From positions 128,134-192,133 of IMG/VR virus record IMGVR_UViG_3300025316_000590: DNA of 64,000 nt; one strand, 5' to 3'. The stretch comes from a virus. Lineage: Duplodnaviria; Heunggongvirae; Uroviricota; Caudoviricetes. The notes below the pieces were generated by a model that worked only from the letters and a program-made list of their open reading frames with translations, searched no databases and was not told the DNA's origin. A program made the translations under genes and the position numbers. Each line of letters opens with the position of its first letter. Positions within the stretch are counted from its first letter, which is position 1. This document shows positions 1 to 64,000 of the stretch, piece after piece.

Positions 1-450
1 GCTACCGTCAAGGCGACCCGCGACCAACTTCAAGCCAAGCTGAACGGCATCGCCGCCGAACTTGGCCTGACCCTGAAGCTCGGCAACGCCAGTTTCATGG
101 CCAACTCGATCACCTTCAAGTTGGATGTGGTCAACACAGCAAACGGGGCGAATCCTGGACAAGACGAATTCAACCGCTGCTGCTGCCAGTTCGGTCTGGA
201 GACCGAGGACTTCGGCAAGACATTCACGAAGGGTGGCAAGACCTTCACCATTTGCGGATGCAACCCCCGCGCCCGCAAGATGCCCATCCACGCCAAGTTG
301 GCGAACGGTCAGACCTACAAGTTCGACGAGGGGGTGGTGAACCTCCTGCATCCTGGCCGTATGACCCGCACACCCTTTGGCTGGATGCGGAGCGAGACCA
401 TGTCCGCTCACCGAGCAGCCGCCAACGTCGGCGTGAACGGTGAACTGTAA
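1..450 (+). CDS. hypothetical protein, 5'-truncated at window edge (frame 1 open from nt 1; KTF-repeat/Cys motif FGKTFTKGGKTFTICGC)
   Basis: frame 1 is open from the first base and continuous with the 97..450 ORF; no recognisable family. Confidence 0.4.
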   Translation, partial: ATVKATRDQLQAKLNGIAAELGLTLKLGNASFMANSITFKLDVVNTANGANPGQDEFNRCCCQFGLETEDFGKTFTKGGKTFTICGCNPRARKMPIHAKLANGQTYKFDEGVVNLLHPGRMTRTPFGWMRSETMSAHRAAANVGVNGEL

Positions 451-465
451 ACCGAAAGGAATATC

Positions 466-780
466 ATGAGGAAGATCAGGGTTTCCTACGACTACTGTTC
501 GGGCGGTTACTACATTAGGGTCGGAAGATTCAGTCGATGGGTTCCGTATTCGGACTGGACGTCCACAGGCAACACGCCTCGTATCACTTCTAGCTTGCCC
601 AACGCGTATGAGCAGGGTGATACTCCTGCGGCCAGCCTGAAGATACTGAAGCAGATGCGGGACGAGATCGACATCTTCCTGCGGGTGGCCAGCAAGCCGG
701 TCATCCTGACCTGCAAGGAAGGGCAACCCGGAATTAGTTGCCCGAAACAGCCGCAACAAATGAAAGGCACGAAGTCATGA
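466..780 (+). CDS. hypothetical protein
   Basis: ORF preceded by GAAAGGAATATCATG RBS-like context; no family recognised. Confidence 0.3.
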   Translation: MRKIRVSYDYCSGGYYIRVGRFSRWVPYSDWTSTGNTPRITSSLPNAYEQGDTPAASLKILKQMRDEIDIFLRVASKPVILTCKEGQPGISCPKQPQQMKGTKS

Positions 781-1340
781 GCACTGAGCTATTAACCGCC
801 GCCGCCCGAACGCTCCGCAACGCCCAGGCAACATTCGACGACCGCTGGCAGGCGTGGTTCGATAACCTTCCTTCTCTCGGCCAGAACACATTCTGGAGTA
901 TGATCGAAGACCTGCGGGAGGCCATTCGGACGTACAAGATCAGGCTGGAACGCAGCAATGGCGTGGAACTGGGCTGCGAGGAATTCATGCGGAAGGCCAT
1001 GACCGGCGAGGTGAGCTACTCTTTGCTGGAGGCCATCCAGTTCGCTCGTACCTACACGGCGACCGTCGAACGTCTGCGAGCCCGCTACGGTGGTGGATGC
1101 GATAGCCGCAACGACCTGCTCGATAGTATGACCTTGTGCGGCAGGCTGTGTCTGACATTCCGCAAGGGCGATCTCCGTAGCCAAGTCGACTTGGTGTTCC
1201 AAGACGACGGGCCTATGGCTCGTCTGATCGCATTCGGTGAGAACTATATCGCCATGCGTATCTGCGACGCCGCGAAGAAATACTGGCTGGTCGATGCGAC
1301 CCGCCGCGAGCGTGAGCTAATCGAGGAGGTAGCATTATGA
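777..1340 (+). CDS. hypothetical protein (start refined to in-frame ATG overlapping upstream stop)
   Basis: ATGA overlap with upstream ORF; 188 aa; no recognisable motif. Confidence 0.4.
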   Translation: MSTELLTAAARTLRNAQATFDDRWQAWFDNLPSLGQNTFWSMIEDLREAIRTYKIRLERSNGVELGCEEFMRKAMTGEVSYSLLEAIQFARTYTATVERLRARYGGGCDSRNDLLDSMTLCGRLCLTFRKGDLRSQVDLVFQDDGPMARLIAFGENYIAMRICDAAKKYWLVDATRRERELIEEVAL

Positions 1341-1714
1341 AGACGTTCACCAAGAAGAACCCGAACCCCGCCAAGTCGGCGAAGGCCAAGAAGCCCAAGA
1401 AGCCGCGAGGCAAACCACAGGCGTGGATCTTCAGGCTGGTCAGCAGTCGCGGCAGCGACCACGTGCAGTGCGTTATCCTGCCCGCCGGCACGACGCCGAA
1501 GCTGGCCCGCGAGTTCTCCGAGACGTGGGCCTATAACATAATTCGTGGATCCGCTATCGAAAGCTGCACCGTGAGCTACAAGCGGGTGCGGCTGGCCCCC
1601 AGGGCACAACTGCTGAAGCAGTGGGACGCAGTCTGCAAGTGGTACGCCAACGCGAAGCTGGCGAAGGAAGAGCAGGCCGCCAAGCTGAACCCGCACGATT
1701 GGACGCACCGATGA
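1337..1714 (+). CDS. hypothetical basic protein (Lys/Pro-rich N-terminus)
   Basis: ATGA start-stop overlap; KKPKKPRGKP basic N-terminus suggests nucleic-acid binding. Confidence 0.4.
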   Translation: MKTFTKKNPNPAKSAKAKKPKKPRGKPQAWIFRLVSSRGSDHVQCVILPAGTTPKLAREFSETWAYNIIRGSAIESCTVSYKRVRLAPRAQLLKQWDAVCKWYANAKLAKEEQAAKLNPHDWTHR

Positions 1715-1890
1715 CCATTCGCAGTACCGCAGACTGTGCTCGCCAGATGGTTCAACGCGACGCTGACCAGGCTGCCCGCGAAGGGCGAACACCAGAATAT
1801 GATATGAAACGGAGGGCTACTAAGGCCCGCCAGCGGAGCGTGAATGCACCGCCAAACAGCGGCCCAAAACAGCCGCGAATCCTACCCTGA
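1711..1890 (+). CDS. small hypothetical protein
   Basis: in-frame ATG inside 1621..1890 ORF overlapping upstream stop (ATGA). Confidence 0.25.
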   Translation: MTIRSTADCARQMVQRDADQAAREGRTPEYDMKRRATKARQRSVNAPPNSGPKQPRILP

Positions 1891-1920
1891 AAAAATCCGA
1901 TAACGAATCCGAAACCGGCC

Positions 1921-1955
1921 TTGACGCGGATCGGCTTCGGGGTAAGATGTACGAT
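1921..1955 (+). promoter_or_regulatory. sigma70-like promoter candidate (TTGACG -N17- TAAGAT) upstream of sigma-like gene
   Basis: TTGACGcggatcggcttcggggTAAGATg located in the only sizeable AT-richer intergenic gap before 1994. Confidence 0.3.
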
Positions 1956-1993
1956 GCCTCGCTAATTCACTGTTTGTCAGAAAGGATAGCTCT

Positions 1994-2518
1994 ATGAGGG
2001 AGTACCGTCGATGGTTGGGTGAAATTGCTGGTTACGCCCAACGAAAGTGTGCTGCGTATGCCCGTCAACTGGCCGGGCAATATGATGTGGACGACCTTAT
2101 GCAAGAGGCGTTCCTGGTGTTCGACAAGGCCGTGGCTAAGTACGGCGAACTCGTCAAAAGCGAACGCCATTTCATGGGCATCTACAAGAGGTGCTTGTTC
2201 AACCGCTTCTGGTCGCTGGAACGCGATATGAAGTCGGCAGCCCGCCGCGGATGCGGTGGGTTCTGGCTCGGCGAACATGATCGAGAAGTTCTGGACAAAC
2301 ATCACGACGAGGTGTGTCTGGATGATGAGCCAGAGGTGATACGGTGGTTGAAGGCCCGCATTGGCGTGGACGGCAACCAGTGGTATCGCGGGCGGCGTTT
2401 CATAGCGATTCGCCAGAAGCGAAACGAACCGCCTTTGAATTACCTGCGACGCGTGGTCGGGGGTGACGAGAAGGTGATGGCCATAGCCCTTGCCTATATG
2501 GGCATTGAGGACGAGTAG
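1994..2518 (+). CDS. sigma-factor region-2-like protein (truncated sigma, T4 gp55-like architecture)
   Basis: DVDDLMQEAFLVFDKAVAKY...FMGIYKRCLFNRFWSLER resembles sigma70 region 2.1-2.4; 174 aa with no region 4; RBS AAAGGATAGCTCTATG. Confidence 0.45.
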   Translation: MREYRRWLGEIAGYAQRKCAAYARQLAGQYDVDDLMQEAFLVFDKAVAKYGELVKSERHFMGIYKRCLFNRFWSLERDMKSAARRGCGGFWLGEHDREVLDKHHDEVCLDDEPEVIRWLKARIGVDGNQWYRGRRFIAIRQKRNEPPLNYLRRVVGGDEKVMAIALAYMGIEDE

Positions 2519-2520
2519 CC

Positions 2521-2718
2521 GTGTATGTAGTGAAACGCAAACCGGGCGAAAGCATAGTGATCGACGACCGAATTACCGTTACGGTTTTAGAGTCGACCGA
2601 TTGCCGCGTCAAGCTCGGAGTCGAGGCTGCCGGTGACGTATCGGTTCGCCGCGTGGAACCTGAAAATTTAACCGAAGCACCCGCCGATGCGGGAGCAACC
2701 AACCAAGGAGAAGTTTGA
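2521..2718 (+). CDS. csrA: carbon storage regulator CsrA/RsmA homolog (GTG start)
   Basis: VKRKPGESIVIDDRITVTVLE...VKLGVEAAGDVSVRRVE aligns with CsrA consensus MLILTRKVGESI.IGDDI.VTVLEV.G..VRIGI.AP..V.V.R.E. Confidence 0.75.
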   Translation: MYVVKRKPGESIVIDDRITVTVLESTDCRVKLGVEAAGDVSVRRVEPENLTEAPADAGATNQGEV

Positions 2719-2720
2719 TC

Positions 2721-3368
2721 ATGTCGATTGAAAGTGAACTGCTGAAGGCCACAGGCCAAAAGGTGCGAGGGTCAAAGGAAGCGGAGCAGACGTACTTGAC
2801 CCGCATTGCTCTGGAGTCCAACAACCTGGGCGACGACGACTGGAAGAAGCTGTCGGTCGAGGCTCAGGAGTGGATGAACGTCGCGTCCGAATCCTACGAC
2901 AGCAAGCGTCCGATTCCGGGATTCGGCGGCAAGGCCGCACCCGCCGACGCCGCACCCGCCGACGCCGATCCTGCCGAGGCCGAAGCCGAGGGCGATGAGG
3001 TCGAAGGTGACGAGACCGACGCCGCCGAGGAGGCCGCAGCCGAAGAAGCTCCCGCGCCCGCCAAGGCCAAGCCCGCCAAGGCTGATAAGTCAGCCGTCAC
3101 CAAGGCCGAGAAACCGGCCAAGGCCGAGAAGCCGAAGAAGGCCGAGAAGGCTCCCGCCGCGGACGGCGAGAAGCGTGGCGGATCCCGTCGCATGCGTGAG
3201 CTGATCTGCGAAGACCCGACCTTGGAGCAGCCCGCCCTGAAGGCGAAGCTCGACGAGGAAGGTTACAAGATCAGCGATATCACCTTCAACGCGACGTACT
3301 ACGACGTCAAGTCGACCATCCGCCTGCTCTCCGACCTGGGCAAGCTCAAGGCCAAGGTCAGCGTCTGA
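2721..3368 (+). CDS. hypothetical protein with Ala/Lys/Pro/Glu-rich low-complexity core (histone-H1-like/IDP)
   Basis: RBS AAGGAGAAGTTTGATCATG; PAKAKPAKADK...AEKPKKAEKAP repeats flanked by structured N/C regions. Confidence 0.45.
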   Translation: MSIESELLKATGQKVRGSKEAEQTYLTRIALESNNLGDDDWKKLSVEAQEWMNVASESYDSKRPIPGFGGKAAPADAAPADADPAEAEAEGDEVEGDETDAAEEAAAEEAPAPAKAKPAKADKSAVTKAEKPAKAEKPKKAEKAPAADGEKRGGSRRMRELICEDPTLEQPALKAKLDEEGYKISDITFNATYYDVKSTIRLLSDLGKLKAKVSV

Positions 3369-3457
3369 CGAAACGTGTTTCTGGCCGGGAGGTGTCGCAG
3401 CCGAATATGCGGTGCCTCTCGGCCCGTTCGCGTTCCGCTAATCGCAAGGAGACAATC

Positions 3458-4738
3458 ATGTCGAAGCGTATGTTTGATGCTACCCGTGCTGAAGTGTGGG
3501 TGGCGATAGACGTTCCCGACTCCGATGCGATGATCGAAGCCCTGCACGAATTGGACAGGGCCAATCGACCGTTCGGTGTCAAAGTCGGCCTGGAGGTGGT
3601 GACCGCACTGGGGCTGCCGCACGTGGTCAGCATCGTCCGCAACAGGCCGATGTTCATCGACCTGAAGTTCAAGGACATCCCCAATACCGTGGGAGGAGCA
3701 TCTCGTGCCCTTCGGCGGTTTCATCCCACGATCTTCAACGTGCATGCCAGCGGTGGCGTTCGTATGATGAAGGCCGCCGTTGAGAATCGCGGTGAATCGG
3801 CGGTCTTCGCCGTCACTGTGCTGACCAGCCTGTCCGAACAAGAGGCTGGCATCAGCTACGGCGTGATATCTACGGGCTACGCAGTCGAAACGTTCGCCAA
3901 GCTGGCTGCCGAGGCCGGTGTGCAGGGGCTGATCTGTTCGGCAGCCGATCTGGCTGTGCAGGTAAGCCCCGACCTGCTGAAGCTGACGCCCGGCATTCGC
4001 CCGGATTGGGCTTCGGACAAGGGCGACCAGAAACGCGTCACGACGCCCGCCGAGGCCGCTGTGGCGGGTGCTGACGGCATCGTGGTAGGCAGGCCGATAC
4101 TTTCCCCGCCCAACGGCATCTTGCGGTGGCGAGCCCTACAGCGGGTTCACGACGAGTTCTGGTTGCTATCTGCACTGAAGGAACTGGGTGGGCTGCTGAA
4201 CGGGCACTACGTCTACAAGTCTGGTCGGCACGGGCCGCAGTACTTTAACAAGGACGTGTTGCTCAACGATGCCGATGCTGTACGTCAGGTGGGCCAGATG
4301 ATCGTCGACAGTCTTCCTGACGGCTACCGCTTCGATGTGGTGGTCGGCCCGGAGACGGGCGGTGCAAAGCTCGCTCGCGCGATTGGCGATATCATGGGTC
4401 AGCCGTGGGTTGGTGCGGAGAAGACGACCGATGGATTCTGGTTCCAGTCATGGAGCGATAAGTGGAAGGAGGTTCTCATCGTCGAGGATGTCCTGACCAC
4501 GGGCGGCAGTCTGGACAAGGTAGTCGCCGAGGTGAATCGTCTGGTTCGTGGCAGTAGCGACGCAGGTGGGCTGGTACAGGTCAAGCGAGCCGTATTGAAC
4601 CGCGGTGGCGTGGAGATGGTGAGCCTGGAGACCATAGCATCCCTCGATGCTGTAAGTTATTCCGCCGAGGAGTGTCCGTTATGTAAGGCCGGCGCGCCTA
4701 TCAGCACCGACGCCGGTCACGCAAAACCAAAGGTGTAG
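3458..4738 (+). CDS. bifunctional orotidine-5'-phosphate decarboxylase / orotate phosphoribosyltransferase fusion (ODC N-terminal, OPRT C-terminal)
   Basis: N-half has ODC signature IDLKFKDIPNTV; C-half has type-I PRT PRPP loop VLIVEDVLTTGGSL and YVYKSGRHGPQYF; RBS AAGGAGACAATCATG. Confidence 0.75.
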   Translation: MSKRMFDATRAEVWVAIDVPDSDAMIEALHELDRANRPFGVKVGLEVVTALGLPHVVSIVRNRPMFIDLKFKDIPNTVGGASRALRRFHPTIFNVHASGGVRMMKAAVENRGESAVFAVTVLTSLSEQEAGISYGVISTGYAVETFAKLAAEAGVQGLICSAADLAVQVSPDLLKLTPGIRPDWASDKGDQKRVTTPAEAAVAGADGIVVGRPILSPPNGILRWRALQRVHDEFWLLSALKELGGLLNGHYVYKSGRHGPQYFNKDVLLNDADAVRQVGQMIVDSLPDGYRFDVVVGPETGGAKLARAIGDIMGQPWVGAEKTTDGFWFQSWSDKWKEVLIVEDVLTTGGSLDKVVAEVNRLVRGSSDAGGLVQVKRAVLNRGGVEMVSLETIASLDAVSYSAEECPLCKAGAPISTDAGHAKPKV

Positions 4739-4853
4739 CTTCTCCGGACGGGCTGTGGGCAAACAGCAAGTCGCCGGTCAAAAGCTGGAGGTGCGGGGTG
4801 AAAGTCCCTGCTGGCCCGTTCTTTAGAATCAATAACAATCAAGGAGATAGATC

Positions 4854-5927
4854 ATGCGGTTAGTGGATGCAGTGGCTCGATTGAAGATGGTCGGCCTGGG
4901 GTTGAGCGGAGACGCCAACGATGACACGGGGCAGTTCGTGTTCCGAGATGGGCGGGTATCAACCCACAACGGCGTGTTCGGCCTATGGGCCAACATGGAC
5001 ATCGGCATCGAGACGGCCCTGCCGGGCGACAAGCTGACGTCCCTCCTGTCGAAGTGCAACGGCACCGATGTGGAGTTCACGAACGTCGGCGATTCCGTTC
5101 GCATCACCTGCGGACGCACCAACGTCACGATGCGGAAGCTGGAGATCACTTCCAAGGAGATGCCCGAACTCGCGGGCGTGACCGTCGACTGGCGACGGGC
5201 GTGGACCGAGGCACTGGAGCGAGCTTCGTGGTCGATGAGCGATGACCCACAGCGACCTGACCTCGCGGGCATCACCATGAGCGCGGTCGAGAACGCGATG
5301 GTCTTCTACAGCACAATTGGCATGGGTATCACCCGCAGCATTGTGCCGGGAGCCAGCGACGACGTTCTGGTCGGCAGTGCCCTGATCATACCGTCCCGGT
5401 TCATGTGGGCGGTGCAGCGGGTGGTCGGCAGCCAACCATGCTCGGCGATTCAGTTTGCCGACGAGTATCTGCACGCCGTGTTCGGCGAAGGTGATAGTGC
5501 AGCACACCTGTACGGCAGCTTCCCGTCCGAGGCCAAGCCCGAACGATACGACGAGATCATCGCCGCCATTATCGATGGTCTGGAGTGGGTGGCCGTGCCC
5601 GCAGGGCTCGCACCGACTCTGGATCGCGTGGAGGCAGCCGGTGGCCGCGATACGATCACGGAGATCACCGTAGCCAACGGCAAGATGCGTCTGCATACCG
5701 ACGAGGACTTTGGCACCGTCGACGACGAATTGGACTTCCCTGGTGAGGGCGGACCCATTAAGGTGAAAGCCGCTGTGTTGCGGAAGGCGGCGTCGGTGTC
5801 CAACGAGATAGCCATCAGCGCGAACTGCGTCGGCCTACGCAGCGGTGATGGTTTCATGTACGTTCAGGCCACCGTGACGGATGCCACGGCAACCCCAGCA
5901 CCACAAGAGGAAGAAACGCAATCATGA
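4854..5927 (+). CDS. hypothetical protein; candidate sliding clamp (size and position upstream of polymerase, clamp loader present)
   Basis: 357 aa, strong RBS AAGGAGATAGATCATG; no diagnostic motif, assignment by size/context only. Confidence 0.3.
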   Translation: MRLVDAVARLKMVGLGLSGDANDDTGQFVFRDGRVSTHNGVFGLWANMDIGIETALPGDKLTSLLSKCNGTDVEFTNVGDSVRITCGRTNVTMRKLEITSKEMPELAGVTVDWRRAWTEALERASWSMSDDPQRPDLAGITMSAVENAMVFYSTIGMGITRSIVPGASDDVLVGSALIIPSRFMWAVQRVVGSQPCSAIQFADEYLHAVFGEGDSAAHLYGSFPSEAKPERYDEIIAAIIDGLEWVAVPAGLAPTLDRVEAAGGRDTITEITVANGKMRLHTDEDFGTVDDELDFPGEGGPIKVKAAVLRKAASVSNEIAISANCVGLRSGDGFMYVQATVTDATATPAPQEEETQS

Positions 5928-6367
5928 TTCCCATTTTGGGCGAAGAGCGAACAGTGTATTCCGCCGACGAAGTGAAGGAGATGCTCAACCAGAGCCTTCA
6001 GCAGCAGGCGGAGCGGATCATGAACGACCAGTTCGTGAGCCTGTACTTTGCCTGCATTCAGTTAGGTTTCAGCGAACGCATCAAGGCCCACAGGTCTTGG
6101 TCGAACGACGTCGCGACCGGCCTGGCTGAGCAGGCCCACCAGACCGTGACGGCAGCGTTTGAACGCCTGGGCAAGAGCCAGCGTGAGAAACAGGCTATGC
6201 TGGAGAAGGCGATGGCCGAGGCCGACCGCCGCAAGCGAGCCAAAGACCCAACGTCCGTTGAGGCTACCGGCCAGACCGGACCGCAGGAAGCCGCGTGTGC
6301 GGCGGGCTGCGATTGCTCGCAAGAACAGCCGCCCGCCGCAGAGAAGCCCGCCGGCGAGGCAACGTGA
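5924..6367 (+). CDS. hypothetical protein
   Basis: ATGA overlap with upstream gene; Cys-pair and acidic C-terminus. Confidence 0.35.
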   Translation: MIPILGEERTVYSADEVKEMLNQSLQQQAERIMNDQFVSLYFACIQLGFSERIKAHRSWSNDVATGLAEQAHQTVTAAFERLGKSQREKQAMLEKAMAEADRRKRAKDPTSVEATGQTGPQEAACAAGCDCSQEQPPAAEKPAGEAT

Positions 6368-6397
6368 CGCGTTCAGTGGCAAGCCTGCGGGCTTGCC

Positions 6398-6405
6398 GTG
6401 TCTGG
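6398..6405 (+). promoter_or_regulatory. GTGTCTGG motif instance upstream of polA
   Basis: 26 nt before ATG 6431. Confidence 0.35.
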
Positions 6406-6430
6406 TGGAGACTACAGGAGGAAAGTAACA

Positions 6431-9070
6431 ATGGGCGACGGTAAGTTTTTCACCAGAATAGACCTGAAGGCCCCGACAACGGGGAGGGTCAAGCCGCGGA
6501 CGACTGGCCGCGACGAGGCGTACTATAACGAGAGGGGCTGCGACGCATGCCCGCTGGTCGATACCTGCGGTGGAATCGAGGATTCCCAGGTGAAGCCATC
6601 GGGAACGTCGCGGCCCCTCATCTACGTTCTGGGCGAAGCCCCAGGCAAAGATGAGGCTGAAGCGGGTGAACCGTTTGTTGGCAAGGCGGGCCAAGAGCTA
6701 CGCCGCCATCTGCCCGATATCAGTATCTGTAGATTCAACAACCCGGTGCGAGCACGGCCCGAGAACAACCGTGTGCCGACGATGTCCGAGGTGGAGTCAT
6801 GCCGACAGCACCTCGTGGCTGATATCGAACGCACCAAGCCTGCGGCAATCCTTGCCTGCGGAGCAACTGCCCTGAGTTGGTTCATCGGCGGTGAGCCACG
6901 AATCACAACGTGGCGTGGGCGTCGCCTGCCCGTGCAGGTAGGGAGTCATCGGTGCTGGATGTATCCGGTGATGCATCCGTCCTTTATCATACGGCAGGGC
7001 GGTGACAAGGGTGGACCCGACCGCGAGGCTCGCCAGCATGCCGTCATGTTCAAGCACGATATCAAGCGGTGTTTCGCCGAGACCAAGAAGGGTATCGACC
7101 TGGGTGACCTGCCCTGGAACATCGATGCTCTGGAGGATGGCGTGGAACTGGCGACGCCCAAGCTCGGCGTCAAGTGGGTGGTGAAGATGCTAGAGGACGC
7201 CGCGAAGGCGAAGATCTGCGGCCTCGACCTGGAAACCAACCGCGTGCGTCCCTACGCCAGCGGATCCCGAATTCTGAGCATGGCCATCAGCACGCCCAAG
7301 ACGGCGTTTGCATTCCCGATAGGCCACAGTGATGCGTGGTGGTCGGCAGAGGACGAGATCGTACTGACGAGTGCCATCCGAGGATTCCTGCTAACCAAGA
7401 TGATGAAGGTTGTCCACAACGCCAGCTTCGATATGGAGTGGCTGCTGCGGTTCTACGGCGTGCAAATCCTGAAGGATGATCTGTGGAATACGTGGGGTTG
7501 CACGCAGAACCAAGCGTACACCCTCGACGAACGCAAAGAGGACAGGATGCAAAGCCTCGATAGCCTGTGCCTGGAACGCTTGGGCACGCGGCTGAAGAAG
7601 TACAGCGACGTCGATGCCAAGCGTGGTGAGGTGGCCGAGATCGGGAAGCTCCTGCGGTACAACGCCCTTGATGCTAAGTGCCATAGGCTTCTGTACGAAG
7701 AGCAGAACCGGGCACTGAAAGCGACGGGTATGCTGAACACGTATCTCGATCATGTTCGTCGCGTACCGTTCCTCGTCTTGATGCAGCACAAGGGCGTTCC
7801 CGTCAGCCAGCCGGTGGTCGAGGAACTGCTGACAGACACTAACACCAAGATCAGGTTGGTAACGCAATCCGCCCTTGATACGCCCGAGGCTCATCAGTAT
7901 CGCAATACATGGGGCACGCCGTTCATCATCAACGGTAAGGGCAGCCGCGAATGCCTGGAGAAGGTGTTCGGGCACATCGAAGCCCTGTACCGCAAGGACG
8001 CCAACGGCGAGGAAGTTTTCACGACCGATAGCAGCGTATTCAGCACTATTGATTCGCCACTGGCCCACAGTATCAGCGAGTTCCGCGAGTGGACGAAGAT
8101 ACGCGATACTTATCTTCTGCCCATGCGTGCCGGTGCGGGTAGCTTGGTTTACGAGGACGGCAATCTGCATGCCAACTTCAATGGGACGTTCACCGATACC
8201 GGGCGGCTGTCGTCTGACGGCCCGAATATGCAGAACTTTCCCAAGCGTGAACACGCCGAGGTGCGGAAGATGGTATCGGCCCCTGAAGGCTGGCTCATTG
8301 TATCCGCCGATATGAAGCAACTGGAAGTCTGCGTGGCGGCCCAAATGTCGGGCGACAAGCGGTTGCTGAAGGCTGTCCGCGAACGGGCCGACATTCACAT
8401 GAAGTACGCGATCATGCTCAGCGAGGGCGTGCCGTTGTATTTGGAACTGGTCGGTCACGGTGATATCAAGAAGGCACGCTCGGCGATCAAGAGCCTGATC
8501 ACCTTCCCGTTTCTGTACGGTGCCATCCATACGACTGCCTCCCGCAACGTTCTGGCCAGCATGTCACAGTTCGACCGCGACAGGGCCGAAAGCGTCCGCA
8601 AGAAGGTGGAGAGAACCTGCGAGGACATCGAAAAGGAATTCTGGATTGAGTATCGTGATGTCAAGGCATGGCAGAACAAGCTGATGTCGGACTACGAGAA
8701 GAACGGCTATGTCACCTGCATGAACGGGCGTCGCCGCCGCGGGCCGCTGTCGATCAACCAGATCGCTAATACGCCTATTCAGGGCAGTGCCAGCGACCTT
8801 GTGGTGGACGCCGGCAATCGGCTGGCTCAGAAGGGCCTGCGGGACAATAACATGGCCCTGGTGATGAATATGAATATTCACGACGACCTGACGACCTTCG
8901 CCAAGAAGGAGGCCGCCGACGACGTGATGGCCGAAATGGTTGAAACCATGTTGCACCCCGGTTACGAGAACTGGGACATCAAGGCATGCCCGCTGGGCGT
9001 GGAGGTTTCTATCGGTTCCAACTGGTCGAATCAGAAGGCTATCGGGACGTGGTATAGCGACGAAGCCTGA
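6431..9070 (+). CDS. polA: DNA polymerase I (family A) with N-terminal UDG family-4-like domain and 3'-5' exonuclease domain
   Basis: UDG-4 motifs GEAPGKDEAEAGEPFVGKAGQEL and HPSFI plus Cys cluster; Exo I CGLDLETN; Pol motif A DMKQLEV, motif B K..FPFLYG, motif C NIHDDL; RBS AGGAGG 9 nt before ATG 6431 (alternative GTG 6398 would add N-terminal DYRRKVT). Confidence 0.9.
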   Translation: MGDGKFFTRIDLKAPTTGRVKPRTTGRDEAYYNERGCDACPLVDTCGGIEDSQVKPSGTSRPLIYVLGEAPGKDEAEAGEPFVGKAGQELRRHLPDISICRFNNPVRARPENNRVPTMSEVESCRQHLVADIERTKPAAILACGATALSWFIGGEPRITTWRGRRLPVQVGSHRCWMYPVMHPSFIIRQGGDKGGPDREARQHAVMFKHDIKRCFAETKKGIDLGDLPWNIDALEDGVELATPKLGVKWVVKMLEDAAKAKICGLDLETNRVRPYASGSRILSMAISTPKTAFAFPIGHSDAWWSAEDEIVLTSAIRGFLLTKMMKVVHNASFDMEWLLRFYGVQILKDDLWNTWGCTQNQAYTLDERKEDRMQSLDSLCLERLGTRLKKYSDVDAKRGEVAEIGKLLRYNALDAKCHRLLYEEQNRALKATGMLNTYLDHVRRVPFLVLMQHKGVPVSQPVVEELLTDTNTKIRLVTQSALDTPEAHQYRNTWGTPFIINGKGSRECLEKVFGHIEALYRKDANGEEVFTTDSSVFSTIDSPLAHSISEFREWTKIRDTYLLPMRAGAGSLVYEDGNLHANFNGTFTDTGRLSSDGPNMQNFPKREHAEVRKMVSAPEGWLIVSADMKQLEVCVAAQMSGDKRLLKAVRERADIHMKYAIMLSEGVPLYLELVGHGDIKKARSAIKSLITFPFLYGAIHTTASRNVLASMSQFDRDRAESVRKKVERTCEDIEKEFWIEYRDVKAWQNKLMSDYEKNGYVTCMNGRRRRGPLSINQIANTPIQGSASDLVVDAGNRLAQKGLRDNNMALVMNMNIHDDLTTFAKKEAADDVMAEMVETMLHPGYENWDIKACPLGVEVSIGSNWSNQKAIGTWYSDEA

Positions 9071-9088
9071 ACATGATATTCCGTAGCC

Positions 9089-9096
9089 GTGTCTAG
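9089..9096 (+). promoter_or_regulatory. GTGTCTAG motif instance
   Basis: about 22 nt before ATG 9118. Confidence 0.35.
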
Positions 9097-9117
9097 ATAG
9101 GCATGGGAGTAACAACC

Positions 9118-9819
9118 ATGAACTATCAGCGAACCCGCCCAATTCGGCCACCGAGGTACGATTCACGTGCGTGTAGCACGACCTACCGTCCCCGTTCCAT
9201 GAGGCGTGAGCTACGCAAGGGCAGCCTCGTGGACTTGCTCGACGCCGAACCGGCCCTGGTGGATTTGGCCGACGCCGACCTTATTCAGGCGTGGGAAGAC
9301 AACGACCAGCAACTGCGGCATAACGGCAACTGCGAAGATCACGACACGGTTCAGCAGCGACAGCGGGAAATCGAGGCCGAGTGGGAGAAGCGATACCCCG
9401 GTATCCCCATCAGCGATCCCGAGCCGCCCGCCCTGACGGCCAGCGATATCATGGCCGAGACCGGCATTAGCCGCAGTGCAGCGAACCACAGGCTACGCCT
9501 GGGCCTGCCCCGCGATCTTCTCCTGCACCCCGGTAAGTTGCCCCGCGGCGAATACAACCTGCCCGAATCTGAACGTGCCCGCAAGGGCAAGGTCATTCGT
9601 AAGTATCACCTGTACAAGATCGCCGAGGCTGCCACCGACCTGTTCTGTTCCAAGGATCCCACGGCGGATAAGCTGATACGACTGCGGGATGCCTTGGAGG
9701 CCAGCGGTGTCGACCTGATGGCCGAGGCCATCGGTGAGGTTGACGCCGAGGGTGAAGCATTCAACGCGTACTGGCACAGGCAGGCACTCAGCATGGGAAT
9801 GATTGACGAGGAGTTATGA
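9118..9819 (+). CDS. hypothetical protein
   Basis: ORF 9103..9819, likely start ATG 9118 after GTGTCTAG motif; no family recognised. Confidence 0.35.
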   Translation: MNYQRTRPIRPPRYDSRACSTTYRPRSMRRELRKGSLVDLLDAEPALVDLADADLIQAWEDNDQQLRHNGNCEDHDTVQQRQREIEAEWEKRYPGIPISDPEPPALTASDIMAETGISRSAANHRLRLGLPRDLLLHPGKLPRGEYNLPESERARKGKVIRKYHLYKIAEAATDLFCSKDPTADKLIRLRDALEASGVDLMAEAIGEVDAEGEAFNAYWHRQALSMGMIDEEL

Positions 9820-10151
9820 TGATTGACGCCACAAATAGATTCCGCGATTTGGTCGACTTCCTGTGCGAGGTTCCGATGACCGTGTCGCAGCGGTCGAAAG
9901 TATCGGAGATGCTGAACGAGCTAGGCCCGAACGATCCGCCGCCGTACTGGTCGGATCGTGTACGGTCTATCGAGCACACGTGCAAACAGGCACGCAGCGA
10001 TTACAACGCTGTGAAGGCCGAACGCGACCAGGCCCGCCGCCTTGCCAATCAGCTTGAGTTTATGCGTGCAGCCAGTCATGTGGAGGAGAGCCGCCGGAGA
10101 TCAACCGTAGTCCTGGCTGACTGGAAGATCATGGAGGCAAAGTTCAAATGA
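9816..10151 (+). CDS. hypothetical protein (coiled-coil)
   Basis: ATGA overlap; 111 aa. Confidence 0.35.
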   Translation: MMIDATNRFRDLVDFLCEVPMTVSQRSKVSEMLNELGPNDPPPYWSDRVRSIEHTCKQARSDYNAVKAERDQARRLANQLEFMRAASHVEESRRRSTVVLADWKIMEAKFK

Positions 10152-10346
10152 AAGTTATCTTAGGATATTCCGATGACCGTACCGACAGCGTGAATCAGGA
10201 CTCCCCGCCGCGGATCGGTGAAGGTGTCCAGATAGACGGTGATAAAAGAAACTACCTCGTGGCCGATGTCGTCCACGTATACAGCAGAGACCAATACGGG
10301 CAATTGCGGCATGTAACCGTTGTCGCTGAACTTAAGGAGATACCCA

Positions 10347-11369
10347 ATGGCGGAACGCCGCAAACTGACACGCAACACGCAGGAATCGTTGATACCGGCC
10401 AAGGCTGAGAAGCCTGCACCATCGCCCGAAGCGGACTTTTGTAACATCTACCGTCCCGGCACGTTCGATGATATCCTCGGCCACGAGTCTATCAGTACCA
10501 GCGTCAAGGCAGTTCTGGATTCACGAAGCAAACGATGCTTCGTGTTCACCGGGCCGAGCGGCCTGGGCAAGACCACGTTCTCCCGCGCTATCAGGAATTA
10601 TGTGTGCGGCGGCAACGACCTGCTCATGGACTACAAGGAGGTCGACGGCCCGGTCTACAGCAGTGCCGAGAAGGCCCGCGAACTGGTCGAGTGGATGCGG
10701 TACAAGCCCATGATCGCCGGCGGCAAGAAGCTGATCTGCGTGGACGAGGCACATGCTTTGTCGGGGCAGGCCTGGCAGTGCCTGCTGAAGTCAGCCGAGG
10801 AGCCGCCACCCTACGGGTACTGGATCTTCTGCACCACGGTCAGTGGCAAGGTGCCGGCCACCATCATGACCCGCGGAGCGAGCTACAATCTCGAACCGCT
10901 GGATGCCAAGACCCTGTTCGTCCTGCTGCAAATCGTGAACGAAGAGCAGAAGCTGAACCTCGACGACGATATCCTTGATCTTATTGCCCACGAGTCGGAC
11001 GGCAGTCCGCGTATGGCCTTAACGAATCTCGACAAGTGTCGAACTGCCGAGGATCGCCGCGAGGCAGCGGTGCTGTTGCAGGGTGCGTATGAGAACCCCG
11101 ACCTGCGAGAGCTATGCCTTGCCATGAGCAAGGGCGGAATCTCCTGGGAGAAGGCCATGAAGGTGCTAGGCGGCCTGAGCAACCTCGACCCCGAGGGCAT
11201 CCGCATCCAGATCGTGCAGTACTTCGCGTCCATCGTCCGCAACGCCAAGAACCCAGCCGCGGCTGGTGCGGCCATCGAGGTGATGGACTGCTTCCTGCCG
11301 GGGCCGCTTTACTCTGCCAACAAACATGCCGAACTGTACGTCATGCTGGCCCGCGTACTGCTGAAATGA
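10347..11369 (+). CDS. AAA+ clamp loader ATPase (DnaX gamma/tau / T4 gp44-like)
   Basis: Walker A FTGPSGLGKTT, Walker B/DEAH-like LICVDEAHAL, sensor region; RBS GGAGATACCCAATG; N-terminus MAERRKLTRNT carries the recurrent basic motif. Confidence 0.75.
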   Translation: MAERRKLTRNTQESLIPAKAEKPAPSPEADFCNIYRPGTFDDILGHESISTSVKAVLDSRSKRCFVFTGPSGLGKTTFSRAIRNYVCGGNDLLMDYKEVDGPVYSSAEKARELVEWMRYKPMIAGGKKLICVDEAHALSGQAWQCLLKSAEEPPPYGYWIFCTTVSGKVPATIMTRGASYNLEPLDAKTLFVLLQIVNEEQKLNLDDDILDLIAHESDGSPRMALTNLDKCRTAEDRREAAVLLQGAYENPDLRELCLAMSKGGISWEKAMKVLGGLSNLDPEGIRIQIVQYFASIVRNAKNPAAAGAAIEVMDCFLPGPLYSANKHAELYVMLARVLLK

Positions 11370-11809
11370 TCAACAGCCTTACTGCTATCGAATGGACTCG
11401 CGTGCGGGCGTTCTGCCGGGACAAACGCCCGGATGAGATTACACCAAACGCCTTGTACCGGGCGGCACGTGGTTTGAAGGCTGGTAGCCGGAACACGAAC
11501 ATGGTGACCGATAGCATCATGCTGGACGCTGTGCGTATGTGGTGCGTGAAGCCCGAACCTCCCAAGGAGAAACCTGTGCCGAAGCACTTATACATTACCG
11601 TGACTGGCCCCGCGATGTCGGGGAAGTCGACTGTCGTTGAGGTGATCGCTCAGGCTCTGGCTCGTGCTGGGTTGAAGTGCGATGTGAATTACGGGGATGA
11701 CGGTCAGCCAACATCACCGTTGTCCCGACGCATTGATGCCATGAAGATTGCCGCACCGAATATCACTATTAACCAACGGCAGACCCAGCGTGAGCCTTCC
11801 AAAGATTAA
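11366..11809 (+). CDS. small P-loop NTPase/kinase-like protein
   Basis: ATGA overlap with clamp loader; Walker A VTGPAMSGKST. Confidence 0.4.
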   Translation: MINSLTAIEWTRVRAFCRDKRPDEITPNALYRAARGLKAGSRNTNMVTDSIMLDAVRMWCVKPEPPKEKPVPKHLYITVTGPAMSGKSTVVEVIAQALARAGLKCDVNYGDDGQPTSPLSRRIDAMKIAAPNITINQRQTQREPSKD

Positions 11810-12647
11810 GACCGTCGTGCCTTGGTTCGGATCCGCGAGAACGGTTGCCGAACGCATCGGTGAGCATCTGACCGGCTTCAAGTGGGTGGGTATACCGTTC
11901 TGCGGCGGATTGTCGGAGGTGCTGTACATCCAGGCCCGATCCATCGTCTGCAATGATATGCACCGGCACATGATCAACCTCGCCCAGGTGCTGAAGGACG
12001 CGACGCTGGGACCGGCCATGATCGAAAGTCTGCGGGACGAACTGTTCCATCCGGAGACGCTGGCACACGCTCAGGCTACCTCGGCTGACACGGACAATGA
12101 TCAGTTGATTCCTATGGGTGCCCGCGCGCTGAACTACGAGGCTGCGAGGCAGTACTTCATCGCCTGTTGGATGGGCCGCAGTGGGAATGCTGGCGGCGAC
12201 AGGGAGTTCACGGGCAACCTGTCGGTGCGGTGGAACGCGAACGGTGGTGATTCTAATACGCGGTATCGCTCCGCCGTCGAGAGCCTGGCTGCGTGGCGGA
12301 AGGTCATCCAGCGATGTAACTTCACGTGTATGGACTGCTTCGAGTTTCTAGAGACCTGCGAGGATGATCCCGAGCACGCCATCTACTGCGACCCGCCGTG
12401 GCCCGAAGATGGTGATGTGTATAGGCACAAGTTCACGCGAGAACATCATACGCGGCTGGCCCAAATCCTGACGCGGTTCCAGAACGCACGCGTGGTGGTA
12501 CGAATCAACACGTGTTCATTAGTGGATGAGTTGTACCCTCGTGGGTTGTGGAATTGGAATCAGCAAACGAGTCGCACGCAGGGCAACAATGATAAGGTAG
12601 AGGTGATTTTGGTTTATCGACCCCGAAGAAAAATTCAACGTGTCTAG
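11748..12647 (+). CDS. DNA N6-adenine methyltransferase (Dam/D12-class-like; DPPW motif)
   Basis: VVPWFGSA (cf. PYFGGK) and catalytic IYCDPPW; true start may be GTG ~11814 to avoid 62-nt overlap. Confidence 0.6.
   Translation: MPHRISLLTNGRPSVSLPKIKTVVPWFGSARTVAERIGEHLTGFKWVGIPFCGGLSEVLYIQARSIVCNDMHRHMINLAQVLKDATLGPAMIESLRDELFHPETLAHAQATSADTDNDQLIPMGARALNYEAARQYFIACWMGRSGNAGGDREFTGNLSVRWNANGGDSNTRYRSAVESLAAWRKVIQRCNFTCMDCFEFLETCEDDPEHAIYCDPPWPEDGDVYRHKFTREHHTRLAQILTRFQNARVVVRINTCSLVDELYPRGLWNWNQQTSRTQGNNDKVEVILVYRPRRKIQRV
12640..12647 (+). promoter_or_regulatory. GTGTCTAG motif instance overlapping MTase stop
   Basis: 22 nt before ATG 12669. Confidence 0.35.
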
Positions 12648-12668
12648 TGTAGGCAGAGGAGAACGGTT

Positions 12669-13178
12669 ATGCCAACCAACGAACGAACGACAACGCGAAG
12701 CAACCTTCGCATCGACAAGCACGCCCTGGATCGCGAGGTCTGCGAGCAGCCGGAGAAATCACTGAATGCCGGCCAGGAAGCTGCGAGGCTCGCCTCGGTG
12801 CGTGATTTTGCGAAGGACAGAATGAAGGTGGTCGCAGCCGAACGTGCCCTTGCTATCCGCGAGGAACTGACCGCCGAGGGTGGACGTGTTACGGAGGCTC
12901 AGATCGATGCTCGTCTCACGACAGACTCCGAACGAATCGATGCACATCACGAGTATATTCGAGCTGAACGTGACGCCGCGATGGCTGAGGCCGAACGTGA
13001 TGCATGGAAAGAACGAGGCTACATGCTCAAGTCTCTCGGCGATCTGTACGCCGCAGGCTATTGGGCCAACGCAAGCCTCGCCGGTGACCGACGTGCCGCC
13101 GAAGAACGTGCAGGTGACGAGGCCCGCCAAGCCGTGGCGGACCAGCGACGTCGCATGAACAGCACCTCGCGAGAATGA
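12669..13178 (+). CDS. hypothetical coiled-coil protein
   Basis: RBS GAGGAGAACGGTTATG after GTGTCTAG motif; ER/DA-rich heptads. Confidence 0.4.
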   Translation: MPTNERTTTRSNLRIDKHALDREVCEQPEKSLNAGQEAARLASVRDFAKDRMKVVAAERALAIREELTAEGGRVTEAQIDARLTTDSERIDAHHEYIRAERDAAMAEAERDAWKERGYMLKSLGDLYAAGYWANASLAGDRRAAEERAGDEARQAVADQRRRMNSTSRE

Positions 13179-13283
13179 TCGCGGAAGCCAACGGCAGATG
13201 TGTTTAGTGTAGGAGTAGCAAGCGGGACGATAAGGCGACCCGTAACGCTGGAACCAAGAACCTGTAACCAATGAGGTGAACCC

Positions 13284-14606
13284 ATGCCTACAAGAGGCAA
13301 CGACCGAAATCGCGGCGGTTTTCAATACCGCGAACGCTCATCGGCCACCGTACAGCGGCGTGCCAACCAGAGCGGTGGTGCTTTCGACTCGCTGTTCCGC
13401 AGCGATGTTGACGTCGTCTCCATCAAGGAGGGCGACTGGCGGCTGCGTATCTGCCCGCCGTCGTGGAACGATCATCTGCTGGAAGAACTGGGGATCGTCC
13501 ATCCCACACGTTCCGACGACTGGGATCCGGAAGGTGCCGATGACTTTGGCCTGGAGGTCTATGTTCACTTCAGCGTGGGCGCGGACAATCAGAAGTACTT
13601 CTGCCTGAAGAAGATGAAGGGCGAAGCCTGCCCGGTGTGCGAAGAGCGTGAACGCGTCGCCGCACTGGGTGCTGCTGGGATGTCGATGGCGGATAAGGAC
13701 TTCGACGATTACATCCGCAACCTTCAGCCGACAAAGCGGGTGATCGCATACGTGATCGACCGCGACGAACGCAACAGTGGCCCGCAGCTTTGGAACATGG
13801 CGTGGTCGATGGACCGCGACTTGAACAAGCTGAGCATGGACAAGGAAACCCGCGAAGCCGTGTGCATCGATCATCCCGAGGAGGGATTCGACATCGAGTT
13901 TTCTGTGACCGGCACCGGCATCAAGACGAAGTACGGTGGCATCGCCATTGCTCGCCGCAGCACGCCGCTGAGCGACAACCCTGACCGTCAGGACGACTGG
14001 TTGCGTACCATCGCCGAGAATCCGATTCCCGAGCTTCTCACCTTCCACGACTATGAGCACATCAAGGCTGCTCTGGCCGGGCAACGCCGCAACCGCGACG
14101 AAGGTGGAGATGATCGCCGAGGCGGTGGAAATCGCGGTGACGACCGCAGGCACGCCCGCGACGACGACGATGGTGATCGCGGCAGCCGTAGCCGAGCACG
14201 CGATATCGCCGACGACGATGACGACAACCGAGCCCGCCGACCGGCGATCCGGGGACGCGACGCTGACGTTGATGATGATCCGCCGCCCGCACGTGGGCGA
14301 GGACGCGACCGCGACGACCACGACGATGACCCGCCACCGGCCCGTGCTGGCCGCAACGGGGGCCGCAGCCGAGAAGCCGACGCGGACGTCGATGACGACC
14401 GTGACCCGCCGCCAGCCCGCGACACGGGCCACGACGACGCCCCGCCAGCCCGCCGCCGCAGCAGCCGTGCTGCCGAGGAGGCTACTGACCCACCGGCCCG
14501 CGAGACCCGCAGCCGAAGCCGCGACGCCGATGCCGACGACGCCCCGCCCGCACGCACGAGCTTGCGGGATCGCGTGGCCGAGGGACGCCGCCGCAGCGAA
14601 AGCTGA
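13284..14606 (+). CDS. single-stranded DNA-binding protein (T4 gp32-like) with long repetitive Arg/Asp-rich C-terminal tail
   Basis: Zn-binding-like CLKKMKGEACPVCEE plus H upstream as in gp32 core; position between MTase and recombinase; tail with 5x DD(D)PPPAR repeats. Confidence 0.5.
   Translation: MPTRGNDRNRGGFQYRERSSATVQRRANQSGGAFDSLFRSDVDVVSIKEGDWRLRICPPSWNDHLLEELGIVHPTRSDDWDPEGADDFGLEVYVHFSVGADNQKYFCLKKMKGEACPVCEERERVAALGAAGMSMADKDFDDYIRNLQPTKRVIAYVIDRDERNSGPQLWNMAWSMDRDLNKLSMDKETREAVCIDHPEEGFDIEFSVTGTGIKTKYGGIAIARRSTPLSDNPDRQDDWLRTIAENPIPELLTFHDYEHIKAALAGQRRNRDEGGDDRRGGGNRGDDRRHARDDDDGDRGSRSRARDIADDDDDNRARRPAIRGRDADVDDDPPPARGRGRDRDDHDDDPPPARAGRNGGRSREADADVDDDRDPPPARDTGHDDAPPARRRSSRAAEEATDPPARETRSRSRDADADDAPPARTSLRDRVAEGRRRSES
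14090..14580 (+). repeat. imperfect tandem coding repeats (RD-rich, DDDPPPAR units) within SSB-like gene tail
   Basis: repeating gacgacga/ccgccNgcccgc units; protein-level repeats DDDPPPARGRGRDRDD etc. Confidence 0.6.
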
Positions 14607-15170
14607 ACCGAATGATTGCGACTACCTGCACTAGAAGGAAAACCCGGCGACGGGTAGACTGGTGGGTAGCCGCAAGGCTTCGCCTCTCAGTCCCAGTGGG
14701 GGAGAGGCGGGTGGTGAGGGCTGGCCGGAATCAGGACGGATTGGGATGGACGCGCTTGAGCACACCTGATGGGCGTTCCACTCGACCGCAGCATGGCCTG
14801 TCAACGCAAGGCGGCAGGGTTGCCTGCGAGACCAGCCTTCACCACCCGATTGCGAAGCGACGGGTTTGTTCTTGGATCAGACGACGATGTGCTCGTAGAC
14901 GCGCTGGGTTTGCACTCCTACCTAGCATACTACGGTGATAGCGGAGGTGGTTAGATACGAACGATGCAGTAGGTAGCTCGTAGCGACCGATGGTATCGAA
15001 AACGGTTAAGCCAGCAATGCGTCAACGACATGCAGGCGCGAACGATATGATCGTTCTACGGCAGAATGAACAAGTGCAGGCATGCAGATGACGACGGTCT
15101 CTGAGGGGCCTGCACGTGCCCCGCCCGGCGGCGATTCCGAAATAGCCGGGCTCGCTTTATATGGAGATCA
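14607..15170. other. about 560-bp region without convincing coding potential; hairpin-rich (e.g. CCTCTCagtcccagtgggGGAGAGG); candidate ncRNA or replication origin
   Basis: only short low-complexity ORFs; unusual for this otherwise tightly packed genome. Confidence 0.3.
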
Positions 15171-15450
15171 TGAGCTATGGTTCCAGCGAGTCCGGTCACC
15201 TCGCCTGTCGATAATGACGATGCCGAGATCGATCTACTTCTTCGACAGGCGAGTGCTGACCGGATGGATCCAGGCGAACGCCTCCGTGGCCTACCGCATC
15301 CGTGCTTCTTCATGCCGTACTGGTTCAAGTACGATTCCATCAGGCAACGCTGTCCTCGCTGTGGTATGTCAGGCGTCGAGATGCGGATGCGGTATCAGAC
15401 TACGGAAACGGGAAAGCAACCGTGATCGTGTCTAGTCAGCCGAGGTAACT

Positions 15451-15609
15451 ATGAACTGGTTTTTAGACGTATGCGACGAGGCGGAGAAAGTTCACAAGAT
15501 TTGGACTTTCCCGTTCATCATTTTGACCGCACCCGGAATGTTGTATGTCTTCTTCATAGGACTGTGCATACGGGGCATCAGGAAGGTTAGATCATGGCGA
15601 AGAAAATAG
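15451..15609 (+). CDS. small membrane protein (52 aa) overlapping recombinase start
   Basis: ATG 24 nt after GTGTCTAG motif; hydrophobic FPFIILTAPGMLYVFFIGLCI. Confidence 0.3.
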   Translation: MNWFLDVCDEAEKVHKIWTFPFIILTAPGMLYVFFIGLCIRGIRKVRSWRRK

Positions 15610-16787
15610 TTCGACGACGTCTCGTAACGGCAACGCCCCCACCTCCGCAGCGTGAGGAAGAGGACGAAGACGTCGAGTCAACCGAAGATGAAACACCGGC
15701 CCGCGGGTCACGTGCAGCCCCACGTCGCACGGCTAAGGCTACTCGCCGCAAGACCGCCCGCGATACCGATGACGAGCCGTTGGTACGCGACGGTGGGGCC
15801 TACGGGCTCACGGGCGACATGGAGGATATCCGTGTTAAACGATTCGGTTCGGGCTGTACCCTTCTGGACTGCGAGATTGGTGGTGGTGGTGGCGGAGCGT
15901 TCCCTGAAGGCCGCGTGGTGAACTTCGCTGGCTGGCAGTCAACGAACAAGACAGGCGTATGCATCGAGGCGTGTGCCAACTTTTCCATCGCCTATCCGAC
16001 CGGCATCACGCGATATAACGACGCCGAGGCCGCGTTCGATGTGAATTATGCCCGCCGCATGGGACTGCCGATGGACAGAATCAGCTTCGTCGAGGAGTGC
16101 CGTATCGTCGAGGTGTTCTTTCAGGACGTGAAGGACTTCATTGCCGAGTGTGAACGCCGTCGCGTGCCAGGCTTGTATATCATCGATAGCCTTGATGCCC
16201 TGAGCGATCAGGCCGAACTGGATGGCGGTATGGACAAGGCCAGTTACGGTATGGCGAAGGCCAAACGCATGTCACAGTTCTTCCGCACCCTGGCCGGCCC
16301 TTTGAACTCCGCCAAGGTGACCCTGATAGTCATCTCGCAGCTACGCGACAAGCTGAATGTATCGTTCGGCGAGAAGGCGACGCGTGCCGGCGGCAAAGCC
16401 CTGGACTTCTACGCTTCGTGGGTGGTGTGGCTGTCGCATATTGGCCAGATCAAACGCTCGGTCAACGGCATCGAACGCGTGGTCGGTGTTCGCATCAAGG
16501 CCAAGTGCAAGAAGAACAAGTGTGGCCCGCCGTTCCGCGAGTGCGAGTTCCCCGTGATCTTTGACTACGGCATCGATGACATCGAATCGATGGCAGACTG
16601 GTTAGTTGAGGTGAAGAAGTGGGAACTGTTCGATGAACGAAAACCTGGAACGTACCTGAAGTGGCTGGACAAACAGCCGCGTGAAATGTACATTAGCGAA
16701 TCCAAGCGTATGTCCGCAGTGGTGCGGGCCGAGTGGGACAAGATCGAGGAGTCATTCTCGCCGAACTTCTCGAAGTACGGTAGCTAA
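15594..16787 (+). CDS. RecA-family recombinase (T4 UvsX-like)
   Basis: Walker A-like GWQSTNKTG (cf. UvsX GPSKSFKS), Walker B LYIIDSLDAL, L2-like region; N-terminal basic extension MAKKIVRRRLVTATPPPP. Confidence 0.8.
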   Translation: MAKKIVRRRLVTATPPPPQREEEDEDVESTEDETPARGSRAAPRRTAKATRRKTARDTDDEPLVRDGGAYGLTGDMEDIRVKRFGSGCTLLDCEIGGGGGGAFPEGRVVNFAGWQSTNKTGVCIEACANFSIAYPTGITRYNDAEAAFDVNYARRMGLPMDRISFVEECRIVEVFFQDVKDFIAECERRRVPGLYIIDSLDALSDQAELDGGMDKASYGMAKAKRMSQFFRTLAGPLNSAKVTLIVISQLRDKLNVSFGEKATRAGGKALDFYASWVVWLSHIGQIKRSVNGIERVVGVRIKAKCKKNKCGPPFRECEFPVIFDYGIDDIESMADWLVEVKKWELFDERKPGTYLKWLDKQPREMYISESKRMSAVVRAEWDKIEESFSPNFSKYGS

Positions 16788-16815
16788 GGCGAATTTCACC
16801 ATTAGGAGGAAGAAG

Positions 16816-17388
16816 ATGATGAAGTCAGTTTTGTTCTTTGTGGTCGTATGCATTGCGGGCATTGCCAATGCCGCGACCGATGCTCTCGATGAAGTGAACG
16901 CAATTCGTGCCCAGCACGGTATGCCTGCATTCCAGCGGGACGCAGCGATGACGCAGGGTGCGATGGCCTGCGCCGACTATCGTGCCAGTTACGGCATGCA
17001 TCACCACACCGGGAACGACTTCGCGTTCCTGCCCAGGGGATCATGGGCCGACTTCGGCGGCTGCGACGGCGGAGCTATCAGCAGTGGCTGGCTGGCGTGC
17101 AATACAACCGGCAACTTTACCTACGCCGGGGCCGCAGCGTCATACAACAACGGGGTCAAGTTCTGCCAGTTATTCGTGGGCAATCGACCCAACGGCCCTG
17201 TGGCAAACGCTGTGCGGGCTATCACGCATCCCCTGCAAACAGCCGAGGCCCGACGCGAAGTCGGCCAGACGCCCCCAGCCGTCGCCCCTGAAACGACACC
17301 GCAGGGTGATCAGTACGGATCGTCACGGGGCGGGCGCGAACGCCAGGGCCTATTTGCTCGCTGGGCGGCACGACGCGGACGTCGCTAG
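16816..17388 (+). CDS. secreted CAP/SCP (PR-1-like) domain protein with signal peptide
   Basis: RBS AGGAGGAAGAAGATG; signal MMKSVLFFVVVCIAGIANA; CAP-like NAIRAQHGMPAF...HHTGNDF. Confidence 0.45.
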   Translation: MMKSVLFFVVVCIAGIANAATDALDEVNAIRAQHGMPAFQRDAAMTQGAMACADYRASYGMHHHTGNDFAFLPRGSWADFGGCDGGAISSGWLACNTTGNFTYAGAAASYNNGVKFCQLFVGNRPNGPVANAVRAITHPLQTAEARREVGQTPPAVAPETTPQGDQYGSSRGGRERQGLFARWAARRGRR

Positions 17389-17400
17389 GAGGTGACGGCC

Positions 17401-17646
17401 ATGTGGATCGTAACCGGAATTGCGGTGGCTGTAGGATACGTGGTGGGCTTCGTCGTCCGCGGCGTGCTGGAGTCATCACCGGAGATTTACGATAGCACGC
17501 GTCCCGATTCTCATATCGTGTTGGGCAAAACCACGGGCGAGGCGATGGAGCAGGCGAAGGCCATGTTTCCCTTCGCCCATTCTATTAGCATCACATCAGT
17601 TCAGGGCCGACCCGACCTGTGGTTAATAAAGCCGAGGTACGAATGA
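17401..17646 (+). CDS. small membrane-anchored protein
   Basis: AGGAGG 8 nt upstream; N-terminal TM helix WIVTGIAVAVGYVVGFVV. Confidence 0.35.
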   Translation: MWIVTGIAVAVGYVVGFVVRGVLESSPEIYDSTRPDSHIVLGKTTGEAMEQAKAMFPFAHSISITSVQGRPDLWLIKPRYE

Positions 17647-17647
17647 T

Positions 17648-17860
17648 ATGGACGACGACCCGTTGAACTGCCAGGCCGAGGACGACGAACGGCGTTACCA
17701 GAATGATCCGAAGATTCATGAGGCGGCGATGCACATGATTCAGCTTGTACAGCAAGGTATTCTGTCGCCCGAAGATCTGGACTGCGCATCGCGTGTGGCC
17801 CGACGTATCATCGACCGTCGCATGAGATTAAACCACAGAGGTGAACCGTGGACTCGCTGA
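17648..17860 (+). CDS. hypothetical protein
   Basis: 70 aa ORF, acidic. Confidence 0.3.
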   Translation: MDDDPLNCQAEDDERRYQNDPKIHEAAMHMIQLVQQGILSPEDLDCASRVARRIIDRRMRLNHRGEPWTR

Positions 17861-18019
17861 GAACCATGTGGGCATTTATCCGGGCCGTTAACGGCCTGAA
17901 GCTCAGCGAGCAACAATACGACAGGCTGTGGGGTCTCGTTCACCATATCCCAGGTCAGCCCGAACGCCGTCCCTGGTGGTTCCTACGCCCATTCATCAGG
18001 AATACCAAGGGATGAGACT

Positions 18020-18580
18020 ATGGCTCAAGGCTGCCGCTGTCTGCCGGGATGTAGAACCCGGAGTAACTACGTTTGCACGCGGCGGTTCGTGGCTACATCG
18101 ACGACCGGCGACGAGGTGGCCAGTAAGTATTCCGAGGTGAAGTGCCTTGCCTGCGGCGGCAAATGGCGAACCGACGCAGTCTACGTCGAGAAGCTGCGAA
18201 ACTACCGCGAGCGCAAATACCGCAGGATGACCGATGATCAAATACTACAACTGATCGAGGAAGGTCATCTCAAGGTCAATCCGATAACCGGCGTGGTTCG
18301 TAAGCACCGCAAGGTTTGTCACGAGTGGACGAAGCAGTGGGTCATCCTCAAGCAGGATTTAGACCGTAATGGTTACCCCAGCGTCCGCATCTACTGGAAC
18401 GGTCACCGCAAGGGTGCTATGGTTCACAGATTAGTTTACATGGCCGTTCGCCGAAAACTAATACCGGATGGTTACGATGTAGATCATCGAGATAAGAATA
18501 GGGCGAACTGTTCTTATAGGAATCTTAGGCTGCGAACCATAGCCGCGAACCGTGGTAGGGTGGACGATGTCCCATTTTGA
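18020..18580 (+). CDS. HNH homing endonuclease
   Basis: WNGHRKGAMVHRLVYMA...YDVDHRDKNRANCSYRNLRL..ANRG HNH motif; AT-richer than flanks. Confidence 0.7.
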   Translation: MAQGCRCLPGCRTRSNYVCTRRFVATSTTGDEVASKYSEVKCLACGGKWRTDAVYVEKLRNYRERKYRRMTDDQILQLIEEGHLKVNPITGVVRKHRKVCHEWTKQWVILKQDLDRNGYPSVRIYWNGHRKGAMVHRLVYMAVRRKLIPDGYDVDHRDKNRANCSYRNLRLRTIAANRGRVDDVPF

Positions 18581-18584
18581 ACGT

Positions 18585-19058
18585 CTATTCAAGCTGTCGT
18601 GTATAGCCCTTGATGATGTTACGAATCGTTGTGGGGTTGACGTTAAATCGTATTCCGAGTCGGTAGTACCCAAATTCACCAGTCGCGTAAAGGAGACGAG
18701 CTTCAATAACCTGGGGTGTAGTCATCTTAGCGTTATAGTGGGTGGCTCCGTGCATGTGCCGTCTTTTGGAAACACAGTCGTCTTCGTTATCTTGCTGTGT
18801 TCCGAGGAACAGGTGTGTAGGCTCGACGCACGGTGGGTTATCACAGTGGTGACAGACATACATACCATCCGGTATTGGGCCGTAAGCGAGTTCATAAGCG
18901 ACGCGGTGGGCGTACAGTGGCTTCGAGTTCGTGCCACCGGATCCTATCATTCCATAGCCACTTCTGGTTCCGCCCATCCAGATCAAACATCCTCCGATTC
19001 TTCGGCGTTTGGGCACAGTGTGGAATCTAACATCAAGTGGTATGGCGTGGCGGGACAT
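18585..19058 (-). CDS. HNH endonuclease (HNH_3/AP2-type)
   Basis: minus strand; YAHRVAYELAYGPIPDGMYVCHHCDNPPCVEPTHLFLGTQQDN motif. Confidence 0.7.
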   Translation of the reverse strand: MSRHAIPLDVRFHTVPKRRRIGGCLIWMGGTRSGYGMIGSGGTNSKPLYAHRVAYELAYGPIPDGMYVCHHCDNPPCVEPTHLFLGTQQDNEDDCVSKRRHMHGATHYNAKMTTPQVIEARLLYATGEFGYYRLGIRFNVNPTTIRNIIKGYTRQLE

Positions 19059-19129
19059 AGTTATCTCCTTTGCTTTATTGTAGCAAAGCTATTGCTAATA
19101 CGCAAGAGTTGTTACGGAAAGACGATATC

Positions 19130-19828
19130 ATGAGGCTGAATCGACACCAACTCCCGAAGCCGAGATCAGTTGAACGTCAACGTATGATGTTTGATACGCA
19201 AGAGATGACGCACGGTATGTGTCGCGTGATGGTGGGCGATTTCATGGAGGAAGCAACCGCATGCCTCACCAGCAGCGTGCGACTCCGGACGGACTGCCGC
19301 TGCGAGATTTGTCCAGACATCCAGTATTCCCGCCGGCTGTTCTTCGAGAGCAAGTCGGTCGGCAACACTGACCAGGCGATCATCTATCAGAGCCGCCTGC
19401 GCAAGGACGCCGACTTCTGCCTCCGCGGCTACCAGTTATGCTACTGGTTCTGGCATCACCACTGCCAGGTCTCGAAGGCTGAGAGTAAGACCGAGCTATA
19501 TCATGAAATTGCCAGGCTAATGCAAGACGTGATTGTGGTTCCGCTGCGAATGATCTGGAAGGCTTACGGACATCGCGGGCCGAAGCTGCTGAACAACGCA
19601 CTGTCCCGCAACGGCAAGACCATCGGATGGGGCAGTTTTGGATATGGTTATGGGTGGAATATCCCACTCCAACAATGGCGTGCGATGGGTGGTACGCGAG
19701 TGATCGTACCAAAGCTGAAGGTCTATGATGTTGAGTTTACGAATCTTAGGATACAACTGCTTCCAGACGTGCCGAGCGACGTGGTGATGTCGGTCATTCT
19801 AAGCGGCGGGTGTAGCCTTTGGCGTTGA
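19130..19828 (+). CDS. hypothetical protein (Cys/His/Trp-rich)
   Basis: ORF 19070..19828, likely start ATG 19130. Confidence 0.35.
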   Translation: MRLNRHQLPKPRSVERQRMMFDTQEMTHGMCRVMVGDFMEEATACLTSSVRLRTDCRCEICPDIQYSRRLFFESKSVGNTDQAIIYQSRLRKDADFCLRGYQLCYWFWHHHCQVSKAESKTELYHEIARLMQDVIVVPLRMIWKAYGHRGPKLLNNALSRNGKTIGWGSFGYGYGWNIPLQQWRAMGGTRVIVPKLKVYDVEFTNLRIQLLPDVPSDVVMSVILSGGCSLWR

Positions 19829-20278
19829 ATGTTTAGTCTGTTTGTTCCGAAGAATGATCTTATCCTTGATAGTTTTCAGAGCATGGCAGTTTGGGCACAT
19901 GAGTTGGTAGAGTTCGGGGTTTTTATAGGCCCTGACCGTGTTATCACCAGTTCTATGACGTCCGCCGCCGATAGCAACAATATGATCTGCTTGTAATATT
20001 TCAGGATGTTTGTTGTACCCACATTTGCAGCAACATCCGCCGAGCATTTGTAGTACAGCAACCCGTACCTGACGTCGCCACTCGTTTTTCCTTTTTGTGC
20101 AGCACGTTTTACATCTATACGAACGGTTGCGTAGTCCCGAAAATTCGGTGGTCGGTTGAGGAACGCCGCAGAGGTTACACGTGATATCCATAGCAGACAC
20201 TATACCACGTATCTGCAACGCGTACAACGCCACCGTGTCTGGACTGGTTGTGTATGACGTACCGTTCCCCGACTTCAA
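19799..20278 (-). CDS. HNH endonuclease
   Basis: minus strand; CKCGYNKHPEILQADHIVAIGGG...MCPNCHALKT. Confidence 0.65.
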   Translation of the reverse strand: MKSGNGTSYTTSPDTVALYALQIRGIVSAMDITCNLCGVPQPTTEFSGLRNRSYRCKTCCTKRKNEWRRQVRVAVLQMLGGCCCKCGYNKHPEILQADHIVAIGGGRHRTGDNTVRAYKNPELYQLMCPNCHALKTIKDKIILRNKQTKHSTPKATPAA

Positions 20279-20499
20279 GGTGCGTCTGGCCCGCGAAGTG
20301 CCGGGTGATTTAGCAACAACCCTGTGGATGCGATGATGAAATGGTTTAGTTTAAGTTGGTGGCTATACCTGTTCGACGGCTGCACGGGTTGGACGAATTT
20401 CTGGTGCCGCGTGCGAAATCATCCAGGCGGCGTGGTGTGGTATAACGTGAACGCCCTGGAGCCTGACATGCGCTGTAATAACTGTGGAGAAGACTTAGG

Positions 20500-21039
20500 A
20501 TGATTACCTTACCGAAACCCGGCGATACGGTTCACGTGATCGTGGACGGTGAATACATCATGCCCTTCTACGTGTGGGGCGTATCGCAGCAGACCTATGT
20601 CGGTGCCGGCAACGAGACGCCGCACGTGCCCGCCGACCGGCAGGTCGCCTTGTGCCGTAACGAGCGCATCGGCTACAAGCTGATCGAGGTGCCGAAGCTG
20701 TCTCTGGAGACCGTAGCAACCAGGAACAGCAAACTGCCGAAGAAACGGCGGTGCGAGATGTGCAAACGACAGCGGAAGCGGTTAGGAACACATCACATCG
20801 ATGGCGACAAAGAGAACAACGATCCGTCTAACCGAATGACGCTATGCCCGCGATGTCATACTAAGTGGCACTGGCAGCACGGGAAACGAGGAAAGCGGAA
20901 AACTAGTGTAGTATGTTTTTGTGGTGATCAGTCCTTTGAATTAGGAATGTGTCGGAAGCACTACCAGCGGTTCAAGCGGCACGGTGACCCGATGCTGGTG
21001 AAGATACGAAACGGTGGTTTAGTGCGAGCAGATTCGTAA
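20500..21039 (+). CDS. HNH endonuclease
   Basis: CEMCKRQ...HHIDGDKENNDPSNRMTLCPRCHTKWH. Confidence 0.65.
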   Translation: MITLPKPGDTVHVIVDGEYIMPFYVWGVSQQTYVGAGNETPHVPADRQVALCRNERIGYKLIEVPKLSLETVATRNSKLPKKRRCEMCKRQRKRLGTHHIDGDKENNDPSNRMTLCPRCHTKWHWQHGKRGKRKTSVVCFCGDQSFELGMCRKHYQRFKRHGDPMLVKIRNGGLVRADS

Positions 21040-21050
21040 GGAGGTCGAAG

Positions 21051-21368
21051 GTGAGAAGTAAGAACGATAGCGTGGTGAAGGCCCTGCTGGATGAGATGGG
21101 TTACCATGACCCGGTACGCTGCTGTTCGACCTGTGTTCATTACAGGGAGAGCGACTGTAGCGGCAACCACAACGCCGAGGCCGAGCACTGCGAACTGAAC
21201 CCAGCCCTGCATCTCCCTATCGATGGTGCGGGCTGGTGCCGGCATCACGTGGCCAAGACTGATGGCATTCGTACCTTCGCCAACGTAGGCAAGGCACAGG
21301 AGGCGATCAACGCCATGCGTGATCGTGAAGTTCCGAGCAACCGAACCCCAAGGGATGAGATAGGATGA
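21051..21368 (+). CDS. hypothetical Cys-rich protein (GTG start)
   Basis: AGGAGG upstream; CCSTCVHY...C..C..C. Confidence 0.3.
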   Translation: MRSKNDSVVKALLDEMGYHDPVRCCSTCVHYRESDCSGNHNAEAEHCELNPALHLPIDGAGWCRHHVAKTDGIRTFANVGKAQEAINAMRDREVPSNRTPRDEIG

Positions 21369-21616
21369 TACCAACAGCCGAAGAGAATCCTAACGGACTT
21401 CACCAGCGGTATAAGGTCACCAAGGCCGATGGTACGACGTGCGACCCGAACGCCGTGTACTTCGTACTGCGTCTGGACAGTGGTGGCAGCATAGGCCACA
21501 TCGCCTCGTGCCGCGAGGCTGCTGTGGCCTATGCTGCCGCAAGCCAGCACTACCCAGACCTGAAGGACGTCGGTATCGAGCTTCTACGGCTGGTGCATAA
21601 ACTGGAGACCGCGTGA
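21365..21616 (+). CDS. hypothetical protein
   Basis: ATGA overlap. Confidence 0.3.
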   Translation: MIPTAEENPNGLHQRYKVTKADGTTCDPNAVYFVLRLDSGGSIGHIASCREAAVAYAAASQHYPDLKDVGIELLRLVHKLETA

Positions 21617-22230
21617 CCGAACGCCGCCGCATTAAAACTACCGACTGGCGTGAGGTGATCACTCCCGAACGCAGACTGATCATGGGTATCGATCCCGGCA
21701 TGAACGGTGGCTTGGCTGTCACCGAGACCGGACCCAACGCGATCATGTTGGTCAAGCGGATGCCCGAAGGGAACGACGAACTGTGGGCTTGGCTGCGGCA
21801 GCATATCGCGGATCCAAGCAACGTCAGCGTCTACATCGAGGCCGTGCATGCCTATGCGATGGGCGTGGCTGGGGCATTCAAGTTTGGCGTAGGTTACGGG
21901 CGACTTCTGGCGTTCATGACAGCTCTGGATATCATCCCGGTTAAGGTGCAGCCCGCCACTTGGCAGCGGGCCATGAACATCCCGACGACCCGCAAGCCAG
22001 TGCCCGTGGACTTCCGCAAGCAGGACGGCAGCACACGGACGACCAAGGCGGTCAAAGCACTGCTCCAGGCTGAACACAAAGAGGATATCCGCAAGCGGGC
22101 TCAGGAACTGATGCCCGATCTGGACGTGTGGCAGAAGACGAAGAAGGAGCAAATGGCGGTATGCGACGCCCTGCTGATCACATACTATGGCGTGGTGACG
22201 AATGGCGGAATCAATTCAGCCGCGATGTGA
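21613..22230 (+). CDS. ruvC: RuvC-like Holliday junction resolvase
   Basis: IMGIDPGMNGGLAV catalytic-Asp motif and later acidic residues; GTGA overlap start gives N-terminal MTERRRIKTT motif (alternative ATG 21682). Confidence 0.7.
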   Translation: MTERRRIKTTDWREVITPERRLIMGIDPGMNGGLAVTETGPNAIMLVKRMPEGNDELWAWLRQHIADPSNVSVYIEAVHAYAMGVAGAFKFGVGYGRLLAFMTALDIIPVKVQPATWQRAMNIPTTRKPVPVDFRKQDGSTRTTKAVKALLQAEHKEDIRKRAQELMPDLDVWQKTKKEQMAVCDALLITYYGVVTNGGINSAAM

Positions 22231-22377
22231 ACGGTGCGGGTGTCTGTTAGTACGGGTGGACAGCACCCGATACAACAAGTATCGTGAATGTATCCGCCAC
22301 CTGAACACGCCCGAACTATGCGAAGGAACTGACGGCTACATCACAAGCCCGTTCCGCTACGGAGTTAAGGAACCATC

Positions 22378-23448
22378 ATGAACTTACTGATAGCCAGCGA
22401 CCTGCACGAGACCGATAACCTGCGAGACGCCTATCGATTGAGAATCTTTGAGTGGCTGGCGGGTGAGGCGACGCGGCGGCACGTGAACTATATCATAATC
22501 CTTGGGGATTTGACGGAATCCAAGGATCGACACTCTTCGGCCCTGGCGAACGCTATTGCCGATGGGCTGAAACTCCTCGACGACGCCGCTCCGACTATCG
22601 TTCTGATGGGCAACCACGATTACGTGAACCCCGACGTGCCCTACTTCCGTTGGCTGCGGCATACGGGCGTGGAGTTCTTTCTGGAGCCTACCAAGCGCAC
22701 CCTCGGCGAGTCCAAGTGCCTGTTCCTGCCTCACACGCGGGCTGTGCGGCAGTACGCCGAAGGCTACAGGATGTCCGACTTCGACTACATATTCGCCCAC
22801 CAGACATTCCACGGGGCCAGTATCGGCGGCGGGAAGCGTTTAGATGGCCTGCCGACTTCGACGTTCTCGGGTACGCGGGCGAGGGTATACTGCGGGGACG
22901 TTCATGTTCCGCAGCGGCTGGCGAACATCGAGTATGTCGGGGCACCGTACCACGTTGACTTCGGCGATGAATACATACCGCGGGTGATCTTCGACAGTGG
23001 TCGGGACTACGAGGATATCAACCCGCCGTTCCCGGCCAAGCGGAAGCTGGTCATCGATGGCACCGACCGGCTTACCGATATGCGGGTGAACCCCGGCGAC
23101 ATGATCAAGATCGAGGTGCGGCTGAAGCGGGCCGAGTTTGACACCTGGAACGAGTGCCGCCGGCGGGTGCAGGAGTTTGCCGAACGCCAAAGGGCCGTGC
23201 TGTGCGGGTGCAGGCTCGTGGAACGCGATGTTCACCACATGAGCCCGATGGACTTGGCCGCCCGGCGTCTGCCGCCCGGTGACCTGTTCAATCACTACTG
23301 CGCCAGCAACGCCGACCAGATCAGCGACGACCTGAAGGCAGCGGGCAAGGCGTGCTTGGCCGGCCCGCAGTTTCCACGGGCCAACCCGGAGGAAACCGTA
23401 GGCCGGCAATTGACGCGGCGACGTCTAGAATCATCTGTGTCTGAATGA
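22378..23448 (+). CDS. SbcD/Mre11-like metallophosphoesterase nuclease (T4 gp47-like)
   Basis: phosphoesterase motifs ASDLHE, ILGDLTE, GNHDY; RBS AAGGAACCATCATG. Confidence 0.7.
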   Translation: MNLLIASDLHETDNLRDAYRLRIFEWLAGEATRRHVNYIIILGDLTESKDRHSSALANAIADGLKLLDDAAPTIVLMGNHDYVNPDVPYFRWLRHTGVEFFLEPTKRTLGESKCLFLPHTRAVRQYAEGYRMSDFDYIFAHQTFHGASIGGGKRLDGLPTSTFSGTRARVYCGDVHVPQRLANIEYVGAPYHVDFGDEYIPRVIFDSGRDYEDINPPFPAKRKLVIDGTDRLTDMRVNPGDMIKIEVRLKRAEFDTWNECRRRVQEFAERQRAVLCGCRLVERDVHHMSPMDLAARRLPPGDLFNHYCASNADQISDDLKAAGKACLAGPQFPRANPEETVGRQLTRRRLESSVSE

Positions 23449-23552
23449 TCAGCCGGGCGTAACGTAACGCGAGGCACACCAGACCCAAGGAGATCATTAC
23501 GCGTTCCTATCAGTCCCCCAGACGCCTCGACGGCAATGCCAAGCTGGGCATC

Positions 23553-23912
23553 GTGGTTATTATCGCAGCCCTAATTCTCATCCCGTCCTGTGCCGCCATC
23601 AAGCTAGGCGGCGGTTTCATGCCCGAGTATTCGGATGGTTCGCGTACAGGCGAGCTTTACAAGATCAGTAATAAGGGCGTGATCTGGAAGTCCTGGGAGG
23701 GCGAACTGAAGCTGTCCGACTTCAACTTGCGGAAGTCCGGCGAGGACAAGGGCACGAATGTGTTCGAGTTCTCCAGCCGCGACGACGGCATCGGCCAGCA
23801 ACTGGAAGCCCTGGACGGACACAAGGTCAAGATTCATTATCACCAGTACATGATTGCACCGGCCCAGCAGGGATCGCAGTACACTGTGGACAAGGTAGAA
23901 CGGTTGGATTAA
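23553..23912 (+). CDS. hypothetical exported/membrane protein
   Basis: hydrophobic N-terminus IIAALILIPSCAA. Confidence 0.35.
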   Translation: MVIIAALILIPSCAAIKLGGGFMPEYSDGSRTGELYKISNKGVIWKSWEGELKLSDFNLRKSGEDKGTNVFEFSSRDDGIGQQLEALDGHKVKIHYHQYMIAPAQQGSQYTVDKVERLD

Positions 23913-23914
23913 TC

Positions 23915-24277
23915 ATGCCCAGGGGAATGTGCGACGGAGAGCAGCATGTAGTTGACGCCGCAACAGTGGTGGCGTGGTCGAGGCATCGCCAGTTTGCCTG
24001 TGCCCTGTGCGGGCATGACTTCGTGGAGGGCGATGTACTGCGGTTCATCATGACCAATACGCCGCAGTGTTGCCAGCTTGGCGTTCCGGGCGGCAACCCG
24101 TTCGTTTGCCTGGAGTGTGATGGGACGAATGATGAAGTGTACGCCAAGCTGATTGCTGGTGAGACGGCCTGGCAGGAAATCAAGAAGAAGTACTGGTGGT
24201 TTCTACAGGACGTGATTGCCGAGGGCAACGCGGCTGGCTACAATGAAGCCGCCCGCGACTATCGGCGTGGCGGCTGA
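23915..24277 (+). CDS. hypothetical Cys-rich protein
   Basis: CALCGH...CCQLG..C..C. Confidence 0.3.
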   Translation: MPRGMCDGEQHVVDAATVVAWSRHRQFACALCGHDFVEGDVLRFIMTNTPQCCQLGVPGGNPFVCLECDGTNDEVYAKLIAGETAWQEIKKKYWWFLQDVIAEGNAAGYNEAARDYRRGG

Positions 24278-24322
24278 CGCGGACAGCCAAGTGTCTGGAT
24301 AGCATAAGAAATAACCTGTAAG

Positions 24323-24580
24323 GTGTCGGCAATGGGAACAAGTAGACGGGCACCAGCCAACGAGATCAACAGCATCAAGCGGCAGTGCATGAAGCTGCCC
24401 GGATTCTCTAATTACGATATTACGCGGTACGCCAACGGTCGGTATTGGGTTTATGTCGCGTGGAGCGACGGCTTGAAGGATCAAGGGTTCATGGCCGATA
24501 CCGAACTTCAGGCGTGGCGTGGGTTAAAGGCTAAGCTCGATGAACTGGACGCGATAGCAAAGAGACTGAAGTCATGCTGA
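24323..24580 (+). CDS. hypothetical protein
   Basis: 85 aa ORF downstream of GTGTCTGG motif. Confidence 0.3.
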   Translation: MSAMGTSRRAPANEINSIKRQCMKLPGFSNYDITRYANGRYWVYVAWSDGLKDQGFMADTELQAWRGLKAKLDELDAIAKRLKSC

Positions 24581-24918
24581 TCGACTGGGAGGTGGGACAT
24601 GCATTCGACGACAACGACAATGTCGTCCCTATTCCTGCTGAATGGCGACGCGGCGTGCGGGACAAAACTACCCGTCAGCAGGTCGACGTGCTTCGTTACG
24701 ACACCGTGACGCATTTGCTTGCCCGCCCGGCGAAGAATCGAAACGGTAACATCGTGGGCGGGCCTCCGATCACCGAGGAACGGGAACTGGAACCAATACC
24801 GCCGATGACGAATTCATCCGGTTTGCGTCCAGGGAACATGACCCCGTTTCGGAATGTTGGTAACACGATTAGTGGAGTTTCCGACATCCGTCGCATACTA
24901 GGGAGGCGCGGGCTGTGA
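24574..24918 (+). CDS. hypothetical protein
   Basis: 114 aa ORF. Confidence 0.3.
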   Translation: MLIDWEVGHAFDDNDNVVPIPAEWRRGVRDKTTRQQVDVLRYDTVTHLLARPAKNRNGNIVGGPPITEERELEPIPPMTNSSGLRPGNMTPFRNVGNTISGVSDIRRILGRRGL

Positions 24919-25220
24919 TTGTAACACACACCACCGACCTGAGATGCATCAGTCCCATCAACGATGACGTTGACTGCTACGAGGTGGACATCACCCTCAC
25001 CAGAGAAATCATGGTTGAGGAGATTCGCAAGGTGTTGAAGTTATACACGAGCAAGAAGGCAACGCAGGAGGAGGTTACCGAGAACCTCGCCAGTTACCTG
25101 GGATCCAAGGTTACGACGCGTGGGCAGCACAGCGAGTTCCACACGGTCTGCACCGTCGATCATTTGCCCGTACCGCCATGCGTAAGGCCGGGCATGGGAT
25201 TAGGGAGTAACGAAGAATGA
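24915..25220 (+). CDS. hypothetical protein
   Basis: 101 aa ORF, start-stop overlap. Confidence 0.3.
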   Translation: MIVTHTTDLRCISPINDDVDCYEVDITLTREIMVEEIRKVLKLYTSKKATQEEVTENLASYLGSKVTTRGQHSEFHTVCTVDHLPVPPCVRPGMGLGSNEE

Positions 25221-25663
25221 CAGGGAAGCTGATCTACCTATCGTCGCCGTACACGCACAAGGACGCTGATGTGAGGCGACGGCGGTTTGAGATCGTGACG
25301 CACTGCGCATCGATTCTGAAGCGGGCCGGGTGCTTCGTGTTCGCACCTATCGTGCATGCTCACCCAATTGCTGTGGCCCACGGGCTGCCTCTGGACTGGG
25401 AATACTGGAAGCGGTTCGACCACATGATGCTGGAACGTAGCCAGGCGATGCTGATCACGGAGATCGAGGGATGGCAGGAATCGGTCGGTCTGCGAGAGGA
25501 GCGACTCTTCGCTGCGGAACTGGGCCTGCCGATAGGTTACCTGCCCGAACCTGAGAACGACTTGCTGGTGACGCATTACGTTCGCAAGGCAGGATTAATC
25601 AGCATGGATATGACCGGCGTGGCCTGGGGAGATTCCACAACTTACGTCGAGAGGCAAGTATGA
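25217..25663 (+). CDS. DUF1937-like protein (nucleoside 2-deoxyribosyltransferase-like fold)
   Basis: LIYLSSPYTHKD ... FVFAPIVHAHP ... resembles DUF1937 family common in phages. Confidence 0.4.
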   Translation: MTGKLIYLSSPYTHKDADVRRRRFEIVTHCASILKRAGCFVFAPIVHAHPIAVAHGLPLDWEYWKRFDHMMLERSQAMLITEIEGWQESVGLREERLFAAELGLPIGYLPEPENDLLVTHYVRKAGLISMDMTGVAWGDSTTYVERQV

Positions 25664-25884
25664 TCATCGGCGACGGCACAGCACCTTCGGGTTTCCCATC
25701 GTACCGGGCCTGCAAGCTGGATGACGGCAGCACCGGCGTGCAGTGCATGTATCTAGGCTGTGGCCACAAGGGCTATATCGGTCATCCTGGCAACATGCCG
25801 TGCCAGCCTGCGTGCATGTGCCCGTGCTGCCGCTGCCTGCACGGTGAAACCATGTTTGGCGTGAACATCGGAGGCAAACGATGA
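25660..25884 (+). CDS. small Cys-rich protein
   Basis: YLGCGHKGY..C.PACMCPCCRC. Confidence 0.3.
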   Translation: MIIGDGTAPSGFPSYRACKLDDGSTGVQCMYLGCGHKGYIGHPGNMPCQPACMCPCCRCLHGETMFGVNIGGKR

Positions 25885-26234
25885 ATACCTTGGTCATCAC
25901 GCAGGAGTTCGGCAACGATCCACTACGGGAGGGCAAACCAGCGGTCATTGAACTGCCGATAGGACACTATCGTGTATGGCGTGGTGCGGTGAAGCCCGGC
26001 GATCTGTACCTGAACTGGGACGTGTGGTGTGCGAGCCGCGGAACGTCCGAATACTGGATCGCCGTGGATGATCTAACGTCCAACGCTGACGGCTACGAGT
26101 GTCTGATAAGGCGTGGAGTTTCTGTAGACGAGACCTGTGTTCGATGTGGGTGCGTGAACGCCGTGTTTTACTCCCACACATGTAGTTTTTGCCGCGAAAT
26201 CATTATGGCCGAATCGACCCGGAGTAGCCGCTGA
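25881..26234 (+). CDS. hypothetical protein (C-terminal Cys cluster)
   Basis: 117 aa ORF. Confidence 0.3.
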   Translation: MNTLVITQEFGNDPLREGKPAVIELPIGHYRVWRGAVKPGDLYLNWDVWCASRGTSEYWIAVDDLTSNADGYECLIRRGVSVDETCVRCGCVNAVFYSHTCSFCREIIMAESTRSSR

Positions 26235-26599
26235 TGTTCCTGCACCTGTCCCGCTACGATTTGCTGACGACGCTTGCGGCCCTGCAACAAGCCCGAGCTT
26301 ATCGGCGACACTCGAAGCGATACGTCCGGAAGGATCTCGCCGCTGGCAAGACCAGCGAGGAGGTGGCTGCGGGTAGGATTGCTCATGCTGATCTTATTGC
26401 GGCCCGCTACACCGAATTGGCTGTCCGCATCGTAGAACTTCTGGATGCCGGCGACCAGGCGAAGATCAGCAAAGCACGCAAGACCCGCCGCCAGGAGTCG
26501 AAGGATGCTGTCGAGAAGGTCAAAGACCCACAGTCGCCTGCCCGGCATGCTTTGCATAAGCTGATAGCAGCCCGGCGAGAGAAGAAAGACCAATCATGA
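26234..26599 (+). CDS. hypothetical protein
   Basis: 121 aa ORF. Confidence 0.3.
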   Translation: MFLHLSRYDLLTTLAALQQARAYRRHSKRYVRKDLAAGKTSEEVAAGRIAHADLIAARYTELAVRIVELLDAGDQAKISKARKTRRQESKDAVEKVKDPQSPARHALHKLIAARREKKDQS

Positions 26600-26892
26600 C
26601 GAACTACGTTACAGCCGAGGTGGCCGCCTATATTCTGGACGCACTTGGGTGCGGCCAAGACCCGATCTACTATCGGGGTAAGGAATATCAGGTTGGCGAC
26701 TTTTGCAACGAGACACCGTTCTTCGATCACAACGGCTGCTCGCCTCCGGCAACCCGACTGAGAATCGAGTTCTTCGCCAAGCGGTCCTGGGTTAAGGGCA
26801 CGCTGGCTGATATGGTGCTGGAACGTATGGGTGAACGGCATCGGGCAGTGCGAACTGGTAATCCGGAACAGAAAAAGCGGGGCAGATCATGA
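26596..26892 (+). CDS. hypothetical protein
   Basis: 98 aa ORF, ATGA overlap. Confidence 0.3.
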   Translation: MTNYVTAEVAAYILDALGCGQDPIYYRGKEYQVGDFCNETPFFDHNGCSPPATRLRIEFFAKRSWVKGTLADMVLERMGERHRAVRTGNPEQKKRGRS

Positions 26893-27185
26893 AGATCAGC
26901 GTTGATTCTAGCAAACGAACCAGCGTGGTCACCTTGACCATGACTCTGTCGCAGTTGAACACCATCCGTTACGCTCTGGCTGAGGGAGTGGGTAAGCTCG
27001 CGAGCCATGCCAGCTACATGCGAATCATGGCCAAGCACGGCGACGTGATCGCCAAGAAGATGACGAAGGACGTGACCCGCATAGCGAAGGAATCCAAGCT
27101 GGCTAGTGAGGCTCTGGAGAATGTGACTCGGAAGTGGGCTACAGGCTGGATTGAGGAACGCCGAGGTGGGAAAAAGAAATCATGA
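26889..27185 (+). CDS. hypothetical protein
   Basis: 98 aa ORF, ATGA overlap. Confidence 0.3.
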   Translation: MKISVDSSKRTSVVTLTMTLSQLNTIRYALAEGVGKLASHASYMRIMAKHGDVIAKKMTKDVTRIAKESKLASEALENVTRKWATGWIEERRGGKKKS

Positions 27186-27421
27186 CTACGTTCAGTGTAG
27201 GCGAAGAAGTCCTATGCGATCCCGCGGAACATCGTGGGCTACATGGCGTTATCGATGAGTGCGGACCTAGCGGTAAAACTTATGTAGTAAAAACCGATAG
27301 TGGGAAGAATGTATCGTTCATGTGGTGTAGCCTACAACGAGGTAATACATGGGACGTCGAGCTTGGTTTACGAAACCAGGCCGAGGAGGACGCCGCATAC
27401 GCGGCTGAGGTGAAATCATGA
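27182..27421 (+). CDS. hypothetical protein
   Basis: 79 aa ORF, ATGA overlap. Confidence 0.3.
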   Translation: MTTFSVGEEVLCDPAEHRGLHGVIDECGPSGKTYVVKTDSGKNVSFMWCSLQRGNTWDVELGLRNQAEEDAAYAAEVKS

Positions 27422-27717
27422 ATGAAGACGAACGCATTGCTTTCCTGCGTGGCCGGTCGAACCAGGACATGGCTCTGGAGGAGCTACGCAGCGTCTGGGA
27501 GAAAACAGATGATGCTGTGCAGGACTTCCTATTTAACTGGCTGGCTACCGAGGACGTGGAATCAGTACGCCGGCGGTTCACGGAGTTCCCCGACCAGGCA
27601 ATTAGGTTCTTTCAGCAGGCGGCTGCATGCGGCATACGTGAGGCCGTGCTACTGCACGCGTCTGCGGGTGGAGATGACGACGATAACGAAATAAACTACC
27701 GCGACGGTAGTGGTTGA
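27418..27717 (+). CDS. hypothetical protein
   Basis: 99 aa ORF, ATGA overlap. Confidence 0.3.
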   Translation: MNEDERIAFLRGRSNQDMALEELRSVWEKTDDAVQDFLFNWLATEDVESVRRRFTEFPDQAIRFFQQAAACGIREAVLLHASAGGDDDDNEINYRDGSG

Positions 27718-27751
27718 TTGAACGCCGGCGGCAGTCGGTCTATACTAACTT

Positions 27752-28099
27752 GTGGAGGTCATCATGAAGTGGTTTGCTGGTTTGATTTGTGCCATGATGC
27801 TGCTTTGCGGAACGGCGAATGCGGCGTGGCAAGAGGTGTGGGACGAGACGACATACAACGTCACCGTCTATCCGGCCCCGGTGTGGGTGGAATCAACGTA
27901 TGAGATCACCGTGGTTCCTGCTCCCGAGTGGCGGAAGTGCGGCGAGTGCGGTGTCTGGCATCAGGTACAGCCGCCGTCCCGTATCGAGCAGCGAAACTGC
28001 AAGAAGCAAGTTCAGCCGCCGTCTTACATCGAGCAACGTCACGGATATACCCGCCGCGTGGTGTGGGTGGACGACCCGATCATCTACCGCACGTGGTAG
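27752..28099 (+). CDS. secreted hypothetical protein (signal peptide; VQPPS repeats)
   Basis: RBS GGAGGTCATCATG; MKWFAGLICAMMLLCGTANA signal. Confidence 0.4.
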   Translation: MEVIMKWFAGLICAMMLLCGTANAAWQEVWDETTYNVTVYPAPVWVESTYEITVVPAPEWRKCGECGVWHQVQPPSRIEQRNCKKQVQPPSYIEQRHGYTRRVVWVDDPIIYRTW

Positions 28100-28114
28100 T
28101 CGGTTCAAGGAGAA

Positions 28115-29974
28115 ATGATGCATATACAGGAAGTCACCCTGAAGGGATTCAAGTCGTTCGCCGAGGAAACACGCTGGGTTCTTCCTGAACGTCCCGGATT
28201 ATACATGATTGGGGGTGACAACACCGTCGCCCCCCAGCTACATTCCAACGGTGCGGGCAAGTCTACCCTCGTCGAGTCCATCCCGTGGTGTTTCTATGGC
28301 AAGACGTCACGCGGCCTGCGTGGCGGGGAAGTGGCATCGTGGAACGGGCCGCGATCATCTGCGGTCGAGGTGAAGTACCTGAAGGGCAACCAGCAGCATA
28401 TCATGCGGCGGTCTACGCAGCCCGGAAGCATCACCCTCGACGGCCAGGAAATCGATCAGGACGCAGCGAACCAAGCCATCGGTCTGAACTTCGATTGCTT
28501 CAGCTTCGCAGCATTGGTTGGGCAGTTCGCCCGCCACTTCGTTGACCTGCTACCCGCCGAGAAACTGGCCCTGTTCAGTTTCGTTCTTGGCCTGGACTAT
28601 TGGCAGGAGTGTGCTGCCCGAGCCAGGGACGCCGCTAACGCCGCAGCCATCAAGGCGGCGGAGGCCAGCACCAACCAAGCCCAGGTGAAGGGCCGTTACG
28701 AGGAGGTGGCCGACCGATTGGCGAGCCTCGACGCCATTATCACCCGCAGCCGCCGTCAGCTTGAGGAAGACCGTACACGCCTGGAGGCCGAAGCGACCCA
28801 ATACGAGGCCGACATAGCCTCTATGCGGCGGGACGTGGCCTGGATGCGGCGAAAGGTACACATAGCCCAGCGGGCCGTAGACGAGGCCACAGCGGCGAGA
28901 CGTGAGGCCCAGATACAGGTGGAAGACCTTGTGGCGGCACAGGCCGGGGCGTCGGCCAAGGTAACCGCCCAGAAAACCGAGATCATACGCCTGAGCGGCG
29001 AGGTAGAACGCCTGAAGCGGGCATTCCCCCGCTGCGTGGAGTGCGGGCAGGTGGTGTCGCGAGATCATTTCGACACCGAGCTTGCAACGCGGGCGAACAA
29101 GGTGGCCGCGGCCAAGACCAAACGGCAGGAACTGGAGACCGTTGAAACTGAGGCCCGCCGATCCCTCACCGAAATCCGCCAGACGGTGGCGGGGCATGAC
29201 CGCACGGTCAGTACCCTCCAGCGGTCCCGGCAGGAGATGGAGACCCAGGTACGCCGCACCGATTCCGCCCGCGAGCAATCCGAGGCCGATCTGCGTCATG
29301 TGCGGGCCGATATCGCGAGGCTGGAGGCGACTGCTAGTGCCAGCGGTGAACGCACCCTGGAATATGAGGAAACTCTGGAGAACATGCGAGCCCTCGGCGA
29401 AAGCATGCGGGACTGCCTGTTCGACCTGCGGGTGGCGAAGCGGAATGAGCGGTTCATGGAGTTCTGGGCCACCCGCGGCTTCAAGAACCTGCGGCTGAGC
29501 ATCATGGAGGACGCTCTCCGTCAGCTTGAAACGCACGTGAACAGCGACGTGGCGACCCTCGGCCTGGACGGATGGAATGTGGAGTTCGTCGTCGAACGCA
29601 AAACCAAGGCCGGCACTTTATCCCACGGCATGCAGACCATGATCGCACCTCCGGGTTCGGAGATTGCGTCGAAGTGGGAATCATACTGCGGCGGCGAGGT
29701 GCAGCGTCTGCGGATAGCGACTACGGTTGGCATGATGAAGCTGGTCAGCGACTACGCAGGCGTGATGTGCGACTGCGAGATATGGGACGAGCCGACAGCA
29801 CACCTGAACGTGCAGGGTGTTGCCGACTTGCTGGACTTTCTACGCACGCGAGCCCGCGTGGAAAACAAACGAATCTTTATCGTCGATCACCGCAGCCTGG
29901 ACAGCGGGTTGTTTGATGGTGTACTTACCGTGACCCGCGACGAAAGCGGATCCCACCTTGGACAATGGATGTAA
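28115..29974 (+). CDS. SbcC/Rad50-like ATPase (T4 gp46-like) with coiled coil and CxxC zinc hook
   Basis: Walker A HSNGAGKST, coiled-coil middle with CVECGQ hook, ABC signature SYCGGEVQRLRIA, Walker B IWDEPTAHL. Confidence 0.8.
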   Translation: MMHIQEVTLKGFKSFAEETRWVLPERPGLYMIGGDNTVAPQLHSNGAGKSTLVESIPWCFYGKTSRGLRGGEVASWNGPRSSAVEVKYLKGNQQHIMRRSTQPGSITLDGQEIDQDAANQAIGLNFDCFSFAALVGQFARHFVDLLPAEKLALFSFVLGLDYWQECAARARDAANAAAIKAAEASTNQAQVKGRYEEVADRLASLDAIITRSRRQLEEDRTRLEAEATQYEADIASMRRDVAWMRRKVHIAQRAVDEATAARREAQIQVEDLVAAQAGASAKVTAQKTEIIRLSGEVERLKRAFPRCVECGQVVSRDHFDTELATRANKVAAAKTKRQELETVETEARRSLTEIRQTVAGHDRTVSTLQRSRQEMETQVRRTDSAREQSEADLRHVRADIARLEATASASGERTLEYEETLENMRALGESMRDCLFDLRVAKRNERFMEFWATRGFKNLRLSIMEDALRQLETHVNSDVATLGLDGWNVEFVVERKTKAGTLSHGMQTMIAPPGSEIASKWESYCGGEVQRLRIATTVGMMKLVSDYAGVMCDCEIWDEPTAHLNVQGVADLLDFLRTRARVENKRIFIVDHRSLDSGLFDGVLTVTRDESGSHLGQWM

Positions 29975-29978
29975 TATC

Positions 29979-30179
29979 ATGGAAATAGAGTTCACACCGG
30001 AAGCCGAAGCCTTCATCGACCACATGTGCGATGCTTACGACCTTACACCATCCCTGGTGATTCAGAAGGGCCTGAGCCTCCTGCAAGCATACGTGGTCGG
30101 CCATGAACGCGGCGACACGTGGAGCAGTACGACGCCGAACGACACGGTCTGCTCTATTCAGGTGCCGGGTATAGGTTAG
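29979..30179 (+). CDS. hypothetical protein
   Basis: ATG 29979 just after sbcC-like stop. Confidence 0.3.
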   Translation: MEIEFTPEAEAFIDHMCDAYDLTPSLVIQKGLSLLQAYVVGHERGDTWSSTTPNDTVCSIQVPGIG

Positions 30180-30181
30180 TC

Positions 30182-30364
30182 ATGGAACATGTATCGCGGC
30201 AGCGGAAGTACCAGATACTGCACCAGCGGGCCGGTCTGTGCATCAAGTGCCCAGAGAAGGCCGTGGCCGGGCGGTACTGCCAGCGACACCACGACATCGA
30301 GCGTCGCCAGCGACGGGTACGCCGGGCGACATGGGTGACGAGACATGCCGAAGCTGGCGAGTAA
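30182..30364 (+). CDS. small zinc-ribbon-like protein
   Basis: CIKCPEKAVAGRYCQRHH. Confidence 0.3.
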   Translation: MEHVSRQRKYQILHQRAGLCIKCPEKAVAGRYCQRHHDIERRQRRVRRATWVTRHAEAGE

Positions 30365-30403
30365 CATCATCAAGCACGACCATGCAAACAGCAATATGTA
30401 CGG

Positions 30404-30625
30404 TTGCCAACCTTGCCCTGTATGCAAATCACTATATCGAGCCCCGTACAAGAAGAAAGGCGAGGAACGTCGACTGTGGTCACAAAGAAATCTGTAACGA
30501 AGAGGATTCCGATGAGTAGTATCATCGACAACATTCAGAAGAACTGTCTGAGCTACTGGTATCCCAAGATCGCAGCCGCGGGCCTGACCGAAGCAGTCAG
30601 GCGATGGAATAGGAGATCACCATGA
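30404..30625 (+). CDS. hypothetical protein
   Basis: 73 aa ORF. Confidence 0.25.
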   Translation: MPTLPCMQITISSPVQEERRGTSTVVTKKSVTKRIPMSSIIDNIQKNCLSYWYPKIAAAGLTEAVRRWNRRSP

Positions 30626-30852
30626 AGCCCAGGCCGCAGCCGCACAAACCCACGAACAGAATTCACAGTGAATCTCTGTGGCCCACCGATCCCCTTGATA
30701 TGGCTCGGATGGCCAAAACCGATGTTGAGTTTGTTGAAGTTATGCAGGCCAGCCGGTTTGATTCGGCTGAGCTACGACGCATCGCTCGCGTCGCCCAGGA
30801 TCGACTGGAATGGGCCGCGTCTAAACTAGGGAGTAAAGGAAAGCCGAAGTAA
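30622..30852 (+). CDS. hypothetical protein
   Basis: 76 aa ORF, ATGA overlap. Confidence 0.3.
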   Translation: MKPRPQPHKPTNRIHSESLWPTDPLDMARMAKTDVEFVEVMQASRFDSAELRRIARVAQDRLEWAASKLGSKGKPK

Positions 30853-32067
30853 ATGGAACGCCGAAATATCGAAACCGTACCTACACGACGCCGCATCATC
30901 TCGTCCGTGGAGGTTCCCGTCGCGGAAGAACCGACATCCGACCAGCGTACCCTCGTCCGTCGCTCGATTGCGACCCCTGCTCGCAGGCATATTGGTGATA
31001 GCGGGAACGTGGACGAGAAGCTACTTGTTGCCCCCTATCCGTACTTCGGCGGAAAAAGCGGTGTCGCTAATGAGATATGGAGTCGCCTGGATCCCAAGAC
31101 CCTCGACTGCTATATCGAGCCGTGCATGGGATCCGCAGCAACGTACCTCGTGCGACCACAGCCGTGGGTGGGCCGTGAAGTCCTCAACGACTACGATGCC
31201 CTCCTGGTGAACGCGTGGAGGGCCATCAGCCGTCATCCCGACGAGGTGGCTGAGATCTGCAACGGTATCATGCTGGCCGAGATGGAACTGCACGCCATCC
31301 ACTCGCACCTCACGCGATCCAGGGATCGCATGCGGAAGCTCGTGGGCGGCAGTACCGACTTCTGTGACGTGAAGCTCGGCGCGTGGTGGCTGTGGGGCAT
31401 CTGCATGAAGCTGGGCGGTGGGTTCTGTAGCGGCGACGGCCCGTGGTACGTCATCAACGACGAGCTTGTGTGCCTGGAGAAGGACGACCCGCGACGGGAC
31501 GGCAACGGCATCACCTGTAGCGTGCCCTGCGTGGGGAACCGGGGCGTGCTGCGGCAGGAGCTTGACTACCTCAAGTCGTGGATGCGAGCCCTGTCGTACC
31601 GCATGCGACAGACATTAGTCCTCAGCGGTGACTGGTCGCGGGCCGTGACGCCCGCGTTCACGGGAACGGGCAAAATAGGCATCATGTTCGACCCGCCCTA
31701 CGGTGCTGATGCCAACTTCAACGGCACCCTATACACAAATCAGGATGCCGACATCAGCACCAAGATCAAGGAGTGGTGCATCCAGCATACCGACCCCGCG
31801 TGGTGCCGAGCGAACAAAGACACGAATATCTACCGCATCGCGTACTGCGGCTATACACCGGAAGGTGATATCCTTGAGCAGAACGGATGGGCAGTTCACG
31901 CGTGGACAGCCGCAGGAGGCTACGGAAACCAGGGTCAGGATGGGGCTAACAAGAAGGTAGAGAAGGGCGGGCAGTTTCTTCGCGGGAACGCGGGCCGCGA
32001 GCGTGTTTGGTTCAGCCCGGCCTGTGGTAGTGGCAGTGATATTTGGCTTAGATTCGGAAAGAAGTAA
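30853..32067 (+). CDS. dam: DNA N6-adenine methyltransferase (Dam-like, D12 class) with N-terminal extension
   Basis: APYPYFGGKS motif I and catalytic FDPPYG; N-terminus MERRNIETVPTRRRIISS carries basic motif. Confidence 0.7.
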   Translation: MERRNIETVPTRRRIISSVEVPVAEEPTSDQRTLVRRSIATPARRHIGDSGNVDEKLLVAPYPYFGGKSGVANEIWSRLDPKTLDCYIEPCMGSAATYLVRPQPWVGREVLNDYDALLVNAWRAISRHPDEVAEICNGIMLAEMELHAIHSHLTRSRDRMRKLVGGSTDFCDVKLGAWWLWGICMKLGGGFCSGDGPWYVINDELVCLEKDDPRRDGNGITCSVPCVGNRGVLRQELDYLKSWMRALSYRMRQTLVLSGDWSRAVTPAFTGTGKIGIMFDPPYGADANFNGTLYTNQDADISTKIKEWCIQHTDPAWCRANKDTNIYRIAYCGYTPEGDILEQNGWAVHAWTAAGGYGNQGQDGANKKVEKGGQFLRGNAGRERVWFSPACGSGSDIWLRFGKK

Positions 32068-32068
32068 T

Positions 32069-32548
32069 ATGACCAAAAAACCAACAAGATCTGAAGTACT
32101 GCAAAAGTTCGGCACGGCGATCTCCGTGCTGGGCAAAGACGCTGTAGTGATTCATCTCAGCAAGATCACCTATCGCGAGCGTGAGATACTCAAGCTGCGG
32201 TTCGGTTTTGGCGATGGCTACTGCTACACATTTCAGGAGGTGGCCCACATCTTCAAGACCACCGTCGCCCGCATCCGCCAGATCGAGGAGAAGGCCATCC
32301 GTAAGATGTGCGCCCTGATGAACGAGGTCAAAGTACCGGAAATCCAAAGCATGAACATCGACGAGGCCAAGCGAGCCAAAATAGCGTTAGCTGAATCGGT
32401 GGGCACGCTGGTGCGAGAGTTCGAGCTACGGACCGGCCTGACCGTGCTGAGCATATCGCTGGGCCGCAAGGAATATTCAAGCTCCGAGATGCCGGCGGGA
32501 GTGACCAAGTCGCTGCTGACCGGAGTTCACGTATCCGTGAGGATATGA
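32069..32548 (+). CDS. sigma-70 region-4-like HTH protein (possible transcription co-factor)
   Basis: YREREILKLRFGFGDGYCYTFQEVAHIFKTTVARIRQIEEKAIRKM matches sigma region 4.2 HTH; no region 2. Confidence 0.45.
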   Translation: MTKKPTRSEVLQKFGTAISVLGKDAVVIHLSKITYREREILKLRFGFGDGYCYTFQEVAHIFKTTVARIRQIEEKAIRKMCALMNEVKVPEIQSMNIDEAKRAKIALAESVGTLVREFELRTGLTVLSISLGRKEYSSSEMPAGVTKSLLTGVHVSVRI

Positions 32549-33408
32549 TGGCAATCCGCCGCCCGGATCGATCATTGTTCGATGTCGCTACCACACGGGC
32601 CAGCCGTCAAGTCTATCTCGGCATCGACGGTACGAACTGGCTGCACACTATCTACCATGCCAACAACGGGCACGATGTGCTGGAGACTGTGGTGCGCCGC
32701 ATCGACGCCCTGACGCGGAACCTACAGCCGAAGCTGGTGGTGGTGTGCCTCGACCGCAGGAGCTTCCGGCATGATCTCTATCCGCCCTATAAGGCCAAAC
32801 GGGGCGAACGCCCGCACGACGAGAACCTGCACTTCGTACTGGAGAATGCTCTGGGCGTGCTGAAGGACTGGGCCGTGGTGGTTCAGGTAAACGGTTTTGA
32901 AGCGGATGATTGCCTAGCTGCCTTAGCCGCCAGGGCGGTCGCCGTGGGCAGTGATGCCGTGCTCGCGTCGCCCGACAAAGACCTCAACCAGTGCTTGGTT
33001 GCCGACCGCGTAACGATCATCAAGAAGTTCCACCTGTTGGGATCGGGTATCACAAACATTGAGTGGATGACGCCGCAGCTTCTTCTCGATCAGAAGGGCC
33101 TGACGCCGCGTCAGTGGATTGATTATCAGACCCTCGCTGGTGATTCTGGAGACGGTGTGCCTGGTTGTCCGGGATGGGGCGAGAAGACGGCCAGCGAGGC
33201 TATTCGGCAGTGGGGCAGCATCGACGCTATTTACGATAACATCGATTCAGTTAAGGTCAGCGCGTCCCGCAGGGCCGCCCTGCTGAAGTTCCGCGATGAT
33301 GGACTGGCAATCATGCGGCAACTGGTTACGCTCCGCACCGATGTGGACGAAGTAAAGCGAATCTTCGTGTCTAGACGTCGTATAGGAGCAAGTCATGCCC
33401 GAACGTAG
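32545..33408 (+). CDS. 5'-3' exonuclease / flap endonuclease (PolI N-terminal-like, RNase H-like)
   Basis: YLGIDGTNWLH, GFEADDCLAALA, H3TH-like LAGDSGDGVPGCPGWGEKTA. Confidence 0.75.
   Translation: MMAIRRPDRSLFDVATTRASRQVYLGIDGTNWLHTIYHANNGHDVLETVVRRIDALTRNLQPKLVVVCLDRRSFRHDLYPPYKAKRGERPHDENLHFVLENALGVLKDWAVVVQVNGFEADDCLAALAARAVAVGSDAVLASPDKDLNQCLVADRVTIIKKFHLLGSGITNIEWMTPQLLLDQKGLTPRQWIDYQTLAGDSGDGVPGCPGWGEKTASEAIRQWGSIDAIYDNIDSVKVSASRRAALLKFRDDGLAIMRQLVTLRTDVDEVKRIFVSRRRIGASHART
33367..33374 (+). promoter_or_regulatory. GTGTCTAG motif instance
   Basis: about 21 nt before ATG 33395. Confidence 0.35.
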
Positions 33409-34324
33409 ACGCATCCAGACACCGCCTGTAGTTCGACGACGTATGAACACAGGTGGTCCGCCACCCGTTCCGCCGTCCCTACGCCCCGAACCGATGCGTG
33501 CCGGTCAATTCGGTATGAGGATCGCGAGCCCTGACCCGGGCAACATCAACGTCGACTTGATGAACCGATTCATCAACATCAACGGTGAGCCGGCGACGGT
33601 TAGGAACTGTACAGCTTATGTGTGTAACGGTCAGGTGGTGCTGAACATGGAGGTGGCCTACCCGCCAGGGCAGCGTGCCGGTATCGCCGGGCTGTGGGTT
33701 CCACCGGATAACGTACCGCTTCGCGGACAGGAGATCAGCGGCGTAGCCTTTGACGAGGCCGTAAACCTCGACAGGCGGCTTCAGTGGCATAGTACGGAAA
33801 CGGGCCGCGTATCTTCCGCAAGGCCCAACGTGAGCAACGTGCCGCGTTCAGGCGGGCGGGCAGCCCCGTTACCGCTGGGTGGCCCCGAGAACCTAGCGTT
33901 CCACATGGGAAACGGTCAATCGGGAGTCATCTGCGAGGCCCAACCGCGATGCCCCGCCATCGGTGAAGATTTGCGTGGCGTGGCCCGCGGGCGAGTCATG
34001 GACATGTCCCATGCCCCCAACCGGGAACGCCGCGAGATGATATACTACATCCGCGAGCGAGAACTGCTGATCGCCTTCTACCGCGAGGATCCCGACTACA
34101 TCGTGGTCGGCATCGACCCCGAATTGCCGCACGGGGCTGTCATACGCAGCGTTCACCACGAGCCGCATCGTGCGGCGTTTGCGTTCATTGTATATCATCC
34201 ATCGTTCGATATCGTACCCGATAGCCAATCCCCGCCCAACGCTGGCGTAATGCCGTTTCAGTACCGCACCCTGACGCGAGCCGGTGACGGGAGATATGAT
34301 ATCGGAAATGCACCGCTTGAGTAG
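33395..34324 (+). CDS. hypothetical protein, N-terminal MPERRRIQTPP motif; shares YPPG motif with 39481 and 42455 proteins
   Basis: ATG 28 nt after GTGTCTAG motif with AGGAG RBS; VAYPPGQRAG. Confidence 0.4.
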   Translation: MPERRRIQTPPVVRRRMNTGGPPPVPPSLRPEPMRAGQFGMRIASPDPGNINVDLMNRFININGEPATVRNCTAYVCNGQVVLNMEVAYPPGQRAGIAGLWVPPDNVPLRGQEISGVAFDEAVNLDRRLQWHSTETGRVSSARPNVSNVPRSGGRAAPLPLGGPENLAFHMGNGQSGVICEAQPRCPAIGEDLRGVARGRVMDMSHAPNRERREMIYYIRERELLIAFYREDPDYIVVGIDPELPHGAVIRSVHHEPHRAAFAFIVYHPSFDIVPDSQSPPNAGVMPFQYRTLTRAGDGRYDIGNAPLE

Positions 34325-34377
34325 TGTCTGGTGACGTGATGCAGGTTTACATCTCCACTAACTCGAAAGGTAGTATC

Positions 34378-34863
34378 ATGAAGTTTGCGAGTCTCGTACT
34401 TTTGTTGATCGTTGCCGGATGCTCGTTCGAGACATCCGTAACGTCGACACCCAACGCCAAACAGTCTGCTGATCCTGTCCTGGTTTCCGTTCCGGTCAAA
34501 CCCGATCCAGTCTCGGCCATGAAGGATATTCTGGCTCGCGTGGCACGCGGCACGCCGCGTGGTGCGACTGCTCATGACTTGCATTATGATGTCAAGAAGA
34601 CGGATTCGATGATAACGCCGTACACGGCGACGGTTACGTTCCGCGACGAGTACTCTATACCGTCATCCGAATGGAAAGACGATGCTCGTGCGGCAAGCCT
34701 TAAATCACCAATTACAGTTCAGTTGGCGTGGCAGGATGAACACTGGGTGGTCAAGGAGCTGTATGTGAATGCCCTCGGGCTAAAAAGCCAGCAAGTTTAT
34801 GTAGCTAACGTATCGTCAGGCAGTTCATTGCACGACTGGATTATTGTGTTTTCCGGTATGTAG
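34378..34863 (+). CDS. lipoprotein (lipobox LIVAGC)
   Basis: MKFASLVLLLIVAGCSF signal/lipobox; after GTGTCTGG motif. Confidence 0.5.
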   Translation: MKFASLVLLLIVAGCSFETSVTSTPNAKQSADPVLVSVPVKPDPVSAMKDILARVARGTPRGATAHDLHYDVKKTDSMITPYTATVTFRDEYSIPSSEWKDDARAASLKSPITVQLAWQDEHWVVKELYVNALGLKSQQVYVANVSSGSSLHDWIIVFSGM

Positions 34864-35023
34864 TTCGTGTCTGGTGATGCATGGTGCGGGCGGCGTTACG
34901 ACGCAGGGATGGTTGGGATCGCTACGCACGGCATCCCTTAGAATGGCGTGGCCTTCGGGCCTAGTGACTCTCTGTGATTCGGAGGCGTCGCTCGCCCGTT
35001 CCGCCCTTATCAAGGAGACCGAT

Positions 35024-35713
35024 ATGAACCGTGAAAAACCAACCGAGACCCGATTTGGCCTGACGCACAAGGCCACCATCCTCGCCATGTCCGATGACGG
35101 CACGTCGCCCGATCCGGTCGAATTCTTCATCATCTCGAACACCTTTCCTGACGGCAGGCTGTGCGAGATCTTCCTGACGACGCGGAAGGAGGGCAGCACC
35201 ATCGACGGCCTGCTCGACGGCATCGCCACCCTGACCAGCTTCTGCCTGCAAAGCGGGTGGCCGCTGTACAAGCTCGTGGAGAAGTTCAGCCACACGAAGT
35301 TTGAGCCTATGGGTTACACCAAGGGCGAGACGTGCGTGCGGTATGCCAAGAGCATCCTCGACTACGTCTTCCGCTACCTGGGCGAGACGTTCGGTGATAT
35401 GCCCGCCGAGATGGAGCATAGCCACAGCAGCGGCGACGATCAGACCGAACTGCCGGCAACCGACCCGGATACCGAGGCGGTTGTGGAGATCGCCCCCGAC
35501 CTGGATGAAGAGGCGAAGAAGGAGGAGGCCCGCCTGGAACTGATCGAGGCCCACAAGCGTATTACACAGGCCCGCGACGACGAGGATCGCAAGAATCAGG
35601 AGGCTGCTGTTGCATGGCACGCCGCCCATCCCAAGACGTATCCCGAATACCCTGAGAACCGACCCATGCCGCTGGGCGAAGCTGTCGTTCCCGGCGACGA
35701 ACCCCGTGGATGA
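35024..35713 (+). CDS. hypothetical protein resembling C-terminal segment of class II ribonucleotide reductase (NrdJb-like), 229 aa
   Basis: RBS AAGGAGACCGATATG; TTRKEGSTIDGLLDGIATLTSFCLQSGWPLYKLVEKFSHTKFEPMGYT...AKSILDYVFRYL recalled as RNR C-terminal-like; tentative. Confidence 0.3.
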   Translation: MNREKPTETRFGLTHKATILAMSDDGTSPDPVEFFIISNTFPDGRLCEIFLTTRKEGSTIDGLLDGIATLTSFCLQSGWPLYKLVEKFSHTKFEPMGYTKGETCVRYAKSILDYVFRYLGETFGDMPAEMEHSHSSGDDQTELPATDPDTEAVVEIAPDLDEEAKKEEARLELIEAHKRITQARDDEDRKNQEAAVAWHAAHPKTYPEYPENRPMPLGEAVVPGDEPRG

Positions 35714-36357
35714 TCATGAAACGCATTCTCGTTCTGGAAGAAAAGCACGGCACCCGCCACTTCGACGCATCGACCGACAAACTGCTGGCCCAGGCTGCAC
35801 TGTCAGTCCTGAAGGCCCGTTTCGATGAGGGCGGCTGGTACTACGCCCCTGGCGTCGCTCCCACGAAGCCCGACTTCGCGGAGGCCGACATCGAGAAGAT
35901 GCCAGCGTCCATGCAGGCTGCGGCGAAGGAGACGTTCAAGCAGTACCGGCGGTCGCTGAACGCCTGGCAGCAGGAGACCGATGATTACAACCGCATCAAG
36001 CGGGCCATCGACACCAACAACGGCTGGCTGGCCTGGCACATCCTGCGAGATCGTTCCAGCTATGAATACGAACGGGCCGAACTGGAGACGCTGGAGGACG
36101 CCAGCGATGTTGAGGTGATGTGGCCCCCGATACCGCTGGGCACGCGAGTCGTGACGACGAGGTCGCGTACCGTTCGCACCGAGACCGAGAATCAGTTGTT
36201 TGCCGATCTTCTCGGCGAACGTAAGTGGGGCGTACCTGGCGAGATCGTGGGGTTCAACGAGATGATCGGTTTGTTGTACACCATCCGTTTCGACGATGGC
36301 ACCCGCGGTGGTTACAAGCCCGAAGAGTTCAAACTACTTCCCAAGGATAAATCATGA
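35710..36357 (+). CDS. hypothetical protein
   Basis: 215 aa ORF, ATGA overlap. Confidence 0.35.
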   Translation: MIMKRILVLEEKHGTRHFDASTDKLLAQAALSVLKARFDEGGWYYAPGVAPTKPDFAEADIEKMPASMQAAAKETFKQYRRSLNAWQQETDDYNRIKRAIDTNNGWLAWHILRDRSSYEYERAELETLEDASDVEVMWPPIPLGTRVVTTRSRTVRTETENQLFADLLGERKWGVPGEIVGFNEMIGLLYTIRFDDGTRGGYKPEEFKLLPKDKS

Positions 36358-36794
36358 GCGATACCGTCAAGTCATCGTTGCAGCAGGCCATCGAGTTCCT
36401 GCGGGCACGCAACCGCACTGGCGTTCTCCAGTGCGCTTCGGATCACTGCCTCGCCGTCGATACGATCATCAAGGCTTATGACTCGCAGGAGTTCGCCCTG
36501 TGCTTCACGCGGGCCGACGCCATCCGCGTGGTCGAAGAGGCGGTGCGGCACAGCGACATCACCCTTGACTTCTGTGCGGACGGCATCCTGGCCAACACCG
36601 AAGATTACGATCTTCCGGTCAGCGTCACGCCCGAGGAGGCCGACAAGCTGCTGGCCCGTATGCCCTACCCGAATCTTGTAAAGGAGACTGCTATGAATAC
36701 ATGCCCAACCTGTCACGGGCCGATGACCCCGCACGGCTGTCTGCACCGGCGGATGCTCGCACTGCGGCAGGACCGTGGCCGACCTGATCGATGA
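36354..36794 (+). CDS. hypothetical protein
   Basis: 146 aa ORF, ATGA overlap. Confidence 0.35.
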   Translation: MSDTVKSSLQQAIEFLRARNRTGVLQCASDHCLAVDTIIKAYDSQEFALCFTRADAIRVVEEAVRHSDITLDFCADGILANTEDYDLPVSVTPEEADKLLARMPYPNLVKETAMNTCPTCHGPMTPHGCLHRRMLALRQDRGRPDR

Positions 36795-37926
36795 ACCAGA
36801 GAAGACGACCGCTGAGTTACAGGCCGAGGGCTGCACGGTAGCCCACATCGACCTGCCGCCGAACATCTGCGACGGCTGTAACGTGCGGGACGGCTGGGAG
36901 CATCGCTGCCACGGCATGCAGGCTACGGTGCGTGGCGAGCCTACGGGCAGGCCCTGCGAGTGCCACGAGTGCATGGACGAGAAGGTGATCTGTGCCTCCC
37001 TGCTCAACCTGGAACCGGAAGCCCGCGTGAAACCTCTGGAGGCTTTGAACCGTATCATTCGTCGAGCTATCGGCCTGGAGGAGAAGCAGCAGCCTGCGTT
37101 CATGCAGCCGGTACGCGACCCGAAGACTAGCGTATGCTGCACGTGCGGCTACGCGTGGCCCACAGGCACGCACGGTGGGCATTCCTGCTCCGACGTCCTG
37201 TTCAAGAAGCTGCATGCAGCCCTGGGTGTGCTGAACAGCATCGACAAGATTTGCGACCAGTACGTTGCCAGCAAACCAGGCAACCCGACGCTGGGTCGCG
37301 TGCTGACGATGGTTCACGGCCTGAAACTCAGTCGTGACACTTGGGAAAAGAAGTGCCACGAGATTACGCGGAAGATGGCGGCACTGGAGACAGATTACAA
37401 CGCTACACGAGTAGAATACGAAGCAGTGCGGGCTAAATTCCAGGCTATCGCCCACGGCCTGCGAGGTGACGAGATCGATCTCCAGGAAGGTCAGCACGGT
37501 TGGTCTATCGAGTTCCACAACCTCATGGTGTTTATGCAGGAACGTCAGAAGCTGGATGGCGAGGCGAAGAAGCTGCGGGAGAACGCCGTGTTCTGGTGGC
37601 GGAACTGCCGCAAGCTCCAGGACAAGGATCCGAACATCGAGATTATGGTGGACGATCTCATGCAGGAGGTTCACCTCAGTATCACCGAGGTGGAACGCAT
37701 GAATGAAGTGTATCATCGTGAACGGCAGGAGATTCGCAGTCTGTTTCTAGAGCATCTGCAAAGCGAGGGCTGCGTTACCCTACTGGACGGCATCAAGCAG
37801 CATCTGGCCGCTTTGCGAGACTTGAAGCTGATCGACGCTCTGGTGATGATATCGGAAGCCTCGCATGAGGACGTTACGGCCCTTGGCTGGGATGCTTATG
37901 CACGGCGGGGTCCAGATGCCACGTAA
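36775..37926 (+). CDS. hypothetical protein with N-terminal Cys/His cluster and coiled-coil C-terminal half
   Basis: CDGC...C.GM...CECHEC; 383 aa. Confidence 0.4.
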   Translation: MADLIDEPEKTTAELQAEGCTVAHIDLPPNICDGCNVRDGWEHRCHGMQATVRGEPTGRPCECHECMDEKVICASLLNLEPEARVKPLEALNRIIRRAIGLEEKQQPAFMQPVRDPKTSVCCTCGYAWPTGTHGGHSCSDVLFKKLHAALGVLNSIDKICDQYVASKPGNPTLGRVLTMVHGLKLSRDTWEKKCHEITRKMAALETDYNATRVEYEAVRAKFQAIAHGLRGDEIDLQEGQHGWSIEFHNLMVFMQERQKLDGEAKKLRENAVFWWRNCRKLQDKDPNIEIMVDDLMQEVHLSITEVERMNEVYHRERQEIRSLFLEHLQSEGCVTLLDGIKQHLAALRDLKLIDALVMISEASHEDVTALGWDAYARRGPDAT

Positions 37927-37955
37927 GGCGACAACACAACTGCCTCATATCCCCC

Positions 37956-38174
37956 ATGAACCCTCGACGATACATGAACGGCAGCGAACGCCGGCGGACG
38001 TGGAGAGACTACCGTCGTATGATGAAGAAGCGAAAGGCCAAATTGAAGAAGGAACGGTTATGTTCTTGTGGTAGGCCCGGTCAGTGGCGTATCGACAACG
38101 GACTGGTTGCTGGTGTACACTGTGATGCATGTTGGCAGAGGCTGGTGACCGAATGTCGCCAGAGAAGCTGGTGA
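37956..38174 (+). CDS. small basic zinc-ribbon protein
   Basis: CSCG...CDAC. Confidence 0.3.
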   Translation: MNPRRYMNGSERRRTWRDYRRMMKKRKAKLKKERLCSCGRPGQWRIDNGLVAGVHCDACWQRLVTECRQRSW

Positions 38175-38380
38175 GGTATAATATGATAATCGTATGCGTC
38201 GCCGTTCTCTCGTCTGTGACCTTAGCCTTGATACTGAGTATCTATGCCCTGGTGCAGATCAAACGTCATCCTGATTGTGACTGTCGTCATGCGTGCGTGT
38301 TAGGTGCAGTAGTGCTCTGCGTGCTATCCGCCGTAATTCTGACGTCGATACGCCTGGGGCTGTACTTGGCAGGACAATAA
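38129..38380 (+). CDS. small membrane protein (likely starts at internal ATG ~38182)
   Basis: two TM segments IIVCVAVLSSVTLALIL, VLGAVVLCVLSAVIL. Confidence 0.3.
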   Translation: MLAEAGDRMSPEKLVRYNMIIVCVAVLSSVTLALILSIYALVQIKRHPDCDCRHACVLGAVVLCVLSAVILTSIRLGLYLAGQ

Positions 38381-38382
38381 AT

Positions 38383-38655
38383 ATGATCGAGAACATCTTG
38401 GAACATGGCACCGCTGGCTTCTGGTCGTTTTGCGGGACGTTCATGATATTGGCCCTGTTTGCTGGTGTTATCACCGCCGTTTGTAATACGTTACTCAAGT
38501 GCTGGAACCGCATGATGCTTTCCGTTCGCAAGCACGGATGGCCCCCGTCGCACCTGGATGCAGACGGTGACAGCGTAGAGATGACGAAGTACACCTCTGC
38601 CGCGAGGGAGATGGAGGCCAAGGCCCGCGTCGCCGAGGCGAAGTACGAAGCATGA
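38383..38655 (+). CDS. small membrane protein
   Basis: TM FWSFCGTFMILALFAGVITAV. Confidence 0.3.
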   Translation: MIENILEHGTAGFWSFCGTFMILALFAGVITAVCNTLLKCWNRMMLSVRKHGWPPSHLDADGDSVEMTKYTSAAREMEAKARVAEAKYEA

Positions 38656-38837
38656 GCCCGCGATACGATGACCTTCTGAGACAAGCATCGCAGCAGCAGG
38701 AGGGTGGGCATTACGCCGACGCCCTGGTGACCCTGCGGCTGGCGATGCGTTACACTGATGATGCTGGTGAGCGAGACGGTATCGCACGCTGGATGGAAAG
38801 CCTATCGGACAAAACCGAAGGCGAGGAAGAATCTTAA
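38652..38837 (+). CDS. hypothetical protein
   Basis: 61 aa ORF, ATGA overlap. Confidence 0.25.
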   Translation: MSPRYDDLLRQASQQQEGGHYADALVTLRLAMRYTDDAGERDGIARWMESLSDKTEGEEES

Positions 38838-38853
38838 CACAAGGAGACACGTC

Positions 38854-39480
38854 ATGTTTACCTCGATCTTTGTCCTCGGCAGCCTAGCATTCTACTTGCT
38901 GCTGGTGGTGGCAACCGCCATGTTCTTTTTCTGTGCCGAGAACGATGATGCTCCCGGCTGGACCGTATTCGGTGTGGTCGCATTCCTGTTGGCCTGGCTG
39001 TTATTCGGCAATCTGTGGCCGCTGATGCTGGAGCATCCCTGGCACTTTGTGCTTTATCCGATTGCCTGGGTGGTTCTTGGAATGCTCTGGAGCTTTCCCC
39101 GATGGATCATATTCCTGAAGCGGGTGCTGAAGGAATATAACGCTGCACACGCTGCGTATCTGAACGGCGTGTCACGTAACTACGTCAACGATCACTACGT
39201 TGATAACCCCAACACCGAGGACGGTTGGGTCAAGAACGGATCCTATCGGTTCATTAATAACTACGGCATGAAGTGGTCGGAGGACAAGCCACCGCACATT
39301 CAGCCGCCGTCGTTCGCTCCGAACCGCAAGAGGCTCGTGGCCTGGGTGACCCTGTGGCCCTGGAGCTTCGTGTGGACGTTTGCCAGCGAGGTGGTGATGA
39401 AGGGCATTCGACACGTCGTTAATATGTTCGGCGGAACGTACCAGAGGCTGTCGGCGTGGGTATTTTCTGGCGTGAAGTAA
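38854..39480 (+). CDS. polytopic inner-membrane protein
   Basis: RBS AAGGAGACACGTCATG; 4 predicted TM helices. Confidence 0.45.
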   Translation: MFTSIFVLGSLAFYLLLVVATAMFFFCAENDDAPGWTVFGVVAFLLAWLLFGNLWPLMLEHPWHFVLYPIAWVVLGMLWSFPRWIIFLKRVLKEYNAAHAAYLNGVSRNYVNDHYVDNPNTEDGWVKNGSYRFINNYGMKWSEDKPPHIQPPSFAPNRKRLVAWVTLWPWSFVWTFASEVVMKGIRHVVNMFGGTYQRLSAWVFSGVK

Positions 39481-40038
39481 ATGCCGAGTCACTATATAAT
39501 ATGCCCGCAACGGAACGGTGACATAACCGAAGCCCGTATGCTAGTGCAGAACTACGGTTTGGTGGTTGGTGAATACGACGTATTCATGCCAACAGCCAAT
39601 TATGTAGGTGACTGCGTGTATCTGAGCGTGTTGCCATCGAGTGAAGCCTACCAGAAGATGCGGGAGTGGATCGACCGCCGGCGGCACACGAACAGGCCAG
39701 AGTCGGCAATCGCCGCAGCCTGCCCGTCGAACCAGCGTGCCTGGGTGCTGTACTATCCGCCCGGCAGATCTTATCAGGGTGGCAGGGAAGTCGAAAACTG
39801 TGAATTATCGGTTCAAATACTACAGGCCCTGGAAAGCTGCGACCGCTGGCCGGTGGGTGTAGCCCTTCCTGCCTCCGAGCCTGGTGAAATAGGATGGCGG
39901 CTGGAGAGCGTAGGTCCGCCTGTGATTCCGCAGTGGATCGAAACCAACGGTGGCCAGTTATGGACGCCAGCGATGGAAGACGCACCCAGGCCGGTGCGGC
40001 GACGTATTCAAACATTACCCGATAGTGGTGAAATCTAA
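39481..40038 (+). CDS. hypothetical protein, paralog of 42455..43438; C-terminus RRRIQTLPDSGEI
   Basis: shared YGL..GEY and (W)VL(Y/T)YPPG(R/E)S.QG.R.V.N motifs with 42455 protein. Confidence 0.45.
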   Translation: MPSHYIICPQRNGDITEARMLVQNYGLVVGEYDVFMPTANYVGDCVYLSVLPSSEAYQKMREWIDRRRHTNRPESAIAAACPSNQRAWVLYYPPGRSYQGGREVENCELSVQILQALESCDRWPVGVALPASEPGEIGWRLESVGPPVIPQWIETNGGQLWTPAMEDAPRPVRRRIQTLPDSGEI

Positions 40039-40051
40039 GGAGAAATTAAGC

Positions 40052-41062
40052 GTGAGCGACGTGATTGTGGTTACAGGGTCCGGTGGGTTCATCGGCGGAT
40101 CATTAGTGCGACGACTTAACGAGAAAGGTCATGTTCACATCAGGGCTGTGGATAAGAAGCCACTGCCCGACTGGTATCAGGTCAGCGACGGCGTCGAGAA
40201 CCTGAGTCTTGATGTGAGCATCGAGGAGAACTGCCATCGCGTATGTGAGGGCGCGACCGCAGTCTACAACCTGGCAGCCGATATGGGTGGCATGGGCTTC
40301 ATCGAGAGGTTCCGTATCCAGTGCCTGCGAAGCGTGTTGATTAATACTCACATGATCGAAGCCGCCTGGCGTGCTGGTTGCCAGAAGTATTTCTACTCAT
40401 CGTCAGCCTGTGCCTACAACATCAACTTGCAGAAGACTGCCGAGTGCCTGGCACTGAAGGAGACTGATGCCTACCCCGCGATGGCGGAGCGTGGTTACGG
40501 CTGGGAGAAGCTCCTCTCGGAGATGTTCTGTCAGGAGTATTGGGCCGAACGCGGCATGAAGACCTTCATCGCCCGCTTCCACAACGTCTACGGCCCGCAC
40601 GGCACGTGGGACGGTGGCCGTGAGAAGGCACCAGCAGCTATCTGCCGCAAGGTGATCGAGGCCAGGGAAACCGGCAAGCACGAGATCACGATATGGGGCG
40701 ACGGCACGCAGAATCGCAGCTACATGTGGATCGAGGACTGTCTGGACGGCATCGACCGTATTACGCAATGCAGTGATCTTATCGCGACGCCCATCAACCT
40801 CGGATCCAATGAGTCGATCTCTGTCAATGACTTGGTGGATATCGCCGAGGAAATCGGAGGCGTGAAGCTGAAGCGACTGTACGATCTCAGTGCCCCCAAG
40901 GGTGTGGCTGGTCGCAACAGCGACAACACGATGATTCAGCACTACCTGGGCTGGCAGCCACGGACATCGTTCCGCGTCGGCCTGGCACGAACATTTGCTT
41001 GGATAGAAGCTCAGTATCACGACCGCAAGGCCGGCAAACGCACGGTGCATGACACGATATGA
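40052..41062 (+). CDS. NAD-dependent sugar epimerase/dehydratase (extended SDR; GDP/UDP-sugar 4-epimerase or 4,6-dehydratase-like), GTG start
   Basis: Rossmann VTGSGGFIGGSLV, catalytic Y..xK-like YSSSACAYN; RBS AAGGAG. Confidence 0.6.
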   Translation: MSDVIVVTGSGGFIGGSLVRRLNEKGHVHIRAVDKKPLPDWYQVSDGVENLSLDVSIEENCHRVCEGATAVYNLAADMGGMGFIERFRIQCLRSVLINTHMIEAAWRAGCQKYFYSSSACAYNINLQKTAECLALKETDAYPAMAERGYGWEKLLSEMFCQEYWAERGMKTFIARFHNVYGPHGTWDGGREKAPAAICRKVIEARETGKHEITIWGDGTQNRSYMWIEDCLDGIDRITQCSDLIATPINLGSNESISVNDLVDIAEEIGGVKLKRLYDLSAPKGVAGRNSDNTMIQHYLGWQPRTSFRVGLARTFAWIEAQYHDRKAGKRTVHDTI

Positions 41063-41241
41063 CCCGCCGGCAGCTACAAATCCTGCGGGATACGGCCAAG
41101 TACGGCTGGGACATGGCCTATATCTGGGACAGTGTCTACGGACTGCGATTCAGGCAGATGATACGGGTGTCTCGATTTGAGTCGCGGTGTCTGGATGAGT
41201 TGCTGCAACGCCGAACCGTGGATATGTGTTGTACTGTTTGA
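41059..41241 (+). CDS. small hypothetical protein
   Basis: 60 aa ORF, ATGA overlap. Confidence 0.25.
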   Translation: MTRRQLQILRDTAKYGWDMAYIWDSVYGLRFRQMIRVSRFESRCLDELLQRRTVDMCCTV

Positions 41242-41274
41242 TATGATAAGCTATACTGAGTTGTTAACTCGACG

Positions 41275-41361
41275 GTAGCCGCGAACTCCCGTACACGCCA
41301 AACGCCCCACCAGCGATCTAACTTCGCGGCTACTTCTGCTGGTGGGGCGGGCGGCGTTTGG
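41275..41361 (+). promoter_or_regulatory. two interleaved inverted repeats (A-B-A'-B' pseudoknot-like topology) upstream of HNH gene
   Basis: A gtagccgcgaa / A' ttcgcggctac; B ccaaacgccccaccagc / B' gctggtggggcgggcggcgtttgg. Confidence 0.4.
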
Positions 41362-41370
41362 AGAACAGTC

Positions 41371-41808
41371 GTGGTTGAACGACAGAAAATAGCAACGAAG
41401 CGATGTGCTAAATGTGGGTACACTAAACCGATTACGGGCAACTTCTGTATGTCACGCGGTCGGCCCGTATCCACGTGTCTATCATGCCGAAGAGAGGCTG
41501 CGAGGATTTATGTAAGAACGAGCTATGCACGGGAATCATGTCGTATACGTTATCGGAAGCGTAGCGAGAACATGAAGTTACGTCTACTTGCTGTGCTCGG
41601 TGTTGATAGATGCTCGTGTGGGGAAACGCATATTGCGTGTTTAGATTTTCATCATGTTACTGGCGAGAAAGTTGATAGCGTTAGGCACATGATAAATACT
41701 AGTGTTCCCATTGATCTAATCATAGCCGAGGTTCGGAAGTGCATAGTGCTTTGTTCAAACTGTCATCGCAAAGTACATTACCGTGATAGAAGTGCAGTGT
41801 CTGGTTAA
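41371..41808 (+). CDS. HNH endonuclease
   Basis: CAKCGY...C.SC...HIACLDFHHV...CSNCHRKVH; AT-richer than surroundings. Confidence 0.65.
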   Translation: MVERQKIATKRCAKCGYTKPITGNFCMSRGRPVSTCLSCRREAARIYVRTSYARESCRIRYRKRSENMKLRLLAVLGVDRCSCGETHIACLDFHHVTGEKVDSVRHMINTSVPIDLIIAEVRKCIVLCSNCHRKVHYRDRSAVSG

Positions 41809-41852
41809 ACGGTGGGTGCGGCGACGATACTGCAGCATCACGATTACCGAAC

Positions 41853-42299
41853 GTGGCCGCCGTGTGCTGGCCCAAAAGGAGAAACGCCGTGGAACCGCCC
41901 ATCGACAATGCCGATCCGGTAGATGAAGCTAACGAACTTCTCTTGCAAGCCCTGGCCGAGATCGCCCGCAAGGGGCCGTTGTACGGGGCACACTGCTCCG
42001 AGATGGCTCAGGCCGCCCGTAACCGCATCGAGGAACTGGAAGGGCTCCTGGCGGGCGTGACCTTGCGGTACGGCGGCATACCCTTGGTCGAGGCTCTGGA
42101 GGAGATCAAGGATGAGAACTTTCAGCTTCGTGCCATTCTCAATCGTCGCCGCGACAAAAGCCTGGAAGATCTGCGAGCCATTCAGCGTCTCCAGAACCGG
42201 GCGGTGAAGGTCGACCCCACGACCGTGCCGGTTGAGCTGTACCGGCAGGCCCAGGCCCGTATCCACGAATTGGAACGACAGATTGCGGTGAAGCCGTGA
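41853..42299 (+). CDS. hypothetical coiled-coil protein
   Basis: 148 aa ORF (true start may be internal GTG/ATG). Confidence 0.3.
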   Translation: MAAVCWPKRRNAVEPPIDNADPVDEANELLLQALAEIARKGPLYGAHCSEMAQAARNRIEELEGLLAGVTLRYGGIPLVEALEEIKDENFQLRAILNRRRDKSLEDLRAIQRLQNRAVKVDPTTVPVELYRQAQARIHELERQIAVKP

Positions 42300-42454
42300 A
42301 GAGACTCTTACGATGGCTGTTCGGCCCGTGTCCAGAAGAGTGTCGCGGCTGTCGATGCTCGTACTGGCAAGGACACAACGGAAATCATCGAGGTGGCGGA
42401 CTAACCTGGGTGCGGGGCAGTGATCTTTCGCGTCGAAGGTAGGAGCTTAGCGTC

Positions 42455-43438
42455 ATGCCACAGCAGAACCCAAACAATCCTGAACCGATGAACGGGCCGC
42501 GGTACGCAGTGCATCCCGGCTACGTCACCAGCATGTCTGACGGCGACCGCCATTTCATCGACGCCATGCACCTTGTGTCCCTCTACGGCCTGCGAACCGG
42601 AGAATACATCGTTATTCAGGAAGGGCTGCCGTTTGGTCAGCAGATTAGTGATACTGACAGTATTATTCATCTCTACCCGCAGCGGAACCGTGAGGACTAC
42701 GGTCATGCGGCCAACATCATCGAAGCCCGTCGACGTGGATCCCGACTGGATATTCCGCCTATGTATGGAGCCCGGCCACCCGAGCGGCGACAGCATCGCT
42801 TGGGGCCAACACCGCCACCACCGACGCCCGAGGCCATAGCCGCTGTTACCACCGACGCCGCACGGCGGGCTAATGAGTCGCTGGGAATACCGGGCAGCTT
42901 GCTGACGCAGGACAGTAACTATTCGAGCGCACACGCTGACGCGATGTCATTCAGCAACCTTTTCGGTCGTGGTGACGTACCGCGAGCGGAGTTTATACGC
43001 CGACTGGAAGCAGCAGTTGAGCAGCAACATCAGCCCTATATTACAGAAGCCGATCTGCGACGACTGCGATCCCACAGCCAGGTGACGCCCGCCGAGCCGA
43101 ACGTCCAGCGGCTTCCCGTGGGCTACACGCTGCCGCGAACGTTCGTTAATGCTGAACAACGTATTATTGCCCACGTCGAGGCAAATACCGACCGCGTGAT
43201 ATGGGTGCTGACATACCCGCCCGGTGAGTCTCGCCAGGGCAGCCGAGTTGTCAGCAACAGCCAACTGGCTATCACGATACTTGCCGGCCTGATGGACAGA
43301 GAAACCGAGCATGGCATCGTCCTGCCGGTCGGCTGGACGTTGAACCGTCTTGGTCCGGAACCAGTCAAACGAAGAAAGATTACACGCGGCAAGCGAACCG
43401 TCGTGCGACGAAGGATTCAGTCCACGGGAGAACTGTAA
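42455..43438 (+). CDS. hypothetical protein, paralog of 39481..40038; C-terminus KRRKITRGKRTVVRRRIQSTGEL
   Basis: RBS GTAGGAGCTTAGCGTCATG; shared YGLRTGEY and VLTYPPGESRQGSRVVSN motifs. Confidence 0.45.
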   Translation: MPQQNPNNPEPMNGPRYAVHPGYVTSMSDGDRHFIDAMHLVSLYGLRTGEYIVIQEGLPFGQQISDTDSIIHLYPQRNREDYGHAANIIEARRRGSRLDIPPMYGARPPERRQHRLGPTPPPPTPEAIAAVTTDAARRANESLGIPGSLLTQDSNYSSAHADAMSFSNLFGRGDVPRAEFIRRLEAAVEQQHQPYITEADLRRLRSHSQVTPAEPNVQRLPVGYTLPRTFVNAEQRIIAHVEANTDRVIWVLTYPPGESRQGSRVVSNSQLAITILAGLMDRETEHGIVLPVGWTLNRLGPEPVKRRKITRGKRTVVRRRIQSTGEL

Positions 43439-43635
43439 TGCGTGAGATCATGTGCGTGATGATAGGTGGTGGCCTGGGTCTACTGCTGGTGGTGTTTATA
43501 GACGTAACGTATCATCGTATGGTATGGTGGCGGGACGCCCGTCGAGCCACCAGGGCCAAAGAACGACGCAAGGCCGATCCAGTTTCGACCGACCGCCGGC
43601 GTCTAGTGCGGGACAAACGTGAAACCAGGAGATAA
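43438..43635 (+). CDS. small membrane protein
   Basis: TM VMIGGGLGLLLVVFI; ATGC overlap. Confidence 0.3.
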   Translation: MREIMCVMIGGGLGLLLVVFIDVTYHRMVWWRDARRATRAKERRKADPVSTDRRRLVRDKRETRR

Positions 43636-43678
43636 GGTACGGCTGAACGACCACTGCTTCAACTTAGTACGGTGACCA

Positions 43679-44095
43679 ATGGACAAAGAACGCTTACGCG
43701 ACATCATCAATAATGGAGGAACGATTATTGTGAATACTTCCGACAGCAGCATACCGCCCGCCAACCTGGAAGATGCCATGCAGGTGGTGAAGGACGAGAC
43801 TGGCAAAGACGCCGTTATGGTACAGATAGCAGGCCCGCCCAAGACCGGCATGCCCGTAAAACGACGCCCGATGTCCTTCTCGCCGCTACTGGCTATGGCC
43901 GCCGCAGGTATGCCACTGTCGGGCCTGCGTGTGCGACGTGGGAAGCCGCAACGCCTCCAGTGCCATTACTGCACCCGCCTGCAACGCAAGGACGACCACG
44001 AGGCCAAGGGCTGGCAGACCGAAGACCCGGTGCTGTGTCCCGCGTGCCTCAAGAACAACGTGCCGGGCAGCCGAATCAAACCAGTGTGCGAGTAG
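43679..44095 (+). CDS. hypothetical protein with C-terminal CxxC...CxxC zinc ribbon
   Basis: CHYC...CPAC. Confidence 0.35.
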   Translation: MDKERLRDIINNGGTIIVNTSDSSIPPANLEDAMQVVKDETGKDAVMVQIAGPPKTGMPVKRRPMSFSPLLAMAAAGMPLSGLRVRRGKPQRLQCHYCTRLQRKDDHEAKGWQTEDPVLCPACLKNNVPGSRIKPVCE

Positions 44096-44125
44096 ATTAC
44101 AAACCCTAGAGTCAAGGATGATATC

Positions 44126-44263
44126 ATGCGGATCGTAGCTATTCTGGTTCTGTTAGTATGTGCGGGTTGTGCAGGATCGAAGGTGGTGACGCGGTACGCG
44201 ATCACCGACACTCATCAGGACGGCCACCCCGATATCGTAGCGACCACCGTCGCAGTTGAGGTG
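44126..44263 (+). CDS. small lipoprotein (45 aa; lipobox LVCAGC)
   Basis: MRIVAILVLLVCAGCAGSK; not in ORF track because <60 aa. Confidence 0.4.
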
Positions 44264-44352
44264 GCTCGCTAAATCATCCAGGCGTCATACGAACCCGACG
44301 TGTCTGGATGCTCAATGACGTTTTACCCTATTTCTAGACCCGGAGGTGATTT

Positions 44353-45780
44353 ATGTTTGCAAAAGTGTTTCTGATAGGATTCATGTTCGTGGCTGCATTG
44401 GTGGCTCACAGCTACTGGCACTACGCTGTCGTTCCGGAGGTGAACGACCAAATGGCTTACAACCAGCTTGATCACAGTCGCTCCCGGCATGAGCAGCAGA
44501 ACATGCGATTCTGGCAAGTCGCCAAGCAGTACCCAGGCACGATCATCTGGACTTCGTTCTCCCTGCTGACCTTGCTGACCTTCATGCCCGAACTGAAGCG
44601 CGCCACGAAGGCGGGCAAAACCTTTGCGACCAGTATGTCACCAGCGTTGTTGCTGCTATTGCTTGTCGGTGGGTGTCAGTCGCCCTACGATACTCCGGTC
44701 TTCGTCGATGTCGGTAATTCCGAGACGGCATTCATGGTGAAGAAGGAGGACAACAGCAAGCAAACGGCGACGAAGACCACGCAGATGTTCATTCAGCAGA
44801 CTGCCGAGGGCAAACCCTGGGTGCAGTCGAAGCGCATCCTTATTCCGTACCGCTGGCAGGACATGGGTCATGGTTGGAACAACGGCAAGTTTATCCCCGA
44901 CGCTCAGGTTTTCATTGTAGATCGCGTTCCATGTACGCGAGAGTGGACCGCAGCCCCGCACACAGGAACGTCGTTCAGGGACCAGGCCATTGACGTCGAG
45001 TCCAGTGATTCGGTGAACTTCTCCTGCGGCATCTCCATCGTTGCCCGTATTCTGACTGAGGAAGACGCGGTTAAGTTCTTCTTCAACTATCCGGCGAACA
45101 AGGATAGGGTCATCAAGGCGGGCGGCGGATACAAGGATGACTACGTCGTTAAGACCGTAGGGCTTGAAGACGTCATGGATACCGAGGTGCGAGCCGTTCT
45201 CCAGCGGGTTTTCTCCGACGAGGCGGCCAAGTACACGATGGATGAAGGTCGCAATAGGAAGACCGAGTTCCTGAAGGCGATGCGAGACGAGGCTCAGAAG
45301 TACTTCGTCGAGCGAGGAATTACCATCACAAGCATTGGTATGAAGGGTGGTTTGACCTACGCAAATCCTAACATCCAGACATCCATTGACAAGGTCTTCC
45401 AGCAGCAGCAGGACAAGAACGTCGCCAAGGCCGAACAGGAAGCCGCCACGGAGCGTAAGAAGGCTTTGCAGGCCGTGGGCGAGGGCGAGGCAGCCAAGGT
45501 GCTGGCCATCAAGCAGGGCGAAGCCAAGGGCATCCAGGCTGTCGCCGACGCCAAGGCGTATGAGCTACAGAAACTTCAGGAGAACCCGCAGGCGTACCTG
45601 ATGCTGAAGCAGCTTGAAATCCAGAGCCGCATGCTGGAGACCTGGGATGGCCGCATGCCGGTGTACCTAATGAACGGCAGCAGCGGTGCAGGGCCAACCA
45701 TGCTATTGTCGATGCCCACAGCGGACGTGCCGCCCGCGAAGGCCAAGGCTGCGGTCAAGACCGCCGAGGCCGTGAAGTAA
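44353..45780 (+). CDS. membrane protein with SPFH/band-7 (stomatin/prohibitin/HflK-like) domain and C-terminal coiled coil
   Basis: N-terminal TM helices, internal lipobox-like LLLLLVGGC, band-7-like FIVDRVP...TRE...SF.D core, AKAEQEAA coiled coil; ATG 46 nt after GTGTCTGG motif. Confidence 0.5.
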   Translation: MFAKVFLIGFMFVAALVAHSYWHYAVVPEVNDQMAYNQLDHSRSRHEQQNMRFWQVAKQYPGTIIWTSFSLLTLLTFMPELKRATKAGKTFATSMSPALLLLLLVGGCQSPYDTPVFVDVGNSETAFMVKKEDNSKQTATKTTQMFIQQTAEGKPWVQSKRILIPYRWQDMGHGWNNGKFIPDAQVFIVDRVPCTREWTAAPHTGTSFRDQAIDVESSDSVNFSCGISIVARILTEEDAVKFFFNYPANKDRVIKAGGGYKDDYVVKTVGLEDVMDTEVRAVLQRVFSDEAAKYTMDEGRNRKTEFLKAMRDEAQKYFVERGITITSIGMKGGLTYANPNIQTSIDKVFQQQQDKNVAKAEQEAATERKKALQAVGEGEAAKVLAIKQGEAKGIQAVADAKAYELQKLQENPQAYLMLKQLEIQSRMLETWDGRMPVYLMNGSSGAGPTMLLSMPTADVPPAKAKAAVKTAEAVK

Positions 45781-45810
45781 ACAAGCCGCGAATTGTATTC
45801 GCAGCATTGT

Positions 45811-45845
45811 CAGGGGAGTAGTATCTCACGTTCTACTCCCTGCCC
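45811..45845 (+). terminator. hairpin (GGGAGTAG-11nt-CTACTCCC) after SPFH gene, immediately followed by GTGTCTGG motif
   Basis: 8-bp perfect stem; no strong U-run, so factor-independent termination uncertain. Confidence 0.3.
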
Positions 45846-45856
45846 TCATTTAGCAT

Positions 45857-45864
45857 GTGTCTGG
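45857..45864 (+). promoter_or_regulatory. GTGTCTGG motif instance after hairpin
   Basis: about 23 nt before ATG 45887. Confidence 0.35.
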
Positions 45865-45886
45865 TACAGCATAAGGAGAACAAACC

Positions 45887-46600
45887 ATGAGCGATAGTAG
45901 CGTAGGACCGGCCCACGACCTTTCCAAGATACTGAAGGAGGTGCGGGACGTTCTGATACCCGAGCCTGACGACAGCATCGTCGACATCGTGGACGCCGCC
46001 AAAGCGGTGATGTCTCGTTTGAAGAACGCCGAACGCCTGAAAGATCATCACAGCTTCGAGTCCAACCTGCGTGGCATGGAACTCGACAAGGCGAACGAGC
46101 AGTTGGCCGCGGCCAAGCACTGTAGCGTCGAGGCCATGTACCGGGCGAAGGCGATCATGGAGCATCACCTCAACCCGAAGGACGTCCCGCCCGGCACGGG
46201 CGTGAAGGAACTGGCCGAGATGCTGGTGGCGAAGAACATCGCGTGCTGCAACATCGTCGTCAAGGCTACCGGCGTTAAGGGCGAAGGTTACCCGGATTTG
46301 CGGGATATCATCCATGCCCTGGTGTGGGGCTGCGACACAGACAAGCCCGAAGCCTTGCAACTGGTGAAGCTCATCGGCCTGCACGAGAAAACCATCACCG
46401 ACCTGAAGAAGAAGGTGGCTGAACTGGAAGAGGTGGCCGAGGGTAGCCGCAAGAAGATCACGAAGTGGGCCAACGCCTGGCTGGAGGAGCTTCTGGACCG
46501 CTGCGATGCCGACGATGAGTTCTTCGCCGAGGTGCAGGGTGGCCTCCAGCATGTCTACACCAAGCTCATGAGCAAACGGAGAATGACAACGATGCCGTAA
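45887..46600 (+). CDS. hypothetical protein
   Basis: RBS AAGGAGAACAAACCATG 33 nt after GTGTCTGG motif. Confidence 0.4.
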   Translation: MSDSSVGPAHDLSKILKEVRDVLIPEPDDSIVDIVDAAKAVMSRLKNAERLKDHHSFESNLRGMELDKANEQLAAAKHCSVEAMYRAKAIMEHHLNPKDVPPGTGVKELAEMLVAKNIACCNIVVKATGVKGEGYPDLRDIIHALVWGCDTDKPEALQLVKLIGLHEKTITDLKKKVAELEEVAEGSRKKITKWANAWLEELLDRCDADDEFFAEVQGGLQHVYTKLMSKRRMTTMP

Positions 46601-46653
46601 GCCTTGCACGGCTTGCGGATGACTGTTAACCTGAACGTAGGAGGTTAACAAAC

Positions 46654-46890
46654 ATGAGCACGCTATCGATCATACTAGCGAGCATCTGTTGCACGGCGGT
46701 CGTTCTGTCCGTGGGATACGATGCTTTGGCGTTTTACTTTGGGTGGTCAACGATTAGTTGGGCACTCTATCAATGGGATAAATCTTGGGCACAATTGCCT
46801 CGGTGGATCGCTGCTGCCATTTGGATGCACGTGTGCTACGGCGAAGCATCATATACCGCGGTTAGCCGCTATTTCGGACACATGCCATGA
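46654..46890 (+). CDS. small membrane protein
   Basis: RBS GGAGGTTAACAAACATG; TM helices. Confidence 0.35.
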   Translation: MSTLSIILASICCTAVVLSVGYDALAFYFGWSTISWALYQWDKSWAQLPRWIAAAIWMHVCYGEASYTAVSRYFGHMP

Positions 46891-47018
46891 ACAGCCCAGC
46901 AGAAGTCGCAGCCGAGCTTGTAGCCATCCTCAACGATGAGGTGAAGGGTATGGACGACCTTGGTCGGCGTATTGTGGCCAATAGGCTCGCCGAGGTCATC
47001 CAGCCCTTCCTGATGTAA
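46887..47018 (+). pseudogene. 43-aa remnant duplicating the N-terminus of the 47813..48178 protein (GC-rich native copy)
   Basis: MNSPAEVAAELVAILNDEVKGMDDLGRRIVANRLAEVIQPFLM vs MSPGEVASELAALVISEVSDMNDLGRRIVANRLGELISPWL. Confidence 0.5.
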
Positions 47019-47177
47019 ACTCTTCGCAGGACTGGCACGACGGCTACGTTCAGGGCCAGCTTGACTACGCCGAGGCGTTCCTGCGGGCGACCGCGGCGAT
47101 GCGGGAGAAGGCGGCGAAAGCGAAGGTGAAGCCGTGAGTTGCTATCGGCTGTGGTTTAATGTACCATGAGTCTAGTC

Positions 47178-47234
47178 GAGCATCGCCAATGCCCAAATCA
47201 TGTCCGCCACGCCCTGTCTGCGTTTGGCGATGCT
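47178..47234 (+). promoter_or_regulatory. 12-bp perfect inverted repeat (GAGCATCGCCAA / TTGGCGATGCTC) upstream of endonuclease-like gene
   Basis: stem flanks about 30-nt loop; third GCATCGCC copy overlaps RBS. Confidence 0.35.
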
Positions 47235-47270
47235 CCAGGGCCTCTGGCGGACTGCATAAGGAGCATCGCC

Positions 47271-47816
47271 ATGCTAGAACGACGACGAATTCAAACAAGT
47301 CCTGAAGAAATTAGGAAGGCTAGAAAGAGGTACACAAATCGCCAGTGTTACCTACGGAATCGTGAATCTATAAATATGCGTAGTGCAAAAAGATGGGCAG
47401 AACTTTGGAAGAATGATCCAGACAAGGCAAGGGCGATAATTGGCAAGAGTCAACGCAAGCATCGAGATCGTCGTCACGTAGATGTTTCCATAGCGTTAGA
47501 GTGTATGATGCGAAACGCACGTGCTCGTAGTGCCAGACGTAACCTGGATTGCAACATATCGCTAGAATACCTGCGTCAGGTTTATGATTTACAGGGCGGT
47601 GTTTGTGCTATAACGGCTATGCCGTTTGAGCAAACTACTGACTACGGAAAGATGTCGTTAGATCGTATTGATCCATCGTGTGGTTACGTTCAGGGTAACA
47701 TTAGAATTGTTTGGTTACTAGTGAATAACGCTATGGGTGTCTGGGGTGAGGGGCCTTTACTTCGAGTTGCAGAGGCGATTGTGGAACGGAATTTAGTAAG
47801 GAATCAACCTAAATGA
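47271..47816 (+). mobile_element. putative phage homing-type endonuclease gene (SLDRIDPS.GY..GN.RIV motif), AT-richer insert; N-terminus MLERRRIQT
   Basis: low-GC codon usage relative to flanks; sits between a truncated and a full copy of the same gene 5' end. Confidence 0.45.
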
Positions 47817-48178
47817 GTCCAGGTGAAGTTGCATCCGAGTTGGCAGCCTTGGTCATTAGCGAAGTTAGTGATATGAATGATCTCGGTCGTCGTATTGTTG
47901 CTAATCGTTTAGGCGAACTGATAAGTCCCTGGCTACCAGCACCTGTTCGTCCGGAACAGGGAACTGCGGCGACCGTACCCATGAACGATGTCGAGGCCAA
48001 AGCCTATGGCCAGACGGCGACCATGAGGTTTGGGAAGTACGAGGGTAAGCGTATCGATGCTGTTCCACTGGACTACCTAATATGGCTGACCGATGAGTCC
48101 CGCCGCCTGTGGCGTGAGATGCACAGGTACTTGAACAGTCCCCGCATCAAACTGGAGCGTGATCAGAAGGGGCTATGA
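47813..48178 (+). CDS. hypothetical protein (full-length copy whose 5' end is duplicated at 46887..47018)
   Basis: ATGA overlap with endonuclease gene; 5' portion AT-richer (donor-like). Confidence 0.45.
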   Translation: MSPGEVASELAALVISEVSDMNDLGRRIVANRLGELISPWLPAPVRPEQGTAATVPMNDVEAKAYGQTATMRFGKYEGKRIDAVPLDYLIWLTDESRRLWREMHRYLNSPRIKLERDQKGL

Positions 48179-48447
48179 TGAGTGACCTGCGGCCTACCTG
48201 CAAAGCGTGCCGGTGTAGATTCGATCCATCAAATCGTATGGATAAGCTATCGCGAGCCGGCATCACGCCGCACTGCCACGAGATGATGTACTGCCGTGAG
48301 TGTGCCGACGAACTGTTCCGCGACACGATCAGCAGCCGACCGGCCCAGCTATTCTCAGCCGGCCCAGGCTGTCCGATGGAACATGGCGGGAGCGACGATC
48401 CAAGCCCGTGGGAAGAAAACAACGTGCGACTGATGGAGGACGGGTGA
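48175..48447 (+). CDS. small Cys-rich zinc-ribbon protein
   Basis: CKACRC...HCHEMMYCRECADE. Confidence 0.3.
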   Translation: MMSDLRPTCKACRCRFDPSNRMDKLSRAGITPHCHEMMYCRECADELFRDTISSRPAQLFSAGPGCPMEHGGSDDPSPWEENNVRLMEDG

Positions 48448-48662
48448 TGCAAGTTGGACCGAAGCAGTGCGACGATGGGCCGTATTGCTGGGGCTGCGTT
48501 CATAACCTGGACAGCCACGGCGGGTTCTCCTGTCATCATCCAGATCGTGAATACGAGAGGCTGCCCTGGGATAATCATACGCCGCAGCGGTGTCCAGTAT
48601 TGAAAGCACCATGCACGACATCGACCAAGCTACTGCCGAGATCATCTTCCACGGGCTCATAA
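48447..48662 (+). CDS. small Cys/His-rich protein
   Basis: CDDGPYCWGCVHN...CHHPD. Confidence 0.25.
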   Translation: MQVGPKQCDDGPYCWGCVHNLDSHGGFSCHHPDREYERLPWDNHTPQRCPVLKAPCTTSTKLLPRSSSTGS

Positions 48663-48985
48663 ATAAGTCTGGGCCGCCGGTGGTCATGGTTCGGGACAAG
48701 TTCGGCCAGTACACGAGGTCCGAGACCGGCGAGGCTCCCGGCCATTTGCCGTGGGGCGAGGAAGACGCCGGTTTGCCCGCCTGGGACAAGCCCCTGGCCG
48801 ATGTATCGGCCTTAACTACCCGAACGCCAGCCCAGGCCCCGTCACGACCCGCTGTGACGCCGCCTGTGGCCGCACGTGAGCCCGTCGCCCGCAGGTCGAT
48901 AGAACGGCTGGCCAGTGACTTTGACCGCCTGTGGGGCCAAACAGCGGCCCCTGCCACCCCAACGCGAAGGAGGATCCAAACATGA
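48611..48985 (+). CDS. hypothetical protein ending ...PTRRRIQT*
   Basis: C-terminal recurrent basic motif; Pro/Ala-rich linker. Confidence 0.35.
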   Translation: MHDIDQATAEIIFHGLINKSGPPVVMVRDKFGQYTRSETGEAPGHLPWGEEDAGLPAWDKPLADVSALTTRTPAQAPSRPAVTPPVAAREPVARRSIERLASDFDRLWGQTAAPATPTRRRIQT

Positions 48986-49227
48986 AACGACTTCTAGCTC
49001 TAGCCCTGCTGGTTTTATGTATCGGCTGCGGCGAAACCACGGTGGCCCCGACCAGTGACACCCTTCCCACGGGAGCGACGAACGTCCGCGAGGTGGGCAA
49101 CGGCTGGTCTACCTTCGACTGGCAGGGGCATCATATTTTGTACCACAAGTTCAACTATCAGAACGGTGGCCAGATTTCCCGCAGCGAGTCGTTCTGCGTG
49201 ATCAGCATGAAGGCGGAGAAGCCATGA
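48982..49227 (+). CDS. small lipoprotein (lipobox LCIGC)
   Basis: MKRLLALALLVLCIGCGETT; AAGGAGG RBS. Confidence 0.45.
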   Translation: MKRLLALALLVLCIGCGETTVAPTSDTLPTGATNVREVGNGWSTFDWQGHHILYHKFNYQNGGQISRSESFCVISMKAEKP

Positions 49228-49442
49228 GAATCATCCACTTCTTGAAGAGGCTGTTCTGCGGCCATCGCACGTGGCGACTGGCGACCTACGGCGAGATCCC
49301 GCATCCGCGGGCCAACATGCCGGGGAACGCCAGCATCACCCTGGTGTGCGTGGACTGCTTGGCGAGTCGCTCATACTGGCTGGCCGATACATTCGCTCAG
49401 TACCAGCACAGCAACCGCAAGGCGATGGAGGAGCCCACATGA
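49224..49442 (+). CDS. hypothetical Cys-containing protein
   Basis: 72 aa ORF, ATGA overlap. Confidence 0.3.
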   Translation: MRIIHFLKRLFCGHRTWRLATYGEIPHPRANMPGNASITLVCVDCLASRSYWLADTFAQYQHSNRKAMEEPT

Positions 49443-49846
49443 GCACTTGCCGCTGCGGAACCGAAGTCACGACGCCCTATTGCCCGGCCTGCGGATTCAA
49501 GCAGACTGATGCGGAGAAGGCCCCGGCTATCGGCCTGCTGATCTACCTGAAGGCCCAGCGGGCGAAGAGCCAGCAGTGGGCCGACAAGTTTGCGAAGCCG
49601 CATAGCTGCCTGAGCGACGGCGAACGTGCCCGCCGGTACGAGAAGCAGATGGCGACGGTGGCTCGATGGGATAGATGGATTGCCTGGGTGGAGGAGATGT
49701 CGAAGCCGCCCGTAGACCTAGCGGTTGCAAATATGGCACGAGGGACTAACGTCATGAAGGATCAGCCCGACCTCGTATGCGTGTGCGGCAAGACCATCGA
49801 AGGCGTATGCCCGCGGTGCGGCCAGAACATGGGAACGTGTAAATGA
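49439..49846 (+). CDS. double zinc-ribbon protein
   Basis: CRCG...CPACG at N-term and CVCG...CPRCG at C-term. Confidence 0.35.
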   Translation: MSTCRCGTEVTTPYCPACGFKQTDAEKAPAIGLLIYLKAQRAKSQQWADKFAKPHSCLSDGERARRYEKQMATVARWDRWIAWVEEMSKPPVDLAVANMARGTNVMKDQPDLVCVCGKTIEGVCPRCGQNMGTCK

Positions 49847-50274
49847 AGTGTCCTCACTGTCAAAAAGAAATCGACGTGCGAGAAATGGCCCATATCGAAA
49901 ACTACCCCAACACAGTCTCGGCACGCATCATTCATTGCGGGCGACAGGTGTTCATGATCGACGGCAAGCAGGGCCTGTGGTCTCGGATGCCGCCGGACAA
50001 GAATAATCCCGGCGAGGCAGTGATGGCCATGATGAACGTAGGCAAGGGAGGTAAGGCACACAAGTTCTTTCCTTTGCCAAAACTCGATGCCCTACTGCGG
50101 CCCGCCCTGGCCGTCAGCAACCGTCAGGGTGAGCTTGCTGCGGCTATCGATGAATCTATTGCCGCCTTGAGACGCGACCTGCCTGCTCCGGTGCTGCTGC
50201 ATGGTGAGAACTGTGCCTGCGGCAGCCATGTTTGCTACGCGATCCGAACACTAACGAAGGTGATGAAGCGATGA
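49843..50274 (+). CDS. zinc-ribbon protein
   Basis: MKCPHCQKEI...HCG...CACGSHVC. Confidence 0.35.
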   Translation: MKCPHCQKEIDVREMAHIENYPNTVSARIIHCGRQVFMIDGKQGLWSRMPPDKNNPGEAVMAMMNVGKGGKAHKFFPLPKLDALLRPALAVSNRQGELAAAIDESIAALRRDLPAPVLLHGENCACGSHVCYAIRTLTKVMKR

Positions 50275-50477
50275 CCCGACGCTACATACAAACCTGGCAG
50301 CCGATCACGGACACTTCGCCGCCGATGGATGTAGCCGTCGAGACCAAAATCAGCGACCACGAGGGCGAACGGAACATCCAGCGGATGCGGCGTGGTGGCT
50401 CGAACGGGCGACTGTGGTTCATGGATGGTGGCATGTACGTTTACTATCAACCGACGCACTGGAGGCATCAACTATGA
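50271..50477 (+). CDS. hypothetical protein
   Basis: ATGA overlap; 68 aa. Confidence 0.3.
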   Translation: MTRRYIQTWQPITDTSPPMDVAVETKISDHEGERNIQRMRRGGSNGRLWFMDGGMYVYYQPTHWRHQL

Positions 50478-50839
50478 TCACGACGCGACATTACAAGCCG
50501 GTACTTCCGCCAAAGGCTACCGTGCAAGAACGGGACTGTGCTGATCGCTGGATTCGCGTCACGGGCCGCAAGGAGTGCCGCACATGGCTTGTGGTTGGCA
50601 ATCAGTACTTCGACTTCGGTCGCGGGTTCGAGTTCACGCTTGAAGAAGCGCATTGGCACTGCTGGATGATGGCCAAGGCTCTGCTGAAGATCGAGAGGCG
50701 GGCGGAGGGCGTCGTGCGTGCTGAAATCAACGCCATTACAGTCAAGGCGGCCCGCAGTCAGCGGGATACCGCGAAGTTCCTGAGCGGCCTGCGGAAGTTT
50801 GAGGACGCATCACGTAAGGTAAGGATTCATTGCAAATGA
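50474..50839 (+). CDS. hypothetical protein
   Basis: ATGA overlap; 121 aa. Confidence 0.3.
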   Translation: MITTRHYKPVLPPKATVQERDCADRWIRVTGRKECRTWLVVGNQYFDFGRGFEFTLEEAHWHCWMMAKALLKIERRAEGVVRAEINAITVKAARSQRDTAKFLSGLRKFEDASRKVRIHCK

Positions 50840-51039
50840 AGGTACGCATGCTGACGCTTGAGTTCAATAATGGCCCGCCGCTGACGATGGTGGTTCCAGA
50901 CGGATCCGTTCGTGATGGAGCCACCGTCACGGGAGTCATTCTAACCGAGGCCATCGACGCCCCGGACTTCTCCGATGATATGGTGCAGTCTGTGATCGAG
51001 AACGGTCGCCCCGTGCTGAAGCCCGTGAGGTCGAGATGA
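50836..51039 (+). CDS. hypothetical protein
   Basis: 67 aa ORF. Confidence 0.3.
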   Translation: MKVRMLTLEFNNGPPLTMVVPDGSVRDGATVTGVILTEAIDAPDFSDDMVQSVIENGRPVLKPVRSR

Positions 51040-51233
51040 TCGACGTACACGATACGATAGTGATCGGTCGCCACGCTAAGGCCACCGAATCTAACGAGAT
51101 CGTCTTGGCTGCCGGCCCTGATAACCAATTGCGGTTCAAAGCGGACGGTCGCGTACTGCATAACGGCAGGCTGCTGGCCACCAACGTCGAGATCACCGAC
51201 ACCATGCTGGAGATACTGCGTGACTGCCGATGA
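51036..51233 (+). CDS. hypothetical protein
   Basis: 65 aa ORF, ATGA overlap. Confidence 0.3.
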   Translation: MIDVHDTIVIGRHAKATESNEIVLAAGPDNQLRFKADGRVLHNGRLLATNVEITDTMLEILRDCR

Positions 51234-51255
51234 AGTCGAACACGCCGTGCGGAAC

Positions 51256-51735
51256 ATGCGGGCCTGGGGAAAAATGATCTGGATGCGGCAGATGCGTGTC
51301 GGGTCAGGCTTCGGCGACGACGGCGAGCGCACGATGGACTTATGGGGAATAGAATCCGACCGTCGCTGCCGGCGGGTATCCATCGAGATCAAAGTATCAC
51401 GCCCCGATTTTCGCAGCGACGTTAAGAATCGCATGAAGCAACGCCGGGCCAGGATGCTGTGCAACGAGTTTTACTACGCAACGCCTGGTGGCCTGCTGAC
51501 GCACGATGATATCCCACAGTGGGCTGGGCTCATCGAGATCATGCCGATCACAACTCGTGGCCAGAGATGGTGGGGAGCCCCTGGTGCTACGGTGTTTGGT
51601 AAGGTAACCGTAAGTGCGCCCTGGTTCGATTCCTCGGCCCCGACGTGGAGATTTGTTGCCAGCCTGGCACGCCGCATCGCCGCCGAGGAGAAGGTGATCG
51701 AACGACGCAAAATACAAACCCAAGGAGAATCATAA
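51256..51735 (+). CDS. PD-(D/E)xK nuclease, MmcB-like; C-terminus ...IERRKIQTQGES
   Basis: RVSIEIKVSRPDF matches MmcB-family E.K core; start could be GTG 51220. Confidence 0.4.
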   Translation: MRAWGKMIWMRQMRVGSGFGDDGERTMDLWGIESDRRCRRVSIEIKVSRPDFRSDVKNRMKQRRARMLCNEFYYATPGGLLTHDDIPQWAGLIEIMPITTRGQRWWGAPGATVFGKVTVSAPWFDSSAPTWRFVASLARRIAAEEKVIERRKIQTQGES

Positions 51736-52026
51736 GTGACGAACGTACAACAGCATCTGGCCCTGCTGGGCCACAAGGTCAAAGACAAGGTCACCGGACT
51801 GGAGGGCGTCTGCTCGTCGATCTCGTTCGACCTGTACGGTTGCATCCAGGCGACCCTGGACCTCGGCTTCGACAAAGACGGCAAACGCCTCGACCAGTAC
51901 TGGATGGATGTGTGCCGCCTGAACGTGATCAGCGAGAAGCCGGTCATGACGCAGCCCGACTACGTCGAAGGCCCCGTTGCCGAGGGTCATCATGGCCCCG
52001 CCGACAAGCCAGCCCCGCGACAATGA
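51736..52026 (+). CDS. hypothetical protein (GTG start)
   Basis: 96 aa ORF. Confidence 0.3.
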   Translation: MTNVQQHLALLGHKVKDKVTGLEGVCSSISFDLYGCIQATLDLGFDKDGKRLDQYWMDVCRLNVISEKPVMTQPDYVEGPVAEGHHGPADKPAPRQ

Positions 52027-52166
52027 ACGACCGAACTATGAAGTGCCAGGAGTGCGGCTACTGGCCGTGCCGCTGCAACGCGATGGGCTGCTGGACGTTT
52101 ATCGTGATGGTGGTGCTGACTGTAGCCGCTCTGGTTTGCCTCGTTCTAATGAGTCCGCGATCATGA
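52023..52166 (+). CDS. small Cys-rich membrane protein (47 aa)
   Basis: CQECGYWPCRCN then TM FIVMVVLTVAALVCLVLM. Confidence 0.3.
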   Translation: MNDRTMKCQECGYWPCRCNAMGCWTFIVMVVLTVAALVCLVLMSPRS

Positions 52167-52507
52167 ACACCGATCTACAGAACTACTGCCCCGACAGTAA
52201 GTTTCCAAAGGATCACTGTCAGAAGTGTGGTGCCCAGCCGACCAGGAGAATCAGCGGCATGCCATACGCATGGGTGTGTGGCAGCCGCATCGATTCCGAT
52301 GGACGGGACCAACACTCCTTGGAGTGCCAGCTATCGGAGATGCACATCATCAACCGCCGGCTGCGGTACGAACTGTTGTGCTGCGCCGTGCTGCCGTGCG
52401 AAACCGAGGAGGATTGCAACGCCGTATATGAGAACGAGGACTTGCTGCACGTGTCTGAACGTCTGGGCCGATACATCGACGAACTGAAGCAAAAGCCGAA
52501 GTCATGA
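52163..52507 (+). CDS. Cys-rich hypothetical protein
   Basis: ATGA overlap; CQKCG...C. Confidence 0.3.
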   Translation: MNTDLQNYCPDSKFPKDHCQKCGAQPTRRISGMPYAWVCGSRIDSDGRDQHSLECQLSEMHIINRRLRYELLCCAVLPCETEEDCNAVYENEDLLHVSERLGRYIDELKQKPKS

Positions 52508-52830
52508 GCACAGATATTCACGTTTGTCAGCACAACCATAACTTCTATGGTAAGTTTCTCGGTAAGCCAGGCGAGGAGTGCAGGACCAAACCCACCCTGG
52601 CCTTTGAGGAAATTCAGACGCCGGTGTTCTTCAGTGGCCTGGGCGGCAAGTCGGTTATGGACTATGTGATGGGCTGGACGACGTTCTACTGCGAGGAACA
52701 CGCCAAGTTATTTACGCACTACACTGGGAGGCAGCCTCGACCCATCCTGCCGCGTGACGTGACGAGCTACAACGAAATGATGGCCAGGATGGAGAGGCAG
52801 CAGAGTAGTGATGTCGGTCTACGTGGATGA
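52504..52830 (+). CDS. hypothetical protein
   Basis: 108 aa ORF. Confidence 0.3.
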   Translation: MSTDIHVCQHNHNFYGKFLGKPGEECRTKPTLAFEEIQTPVFFSGLGGKSVMDYVMGWTTFYCEEHAKLFTHYTGRQPRPILPRDVTSYNEMMARMERQQSSDVGLRG

Positions 52831-53092
52831 TCTACGTGATACGTCTATGGCGTTTATCCGCAACTGGCCCTATGCTGAAGCCTGTCATCTTATGGCCGAC
52901 AGCGACGCGGAACTCGAAGCGTTCGCCCGCAGTATCGGCTTGCGAAGGGGATGGCGGCACGGCGATCATTACGACCTAACCCGAGCACGGCGGGCAGTAG
53001 CTGTGCGAGCCGGGGCCATCGAGGTGACGGCCCGCCGACTTGTAGAAATAAGGAAGCAGCATGAGCACGGACGTTCTAATCGAAGAAGATGA
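52808..53092 (+). CDS. DUF4031-like protein
   Basis: VYVDDL...W.YAEACHLMADSDAELEAFARSIGLRRGW motif typical of DUF4031. Confidence 0.4.
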   Translation: MMSVYVDDLRDTSMAFIRNWPYAEACHLMADSDAELEAFARSIGLRRGWRHGDHYDLTRARRAVAVRAGAIEVTARRLVEIRKQHEHGRSNRRR

Positions 53093-53273
53093 CGCAGAAG
53101 ACCTGCCCCCGAAGCGACCGTGTATGCGGTGTTATCAGACGTTCCAGCCGAAGGAAAAGTACCACACGCTGTGTCATGGCTGCCGGTCGAAGCCCATCAA
53201 CCTGAGCGCACGCGAGGCTAATCTAGAGCGAGCCAAACCCCAGGGCGGGACAGTGCCTGAATCATCTCGGTGA
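53061..53273 (+). CDS. zinc-ribbon protein
   Basis: CMRCYQ...CHGCRS. Confidence 0.3.
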   Translation: MSTDVLIEEDDAEDLPPKRPCMRCYQTFQPKEKYHTLCHGCRSKPINLSAREANLERAKPQGGTVPESSR

Positions 53274-53290
53274 GCCGTGTCTGGTTAGGC

Positions 53291-53647
53291 ATGAACCAAG
53301 GCGACACCGACTTTCTGCATAATCTACTAACCCGCCTCGTCGCGGCCAACGATGCCTATCGTAAGTCAGAGTATCGTGGCCAGATCATGCGGTTCTCCGA
53401 GGACTTCGTGCGTGGCCGCGAGGTTATGTCCGACGAAGACGTCAAGAACCGCATTAAGCAGATACTGGAAGACAGGCAGGCGGCCTTCATGAGTCGCCGC
53501 ATGCCCGACGTTGAGACTGCCACAAACGCTATGATCGCCCTGGTACGGGAACTGACGAGGCCAGTCATAGTACGCCGCCGCATGCAGACACCGCCGCCCG
53601 AACCACCTGCACCGCCGCCATCATCGCGGCCTGGCTGGGAGCTTTGA
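53291..53647 (+). CDS. hypothetical protein with C-terminal VRRRMQTPPPEPP...GWEL
   Basis: ATG 15 nt after GTGTCTGG motif. Confidence 0.35.
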   Translation: MNQGDTDFLHNLLTRLVAANDAYRKSEYRGQIMRFSEDFVRGREVMSDEDVKNRIKQILEDRQAAFMSRRMPDVETATNAMIALVRELTRPVIVRRRMQTPPPEPPAPPPSSRPGWEL

Positions 53648-53832
53648 TCATGAGCCTACTAGACTACTTACAGCAACGCCTGACCGCAGGCCAGAACGTC
53701 GGCCCAACCGAGATCAGAAACATGATCGATGATTATGCATCCGAAAGCGGTGAGACCATCGGCGGAGACGAAGTGTTCTGGTTGATTTACGAGGGCCACA
53801 TGAGCGACTACCCGCATGTCTGGATAGGATGA
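53644..53832 (+). CDS. hypothetical protein
   Basis: 62 aa ORF. Confidence 0.25.
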   Translation: MIMSLLDYLQQRLTAGQNVGPTEIRNMIDDYASESGETIGGDEVFWLIYEGHMSDYPHVWIG

Positions 53833-54023
53833 TGTTCGACATCGACCGCTATCTTGAAAGTCTATCGCCAGCGGCCCGCGAAGCCGTGCAGCGGTACATC
53901 AATACGCCGCCTGAACAGCAGCATTTATCCTCGGTGCTAACGGTAAATCTGACGTTGGCCTTAGCTTACGAGAAGGAGAAACGCGATGCCCGAACGACGC
54001 CGGATGCAAACTATTACTCGTGA
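53829..54023 (+). CDS. hypothetical protein
   Basis: 64 aa ORF. Confidence 0.25.
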   Translation: MMFDIDRYLESLSPAAREAVQRYINTPPEQQHLSSVLTVNLTLALAYEKEKRDARTTPDANYYS

Positions 54024-54609
54024 GACGGTTATACGCCAGACGCAGGAAGATTACGAGAGACGTCTATGGGACTGCGAGAAGTTTCACTGTGAGGTGTGCG
54101 GAGGGCTGTGCTGTCTCTATCCACGGCCATTCGTTAGTGAATACTGCTGCATACTGAAGTGGATGCAGGAATATACCGACAATACCGGCGAGGAGTGGAT
54201 TGAGATTGTCAGGCTAGTTGAGGGTCACGATAACACCACGAGTGGATCATGGGGCGATTCATCGTATATGCGACACTGGGGTGTAGTCGAGCAGCGATTT
54301 GAGTTGATCATTGTGGCCGGGCGCGAGGAACGCGTATTGAAGAAGGGCTGGTATCGTCTGCGTGATCGAGGACGCAGGTTCATTCGCGGCGAACTTCTTA
54401 TTCCACGAATAGCTATCATATTTAAGAACGCTCTGTGTGACTTCGCCTGTGAGGACGTCTCATTTAGACAGGCCACTGAAGTTCGTTTTGATTACAACGA
54501 ACTCATGAACGGTCGCGTGGTGCGCAACGAGTTCAGACCACCTCGCGTGTCGCACGAAGATATACTTAGGAGTCGAAGGCACATGGAAACTCTGGAGTTC
54601 GCACCGTAA
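53986..54609 (+). CDS. hypothetical protein, N-terminal MPERRRMQT motif, Cys/His cluster
   Basis: FHCEVCGGLCCLY. Confidence 0.35.
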   Translation: MPERRRMQTITRETVIRQTQEDYERRLWDCEKFHCEVCGGLCCLYPRPFVSEYCCILKWMQEYTDNTGEEWIEIVRLVEGHDNTTSGSWGDSSYMRHWGVVEQRFELIIVAGREERVLKKGWYRLRDRGRRFIRGELLIPRIAIIFKNALCDFACEDVSFRQATEVRFDYNELMNGRVVRNEFRPPRVSHEDILRSRRHMETLEFAP

Positions 54610-54920
54610 TGCTTCTACTCCCTCCGTCCAAGGATATGTGCCCGGTCTGCGGCCACAAACATGAGCCGCATTTCCCTCATAACGCGAGCAGCATCTACTA
54701 TCAAATGCGGTTCCGCGAACTGCGTGGCCGTTGGCCGACCTGGGCTGACGCCGCGGCACACTGCCTGCCCGGCATGATCGAGTTCTGGAAATCGCAACTG
54801 GGCGATCAGTGGACCGAACCGCCGCCCGGCATCGAGGTGATCGCGGATCCGCCGGCGGAAAGCCTGAACCAGGCGGTCGGCGATCCGAATTCTCCGCATT
54901 TCGGCCCCGAAATGAACTAA
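54609..54920 (+). CDS. hypothetical protein (CPVCGHKHEPH)
   Basis: 103 aa ORF. Confidence 0.3.
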   Translation: MLLLPPSKDMCPVCGHKHEPHFPHNASSIYYQMRFRELRGRWPTWADAAAHCLPGMIEFWKSQLGDQWTEPPPGIEVIADPPAESLNQAVGDPNSPHFGPEMN

Positions 54921-54965
54921 TATCATATTGGCGGGCCGTGTCCAGTGTGATAGGAGGTATGAATC

Positions 54966-55316
54966 ATGTTGCTTTACGCTGTTAAGAACTTGAAAGATGG
55001 CTATATGTGTTCGATTCATACGAGCAAATCGGACGCGATAGCTAACGCCAAAGGACGCCTTAGCGTCGGACTAGATCAGCCGTGGTACGGCCATCGTGGT
55101 CGTGACGCCGTTGTTTTCGTTCCAAACGCGGTTGTCGATGAATACGACACGAGTGTCACCGACGACGTTATGCATAACGCCGTAAAGTACAAGCGTGTGT
55201 GGCCGACAGCCGCCGATCTGAAGATTCGATGGCTTGGTACTGAATTGGCTGAAGATCAACGTCGTGGTGACCGTTGGCCCGATGAGTTGGCCCACGATAT
55301 CGTGGAGATGATCTGA
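54966..55316 (+). CDS. hypothetical protein
   Basis: RBS GGAGG; 27 nt after GTGTCCAG motif. Confidence 0.35.
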   Translation: MLLYAVKNLKDGYMCSIHTSKSDAIANAKGRLSVGLDQPWYGHRGRDAVVFVPNAVVDEYDTSVTDDVMHNAVKYKRVWPTAADLKIRWLGTELAEDQRRGDRWPDELAHDIVEMI

Positions 55317-55523
55317 TAAGGTGACAAATCATGACTGGCCTGCAACTTCTGCAATGGCTTGAGGCGATACCGCGGCAGGAACTGGATCAGACTCAGGTAA
55401 TCCTGGAGCTTGGTCGCCTGGACGAGAACACTCTGGTTACGGCTAAGTACTACCGTGGCACGCCTGAATCACCTCAGCCGCAGCCGACGATCTATTTGAT
55501 TCACAAATGATATTGAACCTCCC

Positions 55524-55531
55524 GTGTCTGG
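55524..55531 (+). promoter_or_regulatory. GTGTCTGG motif instance followed by ATAGGAG RBS
   Basis: intergenic between 54966..55316 gene and next ORFs. Confidence 0.35.
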
Positions 55532-55676
55532 ATAAGGCATAGGAGAATCACTATCGTGACCAATATTCTTGTAACCAGCGGCCCCGTACACGCTTTTACG
55601 ACGGCCAGCTTTGGGAACCCGTGGCAAAGCGGTTGATGGCGGGCGTACTGAAGATCACTTTCCGAGTAAAGGACGT

Positions 55677-56048
55677 ATGATGGCTATGACGAAGAAGGAA
55701 CAGCAGGCAATGGCAGACCTGCAGCAGGAACTCAGGCTGGCGAAGGCCATGCGGTTTACCGAGGACGTGAGGCCCGACGTTGCCCCGCCCAGCGGCAGCG
55801 GCCTGACCAAGGGCTTTCTCTACAACAACTACATCGGTGGCCACAGCGGGCCGCATGTTGAGCCCGCCTGTTCAGGCTGCGTCAGCCATGCCTTTGGGCA
55901 AGATGATCATACGACGACGCAGGATCCGAAGTTTCTGTACTCGACACGGCTGCTGGCCCTGCGTGCCCTGCGTCATTCGGTCGAGATACAGGTAGCGACG
56001 CTTCTGGCGGGTATCGACCAGCAGATCGAAGAGGAGCTTGGAGACTAA
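55677..56048 (+). CDS. hypothetical protein
   Basis: ORF 55611..56048, probable start ATG 55677 after AAGGACG. Confidence 0.3.
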   Translation: MMAMTKKEQQAMADLQQELRLAKAMRFTEDVRPDVAPPSGSGLTKGFLYNNYIGGHSGPHVEPACSGCVSHAFGQDDHTTTQDPKFLYSTRLLALRALRHSVEIQVATLLAGIDQQIEEELGD

Positions 56049-56311
56049 TGGAGAACGTTCCAAAACTATCGAAAGACGCTCGAATTCGCAAAACTCGGTA
56101 TCAAAAGATCGAGGCATATCGTGTTATGCGTCAGGGTCAGATCGGCAGGCGGATGTACAGATCACAAGCCATCGATGAACTGCTGGATTCCGCACTAGCG
56201 AATATTTCAGTTATTACGGAGACCGCTAGTGCGGACATACTTGCACGTATTGATCGTTTGGAACGTGCTGTGTTTCCCGGTGATTTTACGAAAAGGAGTG
56301 ATGGACAATGA
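56048..56311 (+). CDS. hypothetical protein
   Basis: 87 aa ORF, ATGG overlap. Confidence 0.3.
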   Translation: MENVPKLSKDARIRKTRYQKIEAYRVMRQGQIGRRMYRSQAIDELLDSALANISVITETASADILARIDRLERAVFPGDFTKRSDGQ

Positions 56312-57282
56312 GCCGAACCCTGGTACGCAACAAGACGCCCGAGGATACGAACACTCGCATGTGCCGCCTGCTGCGACGCATGCCGATGATACCTCCCGGC
56401 AAGATCGAGGACGTCGAGGTGGTGATCAGTACCATCAAGGCCGGCGTACCCATCGATCTGGTGTCGATGCGTAACGCGATTCTGATGGGAAAGCGACCAG
56501 TCTCGCTGCGGTTCTCCAGTGACGTCATCACGAACGCCCTGAAGTACGAGGGCGGCACGTGGATGTCCACAGTGCCCTGCGAGCTATGGCAGATGGACGA
56601 CGCCGTCCAGTATCTGCACGGCAATACCCTGATCGGCGGTCTGGGCTTGGGAGTTGCTCCCACATACGCGACTTACAATCGCCGGGTCAAGGGCATCACC
56701 GTCGTGGAGAACGACCAGCGTATCATCGACTTGGTGTGGCCGAATCTGTGCCGCATGGCCCTGCGGAAGGAATACCGACGCGTGGTGCGAGCCGACCTGT
56801 TCCAGTTCCTGAAGGACTGCCAGCCGGGATCATACGACAGCGGATTCTTCGATATCTGGCAAGGCACGGGCGAGTTCACGTGGAAGGAGCATGTCGTGCC
56901 CCTGCGAAGGCTTGCTCGCGGCAAGGTGCGGGAGGTACATTGCTGGCTGGAGGATGAAATGCACGGCCAGCTATACCCGCCCCTGGCGTTCAGTTTGGCC
57001 CTGCCTAGCGACACAGGCATTCCGGACTACTATCGGGCCTTCAGCGACGTGGTGCGGCCACTGCTGCCCGACGTGCCCCGCCTGAGCATCGACGACCTGC
57101 GGCCCGGTACGCCAGACGCCGGCCTGTCCCTGATCAAGCACCGCGAGGGCCTGCAAACCCGGCTTGACGTGCGATCCTGGGTTGCCCGCTACCTCGATGT
57201 GAGCAGCAATGACTGGGAGAGGGTGTTTGGTGAGTCGTGGGACCGTTGCGTGAAGGTACGAAATAATGATCGAAGCGGGTGA
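56308..57282 (+). CDS. hypothetical protein with spermidine-synthase/class-I SAM-MTase-like Rossmann core (tentative)
   Basis: TLIGGLGLGVAP ... ITVVENDQRIIDL resembles GGGDGG...EID aminopropyltransferase/MTase motifs. Confidence 0.25.
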   Translation: MSRTLVRNKTPEDTNTRMCRLLRRMPMIPPGKIEDVEVVISTIKAGVPIDLVSMRNAILMGKRPVSLRFSSDVITNALKYEGGTWMSTVPCELWQMDDAVQYLHGNTLIGGLGLGVAPTYATYNRRVKGITVVENDQRIIDLVWPNLCRMALRKEYRRVVRADLFQFLKDCQPGSYDSGFFDIWQGTGEFTWKEHVVPLRRLARGKVREVHCWLEDEMHGQLYPPLAFSLALPSDTGIPDYYRAFSDVVRPLLPDVPRLSIDDLRPGTPDAGLSLIKHREGLQTRLDVRSWVARYLDVSSNDWERVFGESWDRCVKVRNNDRSG

Positions 57283-57493
57283 CATAGTGATCCAGATACA
57301 AGGCCCGCGTGCGGGATGCGAGTTCATTGTCGGTGACGTGGACGGCAACCTCCTGCATGTGAAGCCGCGGGTTCACCACGATGGTGAGGATCGTAACTAT
57401 CACTGGTCGCATCGAGACTACTATCGTGAACTGACGCCGCGGGAGCGCGGCGACGTGGTATGGCACAACAACCTGGGATGGGTGGCAAATTAA
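57266..57493 (+). CDS. hypothetical protein
   Basis: 75 aa ORF. Confidence 0.3.
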   Translation: MIEAGDIVIQIQGPRAGCEFIVGDVDGNLLHVKPRVHHDGEDRNYHWSHRDYYRELTPRERGDVVWHNNLGWVAN

Positions 57494-57545
57494 ATGGGTG
57501 GCGTTACTAAACAAGAGATCCACGATTAATTTGTAAGGCGAAATC

Positions 57546-57830
57546 ATGACAGAAAATGATCGAGTTGTGTTGATGCGTGAGGTGTGGAAGAACCTATCGG
57601 GCGTATCGCAGCAGACGCTGATTCGGTTCCAGAACGAGTTTGACTCGACGAAGCCCTACGATGAGTTCGTCGTCGCCCAAAACGATATTATCCGCACGTG
57701 TTTGGAACTGGAGCGTGCCGATATCGGGAAGATTGTGAGAAGCGAACTACAGCTTCCCGAGTTCCCTGAAGATCTCTACCATCGAGTGATGGCCGCGATA
57801 GGCCCAGGAGAAGATCATGTACCCGAGTAG
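57546..57830 (+). CDS. hypothetical protein
   Basis: 94 aa ORF. Confidence 0.3.
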   Translation: MTENDRVVLMREVWKNLSGVSQQTLIRFQNEFDSTKPYDEFVVAQNDIIRTCLELERADIGKIVRSELQLPEFPEDLYHRVMAAIGPGEDHVPE

Positions 57831-58104
57831 CTGTTGTCAGAAGTGTGGTGACCAGATCGGCTGGCTGGGCCGGTTCTTCCAGGCACTGGGCCTGCCCCTG
57901 CACAAGTGCCAGCCGCACCGCGGCCCGCTACACGATATGGTGGTGAAGCTGCGGGCCGAACTGAACGCCGACCGGGCGGCGGCCAACGACGCGATTGCTC
58001 AGTACAAGGCGGGCAACATCACCTGGGAGCAGTGTCAGGATATCTGCGTCAAGCACAACTATCGCTACGATCCAACTCTAGAAAGATTACGGTGTAGTTT
58101 ATGA
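57817..58104 (+). CDS. hypothetical protein (CCQKCGDQ)
   Basis: 95 aa ORF. Confidence 0.3.
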   Translation: MYPSSCCQKCGDQIGWLGRFFQALGLPLHKCQPHRGPLHDMVVKLRAELNADRAAANDAIAQYKAGNITWEQCQDICVKHNYRYDPTLERLRCSL

Positions 58105-58952
58105 CGGGTATGCTCGTGATCACGAAGGCGGGCAAGGTGATGATGAAGGTCATCGCCGACAGCCTGGGCCACAACGTCAATGCCCTGGTTATGTACATCA
58201 GGCCGCTTCTGGTCGGTGGACGCGTGCCGTCAGTCTACGATGTCGAGCTACGATGTGCCTGGTCCAACTTTGGCGGGCCGCGAAACTTGGTGATCATAAC
58301 CGAGACTGAGATCTGTTTCTCCGATGGTCGTGATGCTCTCGTGAATGAGAACTACCCAAACCCACGTTATCGCAATACGTTTGCTGACCCACGATTTAAC
58401 CCGCGGTGTGATCGTGGCACTGTAGAAAACCTCATCGTTATCGAGATCAATGACGTTCGGCAGCGTCCGGAGCGACTCCGAATCACGAGAACAGTCGAAC
58501 GACGCAAAATGACGTCATGCTTCACCAGACGGCGGTCGGATTCATATAGCCAGATACTGTCGTGCGTGCTGCTGGAGGAACTGCGGCCACTGGGCGAAGC
58601 ACACGCCATGATGCTGATGTCCGACCGTATGGAGCCGTCTGGCGTGCGGATCAAGGTGCGTGATACTGGAGTCATCGTGGAGAACATTCGTGCGGGCCGC
58701 GAGTCGCCCAGCACGGTCCGACGCAGCTTATCCCTGGGCACGGTCATGCTGGTTGGCCGCAACGGAAACAACAACACTAACGTGTGGGACATCGTAATGA
58801 TCGGCCTGCGACCGCCCGAGGATTGCATCGAGCTACGCCTGGCTGAATACTATGGCTGGACAGTAGACCAAGTTCGCAGCATGACTGGCCACCAACGCCG
58901 ACAGTTTCTGGACTTCATCGACAATCCCGTGGGTGAAGGTGGTGAACTATGA
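58101..58952 (+). CDS. hypothetical protein, internal ERRKMTS and C-terminal GEGGEL
   Basis: 283 aa ORF, ATGA overlap. Confidence 0.35.
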   Translation: MTGMLVITKAGKVMMKVIADSLGHNVNALVMYIRPLLVGGRVPSVYDVELRCAWSNFGGPRNLVIITETEICFSDGRDALVNENYPNPRYRNTFADPRFNPRCDRGTVENLIVIEINDVRQRPERLRITRTVERRKMTSCFTRRRSDSYSQILSCVLLEELRPLGEAHAMMLMSDRMEPSGVRIKVRDTGVIVENIRAGRESPSTVRRSLSLGTVMLVGRNGNNNTNVWDIVMIGLRPPEDCIELRLAEYYGWTVDQVRSMTGHQRRQFLDFIDNPVGEGGEL

Positions 58953-58995
58953 TCGTGATTGCGTCATCGTATGATGAAGCCGTCGCCACTGAAAG

Positions 58996-59460
58996 ATGAC
59001 CATGCCTGAACGACGCAGGATGAGAACCGCCCCGAAGATGGCCGGGCCTGATCAGATATGCCGACATTTTCGCGGCATGTTAGAGGATCGTCCGTGTGCT
59101 ATGGACATCGATATCAGGCGACTGATAGGCGGGGTTGACATCGGCTGGGCACTGCGTGCACCGTGCCGGAAACTGAGCGACGCATCGGACTCAAACCGCG
59201 TGCCGTGTGATCATTTCGCTATGTTCACGCGGGCCGAGGGCCGAGCCAGGAACATCGAACTAATCCGTATTCTCGAACGTCATGCTATGGCCGCCGATAC
59301 CGTGGATGCCTTCAGGAGCCGCCACAAACGCCAGAACGCTCAGGAGACCGTAGATTGCCCGACTGGCTGCGGCGGGCGGCTGACGCTATCGATAGCGGCT
59401 ATCAACGGGCATTGCTGGGGACGATGTAGCACGCCGGGGTGTCTGGCATGGATGGAGTAA
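58996..59460 (+). CDS. hypothetical protein, N-terminal MTMPERRRMRT motif; Cys-rich
   Basis: 154 aa ORF. Confidence 0.35.
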   Translation: MTMPERRRMRTAPKMAGPDQICRHFRGMLEDRPCAMDIDIRRLIGGVDIGWALRAPCRKLSDASDSNRVPCDHFAMFTRAEGRARNIELIRILERHAMAADTVDAFRSRHKRQNAQETVDCPTGCGGRLTLSIAAINGHCWGRCSTPGCLAWME

Positions 59461-59464
59461 AATC

Positions 59465-60217
59465 ATGACGCAAGACGAACGACGAACGCTGGACAGACTG
59501 CTGGGGAATTACAACCAAGCCCGACGCAACCATGCGTCGTCTGAGGAGTATCATGAACTGGTCAACTTCGTCGCCCGCATCACCCAGCATCGCGATGCTC
59601 TGAAGGAAGCGGGCGAAGCTGTGATCAGACATTCAAGTCCTGATCCGTCGTCACCATCGGGATGGAGCAGTTGTATGATCAACTCTTTGCATTGTCTACG
59701 GTGGGCTGTGCAGAGCGCAACGCCGCGGCCTGAGCCGCCCGAACTGCGAGACCCGCCGCAGGGCCGCACCCTGATGGACGTGTTCGCTGGTACGGGCCTG
59801 GATACGGCACTGAATGGTGCGTTTGAAGCGATGGAGCCGTTCCGCGACGCGATGGATCGGCACCGCTATACAGCGGCCCCAATGCATGATTCGGTGGTCG
59901 CGGTCATTCCAAGCGTCCACAACGGCGGTAGTATTGAAGACGCCCTCGATCTTCGCTACGTCGTACCAACTGGGCCGACGTGTGAGCCGCGCAACCCCAA
60001 TACGCCGCGAGCCCGAGATATCACCGAGGAGATGCGTGAGTTAGAACAGCGAGTGATGCGTGCGATGCAGATACCGCCCGCCGTTTTTGCCAGCATTCGG
60101 CAAATCGACCAAGAGCCGTGCATTCCCAATCTGCGTGACCCGCCTGGTGCGACTGCTCCGCAGTTACGCCCGAAGCGACGACGCATCCAGAATCTGCCCA
60201 ACGGTGGTGAACTGTGA
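59465..60217 (+). CDS. hypothetical protein, C-terminus PKRRRIQNLPNGGEL
   Basis: ATG 23 nt after GTGTCTGG motif. Confidence 0.35.
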   Translation: MTQDERRTLDRLLGNYNQARRNHASSEEYHELVNFVARITQHRDALKEAGEAVIRHSSPDPSSPSGWSSCMINSLHCLRWAVQSATPRPEPPELRDPPQGRTLMDVFAGTGLDTALNGAFEAMEPFRDAMDRHRYTAAPMHDSVVAVIPSVHNGGSIEDALDLRYVVPTGPTCEPRNPNTPRARDITEEMRELEQRVMRAMQIPPAVFASIRQIDQEPCIPNLRDPPGATAPQLRPKRRRIQNLPNGGEL

Positions 60218-60456
60218 CCGTTATGTGGTTCGTTTTTATCGCCGCCGCGTTCATCAACCTGGCATGTGCGTGGCAGTTGATCAAAGCGTGCAAACAACTG
60301 CGACGCGTAATCGGTTACCATCTGCGAATGATCAGGAACATTTGTGCTATGCAGATCGCAAGCGAACTGCGGGATGCCGAAAGCGTGGAACACTTTCATA
60401 GGCAGTACCGCGACGTGGCGTTAGAGTATGATCTTTGGATGAAAGATCTGAAATAA
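60214..60456 (+). CDS. small membrane protein
   Basis: TM MWFVFIAAAFINLA; GTGA overlap. Confidence 0.3.
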   Translation: MTVMWFVFIAAAFINLACAWQLIKACKQLRRVIGYHLRMIRNICAMQIASELRDAESVEHFHRQYRDVALEYDLWMKDLK

Positions 60457-60605
60457 CCGCTAACTTGTATTGACGCAGTCCGGTCCCGATGTAAGATCGA
60501 TGGTTATGGATGCTGCGTTTTTATCTGTGGGTTGCCTGGCTGCCGCACGCGGTAGCGATCTACGGCGACCGGAACGCAGCCGGTAATTCAACTGGTAGGA
60601 CGATA

Positions 60606-61004
60606 ATGAGTATCAATCGAAGGCGTATCACTTCCGACCCGAATACGAAGCAGGATCCGCCGGCGTTGCCCACCGAAGCAGCAACGTCGACATCATCGGG
60701 CAGGGATCCGGTGTCGGGCAAGTTTCTCAGAGGTAATCGGTGCAGTGGCGGCAATCCGTATGTGCGCGAGCAGAACCGCATCCAGGCGGCTATCCGAGCC
60801 CAGATGACGGATGAAGTTCTGGAGGGCTTCGTGGCCGACTGGATCCGTCATGCCCGCAGTGGCAAGAGCATGTACCTGCTCAGCCTCATGGAACGCATGT
60901 GCGGCAGGGTTGCCGACTTTGCTACCGAGGAGCGAGTCCGCGATCTGGAGGCCGAACTGGAACGCCTGGTTGCGGCCCGCAACGAGGCTCAGGACGGTTT
61001 CTGA
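60606..61004 (+). CDS. hypothetical protein, N-terminal MSINRRRITSDP motif
   Basis: internal ATG of ORF 60510..61004. Confidence 0.3.
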   Translation: MSINRRRITSDPNTKQDPPALPTEAATSTSSGRDPVSGKFLRGNRCSGGNPYVREQNRIQAAIRAQMTDEVLEGFVADWIRHARSGKSMYLLSLMERMCGRVADFATEERVRDLEAELERLVAARNEAQDGF

Positions 61005-61091
61005 TAGCAGGCTATAATGGGCGGTATCGAAACCACGCACGCGACTGGCTACTTAGGCTGGAACGCACCTGAAACCCAAGGGATTTTTAAC

Positions 61092-61439
61092 ATGAGCGAA
61101 GCCCTATTCCACCATCCGCTGTTCAGCTTGGCAATGTATCGGGCGACCCACACGCAGTTGCGGGCGGGCAAGATCACGCAGCAGCAGGCCGACACGGTGC
61201 ATGAAGCCCTAGCCCGGCCCATGCGGAAGAACGACAAAGGCGAGACGTGCAACCTGATCGACGTCATGCATGGTAAGGTCGCATCGATGGCCGCCGCTGA
61301 TAACCTCGGCTACGGCATCGGCGAACTGATGATGGCCACGTTCAACTGGGGCAGTATCATCACTTGGATCGAGGGTCACTTGCCACAGATCCTATCGGCA
61401 CTGGAAGCCCTGCTTTCGGTGTTCATACTGTTCGCGTGA
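61092..61439 (+). CDS. hypothetical protein with C-terminal hydrophobic segment
   Basis: internal ATG of ORF 61017..61439. Confidence 0.3.
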   Translation: MSEALFHHPLFSLAMYRATHTQLRAGKITQQQADTVHEALARPMRKNDKGETCNLIDVMHGKVASMAAADNLGYGIGELMMATFNWGSIITWIEGHLPQILSALEALLSVFILFA

Positions 61440-61447
61440 GGCATATC

Positions 61448-61561
61448 ATGAAGTTGGCTTATGTTATGATCGTGGCTGCGATAGTTTCTATCATGACCTC
61501 GTGCCTTACGGTTTATGTGTTGATGCACTGCGAATCTTTTCGTCGAGTTATCAGCCCGTAA
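61448..61561 (+). CDS. very small membrane protein (37 aa)
   Basis: MKLAYVMIVAAIVSIMTSCLTVYVLM. Confidence 0.25.
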   Translation: MKLAYVMIVAAIVSIMTSCLTVYVLMHCESFRRVISP

Positions 61562-61562
61562 T

Positions 61563-61937
61563 TTGCGATGTGGCGGTTATTTCCTGAAAACGGTAAGATG
61601 CTGTCTGAGGCTTCGCACTAAGCCCACAAATCATCAGGAGGCGAGCCGATACACGGATCCGGAAATCAGGACGTTACGCAAGATTCTATATGCGGTGCTG
61701 GGCTTCATGGGTTTGCTCCTCGCGATCCTGTTGATCAATCTGGCCAGCGACTCGGGATACGTGCCCAGCCAGATGAAGAGTAATGCGGCAGCTATCGCCA
61801 AGAATGGCGAGTATATGAAAACCATGCAGGAAGATATCAACGACATGAAGAAGGTACTTTCTGATCGAGGCGTGGTCATCTCGAATATGCAGAAAGAAAT
61901 CGAAGAACTGAAGGGCAAGTCCACTGGAGGCAAATGA
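61563..61937 (+). CDS. membrane-anchored coiled-coil protein (i-spanin-like topology, tentative; true start likely downstream internal codon)
   Basis: TM AVLGFMGLLLAILLINLA followed by coiled coil. Confidence 0.25.
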   Translation: MRCGGYFLKTVRCCLRLRTKPTNHQEASRYTDPEIRTLRKILYAVLGFMGLLLAILLINLASDSGYVPSQMKSNAAAIAKNGEYMKTMQEDINDMKKVLSDRGVVISNMQKEIEELKGKSTGGK

Positions 61938-62443
61938 TGTCGACCGACGCCAACGACGTTGAAATCAAGATGACCAGCAAACACGGCCCAAAGACCAACA
62001 CCCGTTGGGAATTGTGGTTAGGACTGTTCGGATGCATCGGTGTGGTCATCGGCTATATCGAGTATCGCAACCATTGCCAGGCCGATCATGACGCGAAGCT
62101 CGTGCAGCAGACCAAGGACGAGGTCACGGTGGACAGCATGAAGACTTGGCTTACTACGGTGAGCACTCGGCAAGTCGAAACATCGGCCAAGGTGGCTGGC
62201 ATCGAGTCCACTGTTACGGCCATCAAGACCGATGTCGACAAAGCCCTCGCCAAAGTCGAGGACGGCAACAAGAAGATCGACGCTGCGGCCAGTATCGCCG
62301 CGAACAACGAGAAGAAGATCGACGAGGTGCTATCGACCGTCAAGATCGTGATGTCGCGGCAGGGAACGCATAGCCCGCATCCTACGGTTCCTCTGGTTGA
62401 TATCCCGCTGGCTCCGGAAATTCCGAAGGCCAACAAGCCCTAA
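61934..62443 (+). CDS. membrane-anchored coiled-coil protein (i-spanin-like topology, tentative)
   Basis: TM WELWLGLFGCIGVVIGYI then long heptad coiled coil. Confidence 0.3.
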   Translation: MMSTDANDVEIKMTSKHGPKTNTRWELWLGLFGCIGVVIGYIEYRNHCQADHDAKLVQQTKDEVTVDSMKTWLTTVSTRQVETSAKVAGIESTVTAIKTDVDKALAKVEDGNKKIDAAASIAANNEKKIDEVLSTVKIVMSRQGTHSPHPTVPLVDIPLAPEIPKANKP

Positions 62444-62456
62444 CGGAGATCATATT

Positions 62457-63059
62457 ATGATCCGCGAGAACAGTATCGTTCGTGATCGTGCCGGCGACGG
62501 TACTATGCTGCGAGTCGAAGGCTATCGCGGAGTCGACTGTATGGTATGCTCGTGGCCCGCCTGGTTCCCAGAGAAGAAGGCCGTGTTCATTCGGGAGAAT
62601 CTCGAAGAAGTGCCGGTTCTGGAGCAACTCGACGAGGCGTCCCGCCAGCACAAAGACGCGGGCCGCTGGATGTCGTGCGACCTGCTACGCGACGCCCGCA
62701 ATATCATCGAGCATCTCGTCGAGCCGCCTTTTGTAAGCGAACAACAGCCCAAGCCCACGGCCCTGGCTCGCATACACGGCTTTCTAGCGGGCCTGCTGGC
62801 CTTCGGTGGGCATAAGCACCAACAGGCCGCCTGCCGGGCCAAGGGCACGCGATACTACGGCGGCAGCGTGCATAGCGAGGGTAACTACCTCGATATCGAG
62901 ACCCACAACGGCAAGGTCGTGTCGGCCTGGTTCCGATGCCTGACCCTGCCCTTCAAGCAGACCGAAGTTGACATCCGGCGAGCCAACGAACAAGCCACGA
63001 TGTACGAAGGCAGCGTGCCCAGGATTGTGGGCATCGAGTTTCATGAAGGGAAATCATGA
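62457..63059 (+). CDS. hypothetical protein
   Basis: RBS GGAGATCATATTATG. Confidence 0.35.
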   Translation: MIRENSIVRDRAGDGTMLRVEGYRGVDCMVCSWPAWFPEKKAVFIRENLEEVPVLEQLDEASRQHKDAGRWMSCDLLRDARNIIEHLVEPPFVSEQQPKPTALARIHGFLAGLLAFGGHKHQQAACRAKGTRYYGGSVHSEGNYLDIETHNGKVVSAWFRCLTLPFKQTEVDIRRANEQATMYEGSVPRIVGIEFHEGKS

Positions 63060-63349
63060 GGCTGAGAGAACTGAACCCGCGGTGGTGGACCTTCGCCGGC
63101 GAGACCGTACTTGTGGGCCTGACGTTCGACTGTCCCTGTTGCAGGAATATCAGGTTGGCGGTACAGTTTCATCATAAGGGACGCGAAGCCATCGACGACC
63201 AGTACATCTTGTGCCATCCGGCACGACAGGATCATACGTGGACGTTGATTGGCGACGAGGACTTTGACACGATAACCATCGAGCCGAGCATCGACGCATC
63301 GAGTGCGGGCCACGCTCATTTTCATATCACGAGAGGCGCAATAGTATGA
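63056..63349 (+). CDS. hypothetical protein (CPCC motif)
   Basis: 97 aa ORF, ATGA overlap. Confidence 0.3.
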   Translation: MRLRELNPRWWTFAGETVLVGLTFDCPCCRNIRLAVQFHHKGREAIDDQYILCHPARQDHTWTLIGDEDFDTITIEPSIDASSAGHAHFHITRGAIV

Positions 63350-63909
63350 ACCACGAACTGAATTCTTTCCTGTCCCTGCGGCCTGGTCGCGAGGCCGACC
63401 TCAAACTGGCCCAGGGCGACGCTCCCGTAGATGCCGCCGCGATTCCCGAGTCGCCCGTAGTCGACCTCAAACGCGATCCCCGAAATGATCTGTTCACGGG
63501 CGAAGACGGCAAGGAGCATTGGGGCTTTCACATGATGGTGGACTGCTCCGGCTGCAACAAGAACATCGACGACGGCAAGCAGATCAAGAAGTTCATCAAG
63601 GATCTGGTCGCGGCCATCAAGATGACCGCCGTGGGCGAGCCGTTCCTGTATAACTTCGGCACGGATTCCGATGGTGGCTGGAGTGCGTTACAGCTTATCA
63701 CAACCAGTAACATCTCCATGCACGGCGACAACCGCATCGGCAGCATGTACTTCGATATCTTCTCGTGCAAGCCGTATGACCAGTCGGTCGTCCTGAAGAT
63801 GATCGACGAACGATTCAAGCCCAAGTTCAGGAAAGTTAACTTCCTGTATCGGGATGCACCTCACGATGACCTGACAGGAAAGACAAATGAACTCACAGTG
63901 GGACGATGA
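63346..63909 (+). CDS. S-adenosylmethionine decarboxylase-like protein (SpeH/SpeD class 1 fold, pyruvoyl proenzyme-like)
   Basis: HMMVDCSGCN ... LITTSNISMHGD ... MYFDIFSC follows AdoMetDC pattern (HL.VD..GC, ESHIS.HT, D.F.C). Confidence 0.45.
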   Translation: MNHELNSFLSLRPGREADLKLAQGDAPVDAAAIPESPVVDLKRDPRNDLFTGEDGKEHWGFHMMVDCSGCNKNIDDGKQIKKFIKDLVAAIKMTAVGEPFLYNFGTDSDGGWSALQLITTSNISMHGDNRIGSMYFDIFSCKPYDQSVVLKMIDERFKPKFRKVNFLYRDAPHDDLTGKTNELTVGR

Positions 63910-64000
63910 CGGATTATCCCTGACTATCTACAGTGAAGACCGCGTCGGGCCGGTCAGGTACAAGTTCTCTGGAATTCTCGAAGAGCGCAAGTCGCCTTTT
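63906..64000 (+). CDS. hypothetical protein, 3'-truncated at window edge
   Basis: ATGA overlap with previous gene; frame open to window end. Confidence 0.3.

What the first reader, a model, noticed from the sequence alone, without database searches (positions are those of the whole stretch)
10347..60650. Recurrent terminal peptide motif ERR[RK][IM][QK]T (C-terminal form RRRIQ[TSN]...GEL*) shared by at least 13 proteins, including core replication/recombination enzymes
The track translations show the following termini.
N-terminal: MPERRRIQTPP (33395), MPERRRMQT (53986), MTMPERRRMRT (58996), MLERRRIQTSP (47271 endonuclease), MTERRRIKTT (RuvC, GTG start), MAERRKLTRNT (clamp loader), MERRNIETVPTRRRIIS (Dam), MSINRRRITS (60606), MAKKIVRRRLVTAT (UvsX-like), possibly DYRRKVTMG (polymerase if GTG 6398 is used).
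C-terminal: ...RRRIQTLPDSGEI* (39481), ...RRRIQSTGEL* (42455), ...KRRRIQNLPNGGEL* (59465), ...TRRRIQT* (48611), ...ERRKIQTQGES* (51256), ...RRRMQTPPPEPP..GWEL* (53291), ...GEGGEL* plus internal ERRKMTS (58101).
Arg codons vary (CGN/AGA/AGG) and wobble positions differ, so conservation is at the protein level. A repeated DNA element would not behave this way.
Terminal short linear motifs on replisome and recombination proteins recall the clamp-binding peptides of T4 gp43/gp33/gp55. A basic peptide docking onto the acidic DDDPPPAR tail of the SSB is an alternative. Most copies also fit a basophilic kinase consensus RxRxxT/S with a conserved Thr/Ser. A localisation or compartment-targeting signal is also possible.
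I know of no described phage system with such a shared 'zip-code' peptide.
Basis: partly seen in the sequence, partly recalled or inferred. Interest (0 to 1): 0.88.

Follow-up and report, generated by a model that had tools for sequence, protein, structure and literature searches.

The report
Shared terminal peptide tag on phage DNA enzymes
An uncultivated 192-kb phage puts the same short arginine-rich peptide (consensus ERRRIQT) on the floppy ends of some 25-30 otherwise unrelated proteins that work on DNA, from recombinases to homing endonucleases and the portal, which looks like a common address or docking tag whose receptor is still unknown.

Summary
With 106 gene models, RR[RK][ILM]x[TSN] occurs 18 times, 17 of them within 20-30 residues of a terminus and in 16 proteins. 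Per-protein shuffles give 0.44. Five more window proteins carry variants, and nine more carriers lie in the flanking 65 kb of the same circular genome. Every annotated carrier acts on DNA: clamp loader, RecA, RuvC, EndoVII-like, Mre11, FEN, two Dam methylases, repair proteins, HNH and GIY-YIG endonucleases, and the portal.

The tag always lies outside the conserved core, on lineage-specific tails, sometimes in arrays of 2-4; one such tail was modelled and came out as coil. It is conserved in orthologues of related phages (37-72% identity) while the linkers drift. It is therefore a selected peptide, not a DNA repeat.

The polymerase copy is a translated Shine-Dalgarno site. One copy overlaps the next gene's ribosome-binding site. 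One is internal.

The clamp idea is weakened, because the polymerase ends in a separate PIP-like box. My best reading (about 0.4) is a docking tag that recruits client proteins to the phage DNA/SSB replication factory. Direct DNA binding, a compartment-import signal and a kinase or degron site are not excluded. No receptor was identified.

The parts
10347..11369 (+). Clamp loader (AAA+, DNA_pol3_delta2). The N-terminal tag is MAERRKLT (nt 10353-10373), on a 35-residue extension that most relatives lack.
   Evidence: The orthologue P0123 (71% identity) keeps MVERRKLERNS while the linker diverges.
11790..12647 (+). D12-class adenine methyltransferase 2. Variant C-terminal tag RPRRKIQRV* (nt 12624-12641).
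12669..13178 (+). phrog_1069 / ParB-like protein. C-terminal tag QRRRMNSTSRE* (nt 13146-13163).
   Evidence: The L093 orthologue ends in QQRRRVSTTRSE*.
15594..16787 (+). RecA/UvsX-like recombinase. N-terminal MAKKIVRRRLVT (nt 15612-15629), followed by a Pro-rich and acidic linker. The RecA core starts at about residue 74.
   Evidence: A basic N-terminal peptide (MAKR.R..V) is family-wide. P0002 and P0003 keep MAKK[IV]VRRR.
21613..22230 (+). RuvC-like Holliday junction resolvase (GTG start). N-terminal tag MTERRRIKT (nt 21622-21639), on a 20-residue extension.
   Evidence: Relatives start at the IGIDPG core.
22378..23448 (+). Mre11/SbcD-like phosphoesterase. C-terminal tag TRRRLESSVSE* (nt 23416-23433), on a ~27-residue extension.
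   Evidence: Homology to relatives ends at residue ~327-331 of 356, and the relatives stop there.
30853..32067 (+). Dam-type methyltransferase with a ~55-residue N-terminal tail. The tail carries an array of tags: ERRNIET (30859), TRRRIIS (30886), and weaker VRRSIAT and ARRHIGD.
   Evidence: The L094 orthologue keeps four copies, with indels of 3-25 residues between them.
32548..33408 (+). FEN / 5'-3' exonuclease. C-terminal variant tag VSRRRIGASHART* (nt 33373-33390). It overlaps the SD and start of the next gene.
   Evidence: L094 has VSRRRIGANHA*.
33395..34324 (+). Unknown 309-aa protein. Two N-terminal tags, MPERRRIQT and VRRRMNT (nt 33404-33451), followed by a Pro-rich linker.
   Evidence: L094 has MPERRRIITVPTVTRRRMNN.
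39481..40038 (+). Unknown 185-aa protein. C-terminal VRRRIQTLPDSGEI* (nt 39997-40014). Paralogue of 42455-43438.
41371..41808 (+). HNH endonuclease (phrog_2255). Variant N-terminal tag VVERQKIAT (nt 41380-41397).
42455..43438 (+). Unknown 327-aa protein. C-terminal tail KRRKITRGKRTVVRRRIQSTGEL* (nt 43370-43423).
   Evidence: P0145 is 55-59% identical overall (55% by phmmer; 59% over aligned columns) yet has an almost identical tail. In the AF2 model residues 301-327 have block pLDDT 45-56 and are coil.
47271..47816 (+). Endonuclease VII / HNH-like protein. N-terminal MLERRRIQT (nt 47280-47297).
   Evidence: The L094 orthologue is 37% identical and keeps RRRIQT exactly.
48611..48985 (+). Unknown 124-aa ORF ending in TRRRIQT* (nt 48965-48982). 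These codons also provide the AGGAGG SD of the gene that starts at 48982.
50271..50477 (+). Unknown 68-aa protein. Variant N-terminal MTRRYIQT (nt 50277-50294).
51220..51735 (+). phrog_5429 'DNA repair protein'. C-terminal IERRKIQTQGES* (nt 51703-51720).
53270..53647 (+). Unknown 125-aa protein. C-terminal VRRRMQTPPPEPPAPPPSSRPGWEL* (nt 53573-53590).
   Evidence: L094 has QRRRIQSPPPPPP...RPRWEL*.
53986..54609 (+). phrog_2693 protein tagged at both ends: MPERRRMQT (nt 53995-54012) and SRRHMETLEFAP* (nt 54574-54591).
58996..59460 (+). Unknown 154-aa ORF. N-terminal MTMPERRRMRT (nt 59011-59028). It has no clear SD and is not called publicly.
59465..60217 (+). Unknown protein of 250 aa (180 aa by the public gene call). 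C-terminal PKRRRIQNLPNGGEL* (nt 60176-60193).
60606..61004 (+). Unknown 132-aa protein. N-terminal MSINRRRITS (nt 60618-60635).
13284..14606 (+). gp32-like SSB, a candidate receptor. It has a ~170-residue acid/base tail with about six D-rich+PPPAR repeats, and a basic tip SLRDRVAEGRRRSES*.
9032..9055 (+). PIP-box-like QKAIGTWY at the C-terminus of the PolA-UDG fusion polymerase (6431-9070). This is the probable clamp-binding motif, and it differs from the tag.

Best explanation
The peptide [E]-R-R-[RK]-[ILM]-x-[TS], often followed by Pro, is a portable docking tag. It sits on flexible, lineage-specific extensions. In the N-terminal form it occupies residues 3-9. In the C-terminal form it lies within the last ~25 residues, often followed by ...GE[LI]-COOH.

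I propose that one common receptor at the replicating phage DNA binds the tag. This would concentrate client proteins in the phage's DNA factory. The clients are nucleases, resolvases, the recombinase, the clamp loader, methyltransferases, repair proteins, resident homing endonucleases and the portal vertex of procapsids.

The most plausible receptor is the gp32-like SSB. Its multivalent acid/base repeat tail, or the acceptor site that binds LAST-type basic peptides in T4 gp32, could hold the tag. Arrays of 2-4 tags would add avidity.

Shown: the tag exists, is enriched, is terminal, lies outside the catalytic cores, sits in a region modelled as coil in the one tail tested, is conserved in orthologues, and is carried by DNA-acting proteins.

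Inferred: that it binds anything, which partner it binds, and what follows from binding.
For: 1. Enrichment is about 40-fold and confined to termini.
2. The tag is frame-specific, so it is a peptide and not a DNA repeat.
3. Carriers are mostly non-homologous.
4. The tag lies outside every Pfam/PHROG-matched core. It sits on extensions absent from relatives, shown for the clamp loader, RuvC and Mre11.
5. Purifying selection acts on the tag.
   - The tags persist in orthologues from L093, L094, P0123, P0145 and P0161 at 37-72% overall identity, while linkers change in sequence and length.
   - A more distant relative, L031, uses the variant [RK]KRF[KS][TA] on RecA, a methyltransferase and a 262-aa protein.
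6. All 15 or so annotated carriers act on DNA. They include the portal, with two N-terminal copies, and three HNH/GIY-YIG endonucleases.
7. Metabolic enzymes, membrane proteins and virion-type giant proteins lack the tag.
8. Several carriers have multi-copy arrays.
9. The tail of 42455-43438 is modelled as low-confidence coil.
10. The composite tag carries a net charge of only about +1 to +2. Glu precedes RRR in 8 of 9 N-terminal forms, and GEL-COOH follows several C-terminal forms. This favours a shaped protein pocket over bare electrostatic DNA binding.
11. There is a precedent. The T4 gp32 LAST motif, Lys-Arg-Lys-Ser-Thr at residues 3-7, docks on an acidic surface of the neighbouring gp32 (PMC12893549).
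Against: - There is no binding evidence of any kind. A peptide-receptor co-fold could not be run.
- PolA, SSB, the clamp, DnaB, the primase, Rad50 and the SNF2 helicase lack the tag.
- Acid/base SSB tails also occur in relatives without the tag, so the tail does not co-vary with it.
- My first impression that the SSB N-terminus resembles the tag dissolved when more relatives were examined.
- The portal and the homing endonucleases are not classical SSB partners.
- The tag's codons carry an unexplained nucleotide-level signature: CGA at R1, CGC/CGT at R3, and GAA in 9 of 9 Glu codons.
Confidence: 0.4

Rival explanations
1. A direct nucleic-acid hook. On this reading the tag binds DNA, or a phage-specific modified DNA or RNA, as an AT-hook or the phi29 connector RKR peptide does. 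It would raise the local concentration of any DNA enzyme on the phage genome.
For: - All annotated carriers are DNA-binding proteins.
- Arrays with variable spacers resemble AT-hook proteins.
- Basic terminal tails on RecA and phrog_1069 proteins are family-wide.
- The N-terminal RKR of the phi29 portal, at residues 3-5, binds pRNA (PMC12084888), and the portal here carries two N-terminal tags.
- The genome encodes candidate nucleotide-modification or polyamine enzymes.
Against: - The tag has only three basic residues, flanked by a conserved Glu or by GEL-COOH, so net charge is about +1 to +2.
- The stereotyped I/M-Q-T is not needed for backbone binding.
- No R-G-R-P core is present.
- The strongest ssDNA and primer-template binders lack the tag.
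Confidence: 0.22
2. An import or partition signal for a closed or condensate-type phage DNA compartment, a phage 'NLS'. A dedicated receptor or pore would admit tagged proteins, and the tagged portal would dock procapsids at the same site.
For: - Even selfish HNH/GIY-YIG endonucleases and the portal carry the tag.
- Two HNH_3 genes in the lower-GC stretch (16-20 kb block, GC 0.55) lack it, and one of them is variably present between assemblies.
- This is a jumbo genome of 192 kb.
- The basic cluster resembles an NLS.
Against: - No chimallin, tubulin or shell candidate was seen in the 130 kb examined. About 63 kb remain unseen.
- PolA, SSB, the clamp, DnaB and the primase carry no tag.
- Relatives with the same replication module lack the tag.
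Confidence: 0.15
3. A non-canonical sliding-clamp-binding peptide that makes a tool-belt of repair and recombination enzymes.
For: - The client list resembles PCNA and beta-clamp clients: clamp loader, FEN, resolvase, Mre11, methyltransferase.
- Terminal location in disordered tails is typical of clamp-binding and PIP motifs (PMC11139829).
- The window encodes a beta-like clamp, pI 4.5.
Against: - The tag fits none of the CBM, PIP or APIM patterns, and it has a single hydrophobic residue.
- The polymerase instead ends in a PIP-like box that is conserved family-wide.
- The portal and the homing endonucleases are not clamp clients.
Confidence: 0.1
4. A regulatory site rather than an address. It could be a basophilic Ser/Thr-kinase target (RxRxxS/T, often T-x-P), or a terminal degron for an AAA+ protease, comparable to the MuA RRKKAI signal for ClpX.
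For: - Most copies fit RxRxxS/T with a conserved hydroxyl residue.
- A terminal position suits degrons.
- Two giant proteins have PI3/PI4-kinase-like hits: 27.9 bits against a cut-off of 27.1 for the 1676-aa protein, and an unmarked hit for the 3461-aa protein.
Against: - No protein kinase was found in the window.
- A, N or G replaces the hydroxyl residue in several conserved copies: RRRIGA, RRRIQN, RRRIGG.
- PI3K-like kinases prefer S/T-Q, not Q-T (own knowledge).
- The C-terminal copies lie 0-24 residues from the end, which does not fit a degron.
Confidence: 0.08
5. A nucleotide-level element or a by-product of translation-initiation regions that only looks like a peptide motif.
For: - Four look-alikes are encoded by or next to SD sequences: 6413, 46636, 48965 and the FEN tail.
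- GE[LI]* often equals GGAGAA plus an ATGA overlap.
- Motif codons are A-rich in a position-specific way.
Against: - Most copies use CGN codons, which have no SD potential.
- The frame is constant.
- The distance to the nearest start codon ranges from +6 to -77 and beyond.
- Peptide identity is kept across orthologues, and across N- versus C-terminal contexts.
Confidence: 0.03

Closest known systems
T4 gp32 LAST motif, (Lys/Arg)3(Ser/Thr)2, residues 3-7 (KRKST)
   Same: - Three consecutive basic residues followed by hydroxyl residues.
- It lies at residues 3-7 of a flexible N-terminus of a phage DNA-metabolism protein.
- It docks on an acidic protein surface or on ssDNA (PMC12893549).
- The C-terminal tip of the SSB here and in relatives is itself LAST-like: RRRSES, RRRSRSS.
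   Different: - LAST is known in one protein, for self-cooperativity.
- Here a hydrophobic residue and a variable residue are inserted (RRR-I-Q-T).
- The peptide occurs at either end.
- It is shared by about 25-30 unrelated proteins.
Clamp-binding SLiMs: bacterial CBM Q-phi-x-[LM]-[FL], PIP box, and the T4/RB69 C-terminal gp45-binding peptides
   Same: A short terminal peptide in disordered tails is shared by many replication and repair enzymes to reach one hub. It can be N- or C-terminal (PMC11139829).
   Different: - The sequence pattern is not met.
- The tag is basic, not hydrophobic.
- The polymerase uses a separate PIP-like tail.
- The clients include the portal and homing endonucleases.
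SSB C-terminal tip hub (E. coli DDDIPF; acidic C-domain of T4 gp32)
   Same: One SSB recruits a dozen or more replication, recombination and repair enzymes through a short disordered element.
   Different: - The polarity is reversed. There the SLiM is on the SSB and the pockets are on the clients. Here the SLiM is on the clients.
- The SSB tip in this family is basic.
AT-hook (R-G-R-P), and the N-terminal RKR of the phi29 connector that binds pRNA
   Same: - Both are short basic peptides in disordered regions.
- AT-hooks often occur in arrays, appended to diverse DNA-acting proteins.
- The phi29 RKR sits at residues 3-5 of a portal protein (PMC12084888).
   Different: - There is no RGRP core.
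- The flanks are acidic.
- Nucleic-acid binding was not tested.
Protein import into the Chimalliviridae phage nucleus; classical eukaryotic NLS
   Same: A selective address for proteins that must reach viral DNA, including a RecA-like protein and homing endonucleases.
   Different: - No linear import signal is known for the phage nucleus (own knowledge; PMC11087766 listed, not read).
- No chimallin or PhuZ was seen here.
- The core replisome proteins are untagged.

Membership tests
Bacterial beta-clamp binding motif (CBM) | Sequence Q-phi-x-[L/M]-[F/L] or Q-phi-x-[L/M]-x-[F/L] | tested here: not met
   A regex scan of 106 proteins found no terminal CBM. RRR[IM]QT lacks the Gln anchor and the two hydrophobic anchors.
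Bacterial beta-clamp binding motif (CBM) | Located in a disordered region or at a terminus of many replication and repair proteins | tested here: met
Bacterial beta-clamp binding motif (CBM) | Binds the hydrophobic pocket between clamp domains II and III | not testable with these tools
PIP box | Q-x-x-[ILMV]-x-x-[FYW]-[FYW] | tested here: not met
   The tag does not match. The single match in the window is PolA residues 868-875, QKAIGTWY.
T4 gp32 LAST motif | (Lys/Arg)3 followed directly by (Ser/Thr)2 | tested here: inconclusive
   Three basic residues are present in most copies. The hydroxyl residue follows only after phi-x (RRR-I-Q-T). Some copies come closer: RRRITS, RRRIIS, RRRLESS, RRRMNST, and the SSB tip RRRSES.
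T4 gp32 LAST motif | Docks on an acidic acceptor site of the gp32 core, or on ssDNA | not testable with these tools
   No binding assay or complex prediction was available.
Twin-arginine (Tat) signal peptide | [ST]-R-R-x-F-L-K followed by a hydrophobic h-region and a cleavage site, N-terminal only | tested here: not met
   Pro-rich or polar linkers follow the RR, not a hydrophobic stretch. Half of the copies are C-terminal. The carriers are cytoplasmic DNA enzymes.
AT-hook | Core R-G-R-P flanked by basic residues | tested here: not met
   No copy has a G-R-P core.
Basophilic Ser/Thr-kinase site (RxRxxS/T) | Arg at -5 and -3, phospho-acceptor at 0 | tested here: met
   Most copies fit. The exceptions are RRRIGA, RRRIQN, RRRIGG and RRKIQR.
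Basophilic Ser/Thr-kinase site (RxRxxS/T) | A cognate kinase is present and the site is phosphorylated | tested here: inconclusive
   No kinase domain was found in the window. PI3_PI4_kinase-like hits occur in two giant proteins elsewhere. Phosphorylation cannot be tested here.
ClpX recognition signal, C-motif 2 (MuA-like RRKKAI-COOH) | A basic cluster plus hydrophobic residues at the very C-terminus | tested here: inconclusive
   Only TRRRIQT* and ...RRRRIQSI* are at the very end. The other copies lie 4-24 residues from it, or are N-terminal. The definition is from my own knowledge.
Repeated DNA element | Conservation independent of reading frame and strand | tested here: not met

The most novel reading that the evidence does not exclude
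The tag is a linear 'zip code' for access to a sequestered phage DNA compartment or condensate, in a jumbo phage unrelated to the nucleus-forming Chimalliviridae. One receptor would admit tagged enzymes and would dock the tagged portal vertex for packaging. Resident selfish homing endonucleases would have evolved the same tag to gain entry. This would be the first sequence-defined localisation signal in a bacteriophage.
Probability: 0.15. Interest if true: 0.92.

Novelty: new variant of a known kind. Interest (0 to 1): 0.74.

Why it matters
Short linear motifs that connect many enzymes to one hub organise replication in cells, through PIP boxes, clamp-binding motifs and SSB tips. In phages only small sets are known, such as the handful of gp45-binding tails in T4.

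Here about a tenth of the proteins examined share one stereotyped, portable tag, and its client list is unusually broad. It covers replication, recombination, repair and methylation enzymes, homing endonucleases and the portal. The tag is conserved in related uncultivated phages.

If a receptor exists, it defines a new organising principle of a phage DNA factory, and it gives a simple handle: a 7-11 residue peptide for pull-downs, imaging or cargo targeting. If the tag binds DNA directly, it is a new minimal DNA hook.

In either case, the presence of the tag could be used to predict which of the many unknown small proteins of this phage act at its DNA.

Tried and rejected
1. Repeated DNA element: rejected. 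Weight-matrix hits are frame- and strand-specific.
2. Paralogy as the cause: rejected. Only 39481, 42455 and weakly 59465 share a domain.
3. Near-identical public phage: none found. The closest cultured relatives are Vibrio MAR10-like phages and an Edwardsiella phage, at 29% identity for PolA and about 40% for RecA.
4. IMG/VR and JGI relatives at about 45% RecA identity (L001-L088): the tag is absent from all of them.
5. Resemblance between the SSB N-terminal peptide (FQY) and the tag: dropped. F-x-Y is family-wide, including in phages without the tag.
6. Correlation between the acid/base SSB tail and the tag: none. Such tails are family-wide.
7. GEL* as an independent C-terminal signal: only partly supported, because about half the cases are explained by SD plus ATGA overlap.
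9. Homologue search for the protein at 53986: only the protein itself was found.
10. AF2 model of 42455-43438 followed by a Foldseek search against the PDB: no significant fold match.
11. PDB sequence search with a tag-bearing tail: no hit.
12. Pfam and NCBIfam scans of the unknown carriers: no domains found.
13. Literature searches for a described equivalent: none found.
14. tRNA scan for host clues: none found.

Full report
**What the window is.** All genes lie on the + strand and GC is about 58%. The window is part of an ENA metagenome contig, ERZ27245846:k141_83342, of 192,532 bp. Its ends overlap by 141 bp, so the genome is a circle of 192,391 bp. The window runs across the contig junction, and all overlapping loci merge without a mismatch. 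No public phage is close at the DNA level. The nearest cultured relatives are Vibrio MAR10/SSP002-like phages and Edwardsiella phage ZHS, at 29% identity for PolA and about 40% for RecA.

The window encodes a replication and recombination module:
- a beta-like clamp and a clamp loader;
- a PolA fused to a UDG-like domain;
- a gp32-like SSB and a RecA/UvsX-like recombinase;
- a RuvC-like resolvase, Mre11/SbcD, a Rad50-like protein and FEN;
- two D12-class methyltransferases, sigma factors and HNH endonucleases;
- many small unknown proteins.

**Check of the observation.**
- With 106 gene models, RR[RK][ILM].[TSN] occurs 18 times. Seventeen copies lie in the first 20 or last 30 residues, in 16 proteins. 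Per-protein shuffles give 0.44 (maximum 3 in 500).
- The core RRR[IM]Q[TSN] occurs 8 times against 0.01 expected.
- An automatic census of 129.5 kb of the genome gave 18 terminal carriers against 1.8 expected. Internal hits were at expectation, 6 against 4.2.
- A nucleotide weight matrix built from the sites finds its high-scoring matches almost only in the coding frame of the coding strand.
- All-against-all BLAST shows that only 39481, 42455 and weakly 59465 are paralogous.

The recurrence is therefore real, far above chance, at the peptide level, and largely convergent.

**Corrections.**
- The polymerase copy (DYRRKVT) is TAC AGG AGG AAA GTA ACC, a perfect Shine-Dalgarno sequence nine bases before the ATG at 6431. 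Public gene calls use that ATG.
- An intergenic look-alike at 46636 is also an SD.
- TRRRIQT* at 48965 is encoded partly by the AGGAGG of the next gene's SD.
- The FEN tail RRRIGA overlaps the SD of gene 33395.
- ERRKMTS in 58101-58952 is internal.
- The ...GEL* ending is over-represented: 6 EL ends against 0.55 expected, and 4 GEL ends against 0.04. In four of seven cases G-E-[LI]-stop is simply GGAGAA plus an ATGA, GTGA or TAATG overlap with the next gene. Three window cases and two in the flank are not explained this way.

**Anatomy.**
- The N-terminal form is M-x-E-R-R-[RK]-[ILM]-x-T at residues 3-9, behind credible SD sites.
- The C-terminal form lies 0-24 residues from the end.
- A Pro often follows within three residues, and Pro-rich linkers are common.
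- Several proteins carry arrays. The Dam N-tail has four copies. Proteins 33395 and 42455 have two each. Protein 53986 has one at each end.
- In every annotated carrier the tag lies outside the region matched by Pfam or PHROG profiles.
- For the clamp loader, RuvC and Mre11, relatives begin or end exactly at the conserved core. The 35-, 20- and ~27-residue tag-bearing pieces are therefore lineage-specific additions.
- An AF2 model of 42455-43438 has confident N- and C-domains. The last 27 residues, which hold both tags and GEL, are low-confidence coil.

**Related genomes.** Relatives with about 45% RecA identity from IMG/VR and JGI lack the tag. Closer relatives exist only in ENA assemblies.
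- The clamp loader P0123 (71% identity) keeps MVERRKLERNS against MAERRKLTRNT, while the following ~20 residues differ.
- L093 keeps QQRRRVSTTRSE* on the phrog_1069 protein.
- L094 is syntenic with window 30-54 kb. It keeps:
  - the four-copy Dam tail, with indels between the copies;
  - VSRRRIGANHA* on FEN;
  - MPERRRIITVPTVTRRRMNN on the 33395 orthologue;
  - an almost identical ...KRRKITRGKKTIVRRRIQSTGEL* on a protein that is 55-59% identical overall (55% by phmmer; 59% over aligned columns);
  - RRRIQSPPPPPP...RPRWEL* on the 53270 orthologue;
  - RRRIQT exactly, on an endonuclease VII orthologue that is only 37% identical.
- The more distant L031 (57% RecA identity) uses a variant, [RK]KRF[KS][TA].

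This pattern of a conserved tag with drifting linkers is the signature of a selected short linear motif.

**More carriers outside the window.** I walked the contig and found:
- a PF18894 metallopeptidase ending in VRRRMASTGEI*;
- an 86-aa protein ending in TRKRVSPRSRNGEL*;
- a HARE-HTH protein with RRRAQT;
- a 203-aa protein ending in PRRRLTV...;
- a 264-aa protein ending in PRRRRIGG...TWEL*;
- an HNH endonuclease ending in VERRRIRSTT*;
- a GIY-YIG homing endonuclease tagged at both ends (MKRRRIAP... and ...RRRRIQSI*);
- the portal protein, with two N-terminal copies (MPIQSSNGPPVRRRISTPTPVTRRRILS).

These are documented.

Untagged proteins fall into four groups:
- core replisome and repair proteins: PolA, the clamp, SSB, DnaB, the primase, the SNF2 helicase and Rad50;
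- the sigma factors;
- metabolic enzymes and membrane proteins;
- the giant virion-type proteins.

**What it most likely does.** Four facts argue for a docking or address peptide read by one partner. The tag is portable, it sits on terminal extensions (coil in the one tail modelled), it is multivalent, and it is restricted to proteins that act on DNA.

*Against a canonical clamp motif.* The tag fails the CBM, PIP and APIM definitions. The polymerase carries the only PIP-box match in the window at its extreme C-terminus, in a tail conserved across the whole family.

*Against bare electrostatic DNA binding.* Glu precedes RRR in the N-terminal forms, and the acidic GEL-COOH follows several C-terminal forms. 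The I/M-Q-T positions are stereotyped.

*For a receptor at the phage DNA.* The portal and the homing endonucleases carry the tag.

*The gp32-like SSB is the most concrete candidate.* It has a 170-residue acid/base repeat tail that could hold several basic tags. In T4 gp32, a (Lys/Arg)3(Ser/Thr)2 peptide at residues 3-7 docks on an acidic acceptor surface of the neighbouring molecule. Such tails also occur in tag-less relatives, however, so this step is inference only.

I put 0.4 on recruitment to the DNA/SSB factory through a protein receptor. The rivals are:
- a direct nucleic-acid hook, 0.22 (the N-terminal RKR of the phi29 portal binds pRNA);
- a compartment-import signal, 0.15;
- a non-canonical clamp peptide, 0.10;
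- a kinase or degron site, 0.08;
- a nucleotide-level artefact, 0.03.

**Unexplained.** Codons inside the tag are biased well beyond the general A-richness of gene ends. The A3 fraction is 0.40 in the tag, 0.24 in the ten flanking codons on each side, and 0.11 in gene interiors. The bias is position-specific: R1 is CGA in 12 of 20 copies, R3 is CGC or CGT in 12 of 20, Glu is GAA in 9 of 9, and Thr is ACA in 8 of 17. Possible causes are recent spread of a short coding segment, recruitment of former untranslated sequence into new terminal extensions, or an RNA-level constraint. None of these was tested.

**Novelty.** I found no description of a comparable shared basic terminal tag in phages. In kind it belongs with hub-docking short linear motifs. 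It is new in its sequence, in its polarity relative to SSB hubs, in its breadth of clients and in the share of the proteome that carries it. I therefore file it as a new variant of a known kind. There is a 0.15 chance that it is a true localisation signal, which would be categorically new.

Noticed in passing
window 9032-9055 (PolA 6431-9070, residues 868-875): The polymerase ends in ...NQKAIGTWYSDEA*. This is the only PIP-box match (Qxx[ILMV]xx[FYW][FYW]) among 106 proteins. A similar tail, xME[EV][IV]G[KT][FY]xS, ends the PolA of almost all relatives, so it is probably the clamp-binding peptide of this phage family.
   Followed up: partly
window 14091-14606 (SSB residues ~270-440); L031 7956-9299: The gp32-like SSB has a ~170-residue polyampholyte tail with about six D-rich+PPPAR repeats and a basic tip, SLRDRVAEGRRRSES*. 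Relatives have other acid/base repeats (for example DSDDDEPKSKRKRSR) and the same basic tip, LR[DE]R[LI]AxxRRR. A basic SSB tip is the reverse of the usual acidic one.
   Followed up: partly
window 450, 9819, 40038, 43438, 53647, 58952, 60217; L091 4137, 5116; L098 2739; L101 12277-12879: Many proteins end in [GDW]E[LI]*. About half the cases are explained by GGAGAA (SD) plus a start-stop overlap with the next gene. The rest have no downstream gene close by.
   Followed up: partly
motif codons throughout the window (for example 33401-33421, 47277-47297): The tag shows a position-specific codon preference: GAA, then CGA, then CGA/CGC, then CGC/CGT, then ATC, CAA and ACA. A-ending codons make up 40% of tag codons, against 24% in the flanks and 11% in gene interiors.
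   Followed up: partly
contig ERZ27245846:k141_83342 (window = 151986..192391 plus 1..23594 in circular coordinates): The contig has a 141-bp terminal overlap, equal to the assembler k-mer. The genome is therefore a 192,391-bp circle or is circularly permuted, and the window spans the junction.
   Followed up: yes
L099 10225-15255 (1676 aa); L100 1-6197 minus strand (3461 aa); L099 2191-6667: Two giant proteins next to the portal gene have PI3_PI4_kinase-like hits, and the larger one also has an InPase hit. They share the N-terminus MIIDxPIxLGDxxGHxFxGNQ. Three neighbouring paralogues of 173, 820 and 328 aa share the N-terminus xxIVDLFLS. This may be a second shared terminal signal, for example for packaging into the virion.
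   Followed up: partly
L099 7205-9970; RecA and clamp-loader genes of L022, L023, L049, L027, L071: The 921-aa protein contains an intein with a LAGLIDADG domain. In several relatives the RecA and clamp-loader matches begin several hundred residues into the ORF, just after a ...HN motif, which suggests inteins.
   Followed up: no
window 3392-4738, 34844-35713, 40052-41062, 63346-63909; L089 10542-11243; L091 4241-5116 and 6149-6829: There is a set of enzyme genes: an OMP decarboxylase fused to a phosphoribosyltransferase, a TSCPD-domain protein, an NAD-dependent epimerase, AdoMet decarboxylase with a spermidine-synthase-like protein, an amidoligase and a glutamine amidotransferase. This could be a nucleotide or DNA-modification module, or a polyamine module.
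   Followed up: no
window 16800-20500, especially 18020-18580 (+) and 18585-19058 (-): This stretch has lower GC (16-20 kb block, GC 0.55) and two HNH_3 endonuclease genes. The minus-strand gene is the only minus-strand gene called in the window, and it is missing from another assembly of the same phage. Neither gene carries the tag, unlike three other HNH/GIY-YIG endonucleases of the genome.
   Followed up: partly
window 2521-2718; L091 345-572 (-): The phage encodes CsrA homologues (PF02599), one firm and one weak.
   Followed up: no
window 6431-9070: The DNA polymerase is a fusion of a UDG-superfamily domain, a 3'-5' exonuclease and PolA.
   Followed up: no
L031 11085-12149: A TnpB/OrfB_IS605-like gene (Cas12f1-like TNB, weak hit) sits just downstream of RecA in the related phage contig.
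   Followed up: no
window 46887-47018 and 47813-48178: Two small proteins share a 65% identical 40-residue N-terminus (MNSPAEVAAELVAILNDEV... and MSPGEVASELAALVISEV...). They flank the tagged endonuclease VII-like gene.
   Followed up: no

What the first reader, a model, noticed from the sequence alone, without database searches (positions are those of the whole stretch)
13284..14606. gp32-like SSB with an atypical long repetitive Arg/Asp-rich tail (DDDPPPAR x5)
The N-terminal 270 aa look like an OB-fold/Zn-binding SSB (CLKKMKGEACPVCEE). The last 170 aa are almost pure R/D/G/A/P low complexity, with five DD(D)PPPAR units at 14090..14580.
Canonical SSB tails are short, acidic and end in a hydrophobic tip. 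This mixed RD-rich tail resembles phase-separating RD/RG-type IDRs. It could act as a multivalent docking platform, perhaps for the basic RRRIQT peptides.
Basis: partly seen in the sequence, partly recalled or inferred. Interest (0 to 1): 0.55.

Follow-up and report, generated by a model that had tools for sequence, protein, structure and literature searches.

The report
Phage gp32-type SSB, long mixed-charge tail
This gene encodes the phage's single-stranded-DNA-binding protein, and its long disordered Arg/Asp tail with a basic helical tip proves to be normal for a very large, unstudied clade of phage SSBs rather than a one-off oddity.

Summary
ORF 13284..14606 (+) encodes 440 aa. Residues ~41-266 are confidently modelled, and the six best PDB matches are all T4 or RB69 gp32. 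The His-Cys3 zinc ligands are in place. The gene lies in a module of DNA polymerase, clamp-loader-like ATPase, SSB and RecA that is syntenic with Vibrio phage SSP002 and Edwardsiella phage ZHS.

The last ~174 aa are predicted disordered. They are a near-neutral polyampholyte (40 R, 0 K, 49 D/E) with six P(P)PAR units and alternating acidic and basic blocks. They end in a predicted amphipathic basic helix, SLRDRVAEGRRR.

The tail is atypical only compared with T4 gp32 (48 aa, acidic). Within its own clade it is the rule. The clade has 7119 50%-identity clusters. In 210 sampled members the median tail is 132 aa with about 0.54 charged residues and net charge near zero. A directional acid-Pro-base unit is 2.7-fold enriched, and about half the members carry the same C-terminal tip motif. 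Close relatives keep the tail under purifying selection, with whole units gained or lost.

Phase separation, hub function and docking of RRRIQT peptides remain untested. The tail fails the published formal definition of an Arg mixed-charge domain. My verdict is an ordinary function with an undescribed tail architecture, of moderate interest.

The parts
13273..13278 (+). Shine-Dalgarno GAGGTG, 5 nt upstream of the ATG
   Evidence: Read directly from the sequence.
13284..14606 (+). Complete SSB gene (440 aa plus stop codon)
   Evidence: ORF list. PHROG 34306 at 2.8e-34 and PHROG 1192 'SSB' at 2.6e-11. A near-identical protein, P0001, differs at one residue (I204L).
13284..13403 (+). N-terminal basic segment, aa 1-40 (net charge +5). 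Family-conserved residues are F13, Y15, R18, R26, Q29, GG and F34-D35. It is a candidate cooperativity segment.
   Evidence: Conserved columns in A1. pLDDT 53-83 with a helix at aa 20-27. Charge. The proposed role is inferred only by analogy with the T4 gp32 N-domain.
13404..14081 (+). gp32-type OB/Zn core, aa 41-266
   Evidence: pLDDT is mostly above 90. Foldseek PDB hits are 8gme, 2a1k, 1gpc and 2atq at E 1.7e-7 to 7e-6, with target-normalised TM-score 0.52-0.63. hhalign against T4 gp32 aligns 183 columns at E 0.0017. Pfam gp32 scores 23.2 bits, below the 26.8-bit cut-off.
13566..13640 (+). Zinc-ligand motif H95-x11-C107-x8-C116-x2-C119
   Evidence: Regex comparison with T4 H64/C77/C87/C90. 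CPVC aligned by hhalign. The pattern is present in 148 of 210 family members.
14082..14552 (+). Disordered blocky polyampholyte tail, aa 267-423. The figures below are for the whole tail (aa 267/271-440), which includes the tip.
   Evidence: Most of aa 268-420 has pLDDT below 50. Fraction of charged residues 0.52, net charge per residue about -0.05, 40 R and 0 K, 49 D/E. Charge blockiness z is about 3-4, and the charge autocorrelation period is about 17-18 aa. dN/dS is 0.23-0.33 against P0002 and P0003.
14261..14555 (+). Six acid-P(P)PAR-base units. The PPAR cores lie at 14280-14294, 14331-14345, 14406-14420, 14442-14453, 14490-14501 and 14544-14555.
   Evidence: Shuffle test: 6 observed against 0.04 expected. 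The relatives carry 7 (P0002) and 6 (P0003) units, with whole-unit indels.
14553..14603 (+). C-terminal tip, aa 424-440 (RTSLRDRVAEGRRRSES). It is a predicted amphipathic basic helix that matches the family tip motif S-[IL]-[RK]-[DE]-R-L-x-x-[ML]-R-x-R-R.
   Evidence: Helix at aa 427-439 with pLDDT 68-84. SLRDRVAEGRRR is invariant in P0001-P0003. The tip HMM scores 12.3 bits here. The motif is found in 93-109 of 210 members, against at most 2 % of shuffles and 0-1 of 210 internal segments.
6398..9070 (+). Context: family-A DNA polymerase with an N-terminal UDG-like domain
   Evidence: Pfam DNA_pol_A 1.5e-50, UDG 1.8e-17, exo 1.2e-11.
10320..11369 (+). Context: clamp-loader-like AAA+ ATPase
   Evidence: Pfam DNA_pol3_delta2 2.9e-11. 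The syntenic gene is annotated as a clamp loader in SSP002 and ZHS.
12669..13178 (+). Context: conserved 169-aa protein of unknown function immediately upstream of the SSB
   Evidence: PHROG 1069 at 1.2e-12. A homologue is present in 67 of 80 related viral loci.
15594..16787 (+). Context: RecA/UvsX-like recombinase with a ~65-aa mixed-charge N-terminal extension
   Evidence: Pfam RecA 7.7e-40 and PHROG 97 UvsX-like 1.3e-56. A RecA gene lies downstream on the same strand in 69 of 80 related loci.

Best explanation
This is the phage's replication/recombination single-stranded-DNA-binding protein, a remote member of the T4 gp32 structural family. I read it as four parts:
1. A short basic N-terminal segment (aa 1-40).
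2. A zinc-containing OB-fold core (aa 41-266) that binds ssDNA.
3. A disordered tail of about 160 aa made of alternating acidic and arginine-rich blocks. Six of the acid-to-base junctions are marked by a Pro-Pro-Ala-Arg unit.
4. A conserved amphipathic basic helix at the extreme C-terminus.

The SSB identity is well supported by inference from fold, motif and synteny. ssDNA binding itself was not tested.

The proposed tail mechanism is inferred, not shown. The tail replaces the short acidic C-domain of gp32 with a long, nearly neutral, multivalent electrostatic tether. Its acidic blocks can fold back on the DNA-binding groove or pair with basic blocks of neighbouring tails. When the protein coats ssDNA, many tails then associate with each other and with charged segments of partner proteins. 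This raises cooperativity and local concentration, possibly to the point of condensate formation. The C-terminal helix, rather than the repeats, is the specific docking element for a partner or for a neighbouring SSB.

The pure Arg/Asp make-up is the G+C-rich extreme of a clade-wide K/R plus D/E design.
For: SSB identity:
- AF2 core pLDDT above 90. Foldseek top six hits are T4 or RB69 gp32 at E 1.7e-7 to 7e-6, and the next hit is at 0.016. BFVD hits are viral SSBs.
- Zn ligand pattern. hhalign aligns 183 columns with CPVC matched. PHROG SSB at 2.6e-11.
- Synteny of polymerase, clamp loader, unknown protein, SSB and RecA in cultured phages and in 59-71 of 80 viral loci.
- A remote gp32-fold protein, the TG1 RDF, was shown experimentally to bind ssDNA (PMC11795197).

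The tail is functional and not junk:
- dN/dS is 0.23-0.33, against 0.14-0.17 in the core.
- The tail is retained with unit indels in P0002 and P0003.
- In 210 clade members the median tail is 132 aa, with median FCR 0.535 and median NCPR -0.08. Charge blockiness has a median z of 4.15, and 73 % exceed z = 2.
- The acid-acid-Pro-base unit occurs 437 times, against 159 +/- 14 in shuffles. The reverse orientation is depleted, at 92 against 147 +/- 12.
- Residue identity varies while charge pattern persists: tail R/(R+K) ranges from 0 to 1 across the clade.

Tip:
- Predicted helix with pLDDT 68-84. It is invariant in close relatives. It is position-specific and present in about half the clade.

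Analogies:
- The T4 gp32 C-domain binds partner proteins and its N-domain gives cooperativity (PMC12893549).
- E. coli SSB phase-separates (PMC7584906), and the papers listed deal with the roles of its disordered linker and C-terminal tip.
- Arg/Asp mixed-charge sequences condense in a length-dependent, Arg-dependent manner (10.1101/771592).
Against: - No biochemical property can be tested here. ssDNA binding, autoinhibition, cooperativity and condensation are all inferred.
- Sequence-level membership in gp32 is weak. Pfam scores below its gathering cut-off. PDB sequence and profile searches find no gp32. hhalign probability is only 15.7 %.
- The tail does not meet the published MCD threshold. 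It is slightly net negative, and Greig et al. report that negative net charge disfavours condensation.
- Only summary output was available for the AF2 model, with no coordinates or PAE. Whether the tip docks on the core is therefore unknown.
- The idea that RecA carries a matching polyampholyte segment does not generalise.
Confidence: 0.6

Rival explanations
1. The tail is only a flexible spacer plus autoinhibitory flap, as in the classic gp32, T7 gp2.5 or E. coli SSB model. In this reading the repeats have no multivalent or condensing role. Only the C-terminal helix and the acidic blocks matter.
For: Tail length and unit number vary freely, from 24 to 271 aa and 6/7/6 units in close relatives. 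This is typical of entropic linkers. The tip is the only strictly conserved tail element in close relatives. The gp32 C-domain paradigm supports it (PMC12893549).
Against: A pure spacer would not need conserved charge blockiness (median z 4.15). It would also not need a directional acid-Pro-base unit enriched 2.7-fold with the reverse orientation depleted. About half the sampled members lack a detectable tip but still have the polyampholyte tail.
Confidence: 0.22
2. The tail is a largely neutral low-complexity expansion driven by replication slippage and high G+C (codons for R, D, A, G, P). It is tolerated and has no specific function.
For: G+C rises to 0.74-0.77 in the tail against 0.58 for the window. 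Whole units are gained and lost between close relatives. Tail amino-acid identity (63-68 %) is lower than core identity (78-90 %). Tail R/(R+K) correlates with core R/(R+K), rho 0.40.
Against: dN/dS is 0.23-0.33, well below 1, at dS 0.77-1.19. TRF finds no tandem DNA array. The same architecture persists in K/E-rich relatives at 30-45 % core identity. The tip motif and the unit orientation are conserved.
Confidence: 0.1
3. The tail is a multivalent docking platform for the basic RRRIQT peptides found at the termini of several other proteins of this phage.
For: The RRRIQ[TSN] peptides are real and conserved at the peptide level, at the termini of six ORFs. The tail has acidic blocks that could attract them.
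Against: There is no co-localisation, because the carriers lie at 33-60 kb. Four of the six carriers have no PHROG hit, one hits only a family of unknown function, and one is endonuclease-like. The polyampholyte tail is clade-wide, including phages where this peptide was not examined. A generic acidic-basic attraction is not evidence of specificity. The question was not tested computationally because no complex prediction tool was available.
Confidence: 0.04
4. The protein has a gp32 fold but is not primarily a replicative SSB. It could be, for example, a moonlighting regulator such as a recombination directionality factor, or an RNA-binding protein.
For: gp32-fold proteins do moonlight as RDFs (PMC11795197). 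A PhiC31 RDF structure and a Microbacterium phage RDF appear as weak fold hits.
Against: No other SSB candidate was noticed in the replication module. SSB-RecA adjacency holds in 69 of 80 loci. The RDF hits are much weaker (E 0.004-0.016) than the gp32 hits. I did not search the window for an integrase.
Confidence: 0.04

Closest known systems
Bacteriophage T4 / RB69 gp32 (PDB 1GPC, 8GME, 2A1K; Pfam PF08804)
   Same: Same core fold, an OB fold with a Zn subdomain. Same His-Cys3 ligand order with nearly the same spacing. Both have a basic N-terminal segment and a disordered C-terminal region. Both sit among replication and recombination genes.
   Different: Only 10-14 % identity in the fold alignments, and below the Pfam cut-off. 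The T4 C-domain is 48 aa, acidic (NCPR -0.25) and Ser-rich, and ends DDLLNDL. The tail here is 174 aa, near-neutral (NCPR -0.04) and Arg/Asp/Pro-rich, and ends in a basic helix. There is no KRKST 'LAST' motif at the N-terminus.
Uncharacterised homologues in cultured phages: Vibrio phage SSP002 FDH27_gp072 (YP_009598663.1, Mardecavirus) and Edwardsiella phage vB_EpM_ZHS ZHS_54 (UNA00810.1)
   Same: Same clade, at 30-36 % identity over the core. Same synteny. Both have RD/RG/S-rich charged tails ending in a basic ...MRR(N/R)R... segment, the very end being RERVRGMRRNR in SSP002 and GEMRRRREGDDDDRPRRRRED in ZHS.
   Different: Those proteins carry an extra helical insert in the tail (TWESVHEMT..ELEDLID..LADWICEEMKL). 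ZHS also has an RD-rich N-terminal extension. SSP002 lacks the Cys ligands. Neither has PPAR units of the form seen in the window.
E. coli SSB C-terminal tail (intrinsically disordered linker plus acidic tip)
   Same: Same logic of core, long disordered linker and short conserved terminal docking element. The E. coli SSB phase-separates (PMC7584906). Pro-containing linker motifs have been proposed, and disputed, as interaction sites (PMC7145534, PMC10164576).
   Different: Different OB family (a homotetramer, against a gp32-type protein). The E. coli linker is G/Q/P-rich and weakly charged, and its tip is acidic-hydrophobic (DDDIPF). Here the linker is about 52 % charged and the tip is basic. 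A few clade members do end in DDIPF or PPFDED.
[quoted passage not shown]
   Same: Arg plus Asp dominated, near 1:1 charge ratio, disordered, and Arg rather than Lys (40 R, 0 K).
   Different: Maximum FCR in a 60-aa window is 0.617, below the 0.7 threshold. The charges are arranged in blocks of about 8-9 residues with Pro at the junctions, not as dipeptide repeats. The setting is a bacterial virus. Condensation is untested.
TG1 gp25 / PhiC31 gp3 (gp32-fold SSBs moonlighting as recombination directionality factors)
   Same: A remote gp32-like Zn/OB fold recognised by structure. ssDNA binding was verified for TG1 gp25. A short disordered terminal peptide is predicted to contact the polymerase and other SSB copies (PMC11795197).
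   Different: Only a weak fold match here (E 0.016). Their docking peptide is N-terminal and hydrophobic, and they have no long polyampholyte tail.

Membership tests
T4 gp32 family (Pfam PF08804) | Match to the Pfam gp32 HMM at or above the gathering score | tested here: not met
   23.2 bits against a cut-off of 26.8, E 7.7e-5, aa 101-218. Only 2 of the 68 homologues listed carry a precomputed PF08804 hit.
T4 gp32 family (Pfam PF08804) | gp32 core fold (OB fold with Zn-binding subdomain) | tested here: met
   AF2 core pLDDT above 90. The Foldseek top six PDB hits are all gp32 of T4 or RB69, at probability 1.0, with about 243 aligned columns and target-normalised TM-score 0.52-0.63.
T4 gp32 family (Pfam PF08804) | His-Cys-Cys-Cys zinc ligands in gp32 order and spacing | tested here: met
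   H95-x11-C107-x8-C116-x2-C119 against T4 H64-x12-C77-x9-C87-x2-C90. CPVC is aligned by hhalign.
T4 gp32 family (Pfam PF08804) | Basic N-terminal cooperativity domain with the (K/R)3(S/T)2 LAST motif | tested here: inconclusive
   aa 1-40 are net +5 and family-conserved, but there is no KRKST-type motif there. An RRRSS string occurs in the tail instead.
T4 gp32 family (Pfam PF08804) | Short acidic C-terminal domain | tested here: not met
   The tail is 174 aa with NCPR -0.04 and 40 Arg. The T4 C-domain is 48 aa with NCPR -0.25.
T4 gp32 family (Pfam PF08804) | Cooperative ssDNA binding | not testable with these tools
   Requires EMSA or fluorescence titration.
Clade of PHROG 34306 / Mardecavirus-type gp32-like SSBs | Sequence match to the clade | tested here: met
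   PHROG 34306 at E 2.8e-34. 68 homologues at E up to 1e-187. The profile search finds 7119 clusters, and this protein scores 2.9e-106.
Clade of PHROG 34306 / Mardecavirus-type gp32-like SSBs | Synteny: PolA, clamp-loader-like ATPase, PHROG 1069 protein, SSB, RecA | tested here: met
   In 80 viral loci, RecA is present in 69, the clamp loader in 71, Pol in 59 and the PHROG 1069 protein in 67. The window differs by a Dam methylase insertion and a 990-bp gap before RecA.
Clade of PHROG 34306 / Mardecavirus-type gp32-like SSBs | Long blocky polyampholyte tail ending in the basic tip motif | tested here: met
   Tail FCR 0.52 against a clade median of 0.535. Blockiness z 3.96. Tip HMM score 12.3 bits.
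Bacterial SSB-type tail (disordered linker plus acidic tip) | Disordered linker after the OB domain | tested here: met
   Most of aa 268-420 has pLDDT below 50.
Bacterial SSB-type tail (disordered linker plus acidic tip) | Acidic-hydrophobic C-terminal tip (D-D-D-I-P-F type) | tested here: not met
   The protein ends ...SLRDRVAEGRRRSES, and the tail has no aromatic residue. Some clade members (P0005, P0010) do end in IPF.
Arg-enriched mixed-charge domain (Greig et al.) | FCR of at least 0.7 in a 60-aa window | tested here: not met
   The maximum is 0.617, at aa 286-345.
Arg-enriched mixed-charge domain (Greig et al.) | Positive:negative ratio of 1:1 +/- 0.3, with Arg rather than Lys | tested here: met
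   40 positive to 49 negative over the tail, and 16:21 in the best window. There are 40 Arg and no Lys.
Arg-enriched mixed-charge domain (Greig et al.) | Length- and Arg-dependent condensation | not testable with these tools
   Needs purified protein or live-cell imaging.

The most novel reading that the evidence does not exclude
A clade of thousands of phage gp32-type SSBs has swapped the canonical short acidic tail for a blocky Arg/Lys-Asp/Glu polyampholyte. The new tail is built from directional acid-Pro-base units and capped by a basic docking helix. On this reading the tail drives electrostatic self-association, or coacervation, of SSB-coated ssDNA into a phage replication/recombination compartment that recruits clients through the tip. 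It would be a bacterial-virus counterpart of eukaryotic mixed-charge condensate scaffolds.
Probability: 0.2. Interest if true: 0.7.

Novelty: new variant of a known kind. Interest (0 to 1): 0.4.

Why it matters
Current SSB models rest on tails that are acidic and end in a hydrophobic tip. These include the gp32 C-domain, the T7 gp2.5 tail and the E. coli SSB tip.

This gene belongs to a very large clade that breaks that rule in a consistent way. The clade has 7119 clusters at 50 % identity and includes cultured Vibrio and Edwardsiella phages, where the protein is mostly annotated 'hypothetical'. Its tails are near-neutral and block-patterned, they show a conserved directional acid-Pro-base unit, and they end in a basic helical tip.

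If the tail controls cooperativity, partner recruitment or condensation, it offers a natural, easily truncated system for studying how charge patterning in a disordered tail tunes SSB function. At the least, it allows thousands of 'hypothetical proteins' next to phage RecA genes to be annotated as SSBs.

Tried and rejected
1. Sequence searches of the PDB, with the protein and with the 68-sequence profile, found no gp32. Homology had to be established by fold and by a weak hhalign match.

2. Tandem Repeats Finder found only two trivial short arrays. The PPAR units are not a tandem DNA repeat, so a slippage-only origin is unlikely.

3. I looked for an RNA element, tRNA, promoter or terminator in or after the tail and found nothing above background. 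The long alternative-frame and minus-strand ORFs over the tail are what I would expect as shadow ORFs in 74-77 % G+C repeats. I did not pursue them, because the SSB frame shows purifying selection.

4. I tested formal membership in the Arg mixed-charge-domain class. It fails on FCR.

5. I asked whether the neighbouring RecA shares a matching polyampholyte N-terminal extension. It does in the window (about 65 aa), and shorter ones exist in ZHS and SSP002. In 69 related loci, however, the pre-core segment is short (by eye typically about 25 aa), only modestly charged and mildly basic. I dropped this as a general feature.

6. I looked for a link to the RRRIQT peptides. The peptides are real, but I found no evidence connecting them to the SSB.

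7. My first regex for the tip motif was too narrow, finding 5 of 68. I replaced it with an alignment and an HMM with shuffled and internal controls. The HMM seeds were picked by regex, so the 44-52 % prevalence is approximate.
Full report
**Observation**

A GAGGTG ribosome-binding site lies 5 nt upstream. The quoted zinc motif is present.

For the last 170 residues the composition is D 24.7 %, R 23.5 %, A 13.5 %, G 9.4 % and P 9.4 %. There is no lysine and no aromatic residue.

At the DNA level repeat finder sees five imperfect 33-nt copies at 67-79 % identity, and Tandem Repeats Finder sees no true array. At the protein level there are six P(P)PAR units between nt 14280 and 14555. This compares with 0.04 expected in 20,000 shuffles of the tail. 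The stretch 14090-14260 is R/D/G-rich but lacks PPAR.

**Identity of the protein**

Sequence evidence for gp32 is weak:
- Pfam gp32 scores 23.2 bits, below the 26.8-bit cut-off.
- There is no PDB hit by sequence or by profile.
- PHROGs give 2.8e-34 to family 34306 (unknown function) and 2.6e-11 to family 1192 (SSB).

Structure settles the question. An AlphaFold2 model built on 68 homologues has pLDDT above 90 over most of aa 41-266. The six best PDB matches are all T4 or RB69 gp32, at E 1.7e-7 to 7e-6, probability 1.0 and about 243 aligned columns. The next hit is at E 0.016. The viral structure library returns annotated SSBs, including one from a T4-like Acinetobacter phage.

The zinc ligands H95-x11-C107-x8-C116-x2-C119 mirror T4 H64-x12-C77-x9-C87-x2-C90. 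hhalign of the family profile against T4 gp32 aligns 183 columns with CPVC on CPVC. Its score is weak: E 0.0017 and probability 15.7 % against a single-sequence template.

**Genomic context**

The gene lies in a replication/recombination module:
- a UDG-fused family-A polymerase (6398-9070);
- a clamp-loader-like AAA+ ATPase (10320-11369);
- a Dam methylase (11748-12647);
- a conserved 169-aa protein (12669-13178);
- the SSB;
- a RecA/UvsX-like recombinase (15594-16787).

The same order occurs in Edwardsiella phage vB_EpM_ZHS and in Vibrio phage SSP002. In 80 related viral contigs RecA is present in 69, the clamp loader in 71, the polymerase in 59 and the 169-aa protein in 67. RecA usually lies directly downstream of the SSB on the same strand. 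The polymerase's nearest cultured relatives are the same Vibrio (MAR10, SSP002 group) and Edwardsiella phages, at about 29 % identity. The window therefore comes from an uncultured, distant relative of that group.

I regard 'this is the phage SSB' as about 90 % likely. ssDNA binding itself is inferred. A remote gp32-fold protein, TG1 gp25, was shown experimentally to bind ssDNA (PMC11795197).

**The tail**

Most of residues 268-420 have pLDDT below 50. Residues 427-439 form a predicted helix with pLDDT 68-84.

The tail is a strong polyampholyte. Its fraction of charged residues is 0.52 and its net charge per residue is about -0.05 (40 R; 49 D/E). The charges are more segregated than in shuffles, with z about 3-4 and kappa about 0.22-0.27. 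The charge autocorrelation has a period of about 17-18 residues, meaning acidic and basic blocks of about 8-9 residues alternate.

For comparison, the T4 gp32 C-domain is 48 aa, has NCPR -0.25 and ends DDLLNDL.

**Conservation**

The two closest relatives come from other metagenome contigs: P0002 (81 % over aa 1-275) and P0003 (79 %). Both keep the tail. It is 63-68 % identical and has seven and six Pro units respectively, with whole-unit insertions and deletions. The terminus SLRDRVAEGRRR is invariant. Nei-Gojobori dN/dS is 0.14-0.17 in the core and 0.23-0.33 in the tail, at dS 0.5-1.2. The tail is therefore under purifying selection, though more relaxed than the core.

**The clade**

A profile search of 1.84 billion cluster representatives finds 7119 clusters at E <= 1e-3 and 1209 at E <= 1e-30. 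I sampled 210 members. They show the following features.
- **Tail size and charge.** Tails have a median of 132 aa (range 24-271), median FCR 0.535 and median NCPR -0.08.
- **Blockiness.** The median z is 4.15, and 73 % of members exceed 2.
- **Directional unit.** Acid-acid-Pro(1-3)-base occurs 437 times, against 159 +/- 14 in shuffles. The reverse order occurs 92 times, against 147 +/- 12. With strict Pro-Pro the counts are 65 forward and 6 reverse. Proline therefore marks the acid-to-base junction specifically.
- **Residue choice.** Tail R/(R+K) spans 0 to 1 and D/(D+E) spans 0.1 to 0.88. Tail R/(R+K) correlates with core R/(R+K), rho 0.40. The window sits at the extreme, with 1.0 and 0.86. 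The 'RD' flavour thus looks like the high-arginine extreme of a general K/R-D/E design, and I assume it tracks G+C content.
- **Tip motif.** The consensus is S-[IL]-[RK]-[DE]-R-L-x-x-[ML]-R-x-R-R. It scores above threshold in 93-109 of 210 C-termini, in at most 2 % of shuffled termini, and in 0-1 of 210 internal tail segments. The window scores 12.3 bits.
- **Extra modules.** Subsets of the clade carry additional elements inside the tail: a helical TWESIHEMT..ELEDLID..DLADWICEEMKL module, a CPAC..GGFCVC zinc-ribbon-like module, or a bacterial-type DDIPF/PPFDED ending.

The window's tail is thus a typical, long (28th longest of 210) and unusually Arg/Asp-pure member of its clade. It is not an outlier.

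**Mechanism**

What is shown: the fold, the zinc motif, the synteny, the predicted disorder, the charge pattern, the conserved unit and tip, and purifying selection.

What is inferred: by analogy with gp32, where the C-domain binds partners and the N-domain gives cooperativity (PMC12893549), with E. coli SSB, which phase-separates (PMC7584906), and with Arg/Asp mixed-charge domains, which condense in a length- and Arg-dependent way (10.1101/771592). From these I propose that the tail is a multivalent electrostatic tether. Its acidic blocks can occupy the DNA groove or pair with basic blocks of neighbouring tails, so SSB-coated ssDNA self-associates and concentrates partner proteins. The C-terminal helix provides the specific docking contact.

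I give this tail mechanism about 40 %. The spacer/autoinhibitor-only alternative gets about 22 %, a neutral expansion about 10 %, and RRRIQT docking about 4 %.

Caveats. The tail fails the formal MCD criterion, with maximum FCR 0.617 against the required 0.7. It is slightly net negative, which Greig et al. found to disfavour condensation. No coordinates or PAE were available to see where the tip helix sits.

**Literature**

Full-text searches found no description of this clade's tails. Cultured-phage homologues are annotated 'hypothetical protein' or 'single-stranded DNA-binding domain-containing protein'.

**Verdict**

The function is ordinary: a phage SSB. The tail architecture is consistent across the clade, apparently undescribed, and departs from the canonical acidic-tip model. 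I classify it as a new variant of a known kind and score interest at 0.4.

Noticed in passing
window 39997-40014, 43406-43423, 48965-48982, 60176-60193 (C-terminal); 33404-33421, 47280-47297 (N-terminal): The peptide RRRIQ[T/S/N] recurs at the extreme termini of six + strand ORFs. Four copies are C-terminal, often followed by xPxxGGE[IL]-stop, and two are N-terminal (M-x-E-RRRIQT). Codons differ between copies, so the conservation is at the peptide level. One carrier is endonuclease VII/HNH-like (PHROG 3322, 1.4e-21). Four carriers have no PHROG hit and one matches only a family of unknown function.
   Followed up: partly
window 14607-15593: There is an unusual gap of about 990 bp between the SSB and RecA, which are adjacent in most related phages. 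It contains no tRNA, Rfam or terminator signal. The 82-aa ORF at 15177..15425, which has a CPRC motif, is conserved in the relative contig L001 at 71 % aa and 75 % nt identity (L001 5812-6063). It is probably a real small gene.
   Followed up: partly
window 15594-15790: The RecA/UvsX-like protein has a ~65-aa mixed-charge N-terminal extension (PPPPQREEEDED...DETPARGSRAAPRR...) that includes an acid-Pro-base unit like those of the SSB tail. Relatives have much shorter, mildly basic N-termini.
   Followed up: yes
window 6398-9070: The family-A DNA polymerase carries an N-terminal uracil-DNA-glycosylase-superfamily domain (Pfam UDG 1.8e-17, aa 73-204) fused to the 3'-5' exonuclease and polymerase domains.
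   Followed up: no
L003 3758-5128 (Edwardsiella phage ZHS_54); L004 3983-5122 (Vibrio phage SSP002 gp072): The ZHS homologue has RD-rich charged low-complexity regions at both ends, including an N-terminal extension of about 80 aa. The SSP002 homologue has lost the Cys zinc ligands. 62 of 210 clade members lack the H..C..C..C pattern, so zinc binding is not universal in the clade.
   Followed up: partly
relatives P0014, P0019-P0022 and others; P0004, P0007, P0008, P0016, P0018: Two small, probably folded modules are inserted in the disordered tails of clade subsets. One is a helical module, TW(E/D)S(I/V)HEMT..ELEDLIDQEKLDINP..DLADWICEEMKLKK, found by regex in 55 of 210 members. The other is a CPAC..GGFCVC zinc-ribbon-like module, found in 6 of 210. 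Neither was characterised.
   Followed up: no
window 11748-12647: A D12-class N6-adenine DNA methyltransferase (Pfam 1.3e-09) is inserted in the replication module between the clamp-loader-like gene and the 169-aa protein. It is absent at this position in ZHS and SSP002.
   Followed up: no
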